NCBI GenBank assembly: GCA_001723645.1
Contig: MDLC01000015.1
Span: forward strand, 1 to 57,238
From: Candidatus Endobugula sertula
GTDB taxonomy: Bacteria > Pseudomonadota > Gammaproteobacteria > Pseudomonadales > Cellvibrionaceae
Reading direction: 5' to 3'
Length of the DNA stretch: 57,238 bases
Below, in pieces: positions 1 to 57,238 of the stretch. The notes under the pieces were generated by a model. It had not been told where the DNA came from and did no database searches. It was given only the letters and a program-made list of their open reading frames with translations. How positions within the stretch are numbered: the stretch's first letter is position 1; the number at the start of each line of letters is the position of its first letter. A program made the translations under genes and the position numbers.

Positions 1-16
1 AGAACATTCTGAATGC

Positions 17-817
17 TTAGGAAGAAAAAGCGATCATGTTTAATCGTTGGCGGTGATCATCTTCAGTGGAATACGCAGCGAGTATATTTCCATTGAGATT
101 AGGTGTAAACACACCATCATCAGTCTCGACAAATATATTTGCAATGCTCGTCTCTTCAATATAAGTATGAGTAGCAGCATCAAGCCATAGTATTGCATCA
201 TACTGATCTTTATTTATTAACGAATTAGGGAGATGGGTATGACTATAATTGGCCGCTGTTTTAGCCACTCCAACACCATTTGGCGCTGTACGCCCGTAAT
301 GCATTTCTACCAGTAAGTTTTGCCCTTCTTCTTTATAGGGCCTTATAAATGGTGCACACAAAACAATAAACTCATATGCATTTGATGGCATTGGGATGAT
401 ATGTCCGCGGGAGCCAAAGACAATAGGGCGCAAATATAATATGCTTGAACAGAATGGTTTATTCCACTGTTCTTCGATTTCAGAGACCAATTTAAGCGCC
501 CGATAAAATAATGACTTATCGGGTGAAGGCATACACAGTCTATTGCAAGAAGTAACTAACCGCTGATAATAACGTTCTGGTCAAAAAAAATAAATTTCTC
601 CATTCAATTTTGTAGCAAAACACCCCTCAAAAATACTTTGCCCATACTGTATTCCAGACGCACCCACATCAATCATTCGCCTTGAGCCTTCACTCAAACC
701 TTTACTTATCCATTTATTATTTTGATGAGTTGCACTATAAGAAAAAGGAGACCAACCTGGCATTGTATGAAACAATGTAGATTTTTCTTTCTTCGGTATT
801 TTTTCTTCTAACTCCAT
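17..817 (-). pseudogene. Class IV (branched-chain / D-amino-acid, IlvE-like) aminotransferase split into two ORFs (581-817 N-terminal part, 17-532 remainder) by an apparent frameshift
   Basis: The N-terminal ORF contains the YGQSIFEG motif typical of class IV aminotransferases. The second ORF has the matching downstream IlvE-like block LYLRPIVFGS. The two ORFs are adjacent, on the same strand and in different frames. Confidence 0.5.
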
Positions 818-829
818 GTCTATACCCTC

Positions 830-1300
830 TTACATTACTTTTTTCCATAGGAAAATAAATGGTAAATTTTTCCACATAACTATTATCGCCAATCCTAAAA
901 ATACAGCCAAAGACCCGACTAGTCTTATCGTACTAAATTGTTCACCCAATAAAATTGTTGCCAAAGTCATAGAAAAAACGGGAACTAATAATGTAAAAGG
1001 AGACACTATAGCCACAGAATATTTTTTAAGCAATTTACCCCATATAGCAAATGCCCAAATTGTTCCACATAAACCAGTATAAAGAAGTACACTAAAGCCT
1101 TCCCAGCCCATATTTTTAACTGCAGAGAATTGATCCTCTTCAAATATTATAGACAGTATTAAGAGTGGTAATGGAGGAATAACGCTAGCCCAAACCATAA
1201 GCCTCATTTGATTTGATGGCTTTGCGCTTCTCATCAAAATTTGTGTAACTCCCCAAAAAAAAGTAGCAAGAAATGCCCAAAATATATCTACTATCTTCAT
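830..1300 (-). CDS. Small polytopic membrane protein (DMT/EamA-like half transporter)
   Basis: 156 aa with about five hydrophobic helices and no catalytic motifs. Confidence 0.3.
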   Translation of the reverse strand: MKIVDIFWAFLATFFWGVTQILMRSAKPSNQMRLMVWASVIPPLPLLILSIIFEEDQFSAVKNMGWEGFSVLLYTGLCGTIWAFAIWGKLLKKYSVAIVSPFTLLVPVFSMTLATILLGEQFSTIRLVGSLAVFLGLAIIVMWKNLPFIFLWKKVM

Positions 1301-1326
1301 AATTAATCCTATTGAAATCTTATCTT

Positions 1327-2316
1327 TTATCTTCCAGTTATCAACTTATTAGCTTTTATATTTTCATTATCTAAAATCATTTTATGCGGATCGTAAAAAC
1401 GCAATATCTTTAAACCATCTGAAGATCCACTTAATGAGATTAAGTTACAAGGCTCGTTAGAATGATTAGTAAGCTTATTAATATTTTTATTAGAAAAGCC
1501 AGAAAATCTACTAAGAATAGGCAAATTTTCGAATTTATTTTCAGCAACCATTTCAAGCTCTTCTTTAATCTGTATTATCAAACATTGATCATCCTGATGA
1601 CGCCATGCGAGATATTCATCTAGTCGTTCCATTCCGTTAATAAAAGGGCTGGCTACCATCATATATAAGTTATCTTCCGACAAATCAAAATTGTCTCTGG
1701 CAAATTCCTCGCTTGCTTTTTTTCTATCAAGAATGTCGTCATCGGTTTTGTAAGGGTGCAGAGCGGTTTTTATCATGCTTTCGCTATATGATTTTTTATC
1801 CATTAACTTAGTTACTAATGCCAAGTACTCCTTAATTCCGCAGATATATCCTCTACCCTCAAAGTCAGCCAGCAGACCTCTTAAATGAGCCATAAGCATG
1901 GGATTTTGACAATCTGACTCTGTAAAATTAAATGCATCGTCCCTCAAAGAAAAGCCCAAGAAGTTTTCCATAAATTCTTTATGTGAATCATAGCTATATT
2001 CAGTTTCATCAAAAACCGTAAAATATTGCGGCAGATTAATATTTGCTTTAGCCAAACTAGAAAAAGAGTAAAAATCATTTTCAGCATAATCGCCTTCCAT
2101 GATACTATCATAATAAGCTGTATTTATTTCGCTCAATTTATCAAATAAACCACCCCAGCTTGTATTCTTTTTATCAATTTTTCCTAGACCAAAATCTTTA
2201 CTTACCTTTTGAACCCATGTCCAATACCCAAGAATTTCAGAACTTGAATCTCCCGTAATAACAAAATCTATTTCGCCCTGGTTTTCTATCACATATTTAG
2301 CTATCACATTCATCAA
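1327..2316 (-). CDS. Hypothetical protein (329 aa)
   Basis: Long ORF co-oriented with the neighbouring putative biosynthetic genes. No motif recognised. Confidence 0.3.
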   Translation of the reverse strand: MMNVIAKYVIENQGEIDFVITGDSSSEILGYWTWVQKVSKDFGLGKIDKKNTSWGGLFDKLSEINTAYYDSIMEGDYAENDFYSFSSLAKANINLPQYFTVFDETEYSYDSHKEFMENFLGFSLRDDAFNFTESDCQNPMLMAHLRGLLADFEGRGYICGIKEYLALVTKLMDKKSYSESMIKTALHPYKTDDDILDRKKASEEFARDNFDLSEDNLYMMVASPFINGMERLDEYLAWRHQDDQCLIIQIKEELEMVAENKFENLPILSRFSGFSNKNINKLTNHSNEPCNLISLSGSSDGLKILRFYDPHKMILDNENIKANKLITGR

Positions 2317-2405
2317 GCCAAGGTTGCAACCATTACAAAATGTCTCTCTTCCATTCTCTTGAGAAAGATGACCAGATATAAGTATTTCCTCTTTAAAATA
2401 CTGGA

Positions 2406-2720
2406 CTAAATCACCTGAAATAGAGCCTTTTTTAACTCAACATAGTGACCACCTCGTACAGCAGTACGCACACTTATATCTGAAGACTCGCGAACTGAAA
2501 GTGACTCAAAAACATTTTCTATATTCTCAAAAACACCTTGAGGGACACCTGGGTGAATCATTATCACAACATGAAGATGAAAGCTTTCCCCGTACTTCTT
2601 TTTTAAGATAAGCTGCATCAATCTTACATAAGCCAGTGTCCATGCAGAGTCTTTTCCGCCACCAAATGGTAAGAGGATATGCGCTTTTTGAAGAGGGCGG
2701 AAATTTGTTAACGACAACAA
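2406..2720 (-). CDS. Small ORF with a PP-loop-like FGGGKDS motif; possibly the detached N-terminus of an ATP-pyrophosphatase-like gene
   Basis: LPFGGGKDSAWTL resembles the SGGxDS PP-loop. The ORF is only 104 aa and ends 90 nt upstream of the next ORF on the same strand. Confidence 0.25.
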   Translation of the reverse strand: MLSLTNFRPLQKAHILLPFGGGKDSAWTLAYVRLMQLILKKKYGESFHLHVVIMIHPGVPQGVFENIENVFESLSVRESSDISVRTAVRGGHYVELKKALFQVI

Positions 2721-2891
2721 TTATCTTACGATTTTTCCGCAAGTTCTTTTTGTTCAATACCAATGTTTTTACTTAATTGTAAGTAAGTATATTCATCCGT
2801 AATAGAAAAATTCATAGCAATAATATTGTTTAGTTAAAATTAGCTATATTTATAACAAATTATAAATATAGCTGAAAAATTACTTATTAGA

Positions 2892-3908
2892 TTAAAAAGT
2901 AAATGGGGATTCTACGCTACGATCAAAGAGACAAACATCGGCAATGTTACGCTTACCCGTTATAAATTTAATTAGACGCTGAATCCCTAATCCACCGCCA
3001 GCTGTTTTGGGGATATGATTCAGCTTCGCTAGGGATAAATAATTTTCATAAGGCTCGAAATCCATACCCAACTCCTCCATTCTACGAACAATACTATTGT
3101 ATTCATATTCACGCTCAGCGCCTGATAGACTTTCACCATACCCCTCTGGATAAATAAGATCAAAGTTACGATAGATGCCCACCGCATTCGGATCTTCTAA
3201 GTCGTAAAATTCCTTCTTGAAGCTTGTTACAAAAGCTGGCGCACTAGAACTATTGGTAACTTCCTGACATATTTCGTCTTCACTCCTACTGTCACCAATT
3301 GTTGTAATTCTCTCAAACGGCTCATCCCAATCTAGCAGCTCCCTACCTAACAACTGCAGTTCACTTTCACATTGGGCTTTTACAGCCTTAATGGTATGCT
3401 TAAATAGCATTTCGACAAAATCCATTACTTCATGCATGCTGGCATTTTGTATTTCCATGTCAAATTGAGAAAACTCTAATAAATGGTTTGAGCTTGATTT
3501 AACTTTCCTTTTTTCTAAACGAATATTTGGTGAAACTATATATAGTTTTTCAATACTTGGAGACATTAAGGCTAACTGCTTGTGAAAAATCATACTTGCT
3601 GTCAACTTCAGATTTTTTTCTTCGTACTTTATATCTGCCGAATAAACTGAATGATTCAGAGGATCTGTAATTGGAGATAGCAAAAGGGGCATAATTTGTT
3701 TAAATCCATGCTGATTGGCATAATTTTGCAGCTCAGATAAAACAACAGATTGAATATGTTGTATGGCTCCCACTTCATAGCCCATTTCACCTAAAAGCAA
3801 TTGCATGAATATAAGATTCCGGCTGTGACTATCAGACGGCAAAGTCGTTAGCACAACAATACCTTTATGTTTTTGCATGAGAAATTCCCTATACCATATT
3901 GAAATCAT
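2892..3908 (-). CDS. Fusion protein: N-terminal cobalamin-binding (glutamate mutase S-like) domain joined to a class II aaRS / AsnA-like amide ligase domain
   Basis: The N-terminus (KGIVVLTTLPSDSHSRNLIFMQ) aligns with MutS/GlmS B12-binding domains, which carry a DxHxxG motif. The C-terminus carries a class II synthetase motif-3-like GGGLGIQRL. The gene overlaps the GlmE-like gene by 20 nt. Confidence 0.5.
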   Translation of the reverse strand: MISIWYREFLMQKHKGIVVLTTLPSDSHSRNLIFMQLLLGEMGYEVGAIQHIQSVVLSELQNYANQHGFKQIMPLLLSPITDPLNHSVYSADIKYEEKNLKLTASMIFHKQLALMSPSIEKLYIVSPNIRLEKRKVKSSSNHLLEFSQFDMEIQNASMHEVMDFVEMLFKHTIKAVKAQCESELQLLGRELLDWDEPFERITTIGDSRSEDEICQEVTNSSSAPAFVTSFKKEFYDLEDPNAVGIYRNFDLIYPEGYGESLSGAEREYEYNSIVRRMEELGMDFEPYENYLSLAKLNHIPKTAGGGLGIQRLIKFITGKRNIADVCLFDRSVESPFTF

Positions 3909-5148
3909 ATTTGAATTTATTAAATGAAAGCATATTCAGCAGATCGGAGGACGATAGCAGTTTCTTTTTTTTATAGATGGTGTTTTTAAGGTAATCTGGA
4001 AAGGGTATCTTCCCGACTTCCGCCCATTGAATACTGCCTGCATGGTCAACCCAAGAGCTTGCCAATTTTTTATTGTCATTGTGTAAACAGTACGGGATAT
4101 CTAAGTAACCTTTTTTAAAAGACAACTCTATCGCGCTGCCTATATCAGATGATGTATTCAATACGGCGCTAACAATTGATCTTGCCTGCTGAAAAATAAT
4201 TTCACTATTCCAATGAATTTTAGACTCTTCAACAAAACACTTCTTATTTTCTGCATTTGAAGCCCACTCTATGGCCATGACATTATCTTGTATTGATGGA
4301 ATACCATGCGCTTCTGATGCAGTTTTTACAATTAATCGAGGTATACCTGCCCGCTTTGCAATCCATGTACTATCCTCAATAATGGATTTTGCACCTGACT
4401 CTGTTGCAGGGAACATCCCCATAAATGTATACATAACTATATGCCAAGTAGTGGGCTGCAAAAATTCTTCTGCTAGTAACTGTAACGCAGCTAGAGCTCC
4501 TAAATCCTGCTCCAAATTTGACCCTTGCGCATAACTCAATGAAACTGAGGACACTCCATTGGCCTGCATAAACATGCATTCCAAAACTGTTATGGCAACA
4601 AGCATTGATGGAGGGCATAACTGACCAAGTAAACAACCGCCAAAAGACTCGATATGCAGAGGACGCGTACTTGTTGAGTTCTCACCGAATAACTGACAGC
4701 TTTCCGCCCAAGCTTTAACACTTGCTTTCAATGGCTCCCTACCATAAGGCATACAATATGATATTGGTCCTCCTTCAGTTGCATCTAAACCCATTTCTAA
4801 AATAGATTTAAAAATTTCTATTGGCTTTGCACAACCATGCCGAACCTGTATAGAAAAATCAGAATCAAAAATACCGTCAATAAGCGAGGCATTTTCATTT
4901 TTTTCAAAAGAAACTATGGGATAACCATTCAACTCTTTTTTCATTTCTACTGCTTCTTTTGCTGTAGAAAATTTTAACTGCCTTGTAAAGCTATCTATGG
5001 TTATAGTTCCTACGGTAGAGAACCCACAATGCTTAACTGCCAATAAGCCTGTCCTCATTTGCTCCGGCGATGAAAAAACCATCCTCGGCTGAAGCAAAAG
5101 GTGACCCTTCTCAATAGCCGCAGTTATAAAGTTATGAAAACTACTCAT
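3889..5148 (-). CDS. Glutamate mutase E (methylaspartate mutase epsilon) subunit homolog
   Basis: Multiple blocks match GlmE/MutE: IDSFTRQ, RHGCAKP, EGGPISYCMPYGRE, LCPPSMLVAITVLE, FMGMFPATESGAKSII and LIVKTASEAHGIPS. Confidence 0.6.
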   Translation of the reverse strand: MSSFHNFITAAIEKGHLLLQPRMVFSSPEQMRTGLLAVKHCGFSTVGTITIDSFTRQLKFSTAKEAVEMKKELNGYPIVSFEKNENASLIDGIFDSDFSIQVRHGCAKPIEIFKSILEMGLDATEGGPISYCMPYGREPLKASVKAWAESCQLFGENSTSTRPLHIESFGGCLLGQLCPPSMLVAITVLECMFMQANGVSSVSLSYAQGSNLEQDLGALAALQLLAEEFLQPTTWHIVMYTFMGMFPATESGAKSIIEDSTWIAKRAGIPRLIVKTASEAHGIPSIQDNVMAIEWASNAENKKCFVEESKIHWNSEIIFQQARSIVSAVLNTSSDIGSAIELSFKKGYLDIPYCLHNDNKKLASSWVDHAGSIQWAEVGKIPFPDYLKNTIYKKKKLLSSSDLLNMLSFNKFKYDFNMV

Positions 5149-5613
5149 TTGGTCAAGTCTCTTTTACTGAAGCATTCGTAAACGGGCTAATCCAGACAGT
5201 GCTTAATTCAGAATTCTTATTTTCTGATCACTACTAAAGCGATAAGCAGTTTTTTGGCGCAAAAATAATTTCTTTATGGTATAGCGCTATCAAGTAGTAA
5301 TCTTGCATTATTCTATTCCTTTTCGCTCAGGCGAAATTTGCTTGCTGTATCGATAAACCTTATTTGATATTTTATACCACACATACCAAAACATTCAGTC
5401 AACTATACTGTGAGCACTTGGATTCAAACTGTTATAGATCTTATCTTCTTTGGATAACAGCCAATTTCTACAAGCACTCTTAGCTAAAATATTCTAAATA
5501 CTGTACTCTGAAAATACTTTAATGTCTTCCACCTAAACCATGCTTTTATAAACTTAGAGCAGCAGAGCGCATTATAAACAGCCCCCCAATCGTACGATTG
5601 TTAAAGCTGAGAG

Positions 5614-5753
5614 TGTTTGTTTAAATCAGTTTTGAGAATCGTCCTGAGAGGAGCGATATCCTATCCACAACAAGTTACCTGCTCGCACGACCATTAGCTG
5701 GGAGCTATTTGTTTAAATCAGCTTTGGGAATCGCCCTGAGAGGAACAACATCC
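5614..5753. repeat. Two imperfect ~48-nt direct repeats (5614-5661 and 5706-5753, period ~92 nt) in a 1.1-kb non-coding scar region
   Basis: The unit TTTGTTTAAATCAG(T/C)TTTG(A/G)GAATCG(T/C)CCTGAGAGGA(G/A)C.A(T/C)ATCC occurs twice. Confidence 0.5.
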
Positions 5754-5991
5754 CAAATACACCAATGATTTGAGAACATGCTAATACAATTATTTATCGT
5801 ATTACAACTTCTCTTTTATGGAAATTGATATACATCACAGAAAATAAAATTATTTTTGTTCACAATAACAATGCGGTAAACCCAATTTTATTATATAGAT
5901 GAAAAATTCTTTAATAATAAATAATGGCGATAAATTCAATGAAATATGCCCTGCTTTTTTTTGCTATTGCCTTATCGTCTTGGCTAATTGC

Positions 5992-6291
5992 TTATTCAAG
6001 TAATCCAATAATGTCTTTTGGGAGATAATCTTGCGGATTGTTATAACCAAGCGTGTAGCCACTCTTCTCATCAGGCCAATATTTTATATTATCTTTTTTG
6101 ATGGAATAGATAATTGTATTATGTAATCCTCACTCTACAAGTTCAACTTTATAGCCTGCTTGTATCAGCACTGATTGCACTTGTCATGTTTCAATTTGAC
6201 CATCACCATTATTAAGTCCAAATTTATTAAAGGCTTCTTCCCATTGCCATTCATAGGAGCCTCCACAATTATCACATTCTGATATGGGCAT
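5992..6291 (-). pseudogene. About 100-codon reading frame (MPISECDNCGGSYEWQWEEAF...) interrupted by two in-frame TGA codons
   Basis: Hand translation of the minus strand gives one continuous frame from ATG (6289-6291) to TAA (5992-5994). There are TGA codons after ...GQIET and after ...KVELVE. A Cys pair near the N-terminus resembles a zinc-ribbon. Confidence 0.3.
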
Positions 6292-6323
6292 GATTTTATT
6301 CCTTTCCAAATTTGTAAGTAATG

Positions 6324-6858
6324 TCATGAACCATGTACATAACGATGATTGCTGACTGCATCCAGTTTTTTATCTGAAATCCGGCATGGTTGATTGGTGA
6401 CTTGTATCGTTCCATACTTCAAACGTACAACACGGACATAGGACGATTTAAAATTGGTCGGATCATGGTCAATAACAACCTCTATGATCTTTCCATTTTC
6501 ATTTCCATCAGGAGTTGATCGTAGTGTAATAAGTTTCATGTCTTTCCCTATTGTTTAAATGATGCGACATTGCATCTTTGAAACCCGCCCAATTAAACGG
6601 GTTTCTACAGATACCATCACGTATCACTGGTTGTCGGCACTGTTGACGCATGGGTATTTCCAGCGCTCTTGGCGTATCAGGTAAGCGAATAATAGGTTCA
6701 AGATAGCGATGGTTAACGCTGCGAATCTCGCAGCGTAATGTTCCCCAGGAAGCGTGTATTTCTTCACAAGCAAAGCCTGTCATACTATTTGGCATAGAGA
6801 ACCATTCTGCAGGTTGGTATTTGAAAACCATTAACCACAAAATAATAACACAGCACAT
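6324..6858 (-). pseudogene. yicC: yicC (RNase AM / YicC family), frameshifted and C-terminally truncated
   Basis: ORF 6508-6858 begins with YicC-like SMTGFACEEIHASWGTLRCEIRSVNHRYLEPIIRLP and then diverges. A second-frame ORF (6324-6539) continues with a YicC-like TLRSTPDGNENGKIIEV block. The locus is divergent from rph, as in E. coli. Confidence 0.5.
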
Positions 6859-6914
6859 CGACTTTTTGCGGTAAACTAGGCGTTATTTTCCCCATTATTA
6901 TCCGTAGGTTTATT

Positions 6915-7643
6915 ATGCAGCGTCCCAGTGGTAGAACCGCAGATCAAACTCGCCCTATCCGTTTAACCAAAAACTTTACCAAACATGCCGAAGGCTCTGT
7001 TCTCGTTGAATTTGGTGATACCAAGGTTATTTGTAATGCCAGTATTGATAATAGTGTTCCCGGCTTTTTACGTGGGCAGGGTTCAGGGTGGATTACTGCA
7101 GAATACGGTATGTTGCCACGCTCAACAGGTTCACGTATGGGACGCGAGGCAACGAGGGGCAAACAAACTGGACGTACCATAGAGATACAACGCTTAATCG
7201 GTCGCTCACTACGTGCAGCAGTCAATCTCAATATTCTTGGTGAACGCACAATTACTATCGATTGTGATGTTATTCAGGCGGATGGAGGTACACGCACCGC
7301 TTCTATAACTGGTGCTAGTGTTGCTTTAGCAGACGCATTGCAACGCTTAGTAGCCAATGGTACGTTAAAGAGTAATCCGCTAGTCCGTATGGTTGCTTCC
7401 ATCTCCGTAGGTATCTATGAAAATGAAGCAGTATTAGACTTGGACTATCTGGAAGATTCTGCTGCTGATACCGATATGAATATTGTCATGGCCGATGATG
7501 GCGGGATGATTGAAATTCAGGGTACGGCAGAGGGGAAGCCATTTAGTGAAGCTGAATTTGCGCAAATGCTGGCTTTAGCGAAGAAAGGCATTCAAGAATT
7601 GCGGACGCATCAACAGGCCTGTCTTCATAGTATGTCTGGATGA
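6915..7643 (+). CDS. rph: Ribonuclease PH
   Basis: Full-length RNase PH signature ([31 protein letters not shown]...[17 protein letters not shown]). Confidence 0.9.
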
Positions 7644-7699
7644 GTGAATTTAACCGAACGTCAAACAACCGGGAATAAAGCATTATAAAAAAACGGGAC

Positions 7700-7951
7700 T
7701 TATATTCCCATATTTTTCAATATTTCCATCACTTCGCGAATAACACCTGCGGCTTGTGGGTGTTGCCACTCTATATCCTTCAATAACAGATCCAGCGTTT
7801 CTTTAAAATCAGAGCCGACAGGGATTTCTTCGCCGGAATAATAAGTATAGTTTTTTAAGCTATCCATCAGTTGCTGTTGTTGGGGACTGGTGAAATCATC
7901 ACCAAAGCGTTCATGCAAGCTGCTGATTAAGTTTTCGATAGACTCTGACAT
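7700..7951 (-). CDS. Small acidic hypothetical protein (83 aa)
   Basis: ORF only. Confidence 0.3.
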   Translation of the reverse strand: MSESIENLISSLHERFGDDFTSPQQQQLMDSLKNYTYYSGEEIPVGSDFKETLDLLLKDIEWQHPQAAGVIREVMEILKNMGI

Positions 7952-8032
7952 AATATATTCCTATTAAATAAGTAATCGTTATCAAATACACACAAGCATG
8001 TAGCAACTGCCTCTTTAGTCATCAGTGCGGCA

Positions 8033-8881
8033 TTAGCTCAATAGGGCCTTGGCATGATAACGCAAGTGCTCTTCAATAAAGCTAGCAATAAAAAAGTAAC
8101 TGTGATCATAGTTAGGTTGCAAGCGTAAAGTCAGAGGATAGTTTGCTTCATCACAGGCTTGTTTCAGTGCGGACGGCTGCAGTTGCTCTATTAAAAACTC
8201 ATCGGCTTCTCCTTGGTCTACTAACAAAGGGAGTTTGGTCGTTGCTGTGGCGCTACTGGAAACCAATAGAGACGCATCATATTGTTCCCAATTGCGTTTA
8301 TCGTTACCTAGATAAATACTAAAAATTTTTTCACCCCAGGGGCATTGTGTAGGGTGACAAATAGGGGAAAAGGCTGAGACGGAACCATAACGGTCTGGGT
8401 TTTTCAATGCGATAGTTAAGGCCCCATGTCCACCCATAGAATGACCACTAATACTGCAACGATCAGTCACAAGGAAATGTGTTTTAATTAGTTGTGGCAA
8501 CTCATCTAACACATAATCATACATATTGTAGTGTTGATTCCATGGTGCTTGCGTGGCATTTAGATAAAATCCAGCGCCAGAACCGAAATCATAACTATCA
8601 TGCTCGCCAGGCAAATCAGTTCCTCGTGGACTGGTGTCAGGGCAAACAATGGCAATTCCCAGCTCAGCAGCAACTCGCTGAGCGCCGGCTTTCTGCATAA
8701 AGTTTTCATCTGTACAGGTTAAGCCTGATAGCCAATACAAAACGGGTACAGATTGGGTTTCTGCTTGAGGGGGAAGGTAGATAGCAAAAATCATATCACA
8801 GTTCAAGCAATCAGAATGATGCATATAACGTTTAAGCCAACCATCAAAAACACGACGTTGAGACAATAAATTCATATTCAT
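8033..8881 (-). CDS. frmB: S-formylglutathione hydrolase (esterase D family)
   Basis: [10 protein letters not shown] serine-hydrolase motif. Typical FrmB/FghA length. Sits adjacent to frmA. Confidence 0.85.
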
Positions 8882-8913
8882 AAACCTTTACAGTGGCTTA
8901 GTGAGAACAGTGC

Positions 8914-10035
<1,122 letters not shown>

Positions 10036-10165
10036 TTATTTGCAATAATTAACTTGGATGAGTTTAACAGAAATCGCTTATTTCTGAATGGTACGAACGA
10101 CTAACACTATCGGTAATGCGAGTGGCTCACTGAAAACCATAAGGGTTCCCTTGGTTTTCTGTGCC

Positions 10166-10807
10166 TTAAGTTGGCGCTAATATCTTCGCCATATCTTCTG
10201 TAAATACGGGCCACTCATGCAAGGTATCGCTCCAACCTTGCTGGCGTAATTTAGCTAATGCTTTTTCGGTATTTTCCTGCTTAAAAATATCTTTTTCTTC
10301 TGCGGTCAACGTGGTATTAATCGTTTCCAGACGAACCAATACGGTTTGGTCTAGTTGGTTAGCATCGTTATCACCAATAATCGTGTGTACAATAATATTG
10401 ACGTAGGTATTGTCAGATGGGGCTAGTGGCCAGCAACGTTCTACACGGACTCTGTCATTGAGTTCCTCAAGCATACGATGACATAAATAAGCCCGACACA
10501 GATAAGCATGAACACCAGATAACTTGCTGATCACAATGTGGTTATCAAGAAAACAATGAATTGCCGCTTTGATAAAGGGCGTGGTGTAGATGTCGATGCC
10601 GCTTTTTTCCGCTAATTCATGGAACGCTTGTAAATAGCTGGGAACACTGTCTATATAACGACGAATAAAAGCTGTTAATCTATGCATATCGTCAGGGCTT
10701 GAAGATAACATGGCATAATAGAGACTATCCGATTCTGTCGAGGCAGCTTGCATGGCTTTAATATCATCTGCCAGTTTAGCTACATGAACGAGTAAAGACG
10801 ATTCCAT
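10166..10807 (-). CDS. Hypothetical protein (213 aa), possibly HD-like
   Basis: ORF. His/Asp-rich segments, but no firm motif. Confidence 0.3.
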   Translation of the reverse strand: MESSLLVHVAKLADDIKAMQAASTESDSLYYAMLSSSPDDMHRLTAFIRRYIDSVPSYLQAFHELAEKSGIDIYTTPFIKAAIHCFLDNHIVISKLSGVHAYLCRAYLCHRMLEELNDRVRVERCWPLAPSDNTYVNIIVHTIIGDNDANQLDQTVLVRLETINTTLTAEEKDIFKQENTEKALAKLRQQGWSDTLHEWPVFTEDMAKILAPT

Positions 10808-11338
10808 GGATATCTCAACATTAATGCATAGGTTTGATCGTAATTAACATAGCATTGTTTTAAATATTAGGCCATTTTGCTGATTAAATATCAATCGTTA
10901 ATCGCTGAAATAGCCACAGAAAAGACAAACCTGTTGACTTTAAGGGGCTTTTGTGGCCCCCTACGCACTGGGGAACTTCATGAAGGTATGGGCTTTGGTC
11001 AATATTCCCTAAAGTTGTGGCAAGTTATTAGCCGTAGTTGTTGGTAGTACCGCCTACAATAGGGGCATCAGCATTAGCCGCTTTACTTCCTTACTTATTC
11101 AATAGGCAAACGGTTTATCACTGTTCTGTTGCGGAAGCATGATGCTAGATATTTTGATTTGGAGCTAAAGATTTTTGGTAATTTAGTAGGTAGTAGGTCA
11201 ATACGGATGAAGCGACTGTCGGTGGTGTATTGGATAGATTGTAAGAGTAGTACAAATCACGATTAACAGATTTAGCCACAACATATGTTAGTAAAGTAAG
11301 TAATAACAAATGCAACGCTACATTGGAGATCTTGGGAG

Positions 11339-12481
11339 ATGTTAAAAACAACAAGTCGGCTTGTTGCCTGGTTGTCTGTTCCTACGTTATTGCTGACCAG
11401 TGGTCATGTTTTAGCGGAAGAGAATGGGCGCTCTACAGTCAATATGCCACAGGGGGTAACCTCTACCAGTCAAGATATTTATGGGCTGCACATGGATATC
11501 TTTTGGTGGTGTGTAGGTATTGGTGTCGTCGTTTTTGGCGTCATGTTTTACTCGATGATTGTTCACCGTAAGGCCAATGGGGCTAAAGCGGCTAATTTCC
11601 ATGAGAGTACAATGCTGGAAATTGTGTGGACTGTCGTGCCATTCCTTATTTTGATTCTTATGGCTTGGCCAGCAACAAAATCGCTGGTAAAGCTTTATGA
11701 TACGTCTGAGTCTGATGTTGATATTGTAATCACTGGTTACCAGTGGTTCTGGAAGTACGAATATCTGGATCAGGGGGTCAGCTTTTTTAGCCGCCTAAGT
11801 ACTCCCGAAGAGCAGATTCGCAACCAAGCACCAAAGGGTGATAACTATCTACTAGAGGTTGATGAACCTTTACTCATCCCCACCAATAAAAAAGTTCGTT
11901 TCTTAGTGACATCCAATGATGTGATTCATTCTTGGTGGGTCCCTGATTTGGCGGTTAAGCGCGATGCAATTCCCGGTTATGTGAATGAAAGTTGGACTTA
12001 TGTGAATGAGCCAGGAACCTTCCGCGGTGTGTGTGCTGAATTGTGCGGTAAAGACCATGGATTTATGCCCGTTGTTGTTAAAGCGGTAGAAGAAGGCGAG
12101 TACAATACTTGGTTAGCTGATCGCCGAGCTCAAGCGGAAAAAGAAAAAGAGCTAGCCAACAAAACATTTACTTTTGATGAACTGATGGTTCAGGGTGAAC
12201 AAGTCTATGGCAAGGCCTGTGCGGCCTGTCATGGTGCCAACGGTGAAGGGGGGGTCGGTAAAGCGATTGCCGGTAGTCCTATTGCCACTGGCGATCTGTC
12301 TGGGCATCTAGACATAGTGATTAACGGTAGTCAGGTGAACCCTGCAATGGCCGCTTTCAGAGAGACGTTGTCTGAAGTGGATACTGCTGCTGTTATCACT
12401 TATCAGCGTAATGCGTTTGGTAATAGCACGGGTGATGCAGTGCAACCAATCGATATCCTCAAATTTAAGCAAGGCAATTAA
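11339..12481 (+). CDS. coxB: Cytochrome c oxidase subunit II with a C-terminal mono-heme cytochrome c domain
   Basis: CuA site (HSWWVPDL...CAELCGKDHGFM) plus a C-terminal CAACHG heme-binding motif. Confidence 0.85.
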   Translation: MLKTTSRLVAWLSVPTLLLTSGHVLAEENGRSTVNMPQGVTSTSQDIYGLHMDIFWWCVGIGVVVFGVMFYSMIVHRKANGAKAANFHESTMLEIVWTVVPFLILILMAWPATKSLVKLYDTSESDVDIVITGYQWFWKYEYLDQGVSFFSRLSTPEEQIRNQAPKGDNYLLEVDEPLLIPTNKKVRFLVTSNDVIHSWWVPDLAVKRDAIPGYVNESWTYVNEPGTFRGVCAELCGKDHGFMPVVVKAVEEGEYNTWLADRRAQAEKEKELANKTFTFDELMVQGEQVYGKACAACHGANGEGGVGKAIAGSPIATGDLSGHLDIVINGSQVNPAMAAFRETLSEVDTAAVITYQRNAFGNSTGDAVQPIDILKFKQGN

Positions 12482-12507
12482 GTCGCAAGAATAAGAGAGA
12501 GAATATT

Positions 12508-14058
12508 ATGGCCCACGGTCCTGCTAAAGGTTTTACACGGTGGTTATATACTACTAACCACAAAGACATTGGTTCAATGTATCTTTGGTTCAGTTTTGCA
12601 ATGTTTCTTTTGGGTGGTGTATTTGCCCTGGTGATTCGTGCAGAGTTATTTGAGCCAGGGTTACAGATTGTTGAGCCAGGATTTTTTAACCAAATGACAA
12701 CCATGCATGGTCTAGTTATGGTTTTTGGTGCGGTGATGCCAGCGTTTGTCGGTCTTGCTAACTGGATGATTCCCATGATGGTGGGTGCTCCTGATATGGC
12801 ACTGCCGAGGATGAATAACTGGAGTTTCTGGATTCTTCCATTTGCCTTTGCCATGATGGTGGCTACCTTGTTTATGGAAGGTGGTGGTCCTAACTTTGGT
12901 TGGACTTTCTACGCTCCGTTGTCTACGACTTATGCACCACCTAGTGTTACCTTCTTTATTTTTGCTGTGCACATTATGGGGGCCAGTTCGATCATGGGCT
13001 CCATTAATATTATTGCAACCATTTTAAATATGCGTGCCCCTGGCATGACCTTAATGAAAATGCCATTGTTTGTTTGGACTTGGTTGATTACAGCTTATCT
13101 ATTGATTGCGGTCATGCCAGTATTGGCGGGTGTGGTTACCATGATGTTGATGGATATTCACTTTGGTACGAGTTTCTTTGATGCGGCTGGTGGTGGTGAT
13201 CCAGTGTTATTCCAGCATGTTTTCTGGTTCTTTGGTCACCCTGAAGTATATATCATGATCTTACCTGCCTTTGGTATTGTGAGTGCCATTATTCCTACGT
13301 TCGCACGTAAGCCATTGTTTGGTTACTCTTCTATGGTATATGCAACCGCTTCCATTGCATTCTTAAGTTTTATCGTTTGGGCTCACCACATGTTTACGGT
13401 GGGGATGCCAATTGCAGGTGAGTTGTTCTTTATGTATGCCACCATGTTGATCGCTGTGCCTACGGGTGTGAAAGTATTTAACTGGGTTACAACTATGTTC
13501 CGTGGTGCCATGACATTCGAAACCCCCATGCTATTTTCTATTGCCTTTGTCATCTTATTTACCATTGGTGGTTTCTCTGGCTTAATGCTGGCGATTGCTC
13601 CAGCAGACTTCCAGTATCACGATACCTACTTTGTGGTGGCTCACTTCCATTATGTATTAGTGCCAGGAGCCATTTTCTCGATCACAGCGGGTGTGTACTA
13701 CTGGCTGCCTAAGTGGTGCGGCAATATGTATAACGAAACCATGGGTAAAACTCAGTTCTGGATGGCGTTTATTGGTTTGAACCTAACATTCTTCCCAATG
13801 CATTTTGTAGGCTTGGCGGGAATGCAACGCCGAGTACCAGATTACAACCAGTTTTTCGCAGACTTCAATATGATTTCTAGTTGTGGTGCCTTCTTGTTTG
13901 GCGCTGCACAAATCATGTTGCTCTATAATGTTATTTCAACAATTCGTGGTGGCAAAAAAGCAACCGATGAAGTGTGGGAAAATCCAGAAGGTTTGGAGTG
14001 GACCGTGGCATCGCCTGCCCCTTACCATACCTTTAGTACTCCGCCAGCAGTGAAATAG
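12508..14058 (+). CDS. coxA: Cytochrome c oxidase subunit I
   Basis: Canonical heme-copper oxidase subunit I sequence (WFFGHPEVYI, HHMFTVGM). Confidence 0.95.
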   Translation: MAHGPAKGFTRWLYTTNHKDIGSMYLWFSFAMFLLGGVFALVIRAELFEPGLQIVEPGFFNQMTTMHGLVMVFGAVMPAFVGLANWMIPMMVGAPDMALPRMNNWSFWILPFAFAMMVATLFMEGGGPNFGWTFYAPLSTTYAPPSVTFFIFAVHIMGASSIMGSINIIATILNMRAPGMTLMKMPLFVWTWLITAYLLIAVMPVLAGVVTMMLMDIHFGTSFFDAAGGGDPVLFQHVFWFFGHPEVYIMILPAFGIVSAIIPTFARKPLFGYSSMVYATASIAFLSFIVWAHHMFTVGMPIAGELFFMYATMLIAVPTGVKVFNWVTTMFRGAMTFETPMLFSIAFVILFTIGGFSGLMLAIAPADFQYHDTYFVVAHFHYVLVPGAIFSITAGVYYWLPKWCGNMYNETMGKTQFWMAFIGLNLTFFPMHFVGLAGMQRRVPDYNQFFADFNMISSCGAFLFGAAQIMLLYNVISTIRGGKKATDEVWENPEGLEWTVASPAPYHTFSTPPAVK

Positions 14059-14131
14059 GTAAAATAGACAGTTAAATAAATAGTCATCAACAGTTATTTT
14101 TGCTGCTGATGACTACTTTGGGGCGTAGTTT

Positions 14132-14746
14132 ATGACTAAGCGTTTTTGGCAAGATAATTCAACACCTCTATTGTGCGTCAAGTTAGGTGCAATAGTCGTT
14201 ATGATGTTTGCCTTCGCTATTTTTATTATGCCCCCTTTGTATGATTTGTTTTGTGATATTACCGGTCTAAACGGAAAAACCGGAGGGCCTTTTGTTACGG
14301 GAAATGCAGAGAATGAGCTTGGTGTGGATACATCAAGAACGGTTAAAGTGCAATTTTTAGCAACCAATAATGAAAATATGCCGTGGGAGTTTCGCCCGCA
14401 GATAAAAACCATTACCGTACACCCTGGAGAGCCTACAGTAGTTAATTATCTTGCGGTCAATAATACCCGCTTTGACATGGTGGCTCAGGCAGTGCCTAGT
14501 TTAGTGCCATTTAAGGCAGCGAATTATTTTCATAAAACAGAGTGTTTTTGCTTTAATCAGCAGCCATTAGCTGCGGGTGAAAGTGCAGAGCTAGGTCTAA
14601 GTTTTATTGTTGATGTTGATATTCCTAAAAACATTAACACCATTACCTTATCTTACACTTTGTTTGATATTACAGAATCACAAAAGAAAAAAACGACACT
14701 CAATGTGATTAACAGTCATCAACAGCTGGCGGTAAATCAATTATGA
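14132..14746 (+). CDS. ctaG: Cytochrome c oxidase assembly protein CtaG/Cox11
   Basis: Cox11-like CFCF copper-binding motif. Sits between coxA and coxC. Confidence 0.8.
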   Translation: MTKRFWQDNSTPLLCVKLGAIVVMMFAFAIFIMPPLYDLFCDITGLNGKTGGPFVTGNAENELGVDTSRTVKVQFLATNNENMPWEFRPQIKTITVHPGEPTVVNYLAVNNTRFDMVAQAVPSLVPFKAANYFHKTECFCFNQQPLAAGESAELGLSFIVDVDIPKNINTITLSYTLFDITESQKKKTTLNVINSHQQLAVNQL

Positions 14747-14784
14747 TTACCGTCAATAATGAATAAAAACAACGGAGAAATCCT

Positions 14785-15693
14785 ATGTCCGCCGAAGGCA
14801 ATTACTACGTTCCCGATCAGAGTAGGTTACCTATTTTTGCATCTTTAGGTTTATTTCTGACAGTCTATGGCGCGGCAACTAAACTGAATGGTGGCGGCTG
14901 GACGATCTTTATGTTGGGTGCGGTGGTCATGGCTGTTGTCCTATGGTCATGGTTTAGCACCGTCATCAGTGAAAATATTGCGGGCTTGAACAGTAACCAG
15001 CTTAAGAAATCCTACGTATGGGGCATGGGCTGGTTTATTTTTAGTGAGGTGATGTTCTTTGCGGCTTTCTTTGGCGCATTGTTTTATATCCGTAACTTTG
15101 CCTTACCCTGGTTAAGTGGTGAAGGTGATACATCGACAACCAACGCCATTTTATGGAGTGGTTTTGAAGCACAGTGGCCATTAATGGTCACACCAGATAT
15201 GGCGGCTAATGGTGATGCGGCAAAAGTCGTTGGTCCAGGTCAAAATATGAGTATTACCACGGCAGAATCGATTTGGAGTTGGTTACCACTGTGGAATACC
15301 ATTGTGTTATTAACATCGAGTGTGACAGTACACTTCGCTCACACAGCGTTAAAAAATAATAACAAGAAAGGCTTTAATATTTGGTTAGGCATAACGGTTG
15401 CCTTAGGTATTCTTTTCTTGGTCCTACAAGCAGAAGAATACATTCATGCCTACAGTGTTGACCTTACTTTAGATTCTGGTGTGTATGGCACTACCTTTTT
15501 TATGCTAACAGGTTTCCATGGTGCGCACGTGACCTTAGGAACCTTTATGTTATTAGTGATGTGGTTGCGTTCAGTATTAAAAGGTCATTTCAAACATGAA
15601 GACTGTTTTGGTTTTGAAGCGGCTAGTTGGTATTGGCACTTCGTTGACGTGGTGTGGGTTGGCTTATTTATCTTTGTTTATATCTTAGGATAA
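14785..15693 (+). CDS. coxC: Cytochrome c oxidase subunit III
   Basis: Subunit III signature (GFHGAHVTLGT). Confidence 0.9.
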   Translation: MSAEGNYYVPDQSRLPIFASLGLFLTVYGAATKLNGGGWTIFMLGAVVMAVVLWSWFSTVISENIAGLNSNQLKKSYVWGMGWFIFSEVMFFAAFFGALFYIRNFALPWLSGEGDTSTTNAILWSGFEAQWPLMVTPDMAANGDAAKVVGPGQNMSITTAESIWSWLPLWNTIVLLTSSVTVHFAHTALKNNNKKGFNIWLGITVALGILFLVLQAEEYIHAYSVDLTLDSGVYGTTFFMLTGFHGAHVTLGTFMLLVMWLRSVLKGHFKHEDCFGFEAASWYWHFVDVVWVGLFIFVYILG

Positions 15694-15754
15694 TCAATAA
15701 GAGACACTATTTTTTAGCGTTTAACAGAGAGGGCTGTAGCCCTCTCTCAACGTC

Positions 15755-16009
15755 TTACTGATTATTTAACTGCTGTAGCTGTTCCTTCGTTAACTTTCTA
15801 TCCCAGGGTGCGCCACTTCCTAGTTGGCCTGTATACAAACCATAAAAAATGGTTGCCATTAACAATGATGCTAAGGTAATGCGAATACCTAAAGTATAGA
15901 GTGTACGCTTACTGGGAGAGTTCATGTCTTTTAATAAAAATACCAGCCCACTGGTTAAACTAATGAGTAAAGCGATAAATAATAAAACAACAATAATTTT
16001 TAATACCAC
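15755..16009 (-). CDS. Small two-helix membrane protein
   Basis: 84 aa, hydrophobic. Confidence 0.3.
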   Translation of the reverse strand: MVLKIIVVLLFIALLISLTSGLVFLLKDMNSPSKRTLYTLGIRITLASLLMATIFYGLYTGQLGSGAPWDRKLTKEQLQQLNNQ

Positions 16010-16036
16010 GATAAACTCCTAAATTAGGTTGTTAGA

Positions 16037-16786
16037 GTGCTGACTAATTTCCGTCTAGCTACGATGACACAACAATGGAAGTTGACATTGTTTGTGTTGT
16101 TTTTTTTGCCTCTGTTGCTGCGACTGGGTTTTTGGCAGTTGGAGAGAGCGGAAGAAAAACGGCAGTTGTGGATAGTGTATCAAGAACAGAAGCGCTTGCC
16201 AGCAGTACCATTGGATATTGATCAAAAACAAACCGTTACTCACTATCAAACGGTGATTGTTGAAGGCCATTATGATCGCCAACGCTATTGGTTGCTGGAT
16301 AATCAGCCACGTAATGGTCAAGTGGGCTATGAAGTGATTATGCCATTGCAAGTGGGTAAGCAATGGTTACTGGTTAACAGGGGCTGGGTAGCGGCTCCCG
16401 CTAGAAGAGATCAGTTGCCAGTATTGAAGACACCAGAAGGAAAGGTAACATTGCAGGGATATTTGCACCAACCTTCGCAAAATGCAGTGTTAAAACAGTT
16501 AGAAAGTGATTTACTCGTTGACTGGCCCAAGCGAGTATTGCAAATTAACCATTTTGCCGCACAGTCTGTGTTAAAGGCTGATGTGTATCCCACTCAATTA
16601 AGGATTAAAGACGATAGTCCTGGTGCTTTGATTACACAGTGGCCTGTGATGAGTACACAACCAGAAAAGCATCAGGGTTATGCGGTGCAATGGTTTACTA
16701 TGGCGCTGGTGTTGTTTTTGCTTTATGGTTGGGTGCTATTGTTTAGAACCGAAAGTAAAACATTAGAAAATAATAGAGAGAAATAA
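16037..16786 (+). CDS. SURF1-family cytochrome oxidase assembly protein
   Basis: Size, two TM helices flanking a periplasmic domain, and position in the cox cluster. Confidence 0.7.
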   Translation: MLTNFRLATMTQQWKLTLFVLFFLPLLLRLGFWQLERAEEKRQLWIVYQEQKRLPAVPLDIDQKQTVTHYQTVIVEGHYDRQRYWLLDNQPRNGQVGYEVIMPLQVGKQWLLVNRGWVAAPARRDQLPVLKTPEGKVTLQGYLHQPSQNAVLKQLESDLLVDWPKRVLQINHFAAQSVLKADVYPTQLRIKDDSPGALITQWPVMSTQPEKHQGYAVQWFTMALVLFLLYGWVLLFRTESKTLENNREK

Positions 16787-16793
16787 ACCGACA

Positions 16794-17411
16794 ATGAATG
16801 ATTCACAAGATCCAGCATTAATAAAGCGTCATCGTTTTTATGGCGTGCTGATAGTGCTAATGATAGTAGCGCCTATGGTCATTGCTTACATCATGTTTCA
16901 GACGGGTTGGGGAGTCTCTGGCGGTACAACCAATAAAGGGCAGTTATTAACACCACCATTGGCCATTAAATCGCTCCCTTTAGTGGATGGATCAACTTAT
17001 CTTGAGGATTTAGTGAATGATCAATCGATCGGTAAAAAATGGCGTATCTTAGTTCCTGTGAAAGCAGATTGTAATGAAACGTGTAGGCGGCACTTGTATT
17101 TAACCCGACAAGTGCATATTCGTTTAGCAGAGAAGGCCTATCGTGTTGAAAGAATTTTTCTGGCGCTTGATACACTCCCTGAAAGTTTGAAACAAGAGCT
17201 AAATACAGAGCATCCCAATGTGCGTTGGGCAAAGTCCACTGCAAGCCATTTTGCTCAATGGTTAGTGCCAGCAGTGCTAGAAAATTCAGATCAATACTTT
17301 TATTTGGTAGATCAAACAGGTTTTATGATGATGCGCTATGATAGACATCATTCAGGACAAGACTTACTAGACGACGTAAAGAAGTTATTGAAGTTTACCT
17401 ATGATAAATGA
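16794..17411 (+). CDS. Hypothetical membrane-anchored protein in the cox cluster
   Basis: ORF with one N-terminal TM helix. Confidence 0.35.
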   Translation: MNDSQDPALIKRHRFYGVLIVLMIVAPMVIAYIMFQTGWGVSGGTTNKGQLLTPPLAIKSLPLVDGSTYLEDLVNDQSIGKKWRILVPVKADCNETCRRHLYLTRQVHIRLAEKAYRVERIFLALDTLPESLKQELNTEHPNVRWAKSTASHFAQWLVPAVLENSDQYFYLVDQTGFMMMRYDRHHSGQDLLDDVKKLLKFTYDK

Positions 17412-17474
17412 AGAGAGGTGTTAGATGTCTAGTGTGAAACGCATCGTATTGAATATCTCAGGTCTCACAAAGAT

Positions 17475-18524
17475 ATGTTATTTAGATCAACTCCAAAACA
17501 CACAGCACTTTTTCGCTTAACCCTGTCGGCTTTTCTATTAGCTATTGTGGTTGTCGTTTTAGGTGCCTTTACTCGCTTGGTGGATGCTGGCTTAGGTTGT
17601 CCTGACTGGCCGGGTTGTTATGGACATTTATTATGGCCTAATGAAAGCCATGAAATTGCTAAAGCCGAGGAGGCTTTTCCTTCCACTCCTGTTAAAACAG
17701 ACAAAACCTGGCCCGAGATGGTGCATCGGTATTTTGCAGGTGCGTTAGTGTTATTTATTCTTGCTATTTTTATTATTTCTTTACGCCAGAGTAAAGCAAT
17801 GGTTCTCATGGGGCTAGAGAGGTTACCTGTAAAATTACCGCTATTTTTGTTGTGCTTGGTTATGTTGCAAGCGGCATTTGGTATGTGGACAGTGACGTTG
17901 AAATTATGGCCTCAAGTGGTGACTGCACACTTGTTGGGCGGTTTTTCTACACTGTCGTTTTTATGGTTGCTTAATCAGCGGCTTGGAGGACAGCGTTGGG
18001 TGTTGATGGGTAGAGAGCTGGAGTTAATTCAAAAACTCAAACCTTTATTGTTACTGTCCTTGATCGTTGTGATTGTACAGATTGCACTAGGTGGTTGGGT
18101 CAGTTCTAATTATGCTGCACTAGCTTGCCCAGATTTTCCACAGTGCTTGGGGCAGTGGATTCCACCGATGGATGTACAAACTGGCTTTAATATTAGCCAA
18201 GATATTGGCCCGAATTATCTGGGAGGTCAATTGGATAACCATAGTCGTACAGCAATACATTTTTTCCATAGAATTGGAGCCTTAACAGTGCTTGTCGTAT
18301 TCTCAGCATTGAGTGCTATGTTGTGGCGAACTGGCGCTAAAGTTGTTCGGTCTTGGGCATTATTACTACTATGTGTTCTAGGGCTGCAACTCGTTTTAGG
18401 AATGAGTAATATTGTTTGGGCTCTGCCATTAGTTGTTGCGGTAGCTCATCATGCGGTAGGTGCTTTACTGCTGTTGGTTATGGTATCGATTTGTTACCGT
18501 GTATATACTGCAAGCATTAAGTAA
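17475..18524 (+). CDS. ctaA: Heme A synthase (COX15/CtaA)
   Basis: Polytopic membrane protein with conserved CPDWPGC and His-containing helices. Sits adjacent to ctaB. Confidence 0.7.
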   Translation: MLFRSTPKHTALFRLTLSAFLLAIVVVVLGAFTRLVDAGLGCPDWPGCYGHLLWPNESHEIAKAEEAFPSTPVKTDKTWPEMVHRYFAGALVLFILAIFIISLRQSKAMVLMGLERLPVKLPLFLLCLVMLQAAFGMWTVTLKLWPQVVTAHLLGGFSTLSFLWLLNQRLGGQRWVLMGRELELIQKLKPLLLLSLIVVIVQIALGGWVSSNYAALACPDFPQCLGQWIPPMDVQTGFNISQDIGPNYLGGQLDNHSRTAIHFFHRIGALTVLVVFSALSAMLWRTGAKVVRSWALLLLCVLGLQLVLGMSNIVWALPLVVAVAHHAVGALLLLVMVSICYRVYTASIK

Positions 18525-18560
18525 TCATTATTAGATGATAAAAAATTAAGAGCCATTACC

Positions 18561-19466
18561 ATGAGTGTTCATCAAGAAGTATTAGGCAAACCCTGTCCAT
18601 TATGGCGTGATTATTTGGAGCTTTGTAAGCCTAAGGTGGTTGCCTTGATGTTACTGACATCACTCATAGGCATGTTGCTCGCTGTGCCTGGTATGGTGCC
18701 TCTGGATATTCTCATTTTCGGCAATCTGGGTATTGCTTTGTGTGCAGGGAGTGCCGCAACCGTTAATCATTTAGTTGATCGTCGTATTGATATGAAAATG
18801 CAGCGCACTCACAATAGACCCGTTGCTAAAGGCCGTATTGAGTCGTATAACGCTTTAGTATTTGCCGTGGTCATCGGTGCAATAGGCATGGCAGTATTGT
18901 TTTTTTTCGTCAATGCCTTAACCGCTTGGTTAACTCTCGCATCTCTTATAGGTTATGCGCTGATTTATACGATGTTTTTAAAACGTGCCTCCCCGCAGAA
19001 TATTGTGATTGGTGGGTTGGCTGGTGCCACACCTCCTTTATTAGGCTGGACATCGGTGACGAATAATATCGATGCTTATGGTCTGTTATTGGTATTAATT
19101 ATCTTTGCTTGGACACCACCGCATTTCTGGGCTTTGGCTGTACATCGTAAAGATGACTATGCCAAAGCTGATATTCCTATGTTGCCAGTGACTCATGGTG
19201 AGCGCTACACCAAAATTCATATTCTACTCTATACCATCATTATGGTAATCATCTCTTTGCTACCTTATGTCATTGGTATGTTCCACTGGTTGTATTTATC
19301 AAGCGCCTTATTATTGGGGGCAGGCTTTATTTATTGGAGCCTGATGATGCTTTTCAATAAACATCCTAATGCACCAATGGAAACCTTTAAATATTCTATT
19401 ATCTATTTAATGGCCTTGTTTGCCATTATGCTATTGGATCACTATCTATTACCTATGAGCTTTTAA
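18561..19466 (+). CDS. ctaB: Protoheme IX farnesyltransferase (heme O synthase)
   Basis: UbiA-family motifs ([19 protein letters not shown]). Confidence 0.9.
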
Positions 19467-19487
19467 TAAACTGACGATTCCTATTTT

Positions 19488-19922
19488 ATGGATACACAAC
19501 AGAAAAATATTAAAAAAACAGTTTTTCTTCTTATTGTTGCCATGGTAACGATTCTGGCTTTGTTTTTACATAAAATAACAACACCACGATATCTATCGAA
19601 TATAGAGTTAAAAATTAATGGGTTAGTGATGCTTGAAGACAAACAGAAGCTGAATTTTGTCTCAGACAAGCTTAATGAATCTTGGATACTGATAGCGGCC
19701 GACAAAGAAGATAGGCAACGACTTGAAGCCTTGCTACAAATGCTTAAACCTTATTTAAGAAAAAAGGTAACCATTGTTGATCGATCTGAGGTTGTCGCGA
19801 CTTTCACCGATGATATTATCCCTGTTGTAAGGCCATCAGGTAAATACCTAGCCTATTTCAAGCCTCCTTATGAACAACATAAAATGTTACTCACATTGTC
19901 CTCACTACTCGCGCATCATTAA
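19488..19922 (+). CDS. Membrane-anchored thioredoxin-fold / SCO-like protein lacking a CxxxC motif
   Basis: Position after ctaB. N-terminal TM helix. No cysteines. Confidence 0.3.
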   Translation: MDTQQKNIKKTVFLLIVAMVTILALFLHKITTPRYLSNIELKINGLVMLEDKQKLNFVSDKLNESWILIAADKEDRQRLEALLQMLKPYLRKKVTIVDRSEVVATFTDDIIPVVRPSGKYLAYFKPPYEQHKMLLTLSSLLAHH

Positions 19923-19939
19923 TCAAGTGTTGTTCATAT

Positions 19940-20782
19940 TCATAAAGCTCTGACTTTAGCACTAAACAATAATAGGCATACAAAGGCACTACTGGCACAA
20001 ACCACAATGGATGGGCCTGCAGGAGTGTCCCATAGTAATGAAGTGGTTAAGCCTCCTATCACCGATAGACAACCAAGAATACCTGACCATAGCACCATTT
20101 TTTCCGGTGAGTCAGCTAAATAACGTGCCGTAGCTGCTGGGATGATGAGTAGAGCAGTGATTAATAGAACGCCAACCATTTTAATCGATATAGCGATAGT
20201 TAAGGCTAACAACAGAAATAATAATAAGCGTATTTTATTAACCTGAATACCTTCAACGGCTGCCAGTGATTCGTTAACAGTTATAAATAACAAAAAGTGC
20301 CAATATCGCCAGATAGTAAAGCCAATGATGCTGCCTAGACCAATAATGAACACAACATCTGCAATCGTCGTAGATAGTAAGTCACCCAATAAGTAGGTGC
20401 TAAGGTCTACTCTCCCAGTATCAAATACACTGACTAAAATAAGTCCTAACGCAAGGCTTGAATGGGACAAAATACCTAATAGCGTATCGGTAGACAGCTG
20501 TTTTTGATTTTGCCAGCCGACTAACAATAGGGCAATGACGATACCACTAAGCACAATAGCAAGCTGAATATTAATTGTCAGTAATAAGCCAAAAGCGACG
20601 CCCAATAGTGACGAATGCGCTAATGTATCGCCAAAATACACTAATCGTTGCCAGACAATTAATGAACCTAAGGGTGCTGCGATGATAGCAACCCCGAGAC
20701 CTGCAATCAGAGCGGGTGCTAAAAACTCAATCATGGTGTTGGTCTTGATGTTTTTTATGAAGATAACCACCCTCTTTATCAT
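19940..20782 (-). CDS. znuB: Zinc ABC transporter permease
   Basis: ABC-3 family permease, adjacent to znuC and zur. Confidence 0.85.
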   Translation of the reverse strand: MIKRVVIFIKNIKTNTMIEFLAPALIAGLGVAIIAAPLGSLIVWQRLVYFGDTLAHSSLLGVAFGLLLTINIQLAIVLSGIVIALLLVGWQNQKQLSTDTLLGILSHSSLALGLILVSVFDTGRVDLSTYLLGDLLSTTIADVVFIIGLGSIIGFTIWRYWHFLLFITVNESLAAVEGIQVNKIRLLLFLLLALTIAISIKMVGVLLITALLIIPAATARYLADSPEKMVLWSGILGCLSVIGGLTTSLLWDTPAGPSIVVCASSAFVCLLLFSAKVRAL

Positions 20783-21524
20783 TCACATCTAATACATCAC
20801 CATGTACATCATGGCTGTGGTCATGATGGTGGGTATAAATCGCCACATTGGTTCCGGTAGCGTGACCAAACATTTCTAGATAAGCTGGATGATTGGATAT
20901 CTTATCCGGGTGCCCATGACAGCAAATATGTTGATTAAGACAAATAACCCGGTCTGTTGCTGCCATCACAATATGTAAGTCGTGAGAGACCATTAAAACG
21001 CCACATTTCAACTCACTTCTAAGCTGGGCAATGAGATCATAGAGTTGGCTTTGGCCAGTGATATCCACTCCTTGTGCAGGTTCATCCAGAACCAATAGTT
21101 GTGGCTGTCGAAGTAAAGCCCGAGATAATAAAACCCGTTGGGTTTCTCCTCCTGATAAATGGTGCATGGAGGTTTTTTTTAATCCTTGAACACCGGTTTT
21201 TTCTAGAGCCTGTTCAATATGTAATGTGCCATGGTGGGTTAATGATAAGAAACGCTCTACGGTAAGAGGCATCTGAGGATTAAGCTGCAAACGTTGAGGC
21301 ATATAGCCAATAGTCAGCTCTGGTGAGCGGATTACCTTTCCCCTAGTCGGTTTGCGTAACCCCAACAGAATATTAAGTAAACTGCTTTTTCCTGCTCCAT
21401 TGGGGCCAATAATAGTGACTATTTCATTGGCTGATACCGTTAAATCAATGTCTTGCAGTAAAGTACGTTGTCGATCTCGAAGAGAGATTTCTTGAGCTTG
21501 TAACAGAGGTTCGGTAGATAACAT
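20727..21524 (-). CDS. znuC: Zinc ABC transporter ATPase with a His-rich C-terminal tail
   Basis: Walker A (GPNGAGKSS) and LSGGE signature. C-terminus HHHDHSHDVHGD...HQDQHHD. Confidence 0.85.
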   Translation of the reverse strand: MLSTEPLLQAQEISLRDRQRTLLQDIDLTVSANEIVTIIGPNGAGKSSLLNILLGLRKPTRGKVIRSPELTIGYMPQRLQLNPQMPLTVERFLSLTHHGTLHIEQALEKTGVQGLKKTSMHHLSGGETQRVLLSRALLRQPQLLVLDEPAQGVDITGQSQLYDLIAQLRSELKCGVLMVSHDLHIVMAATDRVICLNQHICCHGHPDKISNHPAYLEMFGHATGTNVAIYTHHHDHSHDVHGDVLDVNDKEGGYLHKKHQDQHHD

Positions 21525-21531
21525 ATTTATT

Positions 21532-21996
21532 TTATAATTTTTGGCAGTTTTGGCATAGGCCTAATACCTCCAGCCATTGTTGTTGGATACGAAATCCAGT
21601 TTGAGTTCCGATATGACTTACTTGCTGGCGGAGAGAGTCATTATGACATTCTGTGGCAGTTTGACATTCGGTACAAATTAAAAAATAGCTGGGGTGCCTA
21701 GTTGAAGGGTCCGTGCAGCCAATAAAGGCATTTAAAGAATTGATACGGTGTATTAAACCGACGTTTAATAAAAAGTTGAGCGTTCTATAAACCGTTGGTG
21801 GTGCAATACAGCGTTCTGACACTTCCGCCAGCATTTCTATTAAATCATAGGCCCCTAAAGGCTGGTGACTTTTCCAAATAAGCTTCAGCAGTTGCTCGCG
21901 TAAAGGAGTCAGGCGTACATTCGCTTCCTGACAAGCTAACAGAGCATTACTGATGGCGGTATCGATACAATGCTGATGATTCTTGCATTGACTCAT
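21532..21996 (-). CDS. zur: Zinc uptake regulator (Fur family)
   Basis: Fur-family fold with two CxxC pairs. Divergent from znuA. Confidence 0.8.
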   Translation of the reverse strand: MSQCKNHQHCIDTAISNALLACQEANVRLTPLREQLLKLIWKSHQPLGAYDLIEMLAEVSERCIAPPTVYRTLNFLLNVGLIHRINSLNAFIGCTDPSTRHPSYFLICTECQTATECHNDSLRQQVSHIGTQTGFRIQQQWLEVLGLCQNCQKL

Positions 21997-22049
21997 GAAT
22001 CTGTCTTTTCTCTATTTACAAAAAACATTTTCGTTATAATATAACACTA

Positions 22050-22997
22050 TTGTTTTTTATGCATTACTTAACTCTGAGTTTCTCTATGAACGTTCGTCGC
22101 TTCCTATTATGGCTTTTATTGTTTATGGCTTTATTTCCTGCTTTTGCCGAGCAGACGGGCGTTTCAACTCCAATCCCTGTCGCAGCCACAACCCCAACGA
22201 TAATAACCAGTATTCGACCTTTGGGCTTGTTGGCAAAGGCGGTTGTGGGACAATACGCTAAGGTCGATATATTGATGGAAACGTCTTTTTCGGCCCATCA
22301 TTACTCACTGACTGTATCAGATCGACAGAATATATTATCTGCAGATATTGTGCTATGGGTGGGAGATGCATTAGAAACCGTATTGAAAAAGCCTTTACAT
22401 CAACGCCAGAAAACGACTATTCAGGCGATGAAACTATCCGGGATAACATGGCCTGATCGTCAGGAACATCATCATGGCCCTGACGAGTATCACAGTGATC
22501 ATGACCCTCATATATGGCTAAATCCATTAAATAATATTGTCGTTATTGATGCCTTGCTTAAACAGTTGTCCCTAGATTTTCCGCAGTATGCTGATATGTA
22601 TCAGCACAATGCCAATACCTTAAAGCAAGGACTAGTGAATTTGGATAAACGGTTACAACACACTATGTTGCCTCTTCAAGAACGTAGCTTCATCGTAGCT
22701 CATCCGGCTTATTCTCACTTTGTTGAGCGATATAATCTACAACAATTAGCCTATATTACTTTGACCCCAGAGCGCATGGTGGGGGCAAGGCATCTTTATC
22801 GGTTACGTCAGCAATCACGCGTTCGATGTGTTTTTCAGGATTATGGTATTCAATCACCCAGTGTAAAAAAACTGGCTAAGGACCTCAGTGTCCCTTTATT
22901 AAGGCTTGATCCATTGGGCTTTAAAAGTGCTACGTTAATCCAGCTTATTGAACAGCTTGGAATCGATTTTCATCATTGTCTCGCAGAGACTAGGTAA
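22050..22997 (+). CDS. znuA: Periplasmic zinc-binding protein with His-rich loop
   Basis: Signal peptide, ZnuA family, His-rich insert HHHGPDEYHSDHDPH. Confidence 0.85.
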   Translation: MFFMHYLTLSFSMNVRRFLLWLLLFMALFPAFAEQTGVSTPIPVAATTPTIITSIRPLGLLAKAVVGQYAKVDILMETSFSAHHYSLTVSDRQNILSADIVLWVGDALETVLKKPLHQRQKTTIQAMKLSGITWPDRQEHHHGPDEYHSDHDPHIWLNPLNNIVVIDALLKQLSLDFPQYADMYQHNANTLKQGLVNLDKRLQHTMLPLQERSFIVAHPAYSHFVERYNLQQLAYITLTPERMVGARHLYRLRQQSRVRCVFQDYGIQSPSVKKLAKDLSVPLLRLDPLGFKSATLIQLIEQLGIDFHHCLAETR

Positions 22998-23495
22998 TAC
23001 AATACGCTTGCTTTGTCGATAAACGCACTCAGTGCATTGTATCTGCAGTATCAAGTGATCTAAATGATCATTGAACTTTCGCAGAACACGAATAGGAGGA
23101 CGGGAAAACGGAAAAAAGCCCTGTACTTAATCTGCTTTATTTAAAGATAAAAGCGTAATCAAGTACAGGGAAAAGGGGTTCACTTAACCAATTAGCAATC
23201 ATGCTAATATGTTACCTATGGTAACAATAAATATATTTAGCAGCAATAGATTTCTTGGGTCTATAAATAATTTTGTGTAATCAGTCATGATTAAATAGAA
23301 ATAAAACTATAGCTATAACGTGAGATCTTAACAAGCGATCTGAATTGATCAAAGACGATATTTTTAGAGAAGAAAGACCCATTGAACTAGGGCTTGTCCA
23401 CACTCAATGACGGCCTAGTTTTATCCAAATGTTGATCTATACCTAGCCTTTTCTTTATGATCAACAGCCCTTTACCCATTTAAGAAGTATACCCT

Positions 23496-26201
23496 ATGAC
23501 CGCTCCCCTTATTCTTGTCGATGGTTCCTCTTATCTTTACCGTGCGTTTCATGCCATGTTTAAGGCAGACTTGCGCAATTCCCAGGGTGAGCCTACAGGA
23601 GCCATACGCACGGTTACCAGTATGTTACGGCGCCTACAGAAAGATTATCCCGATAGCGTGGTGGCTGTTATTTTTGATGCCAAAGGTAAGACATTTCGAG
23701 ATGATATTTTTCCCGAATATAAGGCTAATCGTCCATCAATGCCCGATGATTTAAAGTCACAGGTTGAACCAGTACATCAAATTATTCGCAATATGGGTTT
23801 ATCCCTGTTAGTGGTTGATGGCGTTGAAGCAGATGATGTGATTGGAACACTGGCTCATCAAGCAACACAACAAGGTATGAACGTGATTGTTTCTACTGGC
23901 GATAAAGATATGGCCCAACTGGTTAACGAGCATGTGATGTTGGTGAATACTATGACTGAAACGATGATGGATGTTGCTGGAGTCGAGGATAAATTCGGTA
24001 TTCCACCTGCGCTAATTATCGATTTTCTTGCATTAACGGGAGATAAAGTCGATAACATTCCTGGTGTTCCTGGTGTCGGAGAAAAAACAGCATTGGCTTT
24101 GCTGCGGAATATTGGTGGTATTGAGGCGATTTATCAAAATCTTGAGAGTATTCGTGAGCTGGATTTCCGTGGTGCAAAGACTATACATAAAAAACTCGAA
24201 GAGCACGAAGAGATGGTACGTCTCTCCTACACCCTAGCGACAATTAAAACGGATGTTGCTCTGGGTTTGGGTCCTAAGGATTTAGTGCAGGAAGAGGAAA
24301 ATGTTGAGGCTTTACGCGAGCTTTATGAGCGCTATGAATTTAAACCTTGGCTCCAGGAACTGAATGGTAATGATTTAGAAAAAGCGTCTAGCCCTATCGA
24401 TTATGACACTGTGCTGACCGAAGGTGCTTTACAGCAATGGATTAATCACTTGGAGCAGGCAGAGTTATTTGCTTTTGATACAGAAACGACCAGCCTGGAC
24501 TATATGGAAGCCCGTGTTGTGGGGGTTTCTTTTGCGGTTGAATCTGGCAAGGCCGCCTATGTACCATGTGGCCATGACTACCTGGATGCACCTGAGCAGC
24601 TGTCTTTAGATTACGTTTTAGAGAAATTGAAACCTTTGCTGGAAAACCCCAACAAAGCTAAAGTTGGACAAAATCTTAAATACGATCGCAATGTGTTGCT
24701 CAATCACGAAGTAGAGCTACAAGGGATCGCTTTCGACACCATGTTAGAATCCTATATTTATCACTCTACAGCTACCCGCCACGATATGGATAGCTTGGCG
24801 TGCTTTTATCTGGATAAATCGACGATCCATTTTGAAGATATTGCGGGGAAAGGAGCCAAGCAACTCACCTTTAACCAGATCCCCCTTGAACAGGCAGCTC
24901 CCTACGCTGCGGAAGACGCGGACATTACTTTGCAGTTGCATCAAACATTGTGGCCAAAATTACAGCAGAAAGCGAGTTTGGGGAATGTATTTAGATCGAT
25001 AGAGCTACCCCTGATACCCGTTATTTCCAGAATGGAACGTCAGGGAGCACTTATTGATGCAGCCCTGCTGGGTGAGCACAGCCTTGAACTTGATAATCGA
25101 TTAAATATCTTGCAAAAAACAGCCTTTGATTTGGCGGGAGAAGCATTTAATTTAAGTTCTCCCAAACAATTGGGGGCTATTTTATTTGAGAAGCTGGCAT
25201 TACCTGTTATTAAGAAAACGCCCAAAGGGGCACCCTCAACGGCAGAAGAAGTATTGCAAGAATTGGCCTTGGATTACCCTTTACCAAAAGTGTTGATTGA
25301 ATATCGTAGTTTAGCCAAATTGAAGTCCACTTATACCGATAAATTACCGCAAATGATTAAGCCCCAAACGGGAAGGATCCATACATCATACCATCAGGCG
25401 GTAACAGCGACCGGACGTTTATCGTCTTCAGACCCTAATTTACAAAATATCCCCATTCGCAATCCGGAGGGTCGACGTATTCGACAGGCTTTCATTGCAC
25501 CCGATGGGTATCAGATAGTCGCGGCTGATTATTCACAGATTGAATTGCGTATTATGGCTCATCTATCAGGGGATAAAGGGTTAACAGAGGCCTTTAATCA
25601 TGGGTTGGATGTCCATAGAGCGACTGCGGCGGAAGTGTTTGATGTGGCACTTGATCATGTAACAGATGAGCAGCGTCGCAGTGCAAAGGCCATCAACTTC
25701 GGATTAATTTATGGTATGTCGGCTTTTGGGCTTGGTAAACAATTGGGCTTAGGGCGCAATGATGCTCAGCAATATATCGACTTGTATTTTGAACGCTACC
25801 CTGGTGTAAAAGATTATATGGACTGCATTCGGCAGCAGGCGGCAAAACAGGGTTATGTAGAAACCTTAATGGGGCGCCGCTTATACTTGCCTGATATTAG
25901 TGCCAATAACAATGTGCGTAAACAGGCGACTGAGCGCACAGCCATTAACGCACCAATGCAGGGGACTGCTGCAGATATTATAAAAACAGCGATGATACGC
26001 GTGGATCAATGGTTGATGGCAGAAAAGGTGAATGCCTGTATGATTATGCAGGTTCACGATGAGTTAGTTCTTGAGGTGAAAACCTCTGATACTATGCGAG
26101 TGAGCCAACAGTTGGCTAAAATCATGTCTGAAGCGGTAACATTATCCGTTCCCCTTGTGGTTGATGTAGGTTTTGGAGATAATTGGGACCAAGCGCACTA
26201 A
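23496..26201 (+). CDS. polA: DNA polymerase I
   Basis: 901 aa with 5'-3' exonuclease, 3'-5' exonuclease and polymerase motifs ([16 protein letters not shown]). Confidence 0.95.
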
Positions 26202-26297
26202 CTGTTAGCCGATTGACTTTTTTAAAGTTAACAGCTCCTATGTAAAAATAGTTCAAAAAAAATTGTATTTTTTTGAACTTCTGCAAAAAAGCATAGT

Positions 26298-26423
26298 CAT
26301 ACACTATGTCCTTAACCCCAACTGCTCTTCAGGCCCCTAAGCAAAAGAGCAAATATTAGCCACAACAACGTAGAATTTGTTATCTCTATGGCACCCCAGC
26401 TTTTTAGCTGGGGTTTTCTTTAT
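26298..26423 (+). ncRNA. spf: Spot 42-like sRNA (spf) with rho-independent terminator
   Basis: Sits downstream of polA as in enterics. AATATTAGCCACAACA resembles Spot 42 AATATTTTAGCCGCC. Terminal hairpin CCCCAGCTTTTTAGCTGGGG is followed by TTTTCTTT. Confidence 0.45.
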
Positions 26424-26663
26424 GTTCTCAATGTATTAGAGTCATTTATTAAGGTTAGTTCGAGTAAAAACATAGAAATAGGTAGACTACGTTAGATATC
26501 AAGGGATTCACGTATCATTACTTGTTTTGTGCAAAAAGCAGCCAAACTTCACGAATTTTGCTATTTATAGCGCCTTTACAGAAAAAAAATTTGACTTCTC
26601 ATGCCTGTAACTATATAAAAAGCGCTCTTCATACACTAACCAATAATATTAGGGGGCAAAATA

Positions 26664-27737
26664 ATGAAGAAAGCTCTTTTAGCATTAGCAGTTGCGGGTG
26701 CAGCTGTGTCGGCACAGGCTGACGTAAAACTATCGGGTCATGTACAAACGTCTTTTGGTGACATCGAAGAATTTGGTCAAACTGTTGATACAGCAACTGG
26801 TGCGGTTTCTAATACCAACGAAGAAAGTTTTTCTGTAAATAATACAGCCACGTCACAATCGCGATTCCGTATTACGTCTAGCAAAGAAGCTGGCGGTATT
26901 ACTTATGGTACTAATATAGAAGTTGGTTTGCGTGAAGGTGGTGGTACTAACTTACGTACTCGTAAGAACGAAGTAACCATGGCGGGTAGTTTTGGTAAGG
27001 TAAGTATTGGTCACGGTTCTGAATCATCTGATGGTGCTGTTGAAAGCTCATTCAGTTCTACGTGGGTAACCTGGGATGATCTCAGTAACTATGAAGTTGG
27101 TTATGCGGACCTTAGTACAACTACGAATGAATTCGGCATCTATGAAGTGATTGATGGTAATCGTACTAATCGTATTCGCTATGACTCTCCAAAAATTGCT
27201 GGCGTATTAACGTTCTCCGGTGATATACAGGATGATGATGATCTTGTTTTTGCTGCTCGTGCCGGAAATAGCAATTTCGCTGGTGCTTTGTATCATTTAG
27301 CAAGAGATGCTGATAATGCTGATGAGTTTGGTGGTTCTATCGCTATTAAATCGGGTATTTTTGTTGCGTCATACGGTTTTGCGGAGCGTGATGCTGCCAA
27401 TACTCCTGGTACGGCTGTAGCAGCAGGTGGTGCAGTGTCTGGGGCTGATGAGTCAGAAGCCGAATATAGTGTATTTAATATCGGTATTGAAACAGCCACC
27501 TATGGCTTAACCCTTGATATGCAAAACATTGAGTTAGATAACAATCGTGCTGATAATGTGGCTGGTGAAGTTTCTACTGTTGGTTTAAATTTTACTTACA
27601 AGCCAACCTCTGGTGTTACACTTTTTGCGGACATTCATAGGATTGAAGCGGACACTACTTCTGTAAATGCACAGCTTGCTGGTGTGAATGGTGTTAGTGG
27701 TAATGGTGCTACAGCCGGTGCTCGCATCACTTTCTAA
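26664..27737 (+). CDS. Outer-membrane porin, probably phosphate-regulated (sits upstream of pst)
   Basis: Signal peptide (AVSAQA), alternating beta-strand pattern, C-terminal F. Confidence 0.65.
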   Translation: MKKALLALAVAGAAVSAQADVKLSGHVQTSFGDIEEFGQTVDTATGAVSNTNEESFSVNNTATSQSRFRITSSKEAGGITYGTNIEVGLREGGGTNLRTRKNEVTMAGSFGKVSIGHGSESSDGAVESSFSSTWVTWDDLSNYEVGYADLSTTTNEFGIYEVIDGNRTNRIRYDSPKIAGVLTFSGDIQDDDDLVFAARAGNSNFAGALYHLARDADNADEFGGSIAIKSGIFVASYGFAERDAANTPGTAVAAGGAVSGADESEAEYSVFNIGIETATYGLTLDMQNIELDNNRADNVAGEVSTVGLNFTYKPTSGVTLFADIHRIEADTTSVNAQLAGVNGVSGNGATAGARITF

Positions 27738-27788
27738 TTGTAAGTAGTTTTGATAACCAAAAGTTAGAGAGATATTATATAGAAAAAG

Positions 27789-27826
27789 CGCATCATTCTT
27801 TGAGTGGTGCGCTTTTTTGTCGATTA
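27789..27826 (+). terminator. Rho-independent terminator after the porin gene
   Basis: GCGCA...TGCGC stem followed by TTTTTTG. Confidence 0.5.
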
Positions 27827-27915
27827 CCGCTCAGGTTGCAGTGCTTATAAAAACCTATTACAATAGTCGGCCTTGGTAATACTCTCACTTAACAAACCAT
27901 TGCTGCTCTCTTTTT

Positions 27916-28272
27916 ATGCCATCTATTGTTGTATTTTTTTTAATCGTTATGACTTCTTTTATGATCGGTTGTTCCGGTGGCGTTGCTACCGATAATGAAT
28001 TAGCGGCACCTCAGGATCGAATCGCTCCTGGAGTTTTTACGGGCTCTAGTGGTGAGTTTTCGGTGACTAAGTATTTTAGTGATGAAGCCAAACGCAAGAA
28101 AAGCGGTGGGTATTATATTCTCGATCTTAAAGGTGCTCCTCCAATGTCTGAGGAAGAGTTTAAAGAGTTTGAAAGCTTCCGTGCATGGTTACGTTCAAAA
28201 GAAAAAGAATCTTCCGAATATAAAGAATACCAACAATGGCGAGCTACTCAGCAATCGTCTCCATCGAGCTAG
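27916..28272 (+). CDS. Lipoprotein (118 aa)
   Basis: Lipobox MIGCSGG after the signal peptide. Confidence 0.4.
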   Translation: MPSIVVFFLIVMTSFMIGCSGGVATDNELAAPQDRIAPGVFTGSSGEFSVTKYFSDEAKRKKSGGYYILDLKGAPPMSEEEFKEFESFRAWLRSKEKESSEYKEYQQWRATQQSSPSS

Positions 28273-28449
28273 TCTGCACATAATAGCTACAATGAAGCTT
28301 CAGCTTCTTTCTGTATAGAGGTCTATTATTTTAAGTGCTATTTATTGGCTTTTGGTCATAAAAGTGTCATATTTTGTGGCTATCATCTTCCCATTCTTTA
28401 TAATATAGATCCACTGCGTTACCCAGCGAGTCTTATTCTGGTATAAACG

Positions 28450-29862
28450 ATGAATTTTTCTACATTATTTACCTTTATTCTGCTGGGTGTGGCCGTTGTC
28501 TATTATCTGTGCCAGTATCGCTCTCTCAGCATTGCTAAACAAATGGGAGGACTTAAACACCTACACTCCTTACCAGTATTTTATGGTATGCAAGCTGCCA
28601 TATGGTGCGCTATTCCCTGTATCATTATTTTTACGTTATGGACAATTCTTGACGATTCAATAATCCGTCAACTTACCTTACAGTACTTGACCGAAGAGCA
28701 GCAGCGTCTTCCACAGGGGGAGCTGATATTATTACTAAGCTCTATTGAGAACATAGCTCAAGGTACATCACTCCAGCAAGACCCACAAATGTTGGCTATC
28801 GCTGAGCGAGTTAATGATTTCCAACGAATTAGTCAACTTGCGTTAACGGTTATTGTGCTTTGCGCCGTTATTATCCTAGGTTCCTGGCGTTGGATGCGAG
28901 TTAGCGCGGCTAACAACGCGCGTAATAGTGTTGAGCGTACTTTTATGGTGTCTTTGTTCGTCTGTTCAATGATCGCTATTATCACCACTATTGGTATTGT
29001 ATTTTCCGTTTTATTTGAGTCTATTCGTTTTTTCCAAATCATACCCATCCATGAGTTTGTTTTTGGCGCCCAATGGAGCCCTCAGTTGTCTATTCGTGAA
29101 GATCAGGTGGGCAGCTCAGGTGCATTTGGTGCTGTGCCCCTATTTACAGGGACATTGTTGATTTCGGCTATCGCCATGTTAGTTGCAGTACCTACTGGTT
29201 TAATGACAGCCATTTATTTATCGGAATATGCCAATGCTAAACTAAGAGGTATTGTTAAGCCATTATTAGAAATATTGGCAGGTATTCCTACGGTCGTTTA
29301 TGGTTTTTTTGCGGCTTTAACCATTGCGCCAATGATTAAAAATAGTTTGCATGGTTTTGACCTTTCTTTATTGGGTATAAGTTTGGGGGTGTTGGACGTT
29401 TCAGGGGAAAGTGCTTTGGCAGCGGGTTTGGTAATGGGAGTGATGATTATTCCATTTGTTTCTTCGCTTTCTGATGATGTCATTAATGCGGTTCCCCAGT
29501 CGTTGCGTGATGGTGCTTATGGTTTGGGCTCAACCCAATCGGAAACCGTTAAAAAAGTGGTTTTTCCCGCTGCTTTACCGGGTATCGTCGGCGCCATACT
29601 GTTGGCAGTATCCCGTGCTATTGGAGAAACTATGATTGTCGTGATGGCTGTCGGTACGGCAGCGAAGCTGACATTCAATCCGCTAGAGTCGGTAACCACG
29701 GTGACAGTGCAAATGACAACCTTGCTCATTGGTGACCATGAATTTGATAGTGCAAAAACGTTAGCTGCTTTTGCTTTGGGTCTGGTACTGTTTATCCTAA
29801 CGTTGGGACTTAACTTCATTGCGCTTCGCATCGTAAAAAAATATCGTGAGCAATATGACTAA
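28450..29862 (+). CDS. pstC: Phosphate ABC transporter permease PstC (long N-terminal extension)
   Basis: PstC family. 470 aa. Confidence 0.85.
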   Translation: MNFSTLFTFILLGVAVVYYLCQYRSLSIAKQMGGLKHLHSLPVFYGMQAAIWCAIPCIIIFTLWTILDDSIIRQLTLQYLTEEQQRLPQGELILLLSSIENIAQGTSLQQDPQMLAIAERVNDFQRISQLALTVIVLCAVIILGSWRWMRVSAANNARNSVERTFMVSLFVCSMIAIITTIGIVFSVLFESIRFFQIIPIHEFVFGAQWSPQLSIREDQVGSSGAFGAVPLFTGTLLISAIAMLVAVPTGLMTAIYLSEYANAKLRGIVKPLLEILAGIPTVVYGFFAALTIAPMIKNSLHGFDLSLLGISLGVLDVSGESALAAGLVMGVMIIPFVSSLSDDVINAVPQSLRDGAYGLGSTQSETVKKVVFPAALPGIVGAILLAVSRAIGETMIVVMAVGTAAKLTFNPLESVTTVTVQMTTLLIGDHEFDSAKTLAAFALGLVLFILTLGLNFIALRIVKKYREQYD

Positions 29863-31147
29863 TCAAACAATAAAAACGATTGATCGCGTTAACTTAACGC
29901 TGAAAACACGCCATCGTGCAGAAAAGCGTTTCCGTTTATATGGTATGGTTTCTATTGCGTTTGGTTTACTTTGCTTATTGTTTTTATTTAGTAATATTAT
30001 TGGCAAAGGTATGCGAGGTTTTACTTATCACTATCTCATTTTATCGGTTGAACTTGATGCATCGGTTCTCGGTATTACCGATCCTAATGATTTAGATCAA
30101 ATCTTAGCAGCCAATTATTCAGGGCTTATTAAAAAAGCGGCGTATCGCTATTTTCAAGTGAATGAGCGCAAAGCTAAAAAGAAAGTGCGTAAATTGTTGG
30201 CCATTGATGGAACTGGATATCTGTTACAGAATAAACTCAAGCAAGGTAACGTGTCTGAATTATTGGGCACAAAAGTAACCATATTAGCTCTGGTTGATGA
30301 TAAAGTGGATTATTACCTGAAGCGTTTGGGGGAACCTGATGAGCCTGGAAAGCAAGCGTTTGATGATCAGCAGTTACGGTGGATAGACACTGCAAAAGAA
30401 GCCGGAGATCTTAAACACAAAATCAATTGGGCATTTTTTAGTACCGGCGACTCATCACACTCCGAAGAGGCGGGCATTCGTGGTGCGGTCATGGGATCAT
30501 TCTATCTGTTGTTGGTAACTTTTCTATTGTCGTTTCCGATTGGCATTGCCGCTGCCATTTATCTGGAGGAGTATGCGCCTACAAACAGATGGACTGATTT
30601 GATTGAGGTGAATATTAATAATCTGGCGGCGGTACCTTCTATTATTTTCGGTCTGCTTGGTTTAGCGATATTTTTATCGTTTTTTGGTTTTCCTCGCTCA
30701 ACACCTCTGGTAGGCGGTTTTGTATTAACACTGATGACTTTGCCGACAATTATTATTTCTAGTCGGGCAGCGATTAAAGCGGTTCCCCCTTCTATTCGTC
30801 AGGCAGCTTATGGAATAGGAGCCTCCAAGATGCAAGTGACGTTACACCATGTATTACCTTTGGCAATGCCGGGCATGTTAACGGGAACCATTATTGGTCT
30901 GGCTCAAGCGTTAGGTGAAAGCGCTCCACTATTAATGATTGGTATGGCAGCATTTATTCCAGAAGTTCCAAATGGTGTTAGCGATCCAGCAACGGCCCTA
31001 CCAATGCAGATTTTCCAATGGTTTAGGAATGCTGATGCTGGTTTTAATGAAAAAGCGTCAGCTGCCATTTTAGTATTATTGATGTTTTTAATTTCTATGA
31101 ATATATTGGCTGTTTGGGCGCGTCGCCGCCTTGAAAGGCGTTGGTAG
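29846..31147 (+). CDS. pstA: Phosphate ABC transporter permease PstA
   Basis: PstA family. Overlaps the pstC stop. Confidence 0.85.
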   Translation: MSNMTNQTIKTIDRVNLTLKTRHRAEKRFRLYGMVSIAFGLLCLLFLFSNIIGKGMRGFTYHYLILSVELDASVLGITDPNDLDQILAANYSGLIKKAAYRYFQVNERKAKKKVRKLLAIDGTGYLLQNKLKQGNVSELLGTKVTILALVDDKVDYYLKRLGEPDEPGKQAFDDQQLRWIDTAKEAGDLKHKINWAFFSTGDSSHSEEAGIRGAVMGSFYLLLVTFLLSFPIGIAAAIYLEEYAPTNRWTDLIEVNINNLAAVPSIIFGLLGLAIFLSFFGFPRSTPLVGGFVLTLMTLPTIIISSRAAIKAVPPSIRQAAYGIGASKMQVTLHHVLPLAMPGMLTGTIIGLAQALGESAPLLMIGMAAFIPEVPNGVSDPATALPMQIFQWFRNADAGFNEKASAAILVLLMFLISMNILAVWARRRLERRW

Positions 31148-31212
31148 TCAGTAATAATTAAGCATTTATTTTGCAATATGACGAAAAGCGATAACGATAA
31201 TATTAGGCATGA

Positions 31213-32100
31213 TTGATAAACGACATCACAATGACAGAAATAAAGGGTGATATAGTGGTAGACCAAAAAACGACAATGACAACAAATAACAAGGTCGTGT
31301 TAGACGGTGATAACGATAAAACAGTCGGTGAGCCTTTTGTTGAAAATGCAAAAATGTCGATGCGTCACGTTAATGTATTTTATGGTGAAAAGCAGGCAAT
31401 TTTTGATGTTAATTTAGATATTGCCTCCAATCAAGTGGTTGCGATGATTGGTCCATCCGGGTGTGGTAAGTCGACGTTTTTACGTTGCTTAAACCGCATG
31501 AATGACACCATTAGTATTTGCCGTGTTGATGGAAAATTATTCTTGGAAGAACAAGACATTAACGACAAGAAAATGGATGTAGTGCCACTTCGTGCTCGTG
31601 TAGGAATGGTTTTTCAAAAACCGAATCCATTTCCAAAATCTATTTACGACAATGTAGCTTACGGGCCCCGTATCCACGGTCTAGCTGATCGTCGCTCCGA
31701 CTTGGATGAAATAGTGGAAACTAGTTTGCAAAAAGCAGGTTTATGGGATGAGGTCAAAGACCGTTTACACCAACCAGGAATCGGTCTATCAGGTGGCCAG
31801 CAGCAACGTTTATGTATTGCCCGAACCATTGCAGTGAGCCCAGAAGTTATTTTGATGGATGAACCCTGTTCGGCATTAGACCCTATTGCAACCGCAAAGA
31901 TTGAAGAACTCATTGATGAACTCAGCCAAAATTATACGATTGCCATCGTAACACACTCAATGCAACAGGCAGCTCGGGTTTCCCACAGAACAGCCTACTT
32001 TCATTTGGGTAAACTCATTGAAGTCAACGAAACTGAAAAAGTATTTACCAACCCAGATCACTCATTAACAGAAGCTTATATTACTGGACGTTTTGGTTGA
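31213..32100 (+). CDS. pstB: Phosphate ABC transporter ATPase PstB (true start probably the internal ATG at 31354)
   Basis: Walker [10 protein letters not shown] and LSGGQQQR. Canonical PstB proteins start near [11 protein letters not shown]. Confidence 0.85.
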
Positions 32101-32123
32101 TTGCTGAAAATTTCTGGTAAGGC

Positions 32124-32852
32124 TTGGAGAAGACAATGGATAAATTAAATATTAATCAACATATCTCACAACAATATAACTCAGCATTAGATGACTTAAA
32201 GACGGAATTTTTAGCTCTAGGTGGTATTGTCGAGCAACAAATTATTAAAGCAGTAAAGTCAATTACTGATGTGGATGTTGATTTAGCAGCAGAGGTGATG
32301 GCGGTAGAAAAAGAGGTTGATAAGCGTGAAATAGTATTGGATGACCTATGTACACAGATTATTGCTCGTCGTCAGCCAACTGCTTCTGACTTGCGTTTGG
32401 TCATGGCAATATCGAAAGCTACACGAGACCTAGAACGTATGGGGGATGAAGCGAATAAGATTGCTAAAATGGCGATTGCTATTTCAGAATCTGAAACACT
32501 CCCACATGGCTTTAGTGAGCTGCGTAATCTGGGTCGTCAAGTACAAGATGAAGTTAATATTACATTAACTGCATTTGCTCGTTATGATGTGGATATGGCT
32601 CTTCAGGTTGTTGACAAGGATGAAGAAATCGATCGCGAGTATGCTACGGCTATGCGTGAGTTGATTACTTATATGATGGAAGATCCACGCAATATCAGTC
32701 GTGCAATGAGTATTATATGGTCATTGCGCTCTTTAGAGCGTATTGGTGACCATGCTGGTAATATTTCAGAGCAAGTGATTTATTTGGTAAAAGGTTTGGA
32801 TATTCGTCACAAAACAGCAGACGAAGTAGCCGAACAGGTTAGCCAGGATTGA
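32124..32852 (+). CDS. phoU: Phosphate signalling protein PhoU
   Basis: PhoU family duplicated helical domains. Confidence 0.9.
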   Translation: MEKTMDKLNINQHISQQYNSALDDLKTEFLALGGIVEQQIIKAVKSITDVDVDLAAEVMAVEKEVDKREIVLDDLCTQIIARRQPTASDLRLVMAISKATRDLERMGDEANKIAKMAIAISESETLPHGFSELRNLGRQVQDEVNITLTAFARYDVDMALQVVDKDEEIDREYATAMRELITYMMEDPRNISRAMSIIWSLRSLERIGDHAGNISEQVIYLVKGLDIRHKTADEVAEQVSQD

Positions 32853-32936
32853 TAGGATCACCTGTTATTTTTCAAAAGGTATCTACCCTATCTTGCTATC
32901 GCTCCTGCTTCGGCGCAGTGTCAGTGGTCAACGGAG

Positions 32937-34193
32937 TTATTGTACACCCAGTGTTTTTAGTTTCTCCACAGCGGCTTTTCCTACATTTCCACCTGTCTGC
33001 GAGGCTTTTCGGTAGTAGTTGATAGCTGATGAGCGTTGATTATTTATGAGTGCAATTTCACCGAGATAATAGTTAGCAATACCAGTTTCCAGTAAACGGT
33101 TACTAGCAATTAAATCTTTTTGTGCAGCCTTGTATTGCTGATTCTGCTGGTGACTTAAACCGCGATAGAAAAAGGGAGCAAAATAACTCGGTTCGAGTTT
33201 TTCAGCACGATTGTAAGATTGTATTGCTCCATGATAATCTTTGGTTTCATTGAGTAAGCGACCAAGAGTAATATGAAAGCGTGCTTCATTGGATTGTTGT
33301 TTAATAGCGAGGCTAGTCAGTGTTTGTGCTTTAGCCCAGTCTTTCTTTTTTGCTACTTTTAAGGCATTAGCATGTAATTGATAGGCGGGTTGATCGTTTT
33401 TAAGCTGGCGAATGGCATTTTGGTAAGCGGCTTTATTGCGTTTTCCTTTAGGCAATTGCTTAGCGCGTTGCTGATTTTTGTTCACGCGTTCTGCAGAAGG
33501 AGGGTGACTGGCCAGTAGCCCATCAAGCCATCCCCCTTGTCCCCCCTTTTGAGAAAGTTTTAGAAAGGTTTGTTGTAACTCCACAGCCGCCTGAGGATCA
33601 TACCCTGCCTTCACCATATAATTAATACCATAGAAATCGGCTTCCAGCTCATCGTCTCGACCATACCGGGCATTGACGGCTGATGCTCCCAGTCCTGCGA
33701 GGGTGCCATAGAGGTTATTATCAGAGGTTTGAGAAATAATATCGACACCGAATTGTAGCAAACTATTGCGGGACAACTGATTGGCACCATGTCGAGCTGC
33801 TGCATGAACTATTTCGTGCCCAAGCACTGCAGCGAGCTGAGCTTCGTCTTCTAACAGCACCAGTAAACCACGGTTTATAGCAATTTTACCGCCCGGCAAG
33901 GCCCAAGCATTGGGTACATCATTATTGAGAACCACAAATTCATACGGTAATTCAGGACGATCACTGAGTTTGGCTAAGGTTTGTCCAACGCTATCAATAT
34001 ACGTGTTTAGTTCAGGGGCAATCATATACCGCCCGCCTTGGGACTGTTGGCTGGATTTATATTGTTGTGTTCCTATAGCTAACTCTTGTTGAGTACTAAC
34101 CAGAGAAAGCTCTCTTTTGCCGGTGACTGGGTTCATTTCACAGCCGGCAAACACAACAGTGCTTAATAGCGTAATAAATAATCTTTTATACAT
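32937..34193 (-). CDS. M48-family zinc metalloprotease with C-terminal TPR repeats, lipoprotein-type signal
   Basis: HEIVHAAARH (HExxH), lipobox FAGC and TPR-like repeats. Confidence 0.7.
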   Translation of the reverse strand: MYKRLFITLLSTVVFAGCEMNPVTGKRELSLVSTQQELAIGTQQYKSSQQSQGGRYMIAPELNTYIDSVGQTLAKLSDRPELPYEFVVLNNDVPNAWALPGGKIAINRGLLVLLEDEAQLAAVLGHEIVHAAARHGANQLSRNSLLQFGVDIISQTSDNNLYGTLAGLGASAVNARYGRDDELEADFYGINYMVKAGYDPQAAVELQQTFLKLSQKGGQGGWLDGLLASHPPSAERVNKNQQRAKQLPKGKRNKAAYQNAIRQLKNDQPAYQLHANALKVAKKKDWAKAQTLTSLAIKQQSNEARFHITLGRLLNETKDYHGAIQSYNRAEKLEPSYFAPFFYRGLSHQQNQQYKAAQKDLIASNRLLETGIANYYLGEIALINNQRSSAINYYRKASQTGGNVGKAAVEKLKTLGVQ

Positions 34194-34233
34194 ATAAGAT
34201 CCCCTTCTTGTTGACGTATAATAATGCCTATTC

Positions 34234-34797
34234 TTGTCTTATGTCACAAGCTATTATAACCAAACGATCCGAATAGATGATTATCATCACCGTAAAAAAA
34301 CAATATTGAATATGGCTGCATTACAAGTTATTGAGTTATTCGCCGGAAACGATCCTCAGGGGCGAGCTATCGTTGAACGTTTATCCGTTCGACAAAACGA
34401 AGATAATAGCGTTCAATTAGTCAAATCTCCCGCTTTTATTCGGGGTCTTGCCAGTGGTGGTGATAAGATTCAGCTGGTTCCAGATACGAAAGAGTTTATT
34501 ATCAAACAACATAGTGGTAATTTGTGTATTCGCGTTTATGCGAAACAGGGCCTGGAAGCGATTAATGAGCAATTAACCCCAGAATTTGAAAAGCTCGGTG
34601 GTGAGTTGGATACCGAAACACCTCGCTTTCTTGTTTATAGTATCCATGTCAGCTGCGGGTTTAAAACCATTGAATTACTCTTAAATCGACATGTTGGCAA
34701 TAACCATCAAGCGATGTGGGCCTACGGTAATGTGTATGACCCTGTCGATGGTGTTACCCCTCTGAATTGGTGGAATAAAATTCTACAGCCAGAGTAG
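34234..34797 (+). CDS. Hypothetical protein (187 aa)
   Basis: ORF only. Confidence 0.3.
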   Translation: MSYVTSYYNQTIRIDDYHHRKKTILNMAALQVIELFAGNDPQGRAIVERLSVRQNEDNSVQLVKSPAFIRGLASGGDKIQLVPDTKEFIIKQHSGNLCIRVYAKQGLEAINEQLTPEFEKLGGELDTETPRFLVYSIHVSCGFKTIELLLNRHVGNNHQAMWAYGNVYDPVDGVTPLNWWNKILQPE

Positions 34798-34847
34798 TCG
34801 TCGCGTGCTAAACACTCAATATTTGATTCAGTAAACAGGTATATATT

Positions 34848-35621
34848 ATGTTAATGGTAATTTCTCCCGCTAAGAAGTTAGAGGTTGAAGGCCCGTCTGC
34901 AACCCAACAAAAATCTCAGGCAGCCTTATTGAATGATGCGCAAATACTGATCGATGAATTAAAACAATTGGCCCCCCAGGATATCTCATCGTTGATGAGC
35001 ATCAGTGATAAATTAGGTCTCTTAAATTATGATCGTTATCAAGCATGGCAATTACCATTCTCACTCGACAATGCAAAACAGGCAATACTTGCATTTAAAG
35101 GAGATGTTTATGTGGGTTTAGAGGCCGAGTCTTTTAGCGTTGATGATTATACCTTTGCCCAACAACATTTACGTATTCTATCAGGCCTTTATGGTGTATT
35201 ACGCCCATTGGACTTAATGCAGGCCTATCGTTTGGAAATGGGAACTCGGTTTGAAAATAGTCGTGGTAAAAACCTTTATGAATTCTGGGGGGAGAAGATT
35301 ACCGGAGAACTCAATAGGCAGCTAAAAAAGAATAAAAGTGATATCTTAATTAATTTGGCATCAACGGAATATTTTAAGTCAGTGAAACCTGCCTCCTTAC
35401 ATGCTGATATTGTTACTCCTCTTTTTAAAGATAAGAAAAGCGGTCAGTATAAAACCATTAGCTTCTACGCCAAGAAAGCAAGGGGCCTAATGGCGGCTTA
35501 TGCGATTCGTAATAAAATAACCGATGCTAGGAAGCTAAAGAAGTTTGATGTGCAAGGGTACTCTTATAATGCGGAGATGTCGAAAGAAAATGAATGGGTG
35601 TTTACCCGAGAGGAGATATAG
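34848..35621 (+). CDS. yaaA: Peroxide stress protein YaaA (UPF0246)
   Basis: Characteristic N-terminus MLMVISPAKKL and family length. Confidence 0.8.
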   Translation: MLMVISPAKKLEVEGPSATQQKSQAALLNDAQILIDELKQLAPQDISSLMSISDKLGLLNYDRYQAWQLPFSLDNAKQAILAFKGDVYVGLEAESFSVDDYTFAQQHLRILSGLYGVLRPLDLMQAYRLEMGTRFENSRGKNLYEFWGEKITGELNRQLKKNKSDILINLASTEYFKSVKPASLHADIVTPLFKDKKSGQYKTISFYAKKARGLMAAYAIRNKITDARKLKKFDVQGYSYNAEMSKENEWVFTREEI

Positions 35622-35639
35622 CGTTGTCGGCTCCAACAA

Positions 35640-35730
35640 GAGTTATCCGTGTACGTTTGAGTTTTATAGTCTCGATCTCAACCCCATTGAGTATCAATGG
35701 GCACAGGCTAAAGCCATAAAACAACATTGA
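35640..35730 (+). mobile_element. Remnant of an IS630/Tc1-family transposase C-terminus
   Basis: ...YSLDLNPIEYQWAQAKA matches the conserved SPDLNPIE..W..LK C-terminal motif of IS630 transposases. Only about 30 codons remain. Confidence 0.45.
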
Positions 35731-36316
35731 TGCTCTATGGACGTCTCTATTCGCATGAAATATGACAAATGATAAGTGAATAGCTGGAGAAGCCTCCTTT
35801 TATTTTGCACAATAAATCCACTTTCTTTCGCTATCAAAAAACATAACGTAAAGTTAGTTAAACAATTTTAGCAACGCCATGATTTTTCAGTATATAGTCG
35901 TTTTATGGTTGCGCTTTAATTGGAAGTGTAATGTGATATAGTTCAGGTACTGGCATGTGGTATTCGTCGATAATACATCCCAGAAGCAGAGAGTGAATAA
36001 ACAGGTGAATACCAGTAAATAATAACAATAGTCATTCTGCATTCTATTTTTATGCAGACATTTGGCAGTAAACAGAGGTCCATCATGAAATTTGATGTTC
36101 TAACAGTCACCGCACTATTATTTATAGTGGGTGTTTTAATGAGTAGCTTAGGCATTACAGAAGATTTAGTCAGCCAAAGCAATATGGCTCCGCCATCGGC
36201 GCTACAGCAAGGCATTTCAACGCATTAAAACACCATAGAGCATCGTTAATAGGAAATGAATTAATAGTGCTTTATTCAACTCGCCGTTAAATTATCGTAA
36301 CGAGGGTCGATTAACA

Positions 36317-36862
36317 TTAATTAGTTACCACGCAATCCAGGGGTACATCCCAAGGTTCTGGAGTAATTTTACGCACTTGTTGAAAATAATAGGCCACCCC
36401 CATCATCAGTGCACGACGTTTAGAACCACCCCTTTCAAAGGTTTTATCATAGTAGCCCCCTCCCATACCAATACGGTGATTGTACTTATCAAAAGCAACT
36501 AATGGTGTTAGTACCAGATCCAAACTGCAGGCTGCAATAATACTGCCAGAGACTGGCTCTAAAATTCCATATTTATTAGACTCTAGTGGTGTGGTGGGCG
36601 TGTAGTTGACGAAAGCCAAACGCTCCTTTTCTATAACGGGCAAATAACAGGTTTTTCCTTGACTCCAGGCTTTTTTCAACAGAAAACCAAGACCAATTTC
36701 ACCTTCGTTAGCTAGGTAAAAAGCAATATGACGACTTTCTCGATAAATCTCAGTCTGTAATATGTTCATAGCCAACTCATAAGAGGCTCGTTTTTGAGCA
36801 CCCTGGCCTACAGCACAACGTCGCCGACGCATATTTTGTCGAATAGCATTAGCTGGCAACAC
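36317..36862 (-). CDS. ygfA: 5-formyltetrahydrofolate cyclo-ligase
   Basis: MTHFS family motifs. Conserved zapA-ssrS-ygfA synteny. Confidence 0.8.
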   Translation of the reverse strand: MLPANAIRQNMRRRRCAVGQGAQKRASYELAMNILQTEIYRESRHIAFYLANEGEIGLGFLLKKAWSQGKTCYLPVIEKERLAFVNYTPTTPLESNKYGILEPVSGSIIAACSLDLVLTPLVAFDKYNHRIGMGGGYYDKTFERGGSKRRALMMGVAYYFQQVRKITPEPWDVPLDCVVTN

Positions 36863-36961
36863 AAAAACTACCCTTTGTCAATGATAAATCACACGTTTTT
36901 GAAAACACTCCTGATAAAGAATAATGAACTAGGCCGCTAGCCTTGTCCATATAGGAGATAA

Positions 36962-37152
36962 GAAACAGGAAAGTATCCCAAGAATGCCGCTGTCATAATG
37001 GCCTTGAACCGTGAAGTTCAAGTGGTGGTCTCTGGCAAGCATTAGGCTTTCCGTAGTACGGACATGCACACCAACAAGCACGAGAAACCTCCGGAAGTTG
37101 TAATATCGGCTCAAGGACGATGACTGGCAAACACCTCAGGACTCATGACTAT
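36962..37152 (-). ncRNA. ssrS: 6S RNA
   Basis: Sits between zapA and ygfA as in E. coli. Minus-strand sequence ...GCCAGTCATCGTCCTTGAGCCGATATT... matches the E. coli 6S 5' region. The central GGTTCAAGG / CCTTGAACC hairpin and the 3' region resemble 6S. Ends are approximate. Confidence 0.6.
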
Positions 37153-37189
37153 TATAGACAACTAACGCCAACAATAAAATGGAAGGCAT

Positions 37190-37471
37190 TTAAAGAGAGA
37201 GAATCTTTTCCACTCGATTGCACATGTCGTTAACCAGCTCTTGGTCCAGAGGTTCATTGCGCTGAGATAAATGTAACACCTCGTGGGCAAGATTCAATGC
37301 TGCCATTACCGCGATTCGCTCAACACCAATAACATTACCAGACTGGCGGATAGTTCTCATGCGATTATCAAGCTCAGTGGCCGCTTTCAACAAAGAATCA
37401 CGCTCTTCGCTGGGACAGGCAACTTGGTAATCTTTATCCAAAATATGTACAGAAAGAGTTTCTCTTGACAT
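37190..37471 (-). CDS. zapA: Cell division protein ZapA
   Basis: 93 aa ZapA family. Synteny. Confidence 0.8.
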   Translation of the reverse strand: MSRETLSVHILDKDYQVACPSEERDSLLKAATELDNRMRTIRQSGNVIGVERIAVMAALNLAHEVLHLSQRNEPLDQELVNDMCNRVEKILSL

Positions 37472-37472
37472 A

Positions 37473-37694
37473 CTAATTCACCCCTTCTTTCAGACTTTTA
37501 AGGTGCTGAATCATGGATTCCACACGTTTACGCACTAACTCATTTTTTTCGATGAGGTGAGCGCGCTCATTCAGCCATTGCTGCTCACGCTTAAGTAGGG
37601 ACTGATTATCCTCATGCAACTGCGAGCAGTGCCTGATAAGTTCATCCAGTTTCTGAGAAAGGTCTTGTAAGTTATGCTCTGTCATAGGCGACAA
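37473..37694 (-). CDS. Small coiled-coil protein (ZapB-like)
   Basis: 73 aa, heptad-rich. Immediately upstream of zapA. Confidence 0.45.
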   Translation of the reverse strand: MSPMTEHNLQDLSQKLDELIRHCSQLHEDNQSLLKREQQWLNERAHLIEKNELVRKRVESMIQHLKSLKEGVN

Positions 37695-38330
37695 TTAAAC
37701 GATGATCTTGAAAAAACTGCAAGTTATTCAACCAGAATCTTTTGCAACAAAAAGTTCGAGGTGTCATTTTTACCACCCAGTAGATAGAAATCAGGGTTCA
37801 ACAGGTTATCCCTGCCATTGTAATTCAATTGGCTGAAACATCAAATCGACGTTGACCATAGTTCTCACGATGTTGATCAAACACGTTTTTCAACATGGTG
37901 AATTCAATGGGTCATTGCAACACTTAAATGGTAAATGCCCATTATTTGAGATTGTCTACGTGTTCCCACCAAACCAAAAGAAATTTTACCATCGGTCATG
38001 TGGGCTTTATAGTCGCAGGGTAAATCACTCAGTGATGTTAGGATACGGATTCATTGCAAAAGACAGGAGGTATACAACCTAAACCAGTCACCAGAACGAA
38101 ATGGGACGAATTTCTGATCGATAGTTCTTTGGTAACGACTCAATCAGCAACTCCTTGTTTAAATTCTTCTGTATAGCATTGTTTACTACTCGTAGTTTCA
38201 CCTCATTAAGTGGTGTATTTTCTCTTAATTAAGAGTCTCGTGCTATTACAAAAGTGACTGACTCGCTATTATCTCACCTGACAAGCTGCCATAATATTAT
38301 ATATTGAAACATCGGTAACATGACGAAAAC

Positions 38331-38987
38331 ATGACAATAGTTAACTGGAACAAGATTGATACGGTTATGCTAGACATGGATGGCACACTGTTGGATCTGC
38401 ATTATGATACATACTTTTGGACGAATCATTTGCCTCAACGTTACGCTGAACTTAAACAGATTCCCGAAACCGAAGCAAGACATCGTTTAAATACTCATAT
38501 CCGTTCATTGAAAGGCACTTTAAACTGGTACTGCCTCGACTATTGGGCAACAGAGCTAGACATTAATATTCTCACCCTCAAAAGGGAGATCAAAGAACGC
38601 CCTTATACAAAGGAATTTTTGCAATTTTTGCAGGTCCAAAAAAAGCAGGTGGTATTAGTCACTAATGCCCATCCGGTTGGTCTTAATATAAAGCTGGGTG
38701 AAACGTGCATTGGAGATTATCTCGATCATATTATTTCATCTCATCAGTTTAGTGAACCCAAAGAAGCCCAGGCATTTTGGCATCACTTACGAAACCACTT
38801 CCCCTTCAATAGCCAACGCACTTTGTTTATTGATGACAATCTGACTATTCTAGAATCAGCTAAAGCCTATGGTATTGCTTATATACTGGGTATCCATCAA
38901 CCTGACAGTCAAATTGAGCGCCAACTTGAAGGGATACCTGCCATCTATCACTTTAATGAAATCATGCCCGATAAGGCTATCGACTAA
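38331..38987 (+). CDS. HAD-superfamily hydrolase (YrfG-like nucleotidase)
   Basis: DMDGTLLD motif I and the overall HAD pattern. Confidence 0.7.
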   Translation: MTIVNWNKIDTVMLDMDGTLLDLHYDTYFWTNHLPQRYAELKQIPETEARHRLNTHIRSLKGTLNWYCLDYWATELDINILTLKREIKERPYTKEFLQFLQVQKKQVVLVTNAHPVGLNIKLGETCIGDYLDHIISSHQFSEPKEAQAFWHHLRNHFPFNSQRTLFIDDNLTILESAKAYGIAYILGIHQPDSQIERQLEGIPAIYHFNEIMPDKAID

Positions 38988-39440
38988 CGGGTTGTGCACC
39001 TCATGATTATGCTTTTCACTTGGTGCTTACGTAAGTATTGTGGCAAGCGATTTATTTTGTTACGAACTAATATGGATGCTCTCGCTAAAGACGTTGATTC
39101 ATCCCCCGATGATTACCAGTGGGAAAGGGCTGACCGCTTTAAAGTCGTTATCACTAAGGCGTTAAGACGACTTGAGATTAAAAACCAGTGCTCGAATGCC
39201 TACCTGAAATTGCACTTTCTTTAAATCTCGATAACGAACGTGTTTGTTGCGATGCGCAAACACATGTTCATAAGATGATCGCATCGCAGAAAACCAGCCA
39301 TCCTTACGACGATCTTTTCCTTTCATATTGTTCTTTTGGGTCGTCGCGTTGTGGCAGCCTTTGTGCTTGAGTGCTCATAACCGTTCTCCTTTTTGTGTCG
39401 CTTTTTTGATACGGTAGAAAGTTGGATACTGCTTATTTAT

Positions 39441-40397
39441 CTATACGTTTATGCAATACCATTGAGGTGTTTTAATCGCCTGTAAATATCGCTTCGACTG
39501 CTTATCCCTTTGTAGAAACATGGGTGATTCATTCGTCACTTCAAAACCAAACTGTTTCGGTAAGCTGGTATACATTGACTTTGGCGGCAAGTCATAAATT
39601 TTTTTAATCTTTCGTCCTGTATCAAAGGTATGATAATAAATGATAGAAATTCCCAGTTCATTGCGAATAAAACGAATGGCTGCCGCTAATGATAATTCAG
39701 CCCAAAGCGTTTTATAAGGTTTTAGAATGACCTCTGCATATTCTTTAATATCTCCATATTCACAATGAATGCCATTAATCACATCGCCGGGTTTTGCCGT
39801 GTTTTCCTTGGAGAGATGTTTGTTTACGTGCTCCAGATCTCTATTGACGTCGCGTAACCAATCATTTTGCACCTCCTCAATTAATGCTTCCCCAGTAGAT
39901 AAATCTGCATCGATTCTTACCCATGACAAGGTTTTACGATAGCCCCTTCTAATAGGGTGACCTCTAAACTCAAATGGACCGTAGTTATCTGAAGGCTTTA
40001 ATAAGCGGTGATACTCCTGATTGTGCTTATTATCAAAATTAATTTGCAACACCAAATTCTGCTGATTTCTCGAAGTCTGGTCGTAGTCTCTGTCACCCTC
40101 CCCCCAGCGATCCAATGTTAGAGTAAAGGCCAGCGTGCCTTCATTCCAGTAAAGTGACACATCATCCTTGGTCAACATACCGTTACCACAACGTTTAGTA
40201 ATATTTTTCACTATAGGCTTGGTGGAAAAGCGTTGTAAAGGCGGCTTGTTTAACTCGCGTACTTGTAAGCTTTGCCTTTTGTTGTTTTCCATATACCAAT
40301 TAATCATATCTAAACAATAGCGGTCTTTAAGATAATAAAAGACTCTTCTTTCGTCACCTAAGCAATCGAGTATTTCGTCTAATTCTTTCTGTTTCAT
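39441..40397 (-). CDS. Unknown-function protein, paralog (about 70 % identity) of the gene fused to the rtcB-prfH operon
   Basis: 318 aa. Long colinear identity with the 41581-42474 ORF (e.g. [47 protein letters not shown]). Confidence 0.5.
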   Translation of the reverse strand: MKQKELDEILDCLGDERRVFYYLKDRYCLDMINWYMENNKRQSLQVRELNKPPLQRFSTKPIVKNITKRCGNGMLTKDDVSLYWNEGTLAFTLTLDRWGEGDRDYDQTSRNQQNLVLQINFDNKHNQEYHRLLKPSDNYGPFEFRGHPIRRGYRKTLSWVRIDADLSTGEALIEEVQNDWLRDVNRDLEHVNKHLSKENTAKPGDVINGIHCEYGDIKEYAEVILKPYKTLWAELSLAAAIRFIRNELGISIIYYHTFDTGRKIKKIYDLPPKSMYTSLPKQFGFEVTNESPMFLQRDKQSKRYLQAIKTPQWYCINV

Positions 40398-40677
40398 AAT
40401 AGTACTTCTGATAGGAACATCTGATTAACCGATAAATATTTACTGAAGTATTTGTAAATGGGTCAATCTAGATAGTATTACATTCAATGTTTCACATTTT
40501 CTTATCGCTACTCAAGCGATAAGTCATTTTAGACAATTCTCACCTTTTAAACTGATAACAAATAGCGTTTAGTCAGTACTCAATTGGCTAAAGAGCACTT
40601 CATAAATACCGCCTGCGCATTTTTAGCCAAATTGTTATAGCGCACTTTCCGATATCCAAATGGTGACGTTCCATTAA

Positions 40678-41022
40678 ATGACAAAATTTACAAATGGTCG
40701 TCTCATCAGCGACTATCTCGCGCTGAGGCTTTGGGATAAAAAGGTTCAATGGTTTTACAAAGTGCTGACCAAGATAGAATCTCGTTCATTGGCTCCAGAA
40801 ACATCTCTTTGCGAGTCTTCTTACGACATTTTTCAAATTCTTGGTAAAATTGGCGGGCATAAAAAACACCGTAATTTAATGCGAATGATTTCAGAGCAAC
40901 AAAAAGCTATTGCTGAAATAAAAGCGGCGATGATTGCCGATGAGGATTTCGCGGAGAAATTCGCGGCTGAATTATTGGATGAACAAACCTATAAAAAAGT
41001 CATGTCTATCTTTGTACCGTGA
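40678..41022 (+). CDS. Hypothetical protein (114 aa)
   Basis: ORF. Confidence 0.3.
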   Translation: MTKFTNGRLISDYLALRLWDKKVQWFYKVLTKIESRSLAPETSLCESSYDIFQILGKIGGHKKHRNLMRMISEQQKAIAEIKAAMIADEDFAEKFAAELLDEQTYKKVMSIFVP

Positions 41023-41255
41023 GAGGGCTTTTTGCTAACCCCCTTCATAGTGAACCAGAAGAATTAAAGGATCGGAGTTTGCCTGAAAGTCCTTTGGTGG
41101 AGGAGGATGATCCTGCCTTGGCACATTTGACCTATGAGAAAAAGGTCGAGGTGATTAAATCGTTATGGAAGATGATGTCATTGATGGTTGATATGGCGTG
41201 GGGCCTGGATAGTACACAACAATCTTTAACCGAAACCTTCCGTGGAACTGGGTAA
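41019..41255 (+). CDS. Hypothetical acidic protein (78 aa), overlapping the upstream ORF stop
   Basis: ORF with 4-nt overlap. Confidence 0.3.
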   Translation: MRGLFANPLHSEPEELKDRSLPESPLVEEDDPALAHLTYEKKVEVIKSLWKMMSLMVDMAWGLDSTQQSLTETFRGTG

Positions 41256-41306
41256 GATTCTGGAAGTGTGGTACGACTAAAAGATAGCAAAAGGAGGGTA
41301 AAGAAT

Positions 41307-41516
41307 ATGGCAGAAGTCACAAAAGCATTAATTTATTGCCGTGTATCCAGTAAGAAGCAAAAGCAAGGGGACGGCTTGGAGTCAGGAACACCGCCGCCAG
41401 ACCTTACAAAAAATGAAAGCTTGTTATTGAGGAAAAAGCGGCGAATTCGGTCAAACCGCAGCGAGGTCGTGACGATACTTATATGTTCATGGCACCATAA
41501 GTTGGCCACCTTTTGA
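41307..41516 (+). pseudogene. Serine recombinase (resolvase/invertase) N-terminal fragment
   Basis: Strong SD (AAGGAGGG) then MAEVTKALIYCRVSSKKQ, the resolvase catalytic-Ser motif. The ORF diverges and stops after about 70 codons. Confidence 0.45.
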
Positions 41517-41580
41517 CACCATAGATTGGCCGTTTTGTATAATATTTGTTCATTTGGTGCGTTTGTCTCCTGATCATACT

Positions 41581-42474
41581 CTAAATTGATAGGCGATACC
41601 ATTGGGTATTTTTAATAGCCTTTAGATATCTCCTAGCTTTTTTGTGTTGTTCTAAAAACCTAGGACTTTGACTGGTTACTTCAAATCCAAATTGCTTTGG
41701 TAACTTTGTGTACATAGATTTGGGCAGCAATCCGTAGATTTTCTTAATTTTTCGCCCTGTGTCAAAAGTATGATAATAGATGGTCGAAATACCCAGCTTG
41801 TTGCGGATAAATTGAATAGCCGCTAGTAGTGAGAGTTCCGCCCATAATCTCTTATAAGGCTCTAATATGACTTCAGCATAGTGTTTAAATTCATTATACT
41901 CACAGTCAATACCATGGATAATATCGCCGGGTTTTACTGTGTTTTTCCCAGCATAGCACCTTGTAACACGCTGCATATCCCAGGTAACTCTACGGATCCA
42001 ATCATTTTGTACCTCTTCAATTAATGCTTCTCCTGTCGTAGGATCAAAATCTATTCTTACCCAAGATAATGTTTTGCGGTTATTTTGCCTAATAGGATGC
42101 CCTCTATATTCAAATGGGCCATAGCTATCATAAGGTTTTAGTAAACTATGGTAGTGTTGGTTATGTTCATTGCCAAAATTGATTTGTAAAACCAGATTTT
42201 GCTGATTTCTAGGTGTTTGATCATAACCTCTTTCGCTGTCACCCCACCGATCAAGTGTTAATGTAAAAGTTAATACATCATTGGGCCAGTAAGATTTAAG
42301 ATTATCTATTGGTAAATAACCATTGCCGCATCGTTTGATAATGTTTTTAACAATCGGTTTTGCGGCAAATAACTCTAAATAATAGCGATCCTTAAAATAA
42401 TGAAAGCCCCTTCTTTCATTACCTAAGCAATACAGTACATCCTCTAAATATTTACTCGTTAAAATCTCTACCAT
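41581..42474 (-). CDS. Unknown-function protein, translationally coupled to prfH (third gene of rtcB-prfH operon)
   Basis: 297 aa. Its start overlaps the prfH stop by 23 nt. Paralog of 39441-40397. Confidence 0.5.
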
Positions 42475-43135
42475 AAAAAGTACGTATAGGTTTACCCCTT
42501 TGCACTTCGTAGTGCTGTGACCATCGTGAACGTTCGAGTGATTTATTTTCTAAATCGTTTTGATTTGCCAGCAATAGTTGCAAACGCTCTAATGCGATTT
42601 GCTTATTTCTATGCTGGGAACGGTCTGATTCAACACGCACTTTTAAACCAGTTGTGCGATGAGTGATACGAACCGCACTATTGGTCTTATTGACATGTTG
42701 ACCACCTGGCCCTTTTGACCGCATAGTCTCCATATCGACTTCCTTCACTAATTCGTTGAACGTCTTCATACTATTACTAGGCATTGATAATGTCGCAATA
42801 CCCACGAACCAGTTGATGCGTTTATGCTTAGGTCGATAAGGGCTTTCACCTTGCCATTTAATAGTTCCTTGCCATTTATGAGCAAACCCATCAACCCCTT
42901 TGCCTTCTAAGCGGATCAATATCGACAAAAATGCATCAGGCTCAATCAATGTCTGATTTCGCAATAACTTATCAAATGCTAAGCTCTCAACGATTTCAGC
43001 AGACAGATTTTCTCTGTATGCTTCATCCAATAGAACTCGACTGAGCTGAGCAATAACCCAGCCGCATTCTTTAGGGCCTTGACCAGCCGTCAGTTGTAGC
43101 CATACAACTGACGATTTTTTATGCTTTGTTTCCAT
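42452..43135 (-). CDS. prfH: Peptide chain release factor H (RF2-like, lacks codon-recognition domain)
   Basis: GGQ motif ([18 protein letters not shown]). 227 aa. Immediately downstream of rtcB with a 3-nt gap. Confidence 0.8.
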
Positions 43136-43137
43136 AT

Positions 43138-44373
43138 TTATGTTCTCCGTGTTTTATAGGTGAGTAATGGTTTAAAGGTTGCAACGATATCAACCATACC
43201 GGCTTCCGCTAAGTCGCTCACCACCTGACTAATATTTTTGTAGGCTTGTGGGGCCTCTTCATAAAGTAGATCTCTTTGCTTACAAATAACACGGCTACCT
43301 AGTGAAGTTTTCTCTAAGTCTTTTACCTTAAAACGCTTTTCTAAGCGGCCTCGAGCATCACTGCGTTTCCATTTTCGGCCTGCACCATGTGCTAGAGAAA
43401 AACCTCCAAGAGCCAATGCACTTAGCTCATTAACTCTAGGTTTAACAAGATAACTTAAACTACCTCGAGATCCAGGTATCATTACTAAGCCCTTATTCGT
43501 TGGGCTTGCACCTTTACGGTGTATCCAATAACGTCTTTCTGAATCGATGTCTGACTTTGCGGCTGATTTTGCAGAAAGCCCCATTAGCTCAGTCTCAACA
43601 CTTGATAAAGCTTCAACCATATTGTGGGTGACATCGAACAAATAGCGTTGCTTTGTCTTTAACTGCTGACAAAAACGTTCTGCAATAAGTTCTCGATTTG
43701 CTTCAGCCCAACGGATAGCGTAATTGTGACGTTTTTGATACTGTTCATACTGATATTCATCTTGTATGGTTTCTAATGATTTTGAACCTAGGTTATCAAC
43801 ATGATCGCGAAGTATTTTTTGCCCTAAACCTCTAGAGCCGCTATGTACGAGTAAAAACACATGCTTTTTATCAATACCTAATCCATCAAATACATCACTA
43901 TCAATAATCTCATGAATCTGTTGCAATTCAGCAAAGTGATTATCGCCACCTATTGTTCCTAACTTGTGATGCTCTGTTAATGAAAAATCACCTTCAATTA
44001 TTAGACTGCGATCGCCCAACCATTCTTCCCTATTGCCATTCCATAGTTCATCAAGCCCAACAAGTTGTTTTTCCCATTTGTCTAATTTGACCTTTCTGGT
44101 CGGAATATCTAATTGCCATAAACCCATGCCACAACCAATATCACTACCCACCATATGGGGGTAGATACAGTTTTCCGTTACAAAAGCGGCGCCAATGGGT
44201 TGCCCTTTTCCTGGGTGTAGATCTGGCATACCAATACCGATACGCATACCCGGTAATTCCATTGTTTTTTTCAGCTGCGTAATGGCAGCGTCTTCTAACC
44301 AATTTTTGTCAGAGCTAATAATGCTCGTTCGACGATCCTCAGCTGTTTCGATATTTTTAAATAAAGTACTCAT
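43138..44373 (-). CDS. rtcB: RtcB-family RNA 3'-phosphate/cyclase-product ligase (RtcB2-type, paired with PrfH)
   Basis: 411 aa with RtcB motifs (metal-binding His, GSRG, HGAGR). Confidence 0.9.
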
Positions 44374-44506
44374 ACAATTTACTTGTTCTATTTTTTCCTA
44401 TATGTCATCTTTCGGCGCAAGTTCGCCCCTCCTGAATCATACATTCAAGTTAAAAAATGACAGGCAATAAGTCTTAACAGTTAATAGCGGTGCAAGGATG
44501 CGCCGC

Positions 44507-44611
44507 CACTGGTCGACAGACCAGTGCGAACCCCTTAAAAACAAGGAGCTTCACATAGCTTCGCCAGTTTTTAAGGGGTGACAGTTAAATAGGTTAGGAT
44601 GACCTATTTAA
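44507..44611. promoter_or_regulatory. Cluster of three perfect hairpins/palindromes in the leader upstream of rtcB-prfH
   Basis: CACTGGTC-GACA-GACCAGTG (44507-44526). CCCCTTAAAAAC...GTTTTTAAGGGG (44531-44578) enclosing a nested AAGCT/AGCTT hairpin. TTAAATAGG-N9-CCTATTTAA (44585-44611). Confidence 0.4.
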
Positions 44612-44725
44612 CTATATAATTAGTAACTGCAATAAATTTTAAATATGCAAAGCTAAACTAAAGCTTCAATAAAGAGCCAGAGATTAAAAATGTTTGTCTG
44701 AATGGATATAGCAGTAAGAAAAAAT

Positions 44726-44938
44726 TTAGCTATAAGAAGCTTGGCGCCCGCCTTCCGGTACCTTTGTTCGCATTTTATGGACTTGTGAATAAGCATATCC
44801 CTTAAATTTCGCCCAGCAGCCTTTATGCAAGAATAATTGTCTTTTCTCTCTTACCATTTCGCCAACCGCTGTACTGTATAAAACACAGTTTCGAGGTACA
44901 AATAAAGAATCGATAATATATTGTGTTTTACTACCCAT
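44726..44938 (-). CDS. Hypothetical protein (70 aa)
   Basis: ORF. Confidence 0.25.
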   Translation of the reverse strand: MGSKTQYIIDSLFVPRNCVLYSTAVGEMVREKRQLFLHKGCWAKFKGYAYSQVHKMRTKVPEGGRQASYS

Positions 44939-44978
44939 TGTCTTTCATCCTGTTGAGTACTATTCCTCTAAAGTCTTT

Positions 44979-46241
44979 CTATTGAGGAGCTATCTTATAC
45001 TGTGCCATATACCGCTTAATACTACCCAAACGTAACCGACGAATTTTCTCTGCTAATTTAAGGCCTTCATAGCCTTCACTTAGTAATGGCTTGATATTGG
45101 TATCTATAGCAACCTGGTTGTATTCGATTAACAATTGAGATTGAGGGTAATCTCTTTGCTCTAATCCTAAACGACCCCTAGCATCCGCTTCACAGGCTTG
45201 CGCAAAGTAACGTACACGTTCTGGTCGCCTGAACCCATCTAGTGCTTCCAATAGCTTTAATACCGATTTGGGACGCATTTCTAATAACTTATGACAACGT
45301 AAATGATGCTCTGACACTAGTTTTGCCAAGGTGCGAAAGTCTTTCGGTACTTTATAACACTCACATACTTTCTCAACTAAAGGTACACCTTTAATTTCAT
45401 GGCGAATATGACGAGGCCACTCTTCTTCAGGGGTAAGACCTTTACCCAAATCATGCATTAGTGCAGCCCAGGTCACGATTAGATCATCAAAACGCTCTCT
45501 GGCAATGTCCACGACCATCATCACATGATCACCCGTATCCACTTCTGGGTGATGCTGTGGGGGTTGCGGAACACCAAATAAACAGTCTAATTCTGGCATT
45601 AAAACCTCCAATGCACCACAGGCACGGAGCACTCGGAAAAACTCACTGGGCCGAGGCTCGGTTAATGCTCGAGACATTTCCTTCCAAACACGTTCCGGTG
45701 TTAATTCAGCAAGCTCGCCATTGTTAACCAAGTGCTTCATTAATTCTAATGTATTGGGATGCACTTGAAAATCTAACGTGGCATAACGTGCAGCAAAACG
45801 GGCTACTCTTAATACTCTCAATGGGTCATCAGAGAATGATTCTGAAACATGTCGTAAGACTTTATTATTTAAATCGGCTCTACCGTTAAACGGATCAACA
45901 TATTTACCTTCTAATGTCAGCGCAATGGCATTAATCGTAAGGTCTCTCCGAGATAGATCTTCTTCAAGTGTAACCTCGGGGCTAAAATCACAAACAAAGC
46001 CAGTGTGCCCCTTACCTGATTTTCTTTCAGTACGAGCGAGAGCATATTCATCCTTAGTTTCTGGGTGTAAAAAACAGGGAAAGTCGTTACCTATTTGTTG
46101 ATAGCCTTGCTCTATAAGCATTTCTGGAGTCGCACCGATGACTACCCAGTCATGATCTGCAACTGGGCGACCTAATAGCTTATCGCGTACCGCTCCACCG
46201 ACTAAATAAGCCTGAACACCAGTATTCTGTATATTTTCCAT
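44979..46241 (-). CDS. cca: Multifunctional CCA-adding enzyme (tRNA nucleotidyltransferase with HD phosphohydrolase domain)
   Basis: GGAVRD nucleotidyltransferase motif. The HD domain (HDLGKG) is typical of enteric-type Cca. Confidence 0.9.
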   Translation of the reverse strand: MENIQNTGVQAYLVGGAVRDKLLGRPVADHDWVVIGATPEMLIEQGYQQIGNDFPCFLHPETKDEYALARTERKSGKGHTGFVCDFSPEVTLEEDLSRRDLTINAIALTLEGKYVDPFNGRADLNNKVLRHVSESFSDDPLRVLRVARFAARYATLDFQVHPNTLELMKHLVNNGELAELTPERVWKEMSRALTEPRPSEFFRVLRACGALEVLMPELDCLFGVPQPPQHHPEVDTGDHVMMVVDIARERFDDLIVTWAALMHDLGKGLTPEEEWPRHIRHEIKGVPLVEKVCECYKVPKDFRTLAKLVSEHHLRCHKLLEMRPKSVLKLLEALDGFRRPERVRYFAQACEADARGRLGLEQRDYPQSQLLIEYNQVAIDTNIKPLLSEGYEGLKLAEKIRRLRLGSIKRYMAQYKIAPQ

Positions 46242-46987
46242 TATATTGTTACGACTAAGTTCTCATTAAAGTTTGGGTTATAGCTATCTGGATAACCTCT
46301 TGGATTACAAATAATACGGCAGTTACCTATGGAGTAATCATAACTTTGGTGCAAATGACCGTGAATCCAAAGATTTGGACTGTACTCCAAAATAAAATCA
46401 TCTAAATCAGATACATAGGCAGCGCTCGTCATATCGCTTGCCTTTTTCTCTGAAAGAGACATTCTACTAGGGCCGTGGTGACTTATAACAACATTTTTAT
46501 ACCCTTTATAAGTGGTTAGTTCACGTTCAAGCCAATGAAGTGAATGTTTATGGATAATAGCCGTATCTATCGACCTTAATTTTGAGTACTTGGGAGAAAC
46601 TCGAATCTTCTTGTAGTCATTCATTATCTGTTGACAGTGAAAACCTGCAATCCGAGGATCGCCAAAAAGCTCAAAATCTGTCCATAATGTACAGCCAAAG
46701 AAATTAATATTACCTAAAGTAACCAACTCTTTTTCTAAAATATGAATGTTTGTGTCTTTAGCCATCGCTTTCATTTCATGAATATATTTCGGATACGCTT
46801 TACCGTAAAATTCATGGTTGCCTAGTACATATAAGACGGGTTTATCAGGTATATTTTTTAATGCCCACTCTATTCCTTTTCCTTTTACATGGATATCACC
46901 AGCAAGAATGACAATGTCACACTCCGGCAAGGTTAGTTCCAAATTAGCAAACTCTATATGTAGATCACTTAATATTAATAACTTCAC
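46241..46987 (-). CDS. Calcineurin-like metallophosphoesterase
   Basis: DLH...GDIH...GNHEF metallophosphoesterase motifs. Its stop abuts the cca start. Confidence 0.75.
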   Translation of the reverse strand: MKLLILSDLHIEFANLELTLPECDIVILAGDIHVKGKGIEWALKNIPDKPVLYVLGNHEFYGKAYPKYIHEMKAMAKDTNIHILEKELVTLGNINFFGCTLWTDFELFGDPRIAGFHCQQIMNDYKKIRVSPKYSKLRSIDTAIIHKHSLHWLERELTTYKGYKNVVISHHGPSRMSLSEKKASDMTSAAYVSDLDDFILEYSPNLWIHGHLHQSYDYSIGNCRIICNPRGYPDSYNPNFNENLVVTI

Positions 46988-47052
46988 GTTATACTTCTGA
47001 TAGTTTTTTCATATGTAAAGGGTAAAACCGCCAGCAAGCTGACGGTTATCGG

Positions 47053-48207
47053 TTAAGCCTTTTTAGGGGCTAGAGTTACAAGCTCGTTAAGCACACCGCC
47101 TAAACCACCGTAAACAGAAATCTTATCGATTTGACCGGTAATTTTTTCGAGTGCTTCTAACTCTTTCAAGCGAAGCAATACTGGATTATTTTCCATCATC
47201 TTAGCAGTATTATGTAACGAACGCATAGCTTGAGTTTCCTCGCGGCGTTTGATCAAGTTAGCTTCAGCTTCTTTTTGTGCTTCAACCACTTGATTCAAGA
47301 TTTGCTTCATATCACCCGGCAAGATAATGTCTTTAACACCAACATTGACCAGCTCAATACCATAGTTAGCTAATTTTTCGCGAGTCGCTTGGGTAATCAC
47401 TGTGTTAAGTGTATCTTTATCTTCCAACAAAGTATCCAGTGATTGTGTACCCACCGCTTCACGCAGGCTTAACTGCAGCTCGCGATAGATAAAACCAGCA
47501 TAATCATTCACTTTTAAAGCGACGATTTCTGGATCTTTCACTTTATAGCTAGCGCTTAAGTTAATACGCAGGCTCACACGATCCTTTGTTAAAATTTTTT
47601 GACCACTTACCTCAACAGCTTGTAAGCGTAGATCTAATAGCTTAACACCAACAGAACGATTGTATTTCCAGAAGCCATAATTTCCAGGCTTTAAAATACT
47701 CTCGAGCTTACCATTAACGTTTAGAAGGCCGACGTGTTCATCTGGCACTTCTGCGTAAAGAATGGCATTAACTACTTCTCGGCTTTGACCTACTGTTAGG
47801 CCTCGACCTAGTAGATTAATCAACGACTTATCGATTTGGTAGTTCTCACTGATATCAATAATATCAACACGAACATCCTCTACATTTTTCCAAACGGTTA
47901 AAACAGAACCTGGTGCGAGCACACTAGCCAGCTTGTTATCTCGATACAGCAAACCGACTTCAGAGTCTTTAAGGTTAAACTGTTCAAGATAAGGTGCTAA
48001 TTTATCTGCATATTGAGTCATTAGGAACTGTGCTTTACGGTTCTTAAATAACACGTCGGTAATGTCATGAACGTCTACTGCCACTCGGCCTTGTGGGGTC
48101 GATACTCGGTGTCGACCTGGACCTAGTACACGTTTAAATTGATCACGCACATACAATAGAGCACGTTGATGATCAGCAATATCAATTGTCTTCCAGAAAA
48201 TCATCAT
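47053..48207 (-). CDS. SPFH / band-7 domain protein
   Basis: 384 aa with an SPFH-like core followed by a coiled-coil. Confidence 0.65.
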   Translation of the reverse strand: MMIFWKTIDIADHQRALLYVRDQFKRVLGPGRHRVSTPQGRVAVDVHDITDVLFKNRKAQFLMTQYADKLAPYLEQFNLKDSEVGLLYRDNKLASVLAPGSVLTVWKNVEDVRVDIIDISENYQIDKSLINLLGRGLTVGQSREVVNAILYAEVPDEHVGLLNVNGKLESILKPGNYGFWKYNRSVGVKLLDLRLQAVEVSGQKILTKDRVSLRINLSASYKVKDPEIVALKVNDYAGFIYRELQLSLREAVGTQSLDTLLEDKDTLNTVITQATREKLANYGIELVNVGVKDIILPGDMKQILNQVVEAQKEAEANLIKRREETQAMRSLHNTAKMMENNPVLLRLKELEALEKITGQIDKISVYGGLGGVLNELVTLAPKKA

Positions 48208-48490
48208 TTTCTCCTTATAGCTGGCATCATAAAGATGCCTTTTATGAATAGGCGAGGCCCACTTGGTTTTAACGCGGTCGATAATTTGAATAGCCTAGGT
48301 CACTTATCTCAGCGGCTTGTTGCGCGGTTATCTTCACCCTGAAGAACAACATCCGTGTATGCTTTCCTTAGCGAATAACCGTGGTTCAAGCATAAAATAA
48401 TGACGTAAACGATTAACCCATCATCAACGGTATTAAAACCATTGCTAGCTAATCTATAGAAGCCTTAACCAGCAGTGAGCCTCTAGTGTT

Positions 48491-48541
48491 TTATTGGTAA
48501 CAAACCAAGGGGATTCGAACCCCAGACTTTCGTCTTACCCA
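48491..48541 (-). other. tRNA 3'-half fragment (T-arm GGGGTTCGAATCCCC plus acceptor strand, no 5' half)
   Basis: A canonical T-arm lies directly downstream of the intact tRNA-Met. No D or anticodon arm is present. Confidence 0.3.
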
Positions 48542-48618
48542 TGGTGTTTTTGGCAGGATTCGAACCTGCTACCCATCGATTATGAATCGATTGCTCTACC
48601 CGTATGAGCTACAAAAAC
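48542..48618 (-). tRNA. tRNA-Met (anticodon CAT; could be elongator Met or Ile2), AU-rich acceptor stem GUUUUUG/CAAAAAC, CCA encoded
   Basis: Hand-folded cloverleaf: D stem GCTC/GAGC, anticodon stem ATCGA/TCGAT with loop TTCATAA, T-arm GCAGG-TTCGAAT-CCTGC. Confidence 0.75.
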
Positions 48619-48984
48619 CTATGCGTTGGAGGCATAGTTGTTTAGCGGGCTAGCGAATCGGTACACAGGACATTAAAAATGGCTGTGCCAGCCTGGCATA
48701 CGGAACCAGAGACACTGTTTCGTTAACTTGCGCATAAACATCGGTATGGAGTTAGACGCCAAAAAAGCGCCAAACTCCAAATACTTATCATCGAATATCG
48801 GAAACAACACTAAGGTGTTTGCCTTTTTCCTTATCGTACTCGGCAATTTCCATTTCTCCGTCAATTGGCGCTATTGTTACCAAATGATCAATTCGTGAAT
48901 ACATCTCTCCATGGTAGGCTTTTAGCTCGCCTTTTCCATTTTCATATCCTCATTGCTTATGAACTAAAGCCAATACAGTTTGGT

Positions 48985-49536
48985 TTAGCCACTCTTCCAT
49001 TTTCGTTGACTAGAAAATTGTTTAGTCAGATAGTCCATTTGATCGGCAATAATATGCCGATTAGTTAAATACAAATATTCAAAAGGATTCGGCGTAAACG
49101 GAACCGCTAATAAAAGCATATTTGCTTGTTCCGGTGTACGATTGCCTTTTGCATGATTGCAGCGCTTGCAGGCGGCCACGACATTTGTCCAACTATCGGC
49201 TCCACCTTGAGCACGCGGTACCACATGGTCACGGGTTAGTTCCTGTGCAAAAAATATTTGGCCGCAATATAAGCACACATAATTATCTCGACGAAATAAC
49301 ATAGCATTGCTAAATGAACGGACCTTCATACTTTTTCCGTGACCTTTAGTCGCAATCACTGGAGAAATATCAAGCATAGAACGTTCGCCATCGCGGTTGT
49401 AACCGCCCCGCATTAAGGCACCTTGTTCACCCATTTCCCACAGCACAAGTTTTTTGCTGTAAAGGGTTGTAGCAGCCTCCACTAATAGCCAATGCATCGG
49501 CATACCAGAGGGATTTAGGCGTAGTACTTTTTTCAT
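48985..49536 (-). CDS. HNH endonuclease
   Basis: HNH motif (DHVVPRAQGG...NVVAACKRCNHAKGN) plus a CxxC pair. Confidence 0.75.
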   Translation of the reverse strand: MKKVLRLNPSGMPMHWLLVEAATTLYSKKLVLWEMGEQGALMRGGYNRDGERSMLDISPVIATKGHGKSMKVRSFSNAMLFRRDNYVCLYCGQIFFAQELTRDHVVPRAQGGADSWTNVVAACKRCNHAKGNRTPEQANMLLLAVPFTPNPFEYLYLTNRHIIADQMDYLTKQFSSQRKWKSG

Positions 49537-49578
49537 TACCTTGCGCCAAAAAATAAATCCATATGTGAATACACCAGC

Positions 49579-49875
49579 CTAATAGTATTTAATAAAGTTC
49601 ATACCATCAGCCGAGCGATAACCATTTGTTTCTAACAAATGGATCATCGCTTGTCGTTTTTGTAATTGCCTTTCTGTAACAACTACATAAAGCGGCATCA
49701 ATTGTTGATGGAGTGCCCATGTCAACAATTGGTGCCCATTTTCGCGACCAACTAAATAGTGATCCACATATAGCTGGGTTACACTATTTTTAAGCAATTG
49801 CTTTTTTGCTTTTCTTGCATCGTCACAGAAAACATCTGCGAAACGGTTTTGATTTTTGCTAACAGATAAACGCAT
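49579..49875 (-). CDS. Hypothetical protein (98 aa)
   Basis: ORF. Confidence 0.3.
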   Translation of the reverse strand: MRLSVSKNQNRFADVFCDDARKAKKQLLKNSVTQLYVDHYLVGRENGHQLLTWALHQQLMPLYVVVTERQLQKRQAMIHLLETNGYRSADGMNFIKYY

Positions 49876-49908
49876 AATCCCTCCTGTGAGCTAGTGAGAA
49901 TATTTAGG

Positions 49909-49980
49909 GGTGACCGATGGGACTCGAACCCATATATACTTGAGCCACATTCAAGCGCATTACCGATCTGCCACGGCCAC
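49909..49980 (-). tRNA. tRNA-His (GTG), 3' CCA not encoded
   Basis: Anticodon stem CTTGA/TCAAG with loop ATGTGGC. T-arm ATGGG-TTCGAGT-CCCAT. Ends ...GGTCACC-C-CT. Confidence 0.7.
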
Positions 49981-50011
49981 ACCTAAATATTCTGGGTAAT
50001 AAGAAATAATT

Positions 50012-50086
50012 TGGTCCGCCCGGTAGGATTTGAACCCACACCTGTCGGCTTAAAAGGCCGATGCGCTACCATTACGCCACGAACGG
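50012..50086 (-). tRNA. tRNA-Lys (TTT)
   Basis: Anticodon stem TCGGC/GCCGA, loop CTTTTAA, T-loop TTCAAAT, CCA encoded. Confidence 0.8.
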
Positions 50087-50091
50087 AAAAT

Positions 50092-50170
50092 TGGCACCTG
50101 ACACAGGACTCGAACCTGCATCTCCCCGCTTCGTAGGCGGGTGCTCTAAATCCAATTGAGCTAATCAGGC
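50092..50170 (-). tRNA. tRNA-Arg (ACG)
   Basis: Anticodon stem CCCGC/GCGGG, loop CTACGAA, T-loop TTCGAGT, CCA encoded. Acceptor stem has two G-U pairs. Confidence 0.7.
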
Positions 50171-50176
50171 AAAATT

Positions 50177-50250
50177 TGGAGCCCAATACAGGACTCGAAC
50201 CTGTCTCTACTGCTTACAAGGCAGTTGCACAGCCGCTATGCCAATCGGGC
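50177..50250 (-). tRNA. tRNA-Thr (TGT)
   Basis: Anticodon stem ACTGC/GCAGT, loop CTTGTAA, T-arm ACAGG-TTCGAGT-CCTGT, CCA encoded. Confidence 0.8.
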
Positions 50251-50290
50251 AAGTTAAGAAATTTTGTGAAATAAAAGACTGGAATCCTTT

Positions 50291-51487
50291 CTAGCCTTTT
50301 ACGTTGACGATTTGACGAAGCGTATGAACAACGTCAACAAGATCAGTTTGGTTATCCATAACATCATCAATTGGCTTATACGCCATGGGAATCTCATCGA
50401 TTACACCTTTGTCTTTACGGCATTCAATCCCCTCTGTTGCAGATACAAGATCACTTACAGAATAGGTTTTTGCAGCCGCAGTTCGACTTAGGCGACGTCC
50501 AGCGCCGTGAGAGCAAGAACAGAACGATTCTGATTCACCTTTACCACGAACAATAAAACTTTTATCGCCCATAGACCCAGGAATAATACCCAAATCATCT
50601 TTTCTTGCGCGGATAGCGCCTTTACGTGTAACCCATACGTTTTTACCAAAATGGTTTTCCTTTTCCACATAGTTATGATGACAATTGATGGCTTCTTGAG
50701 TGACCGCAAACGCTGGAAGATGTTTACGTAGCTCCATCATCACTGCATTCATCATATGTGTACGATTCAATGCAGCATAATCTTGCCCCCAAGATACTGC
50801 TTCGATGTAATCATCGTAATATTCTGATCCTTCAGATAGATAAGCCAAATCTTTATCGGGCAAATGGATCATCCATTTTTCCATTTCACGTTTCGCGATC
50901 TCGATAAAATGCATTCCAATTTTATTACCGATACCACGGCTTCCTGAATGCAGCATAATCCATACGTCTTGATTTTCATCCAAACACAACTCGATAAAGT
51001 GATTCCCTGAACCTAGCGTACCTAACTGCTTTGCAAAGGCATCATACTTAATACGTTTACTTATTTGAGGATGCTTCTCGAAGATAGTACTTAAACGCAT
51101 TGAAATATCATGGCCACCTGCAATTTTAGGGTCACGATGTTTTCCGCCTGCCCCCAAAGGCACAACAGATTCAATACGACTGCGAATAGCTTTCAAATTA
51201 TCAGGCAGATCTTTTGCCTTTAGCGATAGACGCACGGCATTCATACCACAACCAATATCCACGCCTACTGCAGCAGGGATAATCGCTTTATCGGTCGCGA
51301 TTACTGAACCCACAGTCGCTCCTTTACCCAAATGAACATCTGGCATTGCTGCTACATGTTTATAGACAAAGGGTAAATTCGCTACTCGGCTTAATTGTGC
51401 CTGTGTGTTGTAATCAATATCATCTGTCCAGATTTTTACAGGCACACGCTGATCTTTATGCGTTGCCAATACTTTTTTAATGGTCAT
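50291..51487 (-). CDS. rtcB: RtcB-family RNA ligase (second copy), embedded in the tRNA array
   Basis: 398 aa with RtcB motifs (HLGKGATVGS, HSGSRGIGN, HGAGRR). Flanked 5' by 13 tRNA genes and 3' by 4 tRNA genes on the same strand. Confidence 0.9.
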   Translation of the reverse strand: MTIKKVLATHKDQRVPVKIWTDDIDYNTQAQLSRVANLPFVYKHVAAMPDVHLGKGATVGSVIATDKAIIPAAVGVDIGCGMNAVRLSLKAKDLPDNLKAIRSRIESVVPLGAGGKHRDPKIAGGHDISMRLSTIFEKHPQISKRIKYDAFAKQLGTLGSGNHFIELCLDENQDVWIMLHSGSRGIGNKIGMHFIEIAKREMEKWMIHLPDKDLAYLSEGSEYYDDYIEAVSWGQDYAALNRTHMMNAVMMELRKHLPAFAVTQEAINCHHNYVEKENHFGKNVWVTRKGAIRARKDDLGIIPGSMGDKSFIVRGKGESESFCSCSHGAGRRLSRTAAAKTYSVSDLVSATEGIECRKDKGVIDEIPMAYKPIDDVMDNQTDLVDVVHTLRQIVNVKG

Positions 51488-51517
51488 AATTGCCTCCTTT
51501 AGTTATTTTATAATGAC

Positions 51518-51658
51518 TGGTTGGAGGTATAGGAATAACCTAAGCGCGTCCTGCGCTTAGCCTTTCAGATGCAAAGCAGTTCAAAATGCTCCCGGCATTT
51601 TGTCGAACCCATCTCGCCGGGGCAAAAACCCGGTGCTCAGCCACTAAGCCAACCTCCA
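51518..51658 (-). tRNA. tRNA-like gene (anticodon loop TTTTTGC, anticodon UUU?) with a 74-nt T-loop in place of the usual 7 nt
   Basis: Perfect acceptor TGGAGGT/ACCTCCA, D-arm and anticodon arm CCGGG/CCCGG intact. T-stem ATGGG/CCTAT encloses TTCGACAAAATGCCGGGAGCATTTTGA...GGTTATT (+ strand 51534-51607). CCA encoded. Confidence 0.55.
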
Positions 51659-51668
51659 GTTAAGTAAT

Positions 51669-51818
51669 TGGAGCGATGTATGGGAATCGAACCCATTTCC
51701 TCTGCTTGGACTGCTTTGCAGGAGCAAAAGCAGGACATCATGTAGTGGTGGTTGCGAAGCAATTGTGTATAGGGATATACACAACAACGCAGGTACCTCA
51801 CCATTCGGTTAACATCGC
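51669..51818 (-). tRNA. tRNA gene with an 83-nt anticodon loop between stem halves CCTGC/GCAGA; identity unresolved (Gly-TCC, Ala or Thr possible; discriminator U)
   Basis: Acceptor GCGATGT/ACATCGC perfect. T-arm ATGGG-TTCGATT-CCCAT. Insert at + 51706-51788 contains an 8-bp hairpin TGTGTATA/TATACACA and the motif TTTTGCTCCTGCAAA. Confidence 0.5.
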
Positions 51819-51824
51819 ATAAAT

Positions 51825-51902
51825 TGGTCTGGGTGGTAGGGTTTGAACCTACGACCTTTGGGTTCCAAACCCAACACGCTAACCAAACTGCGCTACACCC
51901 AG
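51825..51902 (-). tRNA. tRNA-Pro (TGG)
   Basis: Acceptor CTGGGTG/CACCCAG. Anticodon stem TTGGG/CCCAA, loop TTTGGAA. T-arm GTAGG-TTCAAAC-CCTAC. CCA encoded. Confidence 0.8.
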
Positions 51903-51910
51903 AATAAATT

Positions 51911-52052
51911 TGGCGGTTCATACCACTTCCCATAAATAGAGAGGGAACCGGTGATCTCTCGGCTTATTCACATGAATGTAATGTATGCCGATTTTGCAGG
52001 AGCAAAAATCGGTGACAACCGAGCGCATTAAACCTGACTATGCTAATGAACC
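51911..52052 (-). tRNA. tRNA-Asp (GTC) with a 49-nt insertion immediately 3' of the anticodon loop and an expanded 24-nt T-loop
   Basis: Acceptor GGTTCAT/ATGAACC perfect. D stem GCAT/ATGC. Anticodon stem CTCGG...CCGAG encloses loop TTGTCAC followed by insert CGATTTTTGCTCCTGCAAAATCG... (+ 51963-52011). T-stem ATCAC/GTGGT. Discriminator G as expected for Asp. Confidence 0.55.
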
Positions 52053-52057
52053 TTAAT

Positions 52058-52133
52058 TGGTGGAGACCGTGGGAATCGAACCCACCACACAGTGCTTGCA
52101 AAGCATCGTCGCCCCCTTGATACATGGGCCCCC
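52058..52133 (-). tRNA. tRNA-Ala (TGC) with G3-U70 pair; irregular D-arm
   Basis: Anticodon loop TTTGCAA. T-arm GTGGG-TTCGATT-CCCAC. Acceptor GGGGGCC/GGTCTCC gives G3·U70. CCA encoded. Confidence 0.6.
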
Positions 52134-52138
52134 AATTT

Positions 52139-52293
52139 TGGAGTGCGAGGCTGGGTGAAAGAAGTGTTGTTAGCAAAGCACTGCTTTGTACTTCTTGAAC
52201 GCCCAAAACTTATAATTTTTGGCCGGCCCGCTTGCGGCAAACCAGCGTATACGGAGGTTGCAGCTCCGCGCATCGTCTCTCTGCCACTCGCAC
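52139..52293 (-). tRNA. tRNA-Cys (GCA) with an 87-nt T-loop
   Basis: Acceptor GTGCGAG/CTCGCAC perfect. Anticodon stem CGGAG/CTCCG, loop CTGCAAC. T-stem GCTGG/CCAGC perfect, enclosing + strand 52155-52241. Discriminator U as expected for Cys. CCA encoded. Confidence 0.55.
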
Positions 52294-52310
52294 AAAATAG
52301 TTATTCAGAT

Positions 52311-52384
52311 TGGCAACAGCGTCAGGATTCGAACCTGGAATACCGGAGTCAAAGTCCAGTGTGTTACCGTTACACCACGCTGCT
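52311..52384 (-). tRNA. tRNA-Gln (TTG)
   Basis: Anticodon stem CTGGA/TCCGG, loop CTTTGAC. D stem GTGT/ACAC. T-loop TTCGAAT. Discriminator G. CCA encoded. Confidence 0.75.
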
Positions 52385-52392
52385 ATATTTTT

Positions 52393-52481
52393 TGGTCGTG
52401 AGGAGCGGGTTTGAACTCTCGCAGCACTCTTGTTACTGTGCGGATTAGCAATCCGCTGCCTTACCACTCGGCCACATTTCC
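52393..52481 (-). tRNA. tRNA-Ser (GCT)-like type II gene, probably degenerate (acceptor halves and T-stem poorly paired)
   Basis: 5' half matches Ser (TG-GCC-GAGTGGTAA-GGC, anticodon stem GCGGA/TCCGC, loop TTGCTAA). 3' acceptor CCTCACG does not pair with 5' GGAAATG. T-stem GAGAG/CCGCT is mispaired. Confidence 0.4.
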
Positions 52482-52487
52482 AATAAT

Positions 52488-52629
52488 TGGTTGCGGTGGC
52501 TGGAATAACCAAAGTACTTTCTGTACTTTGCTCTGCGAGTGCTTCGCTGCTCAAAATGCTCCAGGCATTTTGTCGAACCAACAAGTTCGGGCATATGAAA
52601 CCCGCGAGTAGCCATAGCTCAACACCGCT
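52488..52629 (-). tRNA. tRNA (anticodon CAT) with a 74-nt T-loop, same architecture as 51518-51658
   Basis: Acceptor (A)GCGGTG/CACCGCA. Anticodon stem CGGGT/GCCCG, loop TTCATAT. T-stem GTTGG/CCAGC encloses TTCGACAAAATGCCTGGAGCATTTTGA...GGTTATT (+ 52504-52577). D-arm weak. CCA encoded. Confidence 0.5.
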
Positions 52630-52640
52630 TCAAATAGTAG

Positions 52641-52715
52641 TAGGCCAAGGCGGATTCGAACCGCTCCTTATCCCGCTTATGAGGCGGGTGCATTCACCGA
52701 TTATGCTATTGGCCT
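52641..52715 (-). tRNA. tRNA-Met/Ile2 (CAT), CCA not encoded
   Basis: Acceptor AGGCCAA/TTGGCCT perfect. D stem GCAT/ATGC. Anticodon stem CCCGC/GCGGG, loop CTCATAA. T-loop TTCGAAT. Confidence 0.75.
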
Positions 52716-52725
52716 AATTTAAAAT

Positions 52726-52809
52726 TGGTGTAGGCAGATGGAGTTGAACCACCAAAGCTTTCGCGACCGGGTTACAACCGGCTAGAGTCACCACGTCTCT
52801 TCTGTGTAC
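52726..52809 (-). tRNA. tRNA-Tyr (GTA), type II; acceptor stem has two internal mismatches
   Basis: Anticodon stem GCCGG/CCGGT, loop TTGTAAC. Long variable arm. T-arm GGTGG-TTCAACT-CCATC. Acceptor GTACACA vs TGCCTAC. Confidence 0.55.
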
Positions 52810-52818
52810 CTGCATAAT

Positions 52819-52895
52819 TGGCTCCGGCAGTTGGGATCGAACCAACGAACTCCTGATTAACAGTCAGGCGCATTACCACTCTGCTTCACACCGGA
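52819..52895 (-). tRNA. tRNA-Asn (GTT)
   Basis: Anticodon stem CCTGA/TCAGG, loop CTGTTAA. T-arm GTTGG-TTCGATC-CCAAC. Acceptor with two G-U pairs. CCA encoded. Confidence 0.75.
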
Positions 52896-52902
52896 ATAAA
52901 AT

Positions 52903-52979
52903 TGGTACAGTGAGCTGGACTCGAACCAGCACTCTCCTGATCTTCAATCAAGCGCTCTACCAATTGGAGCTATCACTGC
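52903..52979 (-). tRNA. tRNA-Phe (GAA)
   Basis: D-arm GCTC-CAATTGGTA-GAGC. Anticodon stem CTTGA/TCAGG, loop TTGAAGA. T-arm GCTGG-TTCGAGT-CCAGC. CCA encoded. Confidence 0.8.
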
Positions 52980-52984
52980 CGTTT

Positions 52985-53015
52985 TATTTGGCACGCGGTG
53001 AAAGAAAAGTATCAA
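52985..53015 (-). promoter_or_regulatory. Candidate sigma70 promoter for the tRNA array (TTGATA-N19-CAAATA, about 5 nt upstream of tRNA-Phe +1)
   Basis: Minus strand reads TTGATACTTTTCTTTCACCGCGTGCCAAATAAAACG then the tRNA-Phe 5' end. Confidence 0.35.
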
Positions 53016-53173
53016 ACCTCATCGAGGAGTGGAACGACAGCAATAAAATTGATCCTGAACGGCTAGAAGACCAGCTCACACCAGAGCGTTATAGGGCGCT
53101 ATTTGATACCCTCGTAGATTGGAATGACTATCTTGACAACCATGCACCGGATATCAAGGAGTTGTTGCTATGA
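52988..53173 (+). CDS. Small hypothetical protein upstream of mobC (possible TTG start just past tRNA-Phe)
   Basis: The listed ORF 52910-53173 overlaps tRNA-Phe. The only plausible start downstream of the tRNA is the TTG at 52988. Confidence 0.25.
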   Translation: MARGERKVSNLIEEWNDSNKIDPERLEDQLTPERYRALFDTLVDWNDYLDNHAPDIKELLL

Positions 53174-53598
53174 ACAATTCTGCGAACCTCAAACAAGCGT
53201 TTGAAACCTCTAGCGCTCAAAATACCATCAAACCTAAAAAGCAGTATGCACGAACATTTTCTATGCGTCTTACGGATGGTGAACGTGATTTCTTAGACCA
53301 GCATAGCGGCTCTTTGTCATGGTCTGGCTATATCCGCAAGCGTGTCTTTGGTGAAAAAGCCGAAAAACGTCGCCCTGTAAAACGAGCTGTGCCAGATACG
53401 GCGCTACTAGCTCAAGTTCTCGCAGAGCTAGGCGCTTCCCGTTTATCTGCCAATATCAACCAACTGGCAAAACACGCCAATATGGGAACGCTGGACGTTT
53501 CGCCTGAAACTGAGCGCGAGATTGAAAGCGCCTGCCGTGAAATCCATACCCTGCGTATGCTGTTGATTGCTGCCTTGGGTGTTCAGCCAGAGGATTAG
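53170..53598 (+). CDS. mobC: MobC-like relaxosome accessory protein
   Basis: 142 aa immediately upstream of, and overlapping, the relaxase gene. Resembles the MobC family. Confidence 0.55.
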   Translation: MNNSANLKQAFETSSAQNTIKPKKQYARTFSMRLTDGERDFLDQHSGSLSWSGYIRKRVFGEKAEKRRPVKRAVPDTALLAQVLAELGASRLSANINQLAKHANMGTLDVSPETEREIESACREIHTLRMLLIAALGVQPED

Positions 53599-53600
53599 AG

Positions 53601-54734
53601 ATGATATTGCACGGCAATCAACGCGGCGGCGCTAAAGATATGGCGCTTCATCTTATGAAAGATGAAAACGAACATATTGAGGTGTACGAGATCAGAGGCT
53701 TTGCTTCTGAAAACCTCATAGGGGCTTTTAACGAAGCCTATGCCATTAGCCGCGCCACACGTTGTAAGCAATTCCTATACTCTCTAAGCTTAAACCCGCC
53801 ACCGGATGAGCAGGTATCTACTGAAAGCTTTAAAAAAGCCATTAATCAGGCTGAACAACGGCTAGGGCTGGATAATCAGCCCCGCGTTATTGTTTTCCAT
53901 GAAAAGCAGGGGCGTAGGCATTGCCATGTTGTCTGGTCACGAATTGATAGCTCTGAATTAAAGGCCATACGGCTTCCTTTTACCAAGTTGAAATTACGGG
54001 AGTTATCCCGCGAATTATTCCTAGAGCATGGCTGGGCTATGCCCGAAGGTTTGCGGGATTCCCACAACCGTGACCCGCGTAATTTTACCTTGGCAGAATG
54101 GCAGCAAGCCAAACGCACAGGCAAGAACCCCAAGCAGGTTAAGGCCGTATTCCAAGAATGCTGGAATATTAGCGATACACAAAGCGCTTTTGCCAATGCC
54201 CTAAAAGAGCATGGTTATATCTTGGCGCGTGGTGATCGGCGCGGCTTTGTTGCGGTGGATTTTAAAGGTGAAGCTTTCGCCGTGTCTAAATGGGTTGGCA
54301 TTAAAGCAAAAGACGTTAAAGCCAAACTCAACGAAGCGGATAAGTTGCTTCCATTTGCAGACGCTAAAGCACACATGGCAAATGCTATGGCGGCAACATT
54401 GCAAAAGGCTCAAGAGCAGCAAAATACCGCTATTCGTGAGCGCCAAAATCAGCTTGAGGCAAGACTTGAAGCCATGGCCATGCAACATAAGCAAGAACGC
54501 CAAAATCTGGAACAAACACAAGATATACGCCGTATTGAAGAAACCAAAACCCGCCAAGCCAGATACAGCAAAGGCTTACGAGGCCTATGGCAACGCCTGG
54601 ATAAGTTCAGGGAACAGGGGCAAAAGCATATCACTCAAGACATACAACAATACCGCGAAATCCAACAACATAAGCGGGATACGTTCAGCATGACAGACCC
54701 ACAAAAACATAGGGGTAGAGGGCTTGAGCGTTAA
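53601..54734 (+). CDS. mobA: Mobilization relaxase (MobA/VirD2-type relaxase/mobilisation nuclease domain)
   Basis: N-terminal relaxase domain (ILHGNQRGGAKDMALHLMKDENEHIEVYE...; H.H.VV motif III). C-terminal coiled-coil. Confidence 0.8.
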   Translation: MILHGNQRGGAKDMALHLMKDENEHIEVYEIRGFASENLIGAFNEAYAISRATRCKQFLYSLSLNPPPDEQVSTESFKKAINQAEQRLGLDNQPRVIVFHEKQGRRHCHVVWSRIDSSELKAIRLPFTKLKLRELSRELFLEHGWAMPEGLRDSHNRDPRNFTLAEWQQAKRTGKNPKQVKAVFQECWNISDTQSAFANALKEHGYILARGDRRGFVAVDFKGEAFAVSKWVGIKAKDVKAKLNEADKLLPFADAKAHMANAMAATLQKAQEQQNTAIRERQNQLEARLEAMAMQHKQERQNLEQTQDIRRIEETKTRQARYSKGLRGLWQRLDKFREQGQKHITQDIQQYREIQQHKRDTFSMTDPQKHRGRGLER

Positions 54735-54822
54735 TTAATTGGTTAAATTTGACTCAAACAGCAAAAAAGTTGTATGCTTAAACATATATGTGTTTATACG
54801 CTTATTTATAGAGGTAACTATC

Positions 54823-55059
54823 ATGACACGTTGGAGTCTTGTTGTTAATAACGAAACCGATCAAAGCTTACGTGCTTTTCTGGGTCAGAAAGGTGCGAAA
54901 AAAGGTGATTTATCCAAATTCGTAGAAGAAGCCGTACTGGATAAATTACTGGCTGAAACAGCAGAAATGATTAAAGAGCGTAATGCTGCCGATGATCAAA
55001 TGAATATTATGAGTACAGTAAATGAAGCATTAGAGGCTGTACGTGCGCATAGTTCTTGA
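54823..55059 (+). CDS. Ribbon-helix-helix antitoxin (start taken at internal ATG 54823 with GAGGT SD; six-frame ORF begins 54739)
   Basis: Small protein whose stop overlaps the PIN toxin start. MTRWSLVVNNETDQSLRAFL is RHH-like. Confidence 0.5.
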   Translation: MTRWSLVVNNETDQSLRAFLGQKGAKKGDLSKFVEEAVLDKLLAETAEMIKERNAADDQMNIMSTVNEALEAVRAHSS

Positions 55060-55459
55060 TACAGGCATTTTAGTTAGCGCATTAATCACCAAAGATACGC
55101 CGCCTGATTGGTTGTACCAATCATGGTGTAAACAAGCCTTTACGCTTGTCACCTCTGAAGAGCAACTGGAAGAAATAAAGCGTGTACTGTCTTATAAAAA
55201 GCTCGAACGTTTTATCAATCAGTCCGAAGCACAAATTCTGCTAGAAGCTCTCCACCGAAAAGCAGATATTGCAACAGACCTACCTTTTGTTGAACTATCA
55301 CCTGACCCTGATGATAACCGTATTATTGCCACGGCGCTGGCTGGGCAAGCGGATTATCTGGTATCAGGCGATAAGGCGGATTTATTGAGCCTTGGCATGG
55401 CTCATGATATTCCCATTCTTACTGCTCGGCAGATGGCAGAACGCTTGAAACTGGGTTAA
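55043..55459 (+). CDS. PIN-domain toxin (VapC-like)
   Basis: MRIVLDTGILVSALI N-terminus with conserved acidic residues. Confidence 0.7.
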   Translation: MRIVLDTGILVSALITKDTPPDWLYQSWCKQAFTLVTSEEQLEEIKRVLSYKKLERFINQSEAQILLEALHRKADIATDLPFVELSPDPDDNRIIATALAGQADYLVSGDKADLLSLGMAHDIPILTARQMAERLKLG

Positions 55460-55475
55460 ATAACAAAGCCATTTA

Positions 55476-56027
55476 TCAATTGAAAAAGTCTCGAATGTCC
55501 ATAATTGCACCTTTCCCGTTAAGGTGCTGGCGCATTTGATTTAGCTTTTCATAAATTGTGACAGTATATATTCCGTTAAAGCTGCCATATATCTTATGGT
55601 CTTCCCCCGTTTCACAATATTTAGGGTTATCCAATGTGTGAAAAGTTCTACAGTGAAATGGCCTTACCTCATATATCGTACATTCGCCTTCATCACCAAG
55701 AAAAGGACAAGGGCTAGTATGTCCGGTAGAAGCAATTAATTGTCTGGGCTTTCTCTTTCGACGGGTCTCTTCCTCTATAAGTTTTGCTTCTAATTCAGTG
55801 ATCGTGACATCAATTTTGCAGCAGTGAGAACATCCTTTCGAGCAAACAGAGAAGGTTTTAACAAAGTCACCATAATCTTCTAAATATTTGTAAATATCTT
55901 TTAGCTTCAAAATAGCTCTTTTATTTTTAGATTGAAGTGTGCTCAGTAACTTCTTGCACTTAATAGCTAATTCATTAGGGATAGCAGGTAATACCGTTTC
56001 TTCACTTTTATCTTTAAACTTTATCAT
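55476..56027 (-). CDS. YkgJ/UPF0153-family Cys-rich (CxxCxxCC) putative zinc/iron-binding protein
   Basis: CSKGCSHCCKID motif plus additional Cys pairs. Confidence 0.55.
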   Translation of the reverse strand: MIKFKDKSEETVLPAIPNELAIKCKKLLSTLQSKNKRAILKLKDIYKYLEDYGDFVKTFSVCSKGCSHCCKIDVTITELEAKLIEEETRRKRKPRQLIASTGHTSPCPFLGDEGECTIYEVRPFHCRTFHTLDNPKYCETGEDHKIYGSFNGIYTVTIYEKLNQMRQHLNGKGAIMDIRDFFN

Positions 56028-56147
56028 TATACGACCTCTGATAACCTCTACGATTAAATCATGATGATATTGATGCCAAAAAAGTGGCTAGTTACACCTT
56101 AGCTGAGAGTAACAAAATAAGTGAACAAAGACGACGATAAGAGGAAC

Positions 56148-56372
56148 CTAAAATGAGGTATTAGGTACTTTTTTAATATAATCACGAACGGCGATGAGTA
56201 TAGGGCTTAGATCTTCGTCTTTGCTATGAATCATCTTCAAAACCGTATCCTCGCTATCGGCTAGATCACAAAGCATAGAGCCATACATTTTCATGTAGCT
56301 GCGGTATTTGCGTTTAAGCTGTGCTGGTGTTGTCATTGCTGGAAGTCCTTTTTTTCTGAGGGGTATATTCAT
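56148..56372 (-). CDS. Hypothetical protein (74 aa)
   Basis: ORF overlapping the recombinase 3' end. Confidence 0.25.
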   Translation of the reverse strand: MNIPLRKKGLPAMTTPAQLKRKYRSYMKMYGSMLCDLADSEDTVLKMIHSKDEDLSPILIAVRDYIKKVPNTSF

Positions 56373-56937
56373 TTAAGATGCGGCTGAGAGTGCGGGTAGA
56401 GATGCCAAATTCTTTGGCTATCTCTTTATGAGTGTATTGCTGTTGGGCTTTCATTTTGAGGAGTGCGCGGGTTTTACGCTGTGATAGTTTACGCCGCCGC
56501 CCAAGGTGTTTGCCGTTTTGTCGGGCGATTTCCAACCCTGCTTTGGTTCGCTCTGAAATAATATCGCGCTCAAGCTCTGCAAAGGCATTGCGGATGGTAT
56601 ACATGCACTTACCCATCGGGGTTGTTGTGTCGATAGCTTCCGTCAAACATTTAAACTCAAGGCCGCGTTGCTGAAATAAATCTAATACGTCTAGTGCGTT
56701 TCTAACCGAACGGAAGGCACGGTCAAATTTCCAAATCACCAGCACATCACCATACTGCATAGACGCAATAGCGCTGTCGAAGCCTGGGCGTGATTTAGCG
56801 ATAGCGGACACGCCCAAGTCTTCGAAGATATTATTCTGCTCACACCCTGCTAATATCAGGGCTTTGCGTTGTAGGTCTAAATTCTGTTCACTGGTGCTAA
56901 CCCGCGCATAACCAATCAAGGCCATAAATCCTCCCAT
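56314..56937 (-). CDS. Serine recombinase (resolvase/invertase family)
   Basis: N-terminal catalytic motif IGYARVSTSEQ and a C-terminal HTH. Confidence 0.85.
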   Translation of the reverse strand: MGGFMALIGYARVSTSEQNLDLQRKALILAGCEQNNIFEDLGVSAIAKSRPGFDSAIASMQYGDVLVIWKFDRAFRSVRNALDVLDLFQQRGLEFKCLTEAIDTTTPMGKCMYTIRNAFAELERDIISERTKAGLEIARQNGKHLGRRRKLSQRKTRALLKMKAQQQYTHKEIAKEFGISTRTLSRILNEYTPQKKRTSSNDNTSTA

Positions 56938-57238
56938 AAAATAATGTCTTCCCTATAACGGTAGACAAAACCGAACGTTTCTGTCTTATAGCCATAAGAT
57001 CACCCAGTCAATAAAAAAGAGAGAAAAAGGCGTTAAAAACGGGCGTAAACAGCCATTTTTTAAGCACAAAATAATCTTATGGAATTATGACGAAATCCTT
57101 CGATTGCGGCGGCTATTAATCTATTGATATTGCTTACTTTTTCTTGTTCTGTATGGGCAGATGCATATTCCACTCCAAGATGAACACCTTCTCCAATTGA
57201 AAATGATCACCCCCTGCGATTAAACGTGATCAGTCTCT

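Follow-up and report, generated by a model that had tools for sequence, protein, structure and literature searches.

The window analysed here, 57,238 bp in length, is one entire contig of 'Candidatus Endobugula sertula', a bryozoan symbiont, and its left flank is chromosomal, with 6S RNA at 36971-37145 (Rfam), ygfA, zapA, yaaA and a HAD gene. At a synteny break adjoining yrfG, marked by an IS630-like remnant, begins a block which an earlier note on this DNA had read as one 17.5-kb mobilizable island. The block is instead a mosaic of two separable parts, a repair and tRNA cassette (39441-52979) and a mobilization unit (52989-57149; Table 1).

The gene content listed in that note proved real in profile searches and tRNA predictions, and all of its repair genes (two rtcB genes, prfH, cca and the metallophosphoesterase, SPFH and HNH genes) were recovered. 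It had missed a pair of GNAT-fold genes, whose products are 62% identical to each other; the protein encoded at 39441-40397 is 63-70% identical to its counterparts in the two other genomes carrying the cassette (loci L209 and L208) and had no family match in Pfam, NCBIfam or PADLOC. A cREC-like gene and an RlaP fragment had also been overlooked, and three of five homologues of the cREC-like protein match PF20274 (best E 8e-5). The HNH gene adjoins a cREC-like gene also in loci L003, L067, L208 and L209, and of 80 related loci about 14 have an SPFH gene immediately preceding rtcB. The metallophosphoesterase was present only in the Endobugula copy of the cassette, being absent from L208 and L209, and cca matches a housekeeping-type equivalog, which we counted against a cassette-specific repair reading.

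The earlier figure of about 18 tRNA genes holds for 12 canonical genes and one marginal gene; the other five carry inserts. ARAGORN predicted 12 tRNAs and Rfam 11, the latter including the marginal Ser(GCU)-like gene at 52406-52481 (30.5 bits, cutoff 29), and a CCA end is encoded in all of the 12-13 intact genes. An orphan T-arm-like stub (48510-48523) follows the tRNA-Met(CAU) gene nearest to the SPFH gene. The five interrupted genes (X1-X5) are 141-155 nt long and have a 7-bp acceptor stem and an NCCA end, but either the T loop or the anticodon loop is broken by an insert of 56-90 nt. Three of these inserts (X1, X4 and X5) are members of the E. coli RtT repeat family and are matched by R1, a covariance model built from metagenome units only, which also matches the three tyrT-distal repeats and the tyrT-tyrV spacer of E. 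coli. The X2 insert had no match to this model, and a TTTTGCTCCTGCAAA hairpin is common to X3 and X4. Intact orthologues of X4 and X5 at L209 (525-598 and 607-680, respectively) make the inserts polymorphic and show that insertion was precise, following TT(C/G)GA within the T or anticodon loop. Where the stems of the two interrupted genes (Gly and Lys) differ from these orthologues, the changes are compensatory, not random. The insert family occurs in both orientations and in more than 120 metagenome stretches beside housekeeping tRNA genes, none with an rtcB gene, a pattern expected of a selfish element acting at the DNA level. Searches for known ribozymes and for a bulge-helix-bulge motif were negative.

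Table 1. Features of the cassette, the mobilization unit and their borders in the window (R1, covariance model described in the text).
Feature	Position	Strand	Evidence and remarks
IS630-like remnant	38994-39370		At synteny break, just outside cassette; HTH_Tnp_IS630 E 0.004, below cutoff
GNAT-fold RtcB-associated protein, 318 aa	39441-40397	-	Orthologue of terminal cassette gene in L208 and L209
Remnant, second copy of mobilization-element neighbourhood	40678-41516	+	Two ORFs and possible serine-recombinase N-terminal fragment
GNAT-fold paralogue, 297 aa	41581-42474	-	Immediately downstream of prfH
prfH (release factor H)	42452-43135	-	TIGR03072 equivalog, 209 bits (cutoff 166.65)
rtcB2 (PrfH-linked RNA ligase)	43138-44373	-	NF007153 503 bits, TIGR03073 438 bits
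RlaP nucleotidyltransferase fragment (pseudogene)	44738-44917	-	60 aa, 96.7% identical to residues 118-177 of L209 RlaP (300 aa)
cca (multifunctional CCA addition/repair enzyme, HD domain)	44979-46241	-	NF008137 609 bits (cutoff 451); Pfam PolyA_pol and HD
Calcineurin-like metallophosphoesterase	46241-46987	-	Pfam Metallophos E 2.8e-14
SPFH/Band-7 protein	47053-48207	-	Pfam Band_7 E 5e-31
tRNA-Met(CAU)	48542-48618	-	ARAGORN, Rfam
HNH endonuclease	48985-49536	-	Pfam HNH_5 E 1.4e-16
cREC-like (cyclic-phosphate-processing receiver), 98 aa	49579-49875	-	PF20274 E 7e-4, below cutoff
Four canonical tRNAs: Thr(UGU), Arg(ACG), Lys(UUU), His(GUG)	49907-50250	-	ARAGORN, Rfam
rtcB1 (general RtcB RNA ligase)	50291-51487	-	Pfam RtcB E 1.7e-129; 91% identical to L209 protein
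X5, tRNA-Lys(UUU)	51518-51658	-	67-nt RtT-family insert 51536-51602 after TTCGA of T loop; R1 44.3 bits, E 1e-10
X4, tRNA-Gly(UCC)	51669-51818	-	76-nt RtT-family insert 51711-51786, antisense, between U33 and U34; R1 26.7 bits, E 5e-7, plus strand
tRNA-Pro(UGG)	51825-51902	-	ARAGORN, Rfam
X3, tRNA-like	51911-52052	-	56-nt insert in anticodon loop, aberrant T arm; 7-bp acceptor stem and GCCA end; fold and sequence reading
tRNA-Ala(UGC)	52058-52132	-	ARAGORN only
X2, tRNA-Cys(GCA)-like	52139-52293	-	~88-nt insert in T loop
tRNA-Gln(UUG) and marginal Ser(GCU)-like type II tRNA, poor acceptor stem	52311-52481	-	ARAGORN, Rfam
X1, CAU-anticodon tRNA	52488-52630	-	67-nt RtT-family insert 52506-52572 in T loop; R1 39.7 bits, E 3e-9
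Four canonical tRNAs: Phe(GAA), Asn(GUU), Tyr(GUA), Met(CAU)	52640-52979	-	ARAGORN, Rfam
Mobilization unit, 4.16 kb	52989-57149		Small ORF, the six genes below and a 74-aa ORF
mobC	53170-53598	+	Pfam
Relaxase	53601-54734	+	Pfam
RHH antitoxin	54739-55059	+	Pfam
PIN toxin	55043-55459	+	Pfam
CxxCxxCC protein	55476-56027	-	Pfam
Resolvase-type serine recombinase, 203 aa	True start 56925	-	Exact look-up

Gene order and protein identity of the cassette were compared with L208 and L209, where it has the same gene order as in Endobugula at different loci. Amino acid identities between L209 and Endobugula were 91% for rtcB1, 60% for HNH, 77% for SPFH, 81% for cca, 68% for both rtcB2 and prfH and 63% for the GNAT-fold protein; L209 also carries cREC-like and RlaP genes with interspersed tRNAs, and L208 is similar. 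In neither genome does a mobilization unit lie beside the cassette in the 10 kb covered on one side, coverage in L209 running from the tRNA array onwards. Parts of the cassette recur amongst 80 rtcB1-related loci, as SPFH-rtcB, rtcB-GNAT-fold and tRNA array-cREC-HNH-rtcB, and tRNA arrays stand beside close rtcB1 relatives in 8/80 genome loci and 7/80 viral contigs. The earlier note's view of the block as accessory and devoted to repair of RNA and the translation apparatus and to tRNA supply was borne out: the block is absent from the yrfG locus in three relatives, where yrfG-hslR(-hslO-pckA) takes the place of the IS630 remnant and block, and its occurrence elsewhere in two genomes, with gene order unchanged, likewise makes the cassette accessory. 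In the closest of the three (sample SRR26541444) the cassette is on a separate contig, adjoining a PF04245 (NA37) gene.

The mobilization unit has a counterpart of 90-93% nucleotide identity and the same gene order in another genome, at 9389-13691 of L292, where it is embedded amongst chromosomal-type genes in a 97-kb contig, its flanks are unrelated and the cassette does not lie close by. The unit has been recently shared with that genome, and the claim of a single self-contained mobilizable island finds no support in the form given. Its mobC, relaxase, RHH/PIN pair, CxxCxxCC protein and serine recombinase were recovered as the note had listed them, and the IS630 remnant as a weak match. The dead resolvase fragment also listed there is a candidate (41268-41516) which is recognised solely by a YxRVSxxxQ-like motif and had no Pfam match even at E<=1; it lies in a remnant in which 40846-41010 is 58% identical at the amino acid level to a 193-aa gene beside the L292 resolvase. 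Relatives of the relaxase are plasmid-borne, for instance on pTF4.1, which is mobilizable (MOBP), and the Endobugula relaxase has a 47-aa in-frame deletion. The oriT consensus and att repeats which the note had proposed looking for were not found and the right edge lies beyond the contig end, so that 'mobilizable' is an interpretation. Synteny stops on the left, at the IS630 remnant, as had been claimed; on the right, position 56937 is set by the contig end and is not an observed island boundary, since the window is the whole contig.

The best explanation, which we consider probable, is that two horizontally mobile modules became adjacent by chance in 'Candidatus Endobugula sertula'. The mobilization unit could in principle move adjacent DNA, and it and the cassette would not have co-evolved. 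A possible, though doubtful, alternative is that the block is what earlier transfers have left behind in a symbiont genome undergoing erosion and no longer a working system. The cassette is partly eroded, as the RlaP fragment and five insert-bearing tRNA genes attest, and together with the marginal tRNA gene these suggest that, the symbiont being host-restricted, some of the system may be in decay; the relaxase deletion, the IS and resolvase remnants and the loss from this locus of the inositol-phosphatase and hslR-hslO-pckA neighbours of yrfG point the same way. However, the other cassette ORFs are all full length and 60-91% identical to their orthologues, twelve tRNAs score as canonical, and the compensatory changes in the interrupted Gly and Lys stems speak against simple decay.

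An integrative mobilizable island of 17.5 kb, whose relaxase and serine recombinase would carry the repair genes and tRNAs along in one piece, is unlikely. Its modules do abut, tRNA-Phe and the mobilization unit being just 10 bp apart, the block is accessory, and the inverted second-copy remnant of the mobilization neighbourhood at 40.6-41.5 kb means that mobile-element sequence brackets 41.6-53 kb, but the unit occurs elsewhere without the cassette (at ~91% nucleotide identity), two genomes carry the cassette with no such unit in the 10 kb covered on one side, oriT and att sequences did not emerge, and the recombinase is of the 203-aa resolvase type rather than a large serine integrase. We give still less credence to a replicon or assembly artefact, by which a repeated IS630 fragment led to the block, in truth from a plasmid or a different locus, being placed next to the yrfG flank. 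In each of two samples the independent Logan contig stops at ~39209, and the next begins at ~39297; because they do not span this short stretch in the IS remnant, the chromosomal location of the block rests on the deposited assembly, and the contig stops just beyond the plasmid-like mob/TA/resolvase unit, yet the junction is spanned in that assembly, no replication gene is visible, and the L292 unit has chromosomal-type neighbours. Least credible is bacterial protein-dependent tRNA splicing, in which inserts would be cut out endonucleolytically and RtcB would ligate functional tRNAs: the otherwise intact cloverleaves with rtcB1 adjoining, their compensatory stem changes, the tendency of insert-bearing genes to have anticodons absent from the canonical set (here Cys and Gly; in L041 Trp, Glu and Ser) and the E. 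coli RtT RNA reportedly freed from the tyrT transcript by processing are outweighed by the two insert orientations, the metagenome copies without rtcB, the lack of detected splicing motifs and the duplication of canonical tRNA-Lys by X5.

Returning to two modules adjacent by chance, the cassette is horizontally acquired and, judging from characterised families, would serve to mend cut tRNAs and ribosomes with a spare tRNA supply. RtcB1 would reseal RNAs, mainly tRNAs, cut by metal-independent ribotoxins to 2',3'-cyclic-phosphate and 5'-OH ends, with end processing by the cREC-like protein and phosphoesterase, and Cca may rebuild damaged CCA tails. PrfH would free peptide from ribosomes cut in the 16S rRNA decoding centre and RtcB2 would religate the cut rRNA; the RtcB2-PrfH pair is known to protect against colicin E3 and to repair 16S rRNA (PMC9223846, PMC9304027). 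The 12-13 intact tRNA genes could supply replacement or decoy tRNAs, and the SPFH, HNH and GNAT-fold proteins are conserved partners.

Amongst known systems, the mobilization unit resembles integrative mobilizable elements and small mobilizable plasmids (pTF4.1, MOBP) in its mobC-relaxase pair (40% identity with the pTF4.1 pair), toxin-antitoxin and site-specific recombinase, and in being a discrete unit in differing genomic contexts, but differs from pTF4.1-type elements in having no replication gene, no identified oriT/att, a resolvase-sized recombinase and the relaxase deletion. The inserts share with RtT RNA and the 178-bp tyrT repeats of E. coli (Rfam RF00391) a hairpin architecture and units bordering T-loop sequence; the E. 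coli units, however, follow the tRNA, whose 3' end is repeated at the close of each unit, whereas those here are inside the T or anticodon loop in either orientation and fall below every Rfam threshold. The adjacent rtcB2 and prfH, both above NCBIfam equivalog cutoffs, recall the module of E. coli ATCC 25922, and the sections of the 2019 survey considered here describe such pairs as sporadic, spreading by horizontal gene transfer and accreting accessory genes, with four accessory partners (a Pol-beta nucleotidyltransferase, a TPR gene and two proteins that have charged helical regions) and, in those sections, no mention of a GNAT-fold protein (PMC6514570). The Endobugula pair differs in lying within a larger conserved cassette (second rtcB, cca, SPFH, HNH, cREC-like, tRNAs, GNAT-fold). 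tRNA L-arrays, which spread horizontally, neighbour rtcB and in cyanobacteria are induced along with it by translational stress (PMC8421152), are likewise tight same-strand arrays of many specificities and patchy, HGT-like distribution, with other RNA-processing genes nearby and some pseudogene members; the Endobugula array is gammaproteobacterial, shorter, split by protein genes, physically fused to two ligase systems and carries RtT-family inserts. Jumbo-phage tRNA arrays with RNA ligases and cRec/end-healing enzymes, cRec domains being linked to RNA ligases (PMC7824862), share the tRNA supply, RtcB-type ligase and cRec protein and presumably the logic of countering tRNA-cutting nucleases of host or competitor, but here phage structural and replication genes are absent, the location is chromosomal or element-borne and the ribosome-repair pair is added. 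Both tRNA arrays near rtcB and rtcB2-prfH were already known; what is new is their combination here.

The gene content reported for the right-hand part of the contig by the earlier note, which was made from the sequence alone, proved largely correct, nearly all of its listed genes being upheld by profile searches (see table). The window, a complete contig of 57,238 bp, spans locus tags AB835_05810 to AB835_05930, and Logan contigs of two runs, SRR4020083 and SRR4020084, match it at 100% identity. No HMM support was found for the proposed ‘dead resolvase’ fragment, and that for the IS630 remnant exists but is weak. The cREC-like protein, a pair of GNAT-fold proteins and a fragment of RlaP had not been listed before. 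The GNAT-fold paralogues, of 318 and 297 aa, are 62% identical to each other and have no Pfam or NCBIfam match at E ≤ 0.01, and no match to this family was found in viral contigs. The RlaP fragment lies in a 70-aa ORF between cca and rtcB2 corresponding to an internal piece of this nucleotidyltransferase; over 60 aa it has 96.7% identity with the gene in L209, another genome's copy of the cassette, and therefore most of RlaP was deleted recently.

Features of the RNA-repair cassette, its tRNA array and the adjacent mobilization unit (window coordinates)
Feature	Position	Profile match or remark
GNAT-fold protein, 318 aa	39441-40397	
GNAT-fold protein, 297 aa	41581-42474	
prfH	42452-43135	TIGR03072, 209 bits (cutoff 166.65)
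rtcB2	43138-44373	TIGR03073, 438 bits; NF007153, 503 bits
RlaP fragment, 60 aa	44738-44917	newly listed
cca, HD type	44979-46241	NF008137, 609 bits
Metallophosphoesterase	46241-46987	Pfam Metallophos
SPFH protein	47053-48207	Pfam Band_7
T-arm-like stub	48510-48541	directly after tRNA-Met(CAU)
HNH endonuclease	48985-49536	Pfam HNH_5
cREC-like protein, 98 aa	49579-49875	PF20274, below cutoff; 3/5 homologues match
rtcB1	50291-51487	Pfam RtcB, E 1.7e-129
Insert family site, tRNA-Lys (X5)	51518-51658	
Insert family site	51669-51818	
Insert family site	52488-52630	
Mobilization unit	52989-57149	similarity to L292
mobC	53170-53598	Pfam MobC
Relaxase	53601-54734	Pfam Relaxase, E 1.5e-19
RHH antitoxin and PIN toxin	54739-55459	Pfam RHH_6, PIN_3
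CxxCxxCC protein	55476-56027	PF03692
Serine recombinase, 203 aa	56314-56925	Pfam Resolvase

The cassette genes occur in the same order in two other genomes, L209 (a 4.38-Mb contig) and L208, namely rtcB1 (rtcA in L208), tRNAs, the cREC-like gene, HNH, tRNA-Met, SPFH, cca, RlaP, rtcB2, prfH and the GNAT-fold gene, with amino acid identities to the window proteins of 37% to 91% and DNA similarity covering window positions 39456-52416. The window copy is distinct in having an extra phosphoesterase and a second GNAT-fold paralogue and in having lost most of RlaP. Three sub-modules, SPFH-rtcB, rtcB-GNAT-fold and tRNA array-cREC-HNH-rtcB, are common in gammaproteobacteria. At least three tRNAs were found near close rtcB1 relatives in 8/80 genome loci and 7/80 viral contigs, the three closest Cellvibrionaceae rtcB1 loci carrying 0, 3 and 16. 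Locus L003, from a related Cellvibrionaceae MAG, combines an array of 16 tRNA genes with rtcB, cREC and HNH, and the module is flanked (L003 positions 1700-7200 and 14900-18700) by a full NAD salvage set of NrtR, an NMNAT-like gene, PncA, PncB and NadE, together with RdgC, a DnaG-type primase and Fic, a context that looks phage- or plasmid-like.

Three relatives, including ‘Ca. Endobugula sp.’ and the L208 organism, share the gene order ygfA, zapA, a 70-aa gene, an inositol phosphatase gene, yrfG and hslR, followed in 2/3 by hslO and pckA, and the cassette is absent from the yrfG locus in all three. In the window the IS630 remnant and then the cassette come after yrfG, whilst the L208 organism carries its cassette at another site, adjoining a PF04245 (NA37) gene. 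The block was thus not found at the same locus in the relatives compared and, as judged from sequence comparison, the cassette is accessory at yrfG. The yrfG-cassette junction rests on the deposited assembly, because the independent Logan contigs end at ~39209 and restart at ~39297. Both the inositol phosphatase gene, which relatives carry between zapA and yrfG, and the hslR gene after yrfG are missing from window 37700-39400, with no comparable ORF within 37.7-38.3 kb. G+C is 0.34-0.39 at window positions 1-6000 compared with 0.40-0.46 over most of the contig. The block marks recent horizontal input into a symbiont genome with signs of erosion elsewhere.

The reading of the whole 17.5-kb block as a single mobilizable island was only partly supported: the block is accessory, but the mobilization genes form a separate unit. 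This 4.16-kb unit is 90-93% identical at the nucleotide level, with identical gene order, to positions 9389-13691 of locus L292 (GCA_020628895.1), where its flanks are unrelated to the window and no cassette is present; its ends are set solely by where the similarity to L292 stops. Like an integrative mobilizable element it encodes a relaxase and an accessory protein (Pfam Relaxase and MobC). Its serine recombinase is of the resolvase type. The relaxase retains an intact N-terminal domain and, compared with an 80%-identical 424-aa relative, lacks 47 residues, lost in frame, from the C-terminal coiled-coil region, most homologues being 424-433 aa. Related relaxases are plasmid-borne, including that of the mobilizable MOBP plasmid pTF4.1, and a megablast search of 39441-57238 against PLSDB gave no plasmid match. 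The RP4-type nic consensus YATCCTGY, which may not be that of this relaxase clade, was not found in or near the unit, the sequence upstream of mobC gave no inverted repeat, and the unit has no terminal inverted repeats. Att sites or direct repeats, which the earlier note proposed to look for, were not found flanking the 17.5-kb block, whose right end lies beyond the contig; the right boundary of any island is out of view because the end given in the earlier note, 56937, is only ~300 bp from that of the contig. Drawn as a circle, the unit would have its non-coding right end of 210 bp between divergent resolvase and mob genes, from which we infer a plasmid-like layout. A fragment at window 40846-41010 is related to the gene beside the L292 resolvase and lies in inverted orientation, and the segment 40678-41516, between the GNAT-fold paralogues, holds this fragment plus a possible recombinase N-terminus, which points to a second copy of the mobilization element, now decayed and in inverted orientation. 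Given this fragment, remnants of a second copy would bracket 41.6-53 kb.

The tRNA genes all lie on the minus strand between 48.5 and 53.0 kb. Of the ‘about 18’ counted previously, 12 are canonical, covering 11 amino acids, one is a marginal Ser(GCU)-like gene and five (X1-X5) are interrupted. X1-X5 keep a 7-bp acceptor stem, the D arm and the NCCA end around inserts of 56-90 nt; a generic screen that combines such a stem with NCCA yields ~1 hit per kb by chance and served as a pointer only. A candidate identification of X4 as a tRNA-Asn with an intron (ARAGORN intron mode) was rejected in favour of Gly(UCC) by orthologue alignment. In X5 the anticodon loop reads UUUUUGC compared with CUUUUAA in the orthologue, with positions 37 and 38 changed, so that the gene is either decaying or presents anticodon nucleases with a different recognition surface. 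The orphan stub that resembles a T arm, GGGGTTCGAATCCCC, is possibly what is left of a tRNA gene.

A motif derived from X1 and X5 recurred in at least 120 metagenome stretches, nearly always at tRNA genes, and a covariance model (R1) was built from a seed of 41 metagenome units. The model showed strong covariation: in the seed alignment 96% of cells were paired, compared with 30-44% when partners were slid, and 13/21 pairs showed double changes. R1 matched X5 (44.3 bits), X1 (39.7) and, on the opposite strand, X4 (26.7). It also matched four E. coli K-12 sites at 28.5-39.1 bits, the three 178-bp tyrT-distal repeats and the tyrT-tyrV spacer, which together make up the RtT/rttR element. The RtT repeat of E. 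coli was first described decades ago. By R1, the window inserts share sequence and structure with these rttR repeats (RtT RNA, RF00391), whilst the RF00391 model itself matched no window insert at E ≤ 10 and scored metagenome relatives at 38.3 and 32.9 bits, below its gathering threshold of 45. Searches of the long tRNA-like genes for ribozymes and other Rfam families gave nothing significant. Outside the window, the evidence on the family comes from L209 (525-680, where the tRNA-Gly and tRNA-Lys genes are uninterrupted, and 2077-2161), from several positions in the rtcB1-related locus L041, from L087-L206 and from L207, the E. coli tyrT region. The family is a structured element of ~70-90 nt, in either orientation, common in metagenomes beside housekeeping tRNA genes.

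L209 provides empty sites, with uninterrupted tRNA-Gly(UCC) and tRNA-Lys(UUU) exactly at the positions of X4 and X5. By alignment, the X4 insert is antisense, 76 nt long and located between U33 and U34, and the X5 insert is in sense orientation, 67 nt long and directly behind TTCGA in the T loop, with no target duplication at either (≤1 nt ambiguity), so that insertion occurs 3′ of TTCGA in the T loop or, on the other strand, of TTGGA in the anticodon loop. We favour a DNA-level miniature element behaving like IS200/IS605, because the inserts occur in both orientations, at a fixed TT(C/G)GA, with covarying end hairpins and in many copies without rtcB; indeed 0/121 metagenome and viral stretches with RtT-type units carried rtcB or other island genes, their neighbours being housekeeping genes. 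Among the neighbour clusters inspected, the 12 most widespread, none was transposase-like, and the recognizable ones were housekeeping. That the inserts are instead intron-like, cut from the transcript while the neighbouring RtcB seals the two halves of the tRNA, would fit the three compensatory changes in the X4 and X5 stems relative to L209 and the tendency of insert-bearing genes to have anticodons missing from the canonical set, and would turn the cassette into a system for protein-dependent splicing of bacterial tRNAs and place the long-unexplained repeats of E. coli in a biological context, but we consider it very improbable. A genome-wide palindromic repeat was rejected, insert motifs within the window being confined to tRNA-like genes. 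The filled and empty sites show the RtT family to behave as a small mobile element with tRNA loops as its targets, which offers a concrete hypothesis for the E. coli repeats. An array of redundant tRNA genes would tolerate the landing of such an element.

By analogy with characterized families, RtcB1 would reseal tRNA breaks with 2′,3′-cyclic-phosphate and 5′-OH ends, the cREC-like protein and phosphoesterase would tidy the ends, Cca would rebuild CCA tails, PrfH and RtcB2 would rescue ribosomes whose 16S rRNA has been cut and rejoin that rRNA and, as proposed for cyanobacterial and phage arrays, the array would provide replacement tRNAs. The cassette would thereby join three countermeasures, usually studied separately, to nucleases directed at the translation machinery: it would reseal tRNAs, rescue ribosomes and religate their rRNA, and resupply tRNAs. 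If it works in this way, its host would gain broad-spectrum protection from ribotoxins in portable form. Candidate partners for testing are the SPFH protein, the pair of HNH and cREC-like proteins and the GNAT-fold protein, the GNAT-fold partner and the RtT inserts being two side findings of note.

The cassette is a new arrangement of known modules. Its prfH product scores above the TIGR03072 cutoff as a PrfH-type release factor and rtcB2, of the PrfH-linked subfamily, lies immediately upstream in the same orientation, 2 nt away, as in the RtcB2-PrfH module; in E. coli this pair acts against colicin E3, rescuing ribosomes with cleaved 16S rRNA and sealing the break (PMC9223846, PMC9304027), and a similar protection may be expected here from the known families. 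Replacement supply has been proposed for phage tRNA arrays (PMC7824862) and for cyanobacterial L-arrays, which are co-induced with rtcB (PMC8421152). The window array resembles the latter in having at least 10 close, same-strand tRNAs of mostly different specificity, and the rtcB1-related loci (8/80 with at least three tRNAs) show the same patchy, transfer-like distribution.

Follow-up and report, generated by a model that had tools for sequence, protein, structure and literature searches.

A protein family with a predicted GNAT-like fold, linked to RtcB and ribosome-rescue genes, has two members in Candidatus Endobugula sertula

Introduction

What does a gene of no recognised family contribute when it overlaps the end of an rtcB-prfH operon? 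To our knowledge, RtcB2-PrfH is the sole pathway known to undo the lethal cuts that ribotoxins make in the ribosome. The question arises from a 57,238-nt stretch of the Candidatus Endobugula sertula genome (contig MDLC01000015.1, positions 1 to 57,238; hereafter the window), in which an open reading frame of 297 codons follows such a pair and a 318-codon paralog lies nearby. We use X for the unnamed protein family that comprises these two proteins – X297 and X318 – and their relatives.

RtcB2-PrfH has been characterised as a rescue-and-repair module in E. coli ATCC 25922 (PMC9304027, PMC9223846, PMC13166195). PrfH acts on 70S ribosomes with ColE3-type damage, from which it frees the peptide, and RtcB2 next seals the 16S rRNA, on free 30S subunits only; at high Mg2+ repair depends on PrfH. 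Whether subunit splitting, between peptide release and ligation, needs extra factors was left open by the authors (PMC9304027). The characterised operon is treated as a two-gene unit (PMC9223846). Accessory genes of RFH(PrfH)-RtcB pairs, as described in the main text of Burroughs and Aravind 2019 (PMC6514570), encode TPR proteins, a Pol-beta nucleotidyltransferase, a Zn-ribbon protein with a charged helix, and charged-helix proteins.

The reading of X that we favour, and consider probable, is that of a family with a GNAT-like fold that is a dedicated partner of RtcB and ribosome-rescue genes, and that serves as an accessory factor when RtcB repairs the translation machinery.

Results

All four genes are on the minus strand, at the coordinates that the initial annotation had assigned to them. 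The gene at 43138-44373, rtcB2, encodes an RNA 3'-phosphate ligase (PF01139) of the release-factor-linked RtcB clade; its product exceeds the curated cut-offs of NF007153 (503.5 bits against 407) and of TIGR03073, 'release_rtcB' (438 against 271.8). Next to it, prfH (42452-43135; PF00472) encodes release-factor homolog H, which scores 209 bits against the TIGR03072 cut-off of 166.65 and retains the GGQ motif (GPGGQHVN). Between the last base of the rtcB stop, 43138, and the first base of prfH, 43135, on the same strand, lie 2 nt and not the 3 nt given earlier. By PrfH model, RtcB clade, adjacency and co-orientation the two genes make up a predicted RtcB2-PrfH module like the one characterised, whose curated models both of them pass. 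X297 follows at 41581-42474, and X318 occupies 39441-40397.

A representative search with X returned 915 clusters at E<=1e-3, of which 478 also pass E<=1e-30. Members are typically of about 315 residues (300-330 for nearly all of the 150 clusters listed), with a median pI of 9.25. Pfam, NCBIfam, PADLOC and PHROGs yielded no match to X, phmmer and profile searches of the PDB came back empty, and hmmscan at E<=5 found neither a GNAT nor any other Pfam match for any of 42 members. That the family was at first not recognised is thus borne out: profile searches assign X nowhere. Given that no Pfam or NCBIfam model exists for X, some 900 protein clusters are now labelled 'hypothetical'. One relative, P0088, carries the UniRef label 'DUF2971', which hmmscan did not reproduce.

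The predicted structure of X is a single expanded GNAT-like (acyl-CoA N-acyltransferase-type) domain. AF2 models of X297 (pLDDT 88.7, pTM 0.87) and X318 (95.1, 0.93) follow the GNAT topology beta1-alpha1-alpha2-beta2-beta3-beta4-alpha3-beta5-alpha4-beta6-beta7. The invariant columns – 28 in 42 sequences, 19 in 93, rich in charged and polar residues – fall in these models on the strands mapped as GNAT beta4 and beta5; in the predicted cleft R140, D142, E153, E154, Q156, D158, E213, G240 and K244 are invariant, and Y234 and H235 nearly so (X297 numbering). In other respects X departs from the GNAT superfamily (e.g. RimI/RimJ/RimL). It lacks sequence or profile similarity to it (hhalign against the RimJ/RimL-type family PF13302 gave a probability of 0.45%), is about twice the size, and has a helical insertion of some 45 residues between beta4 and alpha3. 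No acetyl-CoA motif, Q/R-x-x-G-x-G/A, is recognisable between these two elements: LxPYxxxWAEA stands there, with no conserved glycine, alpha3 having been mapped by eye from secondary structure and not via structural alignment. Since this pyrophosphate-binding motif is absent, the donor is probably not canonical acetyl-CoA. An earlier suggestion of a nuclease with conserved Cys/His positions does not survive these comparisons: the strings in question (CGNG and a further 14 residues) fall in variable columns, and the predicted fold is GNAT-like.

Our survey of gene neighbours covered 80 genome loci with X, 77 of them informative, and in 52 of the 77 X has an RtcB gene as its same-strand neighbour. 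Three gene orders occur among these 52: 18 loci read rtcB-prfH-X, 27 rtcB-X and 3 X-rtcB, 3 have rtcB within 500 nt, and in the remaining one prfH-X is truncated at the contig end. The hosts span Cellvibrionales, Thiotrichales, Chromatiales, Methylococcales, Woeseiaceae, a betaproteobacterium and Desulfobacterota, and the partners of X are drawn from three RtcB clades. Besides rtcB-prfH-X and X-rtcB, the arrangements include rbfA-like-rtcB-X-small basic protein: a divergent RbfA paralog (PF02033, 41.6 bits against a cut-off of 34.7) is encoded 5' of rtcB in 13 loci, and a 75-aa basic protein immediately 3' of X in 15. Bona fide ArfB (NF006718, 133 bits) is encoded 3' of X in 3 loci. About a third of the loci carry X alone, as do all three of the sampled non-proteobacterial copies.

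The order found in the window is therefore a recurrent one, X being a conserved neighbour of the pair in 18-19 of the 80 loci and in two contigs beyond them; further contigs repeat these arrangements. Departing from the two-gene operon, X follows prfH both here and in those 18-19 surveyed genomes, usually after a small leader ORF. The initial annotation had suggested a survey of prfH neighbourhoods for the family and had raised X as a possible third component of the repair pathway. The family does recur beside prfH, but often it stands without prfH, in the company of RtcB, ArfB or the RbfA paralog. Nor is it a universal companion: in a reverse survey from PrfH, whose metagenome matches were mostly ordinary release factors, 12 true rtcB-prfH loci were left, and X was found at none of the nine distant ones that were informative – an estimate that is small because so few true loci remained. 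What stands of the proposal is the recurrent rtcB-prfH-X order; the link is to RtcB generally and is not specific to PrfH.

A link of this breadth could mean that X serves the ligase and not the ribosome. Archease, the activating cofactor of RtcB, is of small to medium size, its gene typically neighbours rtcB, and it offers the best precedent for an RtcB-linked helper. An Archease-like X would promote RtcB guanylylation or turnover without acting on a ribosome or RNA substrate; RtcB is indeed the sole constant partner, three of its clades adjoining X with or without prfH, and the invariant acidic cluster of X could bind metal. Against this, X differs from Archease in fold, and it pairs with arfB and occurs solo, with no rtcB found within 5-10 kb of the X-arfB pairs or the solo loci; its basic pI, moreover, suggests contact with nucleic acid. 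We regard a ligase cofactor as unlikely.

The 75-aa basic protein, for which an ArfA-like nature is at most conceivable, has no match in NCBIfam, and hhalign gives a probability of 3% for its similarity to the basic N-terminal extensions of 80-90 residues that some X proteins carry. Its position directly 3' of X in the 15 loci would suit an antitoxin, were X a toxin – for instance a GNAT-type translation poison like TacT or AtaT – whose damage rtcB-prfH repairs. The initial annotation had raised the cognate toxin as an option; the GNAT-like predicted fold and the ribosome-rescue genes around X also speak for it. Yet X matches no toxin family and nothing in PADLOC, lacks both the acetyl-CoA motif and profile similarity to GNAT enzymes, and at some 315 residues far exceeds the roughly 170 of known GNAT toxins. 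Many solo, chromosomal copies have no small partner, and neither copy in the window is accompanied by the small protein. Searches of viral loci, plasmids and PHROGs returned no X, so that plasmid or phage copies, too, were not found. That X is such a toxin seems to us highly improbable.

Equally little credence is due to the notion that the adjacency is incidental and that X, as an acyltransferase of housekeeping or metabolism with no link to its neighbours, is merely carried along by a mobile island. The solo third of the loci, where neighbours include guaA, pckA and tex, and the position of the window's island next to a mobilisable element are what this notion has in its favour. The survey disfavours it: same-strand rtcB neighbours in 52 of 77 loci, in three arrangements and in hosts from several orders and phyla, would be hard to reconcile with hitch-hiking, and the partners – PrfH, ArfB and the RbfA paralog – are all translation-related.

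We turn to the two copies in the window. BLASTP aligns X297 and X318 over their full length, one gap included, at 62% identity (E 3e-148), and aligned positions are 67.6% identical; the earlier figure was about 70% over some 270 residues. The difference in length amounts to 25 residues. It had been described as a 20-aa N-terminal insertion in the paralog, but nearly all of the 95 and 150 relatives listed have about 305-330 residues, which makes it a deletion in X297. The loss falls in the alpha1-alpha2 lobe, the part of a GNAT that gives the acceptor site its form. On sequence grounds X297 is best taken as a derived version of the family and X318, of canonical length and with neither adjacent rtcB or prfH nor a leader ORF, as its stand-alone form.

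Both copies are under purifying selection: between X297 and X318, and between each and its orthologs, pN is 0.19-0.23 and pS a saturated 0.73-0.83 (0.825 for the two copies). The origin that had been proposed for them, duplication by site-specific recombination, does not fit. DNA homology between the two is confined to the coding region, pS stands at 0.83, and X318 is nearer to proteins of other organisms (74% identity to P0002, 70% to P0005) than to X297; they are anciently diverged copies and not recent recombinational duplicates. The spacer between them (40398-41580) holds two small plus-strand ORFs (40678-41022 and 41019-41255), without relatives among the 80 loci, and a weak serine-recombinase-like N-terminal fragment. 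This 'resolvase fragment' (41268-41516), as it had been called, does have a recombinase-like match, but a weak one: about 25 residues with a YxRVSxxxQ-like motif (PHROG integrase, E 2e-4; IS607, E 1e-3), which show no kinship with the window's intact resolvase (56314-56937). A search of the spacer for plasmid DNA gave no match, and no remnant of prfH or rtcB was found 5' of X318.

How X297 is translated is a separate issue. Its ATG at 42474 is the sole in-frame start 5' of the conserved N-terminal helix, and the prfH stop lies at 42454-42452; the two genes therefore overlap by 23 nt (42452-42474, minus strand), as had been noted, with codons 1-7 of X297 formed by the prfH 3' end. The part that is homologous to other X genes starts with codon 8 (42453-42451), right at the prfH stop. 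Where this overlap lies, relatives have a spacer of about 140 nt with a leader ORF of the pattern [YF][FL]xxP[LI]G, and in 52 of 87 loci an ORF preceded by a Shine-Dalgarno (SD) site ends 23, 44 or 47 nt inside X. A deletion has removed the usual spacer of X297, its leader ORF and its first three codons, the original start codon among them. Because the prfH stop now sits where the leader-ORF stop of relatives sits, 23 nt inside X, X297 is probably translated by termination-reinitiation coupled to prfH, and the co-translation that the initial annotation read from the overlap is plausible.

The same architecture admits a less favourable reading, in which the overlap is a deletion scar, X297 a decaying, non-functional copy, and X318 the working gene of this genome. 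Spacer, conserved leader ORF and original start codon have gone, no SD site precedes ATG 42474, and 25 residues are missing from the N-terminal lobe, where pLDDT is 67-78 at residues 31-70 against 92-97 in X318. The neighbouring RlaP gene, moreover, is reduced to a 59-aa remnant, so that gene erosion has occurred in the island. With two deletions, no SD site and a pseudogene next door, X297 may be losing function. But although synonymous sites are saturated, the frame of 297 codons has stayed open, with a pN as low as 0.19-0.23. X297 keeps all the residues that are invariant in the family; outside the N-terminal lobe its model is confident, and the position of the prfH stop matches that of the leader stop in relatives. 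We therefore think it rather doubtful that X297 is already non-functional.

Discussion

The partners of X, set beside its predicted fold, bear on what the accessory factor that we favour might do. X would bind the damaged substrate – the 30S subunit or its 16S rRNA, or a tRNA on the ribosome – and its beta4-beta5 cleft would either alter that substrate or place it so that rescue and ligation can follow. Binding to ribosome or RNA, catalysis and the nature of the substrate are here inferred; what the data show is that the family exists, its predicted fold, its gene linkage and the purifying selection on both copies. Absence of X from nine of nine informative distant loci, together with the two-gene operon of E. 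coli, means that X is not needed for the core reaction. Conserved, unannotated, tracking three RtcB clades and pairing with PrfH, ArfB and the RbfA paralog, it is nonetheless a concrete, clonable candidate for an extra factor between peptide release and ligation.

A more specific scheme can be put forward, tentatively. X would be a ribosome-repair enzyme with a GNAT fold that no longer binds acetyl-CoA in the canonical way. Its target would be either the damaged 30S subunit or tRNA (aminoacyl- or peptidyl-) bound to the ribosome, and its contribution a step that the RtcB2-PrfH model leaves open, such as subunit release, anti-association or preparation of ends for RtcB. X, the RbfA paralog and the small basic protein would form a second, PrfH-independent RtcB-based 30S repair system, whose expression would be controlled by a conserved leader peptide responsive to stress on translation. 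The rbfA-like-rtcB-X-basic-protein operon is, in any case, a candidate second ribosome-repair system.

Sporadic extra genes that join a two-gene core, as X does, are also a feature of the pairs described by Burroughs and Aravind 2019 (PMC6514570). Compared by main-text description, none of their four types fits a 315-aa protein of GNAT-like fold.

Beyond X, the window's island adds to the RtcB2-PrfH module an RlaP remnant, a CCA enzyme, a Band-7 protein, an HNH endonuclease, a second RtcB and a tRNA array, all on the minus strand. Of the RlaP nucleotidyltransferase (44741-44917) only residues 118-176 of about 304 survive (tblastn with the RlaP of locus L081, 91% over 59 aa), which marks a pseudogene; relatives have an intact RlaP (PF10127) at the equivalent position. 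There follow a multifunctional CCA addition/repair enzyme (44979-46241; NF008137, 609 bits; Pfam PolyA_pol and HD), a calcineurin-like metallophosphoesterase (46241-46987; PF00149), an SPFH/Band-7 protein (47053-48207; PF01145) with 70% identity to its L081 counterpart, and the HNH endonuclease (48985-49536; PF14279, PF01844). A small protein (49579-49875), conserved in L081, matches the cyclic-phosphate-processing receiver domain PF20274 below cut-off (E 7e-4). The second RtcB (50291-51487; 398 aa) is 62% identical to the RtcB of locus L024 and belongs to the clade that adjoins X in rtcB-X loci. Twelve tRNA genes (48542-52979; ARAGORN, Rfam) are arrayed among these genes. The translation-repair island of Candidatus Endobugula sertula is thus in part eroding, yet two copies of X are kept under selection.

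The island resembles the cyanobacterial tRNA L-array/HNH/rtcB translational-stress regulon (PMC8421152) in that RtcB and an HNH endonuclease occur together with an array of tRNA genes; it differs in residing in a gammaproteobacterial symbiont and in holding prfH and X as well. Within the window the island adjoins a mobilisable element.

An unnamed protein family beside RtcB2-PrfH

The new element here is a nameless protein family, X, which lies at the centre of an RtcB-linked system; the RtcB2-PrfH pair, and the concept of accessory genes around the pair, are already known. The ligase gene rtcB (43138-44373) passes the curated cut-offs NF007153 and TIGR03073 ('release_rtcB'), while prfH (42452-43135) passes that of TIGR03072; because ligase and release-factor homolog both do so, the two constitute a bona fide RtcB2-PrfH pair. 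They are followed by X297, a 297-aa member of X (41581-42474), and by its 318-aa paralog, X318 (39441-40397). All four reading frames were found on the minus strand at the coordinates of the initial annotation, although rtcB and prfH are separated by 2 nt rather than 3. Both X proteins of this contig, which is from Candidatus Endobugula sertula, are deposited as 'hypothetical protein'.

Neither single sequences nor a profile of X gave a match in Pfam, NCBIfam, PADLOC, PHROGs or the PDB sequence set. Despite this, X is a real family: a word-indexed search returned 95 clusters of relatives, searching 1.84 billion representatives exhaustively with an HMM gave 915 proteins at E<=1e-3 (478 at E<=1e-30), and 433 loci encoding X emerged from a scan of 185,579 species genomes. 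Among the 150 matches listed nearly all are 300-330 aa and align end to end with X, the canonical length being ~315-320 aa. What had been read as a 20-aa insertion in the paralog is, by family length and alignment, a 25-aa deletion in X297.

Comparison of 42 diverse members revealed invariant residues (X297 numbering) at Y26, W77, Q86, N93-L94-V95, H126-P127, T135, W138, R140, D142, E153-E154, Q156, D158, W211, E213, G240, K244, P251, S253, Y255, L258-P259, F262, F264 and P271 – all of them retained by X297. The Cys/His strings first singled out as conserved lie in variable columns of the family alignment. The family is basic (median pI 9.25).

Genomic neighbourhood of X

In a survey of the 80 best genome loci, RtcB and PrfH were located by tblastn and all neighbouring ORFs were clustered. 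The arrangement rtcB-prfH-X was found at 18 loci, prfH-X interrupted by a contig end at one, rtcB-X without prfH at 27, X-rtcB at three and rtcB within 500 nt of X at three; X stood without rtcB at 25, and three loci were uninformative. X is linked to rtcB in 52 of the 77 informative loci, on the same strand every time, in lineages that include Cellvibrionales, Thiotrichales, Chromatiales, Methylococcales, Woeseiaceae, one betaproteobacterium and several Desulfobacterota. Three RtcB clades (PrfH-linked, 398-aa and 469-aa) are represented among the ligases next to X, and the other recurrent partners are all ribosome-related. This same-strand linkage, together with the nature of the other partners, argues against X being an incidental neighbour of rtcB, a reading to which we give very little credence.

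Among these partners are a divergent RbfA paralog whose gene immediately precedes rtcB (13 loci; PF02033, above gathering score) and a basic protein of ~75 aa directly downstream of X (15 loci), which has the core RNPVAxSPLLRKGGxHxKSKxGxR and no family match. Together they define a second operon type – RbfA paralog, 398-aa RtcB, X, basic protein – seen in the L019-L047 class of loci (e.g. L024, 8281-8715 and 10921-11169); it has the look of a repair module that targets the 30S subunit independently of PrfH. Several X proteins (P0165, P0168, P0169, P0197, P0212 and P0213) are extended at the N-terminus by a basic stretch of 80-90 aa (e.g. KGGxGGRLGRSNMSHW...KKKKRKK), which could reflect mis-called starts; hhalign found no significant similarity between these extensions and the small basic protein (probability 3%). 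A bona fide arfB lies directly downstream of X, with no rtcB nearby, at L064, L077 (3082-3507) and L079 (NF006718, 133 bits), and at one locus (L007) X is followed by prfC (RF3).

Look-ups of single relatives agree, giving the orders RtcA-HNH-Band7-CCA-RlaP-RtcB-PrfH-X, RtcB-PrfH-X, Band7-HNH-RtcB-X and RtcB-X. The association has its limits: X stands alone in Oceanidesulfovibrio, in one MAG each of Pirellulaceae and Acidobacteriota, and on one further contig. A reverse survey seeded with PrfH yielded 12 true rtcB-prfH metagenome loci (PrfH 37-41% identical), and X was present in none of the nine with enough downstream sequence. Because solo copies exist and X is missing from these nine distant loci, X is a clade-restricted accessory of RtcB-centred systems. 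The earlier proposal of a third repair component is thus borne out insofar as X repeatedly adjoins rtcB and prfH, but not as an obligatory subunit of the PrfH pathway. The other proposal, a toxin neutralised by the pair, is disfavoured by the lack of a PADLOC match and of relatives on the viral contigs and plasmids searched; we regard it as highly improbable.

Divergence of the two copies and the prfH-X297 junction

X297 and X318 align end to end with 62% identity and a single 25-residue gap (E 3e-148). Duplication by site-specific recombination, as initially suggested, is not supported, on three counts: at the nucleotide level the copies are alike (71-80%) only within the coding regions (39450-40388 versus 41590-42453), synonymous sites are saturated (pS 0.825; pN 0.187), and X318 is nearer to orthologs elsewhere (74% and 70% identical) than to X297 (67.6%). 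The copies are thus not a recent duplicate, and purifying selection has acted on both. The closest relatives of either sit in the prfH-adjacent position. Between them, the spacer (40398-41580) contains two orphan ORFs, together with a weakly scoring fragment of ~25 aa that resembles a serine recombinase.

The 23-nt overlap of X297 with prfH was confirmed (ATG at 42474; prfH stop TAA at 42454-42452). In relatives prfH and X are ~115-240 nt apart, whereas homology of X297 to other X genes begins at codon 8, exactly at the prfH stop; codons 1-7 (MVEILTS) come from the final 21 nt of prfH, read in a different frame. The junction is therefore a deletion scar in which spacer and original start were lost. 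That X297 specifically is losing function we consider unlikely.

At 52 of 87 loci an SD-preceded ATG in the spacer just upstream of X opens a leader ORF of 15-78 codons (among them L001-L017, L041 and L081; e.g. L002, 9901-10050), which ends 23, 44 or 47 nt inside X in a different frame; X itself has no SD at these loci. The leader N-terminus, [YF][FL]xxP[LI]G, is conserved among members of the prfH-linked clade and the solo copies derived from it, and the ORF might serve to couple translation or act as a leader peptide that senses translation. It is missing at both copies in the window (40398-40560 and 42452-42474). Because the prfH stop, 23 nt inside X297, copies the leader-stop position, the translational coupling of X297 to prfH proposed at the outset gains support as an inference. 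Before X318 an 8-codon mini-ORF (MFLSEVLL, 40394-40420, minus), lacking an SD, overlaps the start through its TGA stop (ATGA), possibly by chance.

Predicted fold and possible role

AlphaFold2 models of X297 (pLDDT 88.7, pTM 0.87) and X318 (95.1, 0.93) are both confident as predictions. Mapped by eye, the order of secondary structure fits a single GNAT domain with a ~45-residue helical insertion between beta4 and alpha3 and extra C-terminal helices; the invariant E-E-x-Q-x-D (beta4) and Y-H (beta5) fall where GNAT active sites lie. LxPYxxxWAEA stands in place of the acetyl-CoA pyrophosphate loop Q/RxxGxG/A, and profile-profile comparison with a RimJ/RimL-type family was negative (probability 0.45%). 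For these reasons we do not file X as a GNAT enzyme; the likeness is one of predicted shape only. The 25 residues missing from X297 are part of X318 helix 26-38, strand 43-45 and helices 46-58, a segment that by the same mapping would be the alpha1-alpha2 lobe, the part that gives the GNAT acceptor site its shape.

On ribosomes that have been cut between A1493 and G1494, PrfH frees the nascent chain, and RtcB2 then ligates 16S rRNA on free 30S subunits only; whether further factors help to split the ribosome was stated to be an open question (PMC9304027). The tight, repeated, same-strand linkage of X to RtcB and to factors that rescue or bind ribosomes, and a predicted GNAT-like fold carrying a charged invariant cluster, lead us to favour X as a partner that functions in RtcB-based repair of the translation machinery. 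Within the RtcB2-PrfH pathway it would be an accessory factor directed at the ribosome or at RNA, and may act through the GNAT-type cleft. Given such a partnership, catalysis resembling acyl transfer, with a ribosome-bound substrate, is a tentative suggestion, an Archease-like action on the ligase itself is more doubtful still, and a non-catalytic binding role takes the remaining probability. The accessory genes of RtcB2-PrfH listed in one study fall into four types, none resembling X (PMC6514570). In the literature searched, no description turned up of X, of the operon with the RbfA paralog and the basic protein, or of the leader ORF.

The surrounding island

The rtcB-prfH-X operon forms the downstream end of a ~13.5-kb translation-repair island (39441-52979). 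Its contents lie on the minus strand and, read from the highest coordinate downwards, are a 7-tRNA block, a 398-aa RtcB, four tRNAs, a small cREC-like protein, HNH, tRNA-Met, Band-7, a metallophosphoesterase, the CCA addition/repair enzyme, an RlaP remnant, RtcB2, PrfH, X297, the spacer and X318. The second RtcB (50291-51487) belongs to the 398-aa clade found beside X; it is 62% identical to the L024 ligase of rtcB-X loci and only 28% to the prfH-linked one, so the island holds two RtcB clades along with two X copies. Between the CCA enzyme and rtcB, the RlaP nucleotidyltransferase remnant (44741-44917, minus) covers residues 118-176 of ~304 and matches the intact gene of L081 with 91% identity; it is a pseudogene, showing gene erosion within the island.

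The 12 tRNA genes (Met, His, Lys, Arg, Thr, Pro, Ala, Gln, Met, Tyr, Asn and Phe; 48542-52979, minus) are interleaved with the HNH, cREC-like and RtcB genes and resemble the tRNA L-arrays with HNH and rtcB of cyanobacteria, a grouping induced there by translational stress (PMC8421152). Flanking the island is a mobilisable element (53170-56937) with a MobC/NikA-like protein, a MobA/VirD2 relaxase, an RHH-PIN toxin-antitoxin pair, a CxxCxxCC protein and an intact serine resolvase. The 6S RNA gene (ssrS; 36971-37145, minus, 87 bits) lies between zapA (37190-37471) and the gene for 5-formyltetrahydrofolate cyclo-ligase (36317-36862), an ordinary conserved arrangement.

Follow-up and report, generated by a model that had tools for sequence, protein, structure and literature searches.

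Interrupted tRNA genes beside rtcB

Next to an rtcB gene on a contig of Candidatus Endobugula sertula lie five tRNA genes whose T or anticodon loops are interrupted by inserts of 49–82 nt (Table 1), and the question raised by this locus is what these inserts are and how they came to sit in tRNA loops. The window analyzed here is the whole stretch of 57,238 nt from that contig. When the inserts were removed in silico, ARAGORN returned canonical tRNA-Lys(UUU), tRNA-Met(CAU), and tRNA-Gly(UCC) of 74–75 nt; tRNA-Asp and tRNA-Cys gave no ARAGORN call even with the insert (49 nt for tRNA-Asp) taken out. The tRNA-Met gene has an A1·A72 mismatch together with a GGG/CCC anticodon stem.

Table 1. Interrupted tRNA genes of the window, their inserts, and the adjacent ligase gene.
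Feature	Position	Strand	Basis or remark
tRNA-Lys(UUU), T loop interrupted	51518..51658	-	CCA encoded; cloverleaf canonical once the insert is removed
tRNA-Lys insert, type-1 module, sense, four hairpins, 67 nt	51536..51602	-	between A58 and U59; orthologue alignment
tRNA-Gly(UCC), anticodon loop interrupted	51669..51818	-	intact orthologues in L248 and L249; canonical without insert
tRNA-Gly insert, type-1 module, reverse orientation, 76 nt	51711..51786	+	nhmmer with the module profile, E = 6.6e-9, + strand
tRNA-Asp(GUC)	51911..52052	-	49-nt insert 3' of position 38; T loop ~16 nt larger; sequence reading
tRNA-Asp insert, short relative, 49 nt	51963..52011	-	one hp1-type hairpin and one other hairpin
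tRNA-Cys(GCA), T loop interrupted	52139..52293	-	intact orthologue L249:5574-5648
tRNA-Cys insert, second type, ~82 nt, CCGCAAGCGG...	52156..52237	-	boundaries +/- ~2 nt
tRNA-Met(CAU), T loop interrupted	52488..52629	-	intact orthologues in L248 and L249; canonical without insert
tRNA-Met insert, type-1 module, sense, 67 nt	52506..52572	-	between A58 and U59; orthologue alignment
rtcB, RNA 3'-phosphate/5'-OH ligase	50291..51487	-	Pfam PF01139, E = 1.7e-129

An earlier examination of the letters without database searches (the sequence-only reading) had described two T-loop inserts with a common start in this array, and this was borne out. The Lys and Met inserts share a 27-nt start, TTCGACAAAATGCC[G/T]GGAGCATTTTGA, found at just two places in the window (51581-51607 and 52551-52577, both on the minus strand) with none expected from 100 shuffles, and both end with GGTTA followed by TTCC. 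Alignment with intact orthologues sharpened their boundaries: the 74 nt originally claimed took in TTCGA and TT, and the inserts proper measure 67 nt. The motif said to be shared by the Gly- and Asp-gene inserts, TTTTGCTCCTGCAAA, was likewise found exactly twice (51715-51729 and 51993-52007, minus strand). The window contains five hairpins that combine a GC-NGGA-GC apex with 7 bp or more of stem, and every one of them lies between 51540 and 52572 (0.1 in shuffles). The tRNA strand has three of them and the opposite strand two, in agreement with the claim that the hairpin core occurs on both.

The DNA of the Lys, Met, and Gly inserts folds far better than shuffled sequence (z of -4.6, -6.0, and -5.3, respectively), and the effect is weaker for the Asp (-2.2) and Cys (-2.5) inserts. 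A profile of marine RtT-like sequences, described below, detected the Lys insert with E = 1.8e-6 and the Met insert with E = 2.2e-8 in nhmmer. The Gly insert folds into hp1 (CTGCTTTGC-AGGA-GCAAAAGCAG), TTGC-GAA-GCAA, and TTGTGTATA-GGGA-TATACACAA, and is the reverse complement of the same module, as the sequence-only reading had anticipated in proposing insertion in either orientation. The Lys, Met, and Gly inserts are one family of four-hairpin modules, of which the Gly copy is reversed. These modules are non-coding, ~65–100 nt in size, and begin with a conserved hairpin, followed by one or two short ones whose loops are of the C(GNA)G type and by a last hairpin that is variable yet perfectly paired; their loop and linker sequences show low conservation. 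The Asp insert, previously counted as a member, shares only the first hairpin with the type-1 module and not the rest; its hp1-type apex GC-AGGA-GC reads on the + strand (51988-52012). No Rfam ribozyme or intron family matched the module. Identity with a tmRNA, a Y-RNA-like RNA, or a known ribozyme was also considered and rejected, as the Rfam matches were tRNA fragments only, with nothing else meaningful.

Occupied and empty sites in sister islands

Uninterrupted orthologues, the comparison suggested by the sequence-only reading, were found for tRNA-Lys, -Met, -Gly, and -Cys in islands whose RtcB is 91–92% identical to that of the window, and they define the insertion points precisely. The Lys, Gly, and Met genes are whole in both L248 and L249, and tRNA-Cys is whole in L249; uninterrupted tRNA-Lys orthologues are located just upstream of rtcB in L248, L249, and L252. 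Other genes are occupied elsewhere: tRNA-His carries the module in L252 and is whole in the window and L248, and tRNA-Pro is whole in the window and interrupted in L248, L249, and L252. No orthologue was found with which tRNA-Asp could be compared.

The empty site is a normal 7-nt loop with precise junctions, and the sites TTCGA|TC, TTCGA|TT, and CT|TCC show no target-site duplication. Read in module orientation, the left flank of the island copies is of the T-N-N-G-A type (TTCGA, TTTGA, TACGA, TTGGA, or TTCAA). The tRNA-Gly insert lies 3' of TTGGA, the complement of the anticodon-loop bases UCCAA, and the islands hold anticodon-loop copies besides those in T loops. About ten island copies are in sense orientation for each one in antisense.

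The same module subtype sits in different tRNA hosts. The Lys module of the window and the tRNA-His module of L252 are 84% identical, with a compensatory change from GCGC to GTAC in the last hairpin, and a homologue of the Cys-type insert occupies the same T-loop position in a different (Glu-like) tRNA of L249 (~4400-4540). L249 also has two-hairpin units resembling the Asp insert, and comparison with L248 shows that one of these sits inside the loop of a further GC-AGG|AGC hairpin. Identity in the exons of interrupted tRNAs is 86–93%, against 68–96% for uninterrupted neighbors, and thus no lower, so that the host genes may still be under constraint.

The family, its precise insertion points, its presence or absence between sister islands, its two orientations, the occurrence of one subtype in different tRNA hosts, and the DNA-like palindromic stems are direct observations, and the earlier proposal of related small elements with constant and variable parts inserted in either direction stands in this form. 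A classical MITE, however, the module is not: the two ends are separate hairpins and not mutual inverted repeats, so terminal inverted repeats are lacking, and there is no target-site duplication.

Copies in marine Gammaproteobacteria

Further copies, whose search the sequence-only reading had recommended, are present not only in the sister islands but also at at least 127 loci of marine Gammaproteobacteria, seven in GTDB genomes and at least 120 in metagenomes. The marine module always lies 3' of GTTCGA within a duplicate of the 19 nt that end the adjacent tRNA gene, 63–83 nt downstream of the intact gene, and at least eight tRNA identities are represented. In nearly all marine loci with an upstream tRNA the 3' copy begins at position -19, and in 19 of them all 19 nt are identical. 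The marine copies are without exception in sense, sharing the direction of the tRNA gene and keeping a fixed distance from it. Beside essential chromosomal tRNA genes, the module was found only inside this non-essential tRNA 3'-end copy, and these chromosomal loci have no linked rtcB. The possibility that the marine GTTCGA...AATCC is a true T arm was rejected, as GUUC has its pairing partner in an upstream GAAC, and the tRNA-like 3' end is paired to the 5' arm.

Marine copies were also considered as the ends of integrase-bearing genomic islands. This was rejected, since the 74 downstream ORFs were diverse housekeeping genes, with no integrase or transposase among the 25 most frequent Pfam families listed; six further ORFs were ordinary. 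Viral contigs had no match to module patterns of 21–27 nt, and BLAST against phages and plasmids returned either rtcB only or no match. Therefore, the element is not phage- or plasmid-borne in the collections searched. The 15-mer TTTTGCTCCTGCAAA proved uninformative as a probe of IMG/VR, with 120 chance matches.

The large number of copies allowed the pairing of the hairpins to be assessed. Among 137 distinct copies, the hp1 pair tested was C-G in 86 and T-A in 51, with no other combination, the search pattern having permitted all four; hp3 showed CG/GC/UA swaps. Compensatory changes thus preserve the hairpins, which are consequently not chance AT-rich structures, a doubt that the sequence-only reading had itself raised. 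Altogether, the module hairpins contained 1176 Watson-Crick, 5 G·T, and 7 A·C pairs; for tRNA stems at these loci, the corresponding numbers were 1143 Watson-Crick, 68 G·U, and 7 A·C. The module stems are DNA-like palindromes with no G·U excess and no strand asymmetry, and differ in this from the tRNA stems.

Relation to RtT repeats and AaHKsRNA22

The four-hairpin module extends beyond this genome and forms the core of RtT-type repeats, which Rfam already lists. Such repeats came to light when the E. coli tyrT locus was first sequenced and, to our knowledge, have never been explained. The E. coli tyrT/RtT repeats are 178 bp long, and each includes the 3'-terminal 19 nt of tRNA-Tyr. RtT carries the annotation of an sRNA, RttR, and is reported to be processed from the tyrT transcript and to act in an unexplained mode, and both E. 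coli RtT and Aggregatibacter AaHKsRNA22 are catalogued as expressed RNAs. In the literature, we found no description of hairpin insertions in tRNA loops, nor of RtT-like elements beyond tyrT.

RtT (RF00391) of the E. coli K-12 tyrT-tyrV operon and the marine loci share one unit architecture. The 5' arm, GGAUGAGAA(G/C)C, is a near inverted copy of the T arm and is followed by GGUUCGA, by three or four perfect hairpins including C(GCA)G and CCC-GAA-GGG, and by the end GA(G)U-AAUCC, after which come the last 19 nt of the neighboring tRNA. Units of ~170–180 bp are repeated in tandem, and the 5' arm of marine locus L122 has GGATGAGAAGCTTCG in common with E. coli. The internal hairpin block of RtT occupies exactly the position of the T-loop inserts of the window, although the E. 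coli units lack the CAAAAYGC hairpin. The window copies differ in that they sit in complete tRNA genes, in either orientation and in anticodon loops too. They have no duplicated tRNA fragment, a role filled by the tRNA's own 3' end, and no GGAUGAGAAC-like 5' arm, which in the marine loci and E. coli is complementary to the T arm and 3' end; in the window, a normal tRNA body and T stem precede TTCGA.

The RF00391 model is one of tRNA-Tyr in enterobacteria, and the E. coli RtT units score 133–138 bits on it (gathering threshold 45 bits). Neither the window array region nor loci L121–L127 gave a match to this model at E <= 1, and eight further marine loci and the insert region gave none at E <= 10. 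An HMM of the four E. coli RtT units found marine copies only at E = 0.01–0.9, and the reverse test, a marine sequence profile against E. coli RtT, was not significant either (E about 1–4). The link between E. coli RtT and the marine loci rests on architecture and shared short blocks, not on significant sequence profiles. The consensus of AaHKsRNA22 (RF02902) shows the same four-hairpin block, with ACAAAACGC-loop-GCGUUUUG, a second hairpin, CCCC-AAA-GGGG, a 9-bp hairpin, and GA; it is described solely as an sRNA, with no tRNA-insertion context. Marine copies reach 30.1–36.7 bits over the full model (1-101) and the Lys insert of the window 14.7 bits (E = 7.5), both below the gathering threshold of 39.8 bits.

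Mobile elements, RNA domains, or introns

On balance, we hold with moderate confidence that the modules are non-autonomous mobile DNA hairpin elements inserting 3' of T-N-N-G-A. Insertion would take place directly 3' of this target, which is TTCGA in the T loop or, in an anticodon loop, a similar sequence on one or the other strand. The modules would be moved in trans by a putative non-adjacent enzyme that reads hairpins in single-stranded DNA, in an IS200/IS605- or REP-like manner. They may accumulate in the accessory tRNA array because genes are dispensable there, and the RtT-type repeat would be the arrangement of the module within a non-essential tRNA 3'-end copy. We infer active transposition, a single-stranded-DNA mechanism, and inactivation of the host tRNAs.

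Elements derived from IS200/IS605 and REP/BIME are single-stranded-DNA hairpin elements moved by Y1 HUH transposases. The palindrome-associated elements of these families share with the modules their small, non-coding nature, a hairpin at each end, insertion 3' of a fixed 4–5-nt target, precise empty sites with no duplication, a strong orientation bias, and arrays of alternating direct and inverted units. Subterminal hairpins, a fixed short 5' target, and the lack of duplication, all typical of IS200/IS605, were found here. In contrast to IS200/IS605, the left hairpin of the module abuts the target, with no room for a guide segment, and the left and right hairpins have unlike sequences. We know of no precedent in these families for a tRNA-loop target. 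The 20 window ORFs scanned with Pfam (23–57 kb) include an HNH nuclease, a relaxase, and a resolvase and no HUH/DDE transposase; a Y1 HUH transposase/RAYT domain was seen neither in these ORFs nor among the 25 commonest Pfam families listed for flanking ORFs.

Some observations speak against mobility. Neither a transposase nor a partner element came to light in the ORFs scanned. The first hairpin begins 1 nt past the target, unlike the known left-end spacing of IS200/IS605, and the strong sense bias is also compatible with an RNA-level role. Simple insertion leaves the RtT-type scaffold unaccounted for, with its inverted and direct tRNA 3'-end copies at a fixed distance and often in tandem. 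The limited divergence of the exons and the cataloguing of E. coli RtT and AaHKsRNA22 as expressed RNAs likewise count against mobility.

Instead of a mobile element, the module could be a functional RNA domain that is kept in the transcript, as in RtT-like sRNAs, and has spread by recombination at the universal GGTTCGAATCC and not by transposition. Placed after A58, it would spare the five-nt T-loop fold and decorate a tRNA or tRNA-3'-half scaffold, for example as a tRNA mimic or decoy in stress or toxin responses. The T loop is structurally tolerant of additional nucleotides at 58|59, which suits this explanation, as do the architecture identical to that of the E. coli repeats annotated as RttR, the 30–37 bits of marine copies on an Aggregatibacter sRNA family, the constant orientation and distance of these copies relative to the tRNA gene, and an architecture kept with covariation. 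We nevertheless consider it unlikely. Loops and linkers are weakly conserved, and the stems have neither the wobble pairs nor the strand asymmetry of tRNA stems at these loci. In addition, one copy is reversed, anticodon-loop copies would abolish decoding, most marine copies lie 3' of an intrinsic-terminator-like hairpin, and very close islands differ in the presence of the module, with different tRNAs struck in each. It is hardly conceivable that the shared motifs arose as AT-rich hairpins by chance, or that loops expanded independently of one another in decaying tRNA pseudogenes. The array is indeed accessory and several of its tRNAs are aberrant, ARAGORN failing on Asp and Cys with the inserts removed as well. 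This is outweighed by the 27-mer seen twice with zero expected, the detection of both inserts by a profile from unrelated marine loci (E = 2e-8 and 2e-6), the at least 127 more loci with the same module at the same T-loop position, and the compensatory changes.

The neighboring ligase suggests another explanation, in which the inserts are protein-spliced tRNA introns. An endonuclease of the island or the host would cut at both junctions and produce 2',3'-cyclic phosphate and 5'-OH ends, the adjacent RtcB would ligate the exons in the way known from tRNA splicing in archaea and eukaryotes, and the modules would have spread as mobile introns. A candidate ligase is at hand, as rtcB begins 31 nt downstream of the interrupted tRNA-Lys. 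The island also encodes a second RtcB with PrfH, a cyclic-phosphate-processing receiver domain protein, an HNH nuclease, a CCA-adding enzyme, and a phosphoesterase, and the RNA-repair gene set is conserved in the sister islands. Archaeal tRNA introns are known in the anticodon loop and at T-loop position 58/59. The inserts resemble archaeal and eukaryal tRNA introns in being short, in occupying these two sites, in leaving exact exons that join into canonical tRNAs, and in the adjacent RtcB gene; most copies are in sense and exon decay is not visible. They differ in the bacterial host, the one reversed copy, and the occurrence of the module also in tRNA fragments. Further points make splicing quite improbable in our view. 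By inspection, the Lys and Met junctions have no bulge-helix-bulge (two 3-nt bulges and a 4-bp helix): five unpaired loop nucleotides (TTCGA) lie between T stem and 5' junction, and the intron folds its first 21 nucleotides into a separate hairpin, so that they cannot pair with the 3' exon. No splicing-endonuclease or EndA-like domain was detected with Pfam in the 20 window ORFs (23–57 kb), G·U pairs are missing from the stems, and the RNA of the reversed Gly copy has other loops and flanks. Moreover, the module is abundant at chromosomal tRNA genes with no linked rtcB, in a 19-nt fragment unable to be a substrate. Bacterial group I introns are likewise mobile and interrupt bacterial tRNA genes in the anticodon loop, but they exceed 200 nt, compared with 49–82 nt here, and do not use T-loop sites; Rfam Intron_gpI had no match at E <= 1 in the window array region or at E <= 10 in the insert region.

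The findings link the E. coli tyrT/RtT repeats, an orphan Aggregatibacter sRNA family of Rfam, and the interrupted tRNA genes of mobile RNA-repair islands. The core common to all three is a discrete module that is gained or lost at one phosphodiester bond of the T loop. A bolder proposal, which we put forward tentatively, is that a single undescribed class of mobile hairpins gave rise to both the RtT repeats and the interrupted tRNA genes. It would home to TTCGA or its anticodon-loop look-alikes by a new single-stranded-DNA or RNA mechanism, and RtcB islands would tolerate the insertions or splice them. Were the inserts spliced by the neighboring RtcB, bacteria would have protein-dependent tRNA splicing, and these would be their first protein-spliced tRNA introns. 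Should the module be mobile, a new type of miniature element would have tRNA loops as its specific target. Many "missing" tRNAs of accessory arrays would then be interrupted genes skipped by standard tRNA finders, and all five interrupted genes of the window were indeed missed by ARAGORN.

Repeated Motifs and Genomic Setting

The sequence-only reading had described short motifs shared among tRNA inserts, and these repeats are real. The window contains exactly two copies of the 27-mer TTCGACAAAATGCC[G/T]GGAGCATTTTGA, which never arose in 100 shuffles, and exactly two of the 15-mer TTTTGCTCCTGCAAA. All five hairpins with a GC-NGGA-GC apex in the window (three on the tRNA strand, two on the opposite strand) lie within 51540-52572, compared to 0.1 in shuffles. 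Folded as ssDNA, the tRNA-Lys and tRNA-Met inserts (z-scores of -4.6 and -6.0) form the first hairpin, one short hairpin, and a final 8-bp hairpin, and the tRNA-Gly insert (-5.3, opposite strand) forms two short hairpins and a final 9-bp hairpin.

The interrupted genes belong to a minus-strand tRNA gene array at 48.5-53.0 kb, which sits within a mobile RNA-repair island (41500-57000) of the bacterial chromosome. PolA and a phosphate-transporter permease are located farther upstream. ARAGORN and Rfam called 12-13 tRNAs and skipped five gaps of 141-155 nt, every one of which consists of a tRNA gene and an insert. A tRNA-Ser(GCU)-like gene with an irregular T arm (52395-52484) is missed by ARAGORN and scores 30.5 bits in Rfam, the threshold being 29. 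In the sister island L249, a reverse-transcriptase gene (RVT_1, 10635-12416) lies at the island edge, directly beyond the SPFH gene.

Features of the island and copies of the inserts in related loci
Feature	Site	Position	Basis or sequence parts
RtcB		50291-51487	Pfam scan
Cyclic-phosphate-processing receiver-domain protein (cREC_REC)		49579-49875	Pfam scan
HNH nuclease		48985-49536	Pfam scan
SPFH protein		island	Pfam scan
Metallophosphoesterase		island	Pfam scan
CCA-adding enzyme		44979-46241	Pfam scan
Second RtcB paralogue, paired with a PrfH-like release factor		42452-44373	Pfam scan
MobC and relaxase	opposite side of array	53170-54734	Pfam scan
RHH-PIN toxin-antitoxin pair and resolvase	same side as MobC/relaxase		Pfam scan
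Sense module copy	T loop of tRNA-Phe	L248, L249, L252	
Sense module copy	anticodon loop, after CCTACGA	L248, L249, L252	
Sense module copies	T loops	L250 (a further sister island) and one more tRNA of L252	
Sense module copy	T loop of tRNA-His	L252	
tRNA-Pro inserts (another insert kind)	anticodon loop	L248 5700-5800, L249 5690-5790, L252 5740-5870	CAAAATAC-loop-GTATTTTG, CCC-TTCG-GGG, and more

Insertion Points Relative to the Sister Islands

RtcB homologues with 91-92% identity are encoded in the syntenic islands L248, L249, and L252, each with its own tRNA array. In L248 and L249, tRNA-Gly(UCC) and tRNA-Lys(UUU) immediately upstream of rtcB show no interruption. Alignment A2 places 67 inserted nt between TTCGA (A58) and T59 of the window tRNA-Lys and 76 nt in the tRNA-Gly anticodon loop. 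tRNA-Met(CAU) carries the same 67-nt T-loop insertion when compared with L248 and L249, and tRNA-Cys(GCA), compared with L249, carries one of ~82 nt and of a different type. When the inserts were deleted in silico, ARAGORN recognized tRNA-Lys, -Met, and -Gly as canonical tRNAs of 74-75 nt. The exons of the interrupted tRNAs are 86-93% identical to their orthologues, the range for uninterrupted tRNAs of the same arrays being 68-96%. Occupancy varies between the islands: tRNA-His is intact in the window and L248 and interrupted in its T loop in L252, where tRNA-Lys is intact, and tRNA-Pro (51825-51902) is intact in the window and interrupted in all three sister islands.

The anticodon arm of the interrupted tRNA-Lys (51618-51634) has a UUUUUGC loop (G37, C38) on a CCGGG/CCCGG stem, compared to the canonical CUUUUAA loop and CCGGA/UCCGG stem of the uninterrupted orthologues. 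These four loop changes and the compensated stem change, which keep the UUU anticodon, could be due to relaxed constraint or to escape from an anticodon nuclease. The A1·A72 mismatch and the GGG/CCC run in the anticodon stem of the interrupted tRNA-Met(CAU) (52488-52629) are initiator-like features; two further CAU tRNAs are present in the array (48542-48618 and 52640-52715). The T arm of tRNA-Asp (51911-51962) has a weak stem and an extra ~16 nt (CCCTCTCTATTTATGGG) within the loop, and ARAGORN does not recognize this tRNA even without its 49-nt anticodon-side insert.

A Shared Module, Sense and Reversed

Reverse-complemented, the tRNA-Gly insert follows the part order of the T-loop inserts: CTGCTTTGC-AGGA-GCAAAAGCAG, a short hairpin, TTGC-GAA-GCAA, and TTGTGTATA-GGGA-TATACACAA. 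Because the Gly insert is a reversed copy of this four-hairpin (type-1) module, the second motif noted earlier is the first hairpin of the module on the other strand. Sense copies occur in other tRNAs and islands as well. The earlier interpretation of a family of related small elements in either orientation is correct. The L252 tRNA-His copy and the window tRNA-Lys copy share 84% identity, and their last hairpins differ by compensatory changes (GCGC to GTAC). Directly 5' of every copy, in module orientation, stands a T-N-N-G-A pentanucleotide (TTCGA, TTTGA, TTCAA, TACGA, or TTGGA), and no target duplication was seen at any insertion site. A two-hairpin relative in L249 is nested in the loop of a GC-AGG|AGC hairpin that is uninterrupted in L248. 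The window tRNA-Asp insert is of this shorter, two-hairpin kind, and the tRNA-Cys insert represents a second type, found again in L249 at the matching T-loop position in a Glu-like tRNA. Non-coding leaders upstream of the sister arrays (L248 4120-4330, L249 4050-4200) contain repeated AAAATGC-AGGA-GCAATTTT hairpin units that lie in no tRNA, and a nested insertion splits one such unit in L249.

Related Units in Other Genomes

The pattern TTCGACAAAATGC-N5-GCATTTTGA was found at seven loci in GTDB genomes (Cellvibrionaceae, Sediminihaliea, Dasania, and Aliiglaciecola) and, slightly relaxed, at 120 or more metagenome loci; no match was found in IMG/VR. At the marine gammaproteobacterial loci an intact tRNA gene (Arg, Ser, Lys, Glu, Phe, Gln, Pro, or Val) stands 63-83 nt upstream of the module on the same strand, and a direct copy of its 3' end, exactly from position -19 (the latter half of the T loop) onward, comes after the module. 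Before the module come a terminator-like hairpin and an arm (consensus GGATGAGAAC) that nearly matches the T arm and 3' end in inverted form. Tandem units are frequent (L122, L126, L157, L198, L244, and L245). Downstream are unrelated housekeeping genes, and the 25 most frequent Pfam families listed for them include no integrase family. A profile built from the sequences of 102 marine units matches the tRNA-Met and tRNA-Lys inserts of the window with E-values of 2e-8 and 2e-6.

The four RtT units (Rfam RF00391) of the E. coli K-12 tyrT-tyrV-rttR locus have the same architecture: GGGGAAGGATGAGAAGC, TTCGACCAA, GGTTCGAC, hairpins including C(GCA)G and CCC-GAA-GGG, and GAGTAATCC joined to the final 19 nt of tRNA-Tyr. 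The marine and window copies tested lie beyond the reach of the Rfam RtT model. The Aggregatibacter sRNA AaHKsRNA22 (RF02902) aligns over its full length to marine copies with 30-37 bits (threshold 39.8) and to the window tRNA-Lys insert with 14.7 bits. The family of elements is real and large, and only part of it has been catalogued, under the names RtT and AaHKsRNA22. RtT-like units at L146 (3700-3885, minus strand) and L177 (~300-400) have the usual arms and GTTCGA/ATC junctions around another internal block (TCCGAGG...) with no CAAAAYGC hairpin. The module is therefore less constant than the scaffold that holds it, and the motif-based counts given here are too low for the family as a whole. 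According to a recent preprint, how rtT RNA acts is still unknown. We found no published account of the module lying in either orientation within complete tRNA genes, with its presence varying from one sister island to another.

Mobile DNA or RNA-Level Function

The hairpins are kept by compensatory change. The one first-hairpin pair that the search pattern left free varies only between C-G (86 distinct copies) and T-A (51), and CG, GC, and UA pairs are swapped in the CCCC-GNA-GGGG hairpin. The module stems comprise 1176 Watson-Crick, five G·T, and seven A·C pairs, compared to 1143 Watson-Crick, 68 G·U, and seven A·C pairs in the acceptor and T stems of 107 tRNAs of the same loci. As the module stems are nearly pure Watson-Crick, whereas a constraint on RNA only should allow G·U on the transcribed strand, they appear to be constrained on both strands, like DNA palindromes.

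The best fit, which we regard as probable by a little, is a non-autonomous mobile DNA element recognized as hairpins. It is favored by the palindrome-like stems, the reverse-oriented and nested copies, and the sequence-defined target on either strand, and also by the lack of target duplication and the differing occupancy of orthologous sites in islands ~92% identical. No enzyme mobilizing the modules was found, and simple insertion does not account for the chromosomal units, where the module always comes with a copy of the terminator and with both an inverted and a direct copy of the tRNA 3' end. The strong bias toward the sense orientation, exons that are intact, and the RtcB-centred repair genes flanking the array are also compatible with an RNA-level role, either as a retained RtT-like RNA domain, which we consider rather unlikely, or as inserts spliced out of the tRNAs, which seems improbable. 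For splicing, a bulge-helix-bulge cannot be drawn at the insert junctions and the scanned ORFs showed no splicing-endonuclease domain, though both would still be compatible with a nuclease of unknown kind.

Other Features of the Marine Loci

In L198 (117-186), L146 (~4020-4075, minus strand), and L157 (6200-6290), a single long palindrome spans the tRNA 3' end, the terminator, and the next arm. Its centre is the terminator loop and its arms reach 30-48 nt; in L198 it is perfect. Sub-threshold matches to Rfam sX4 (RF02223; up to 54 bits, threshold 70) at L121 4683-4833, L189 389-627, and L205 2894-3026 span tRNA-Ser genes and their terminators, which suggests that the sX4 family is largely a tRNA-Ser locus.
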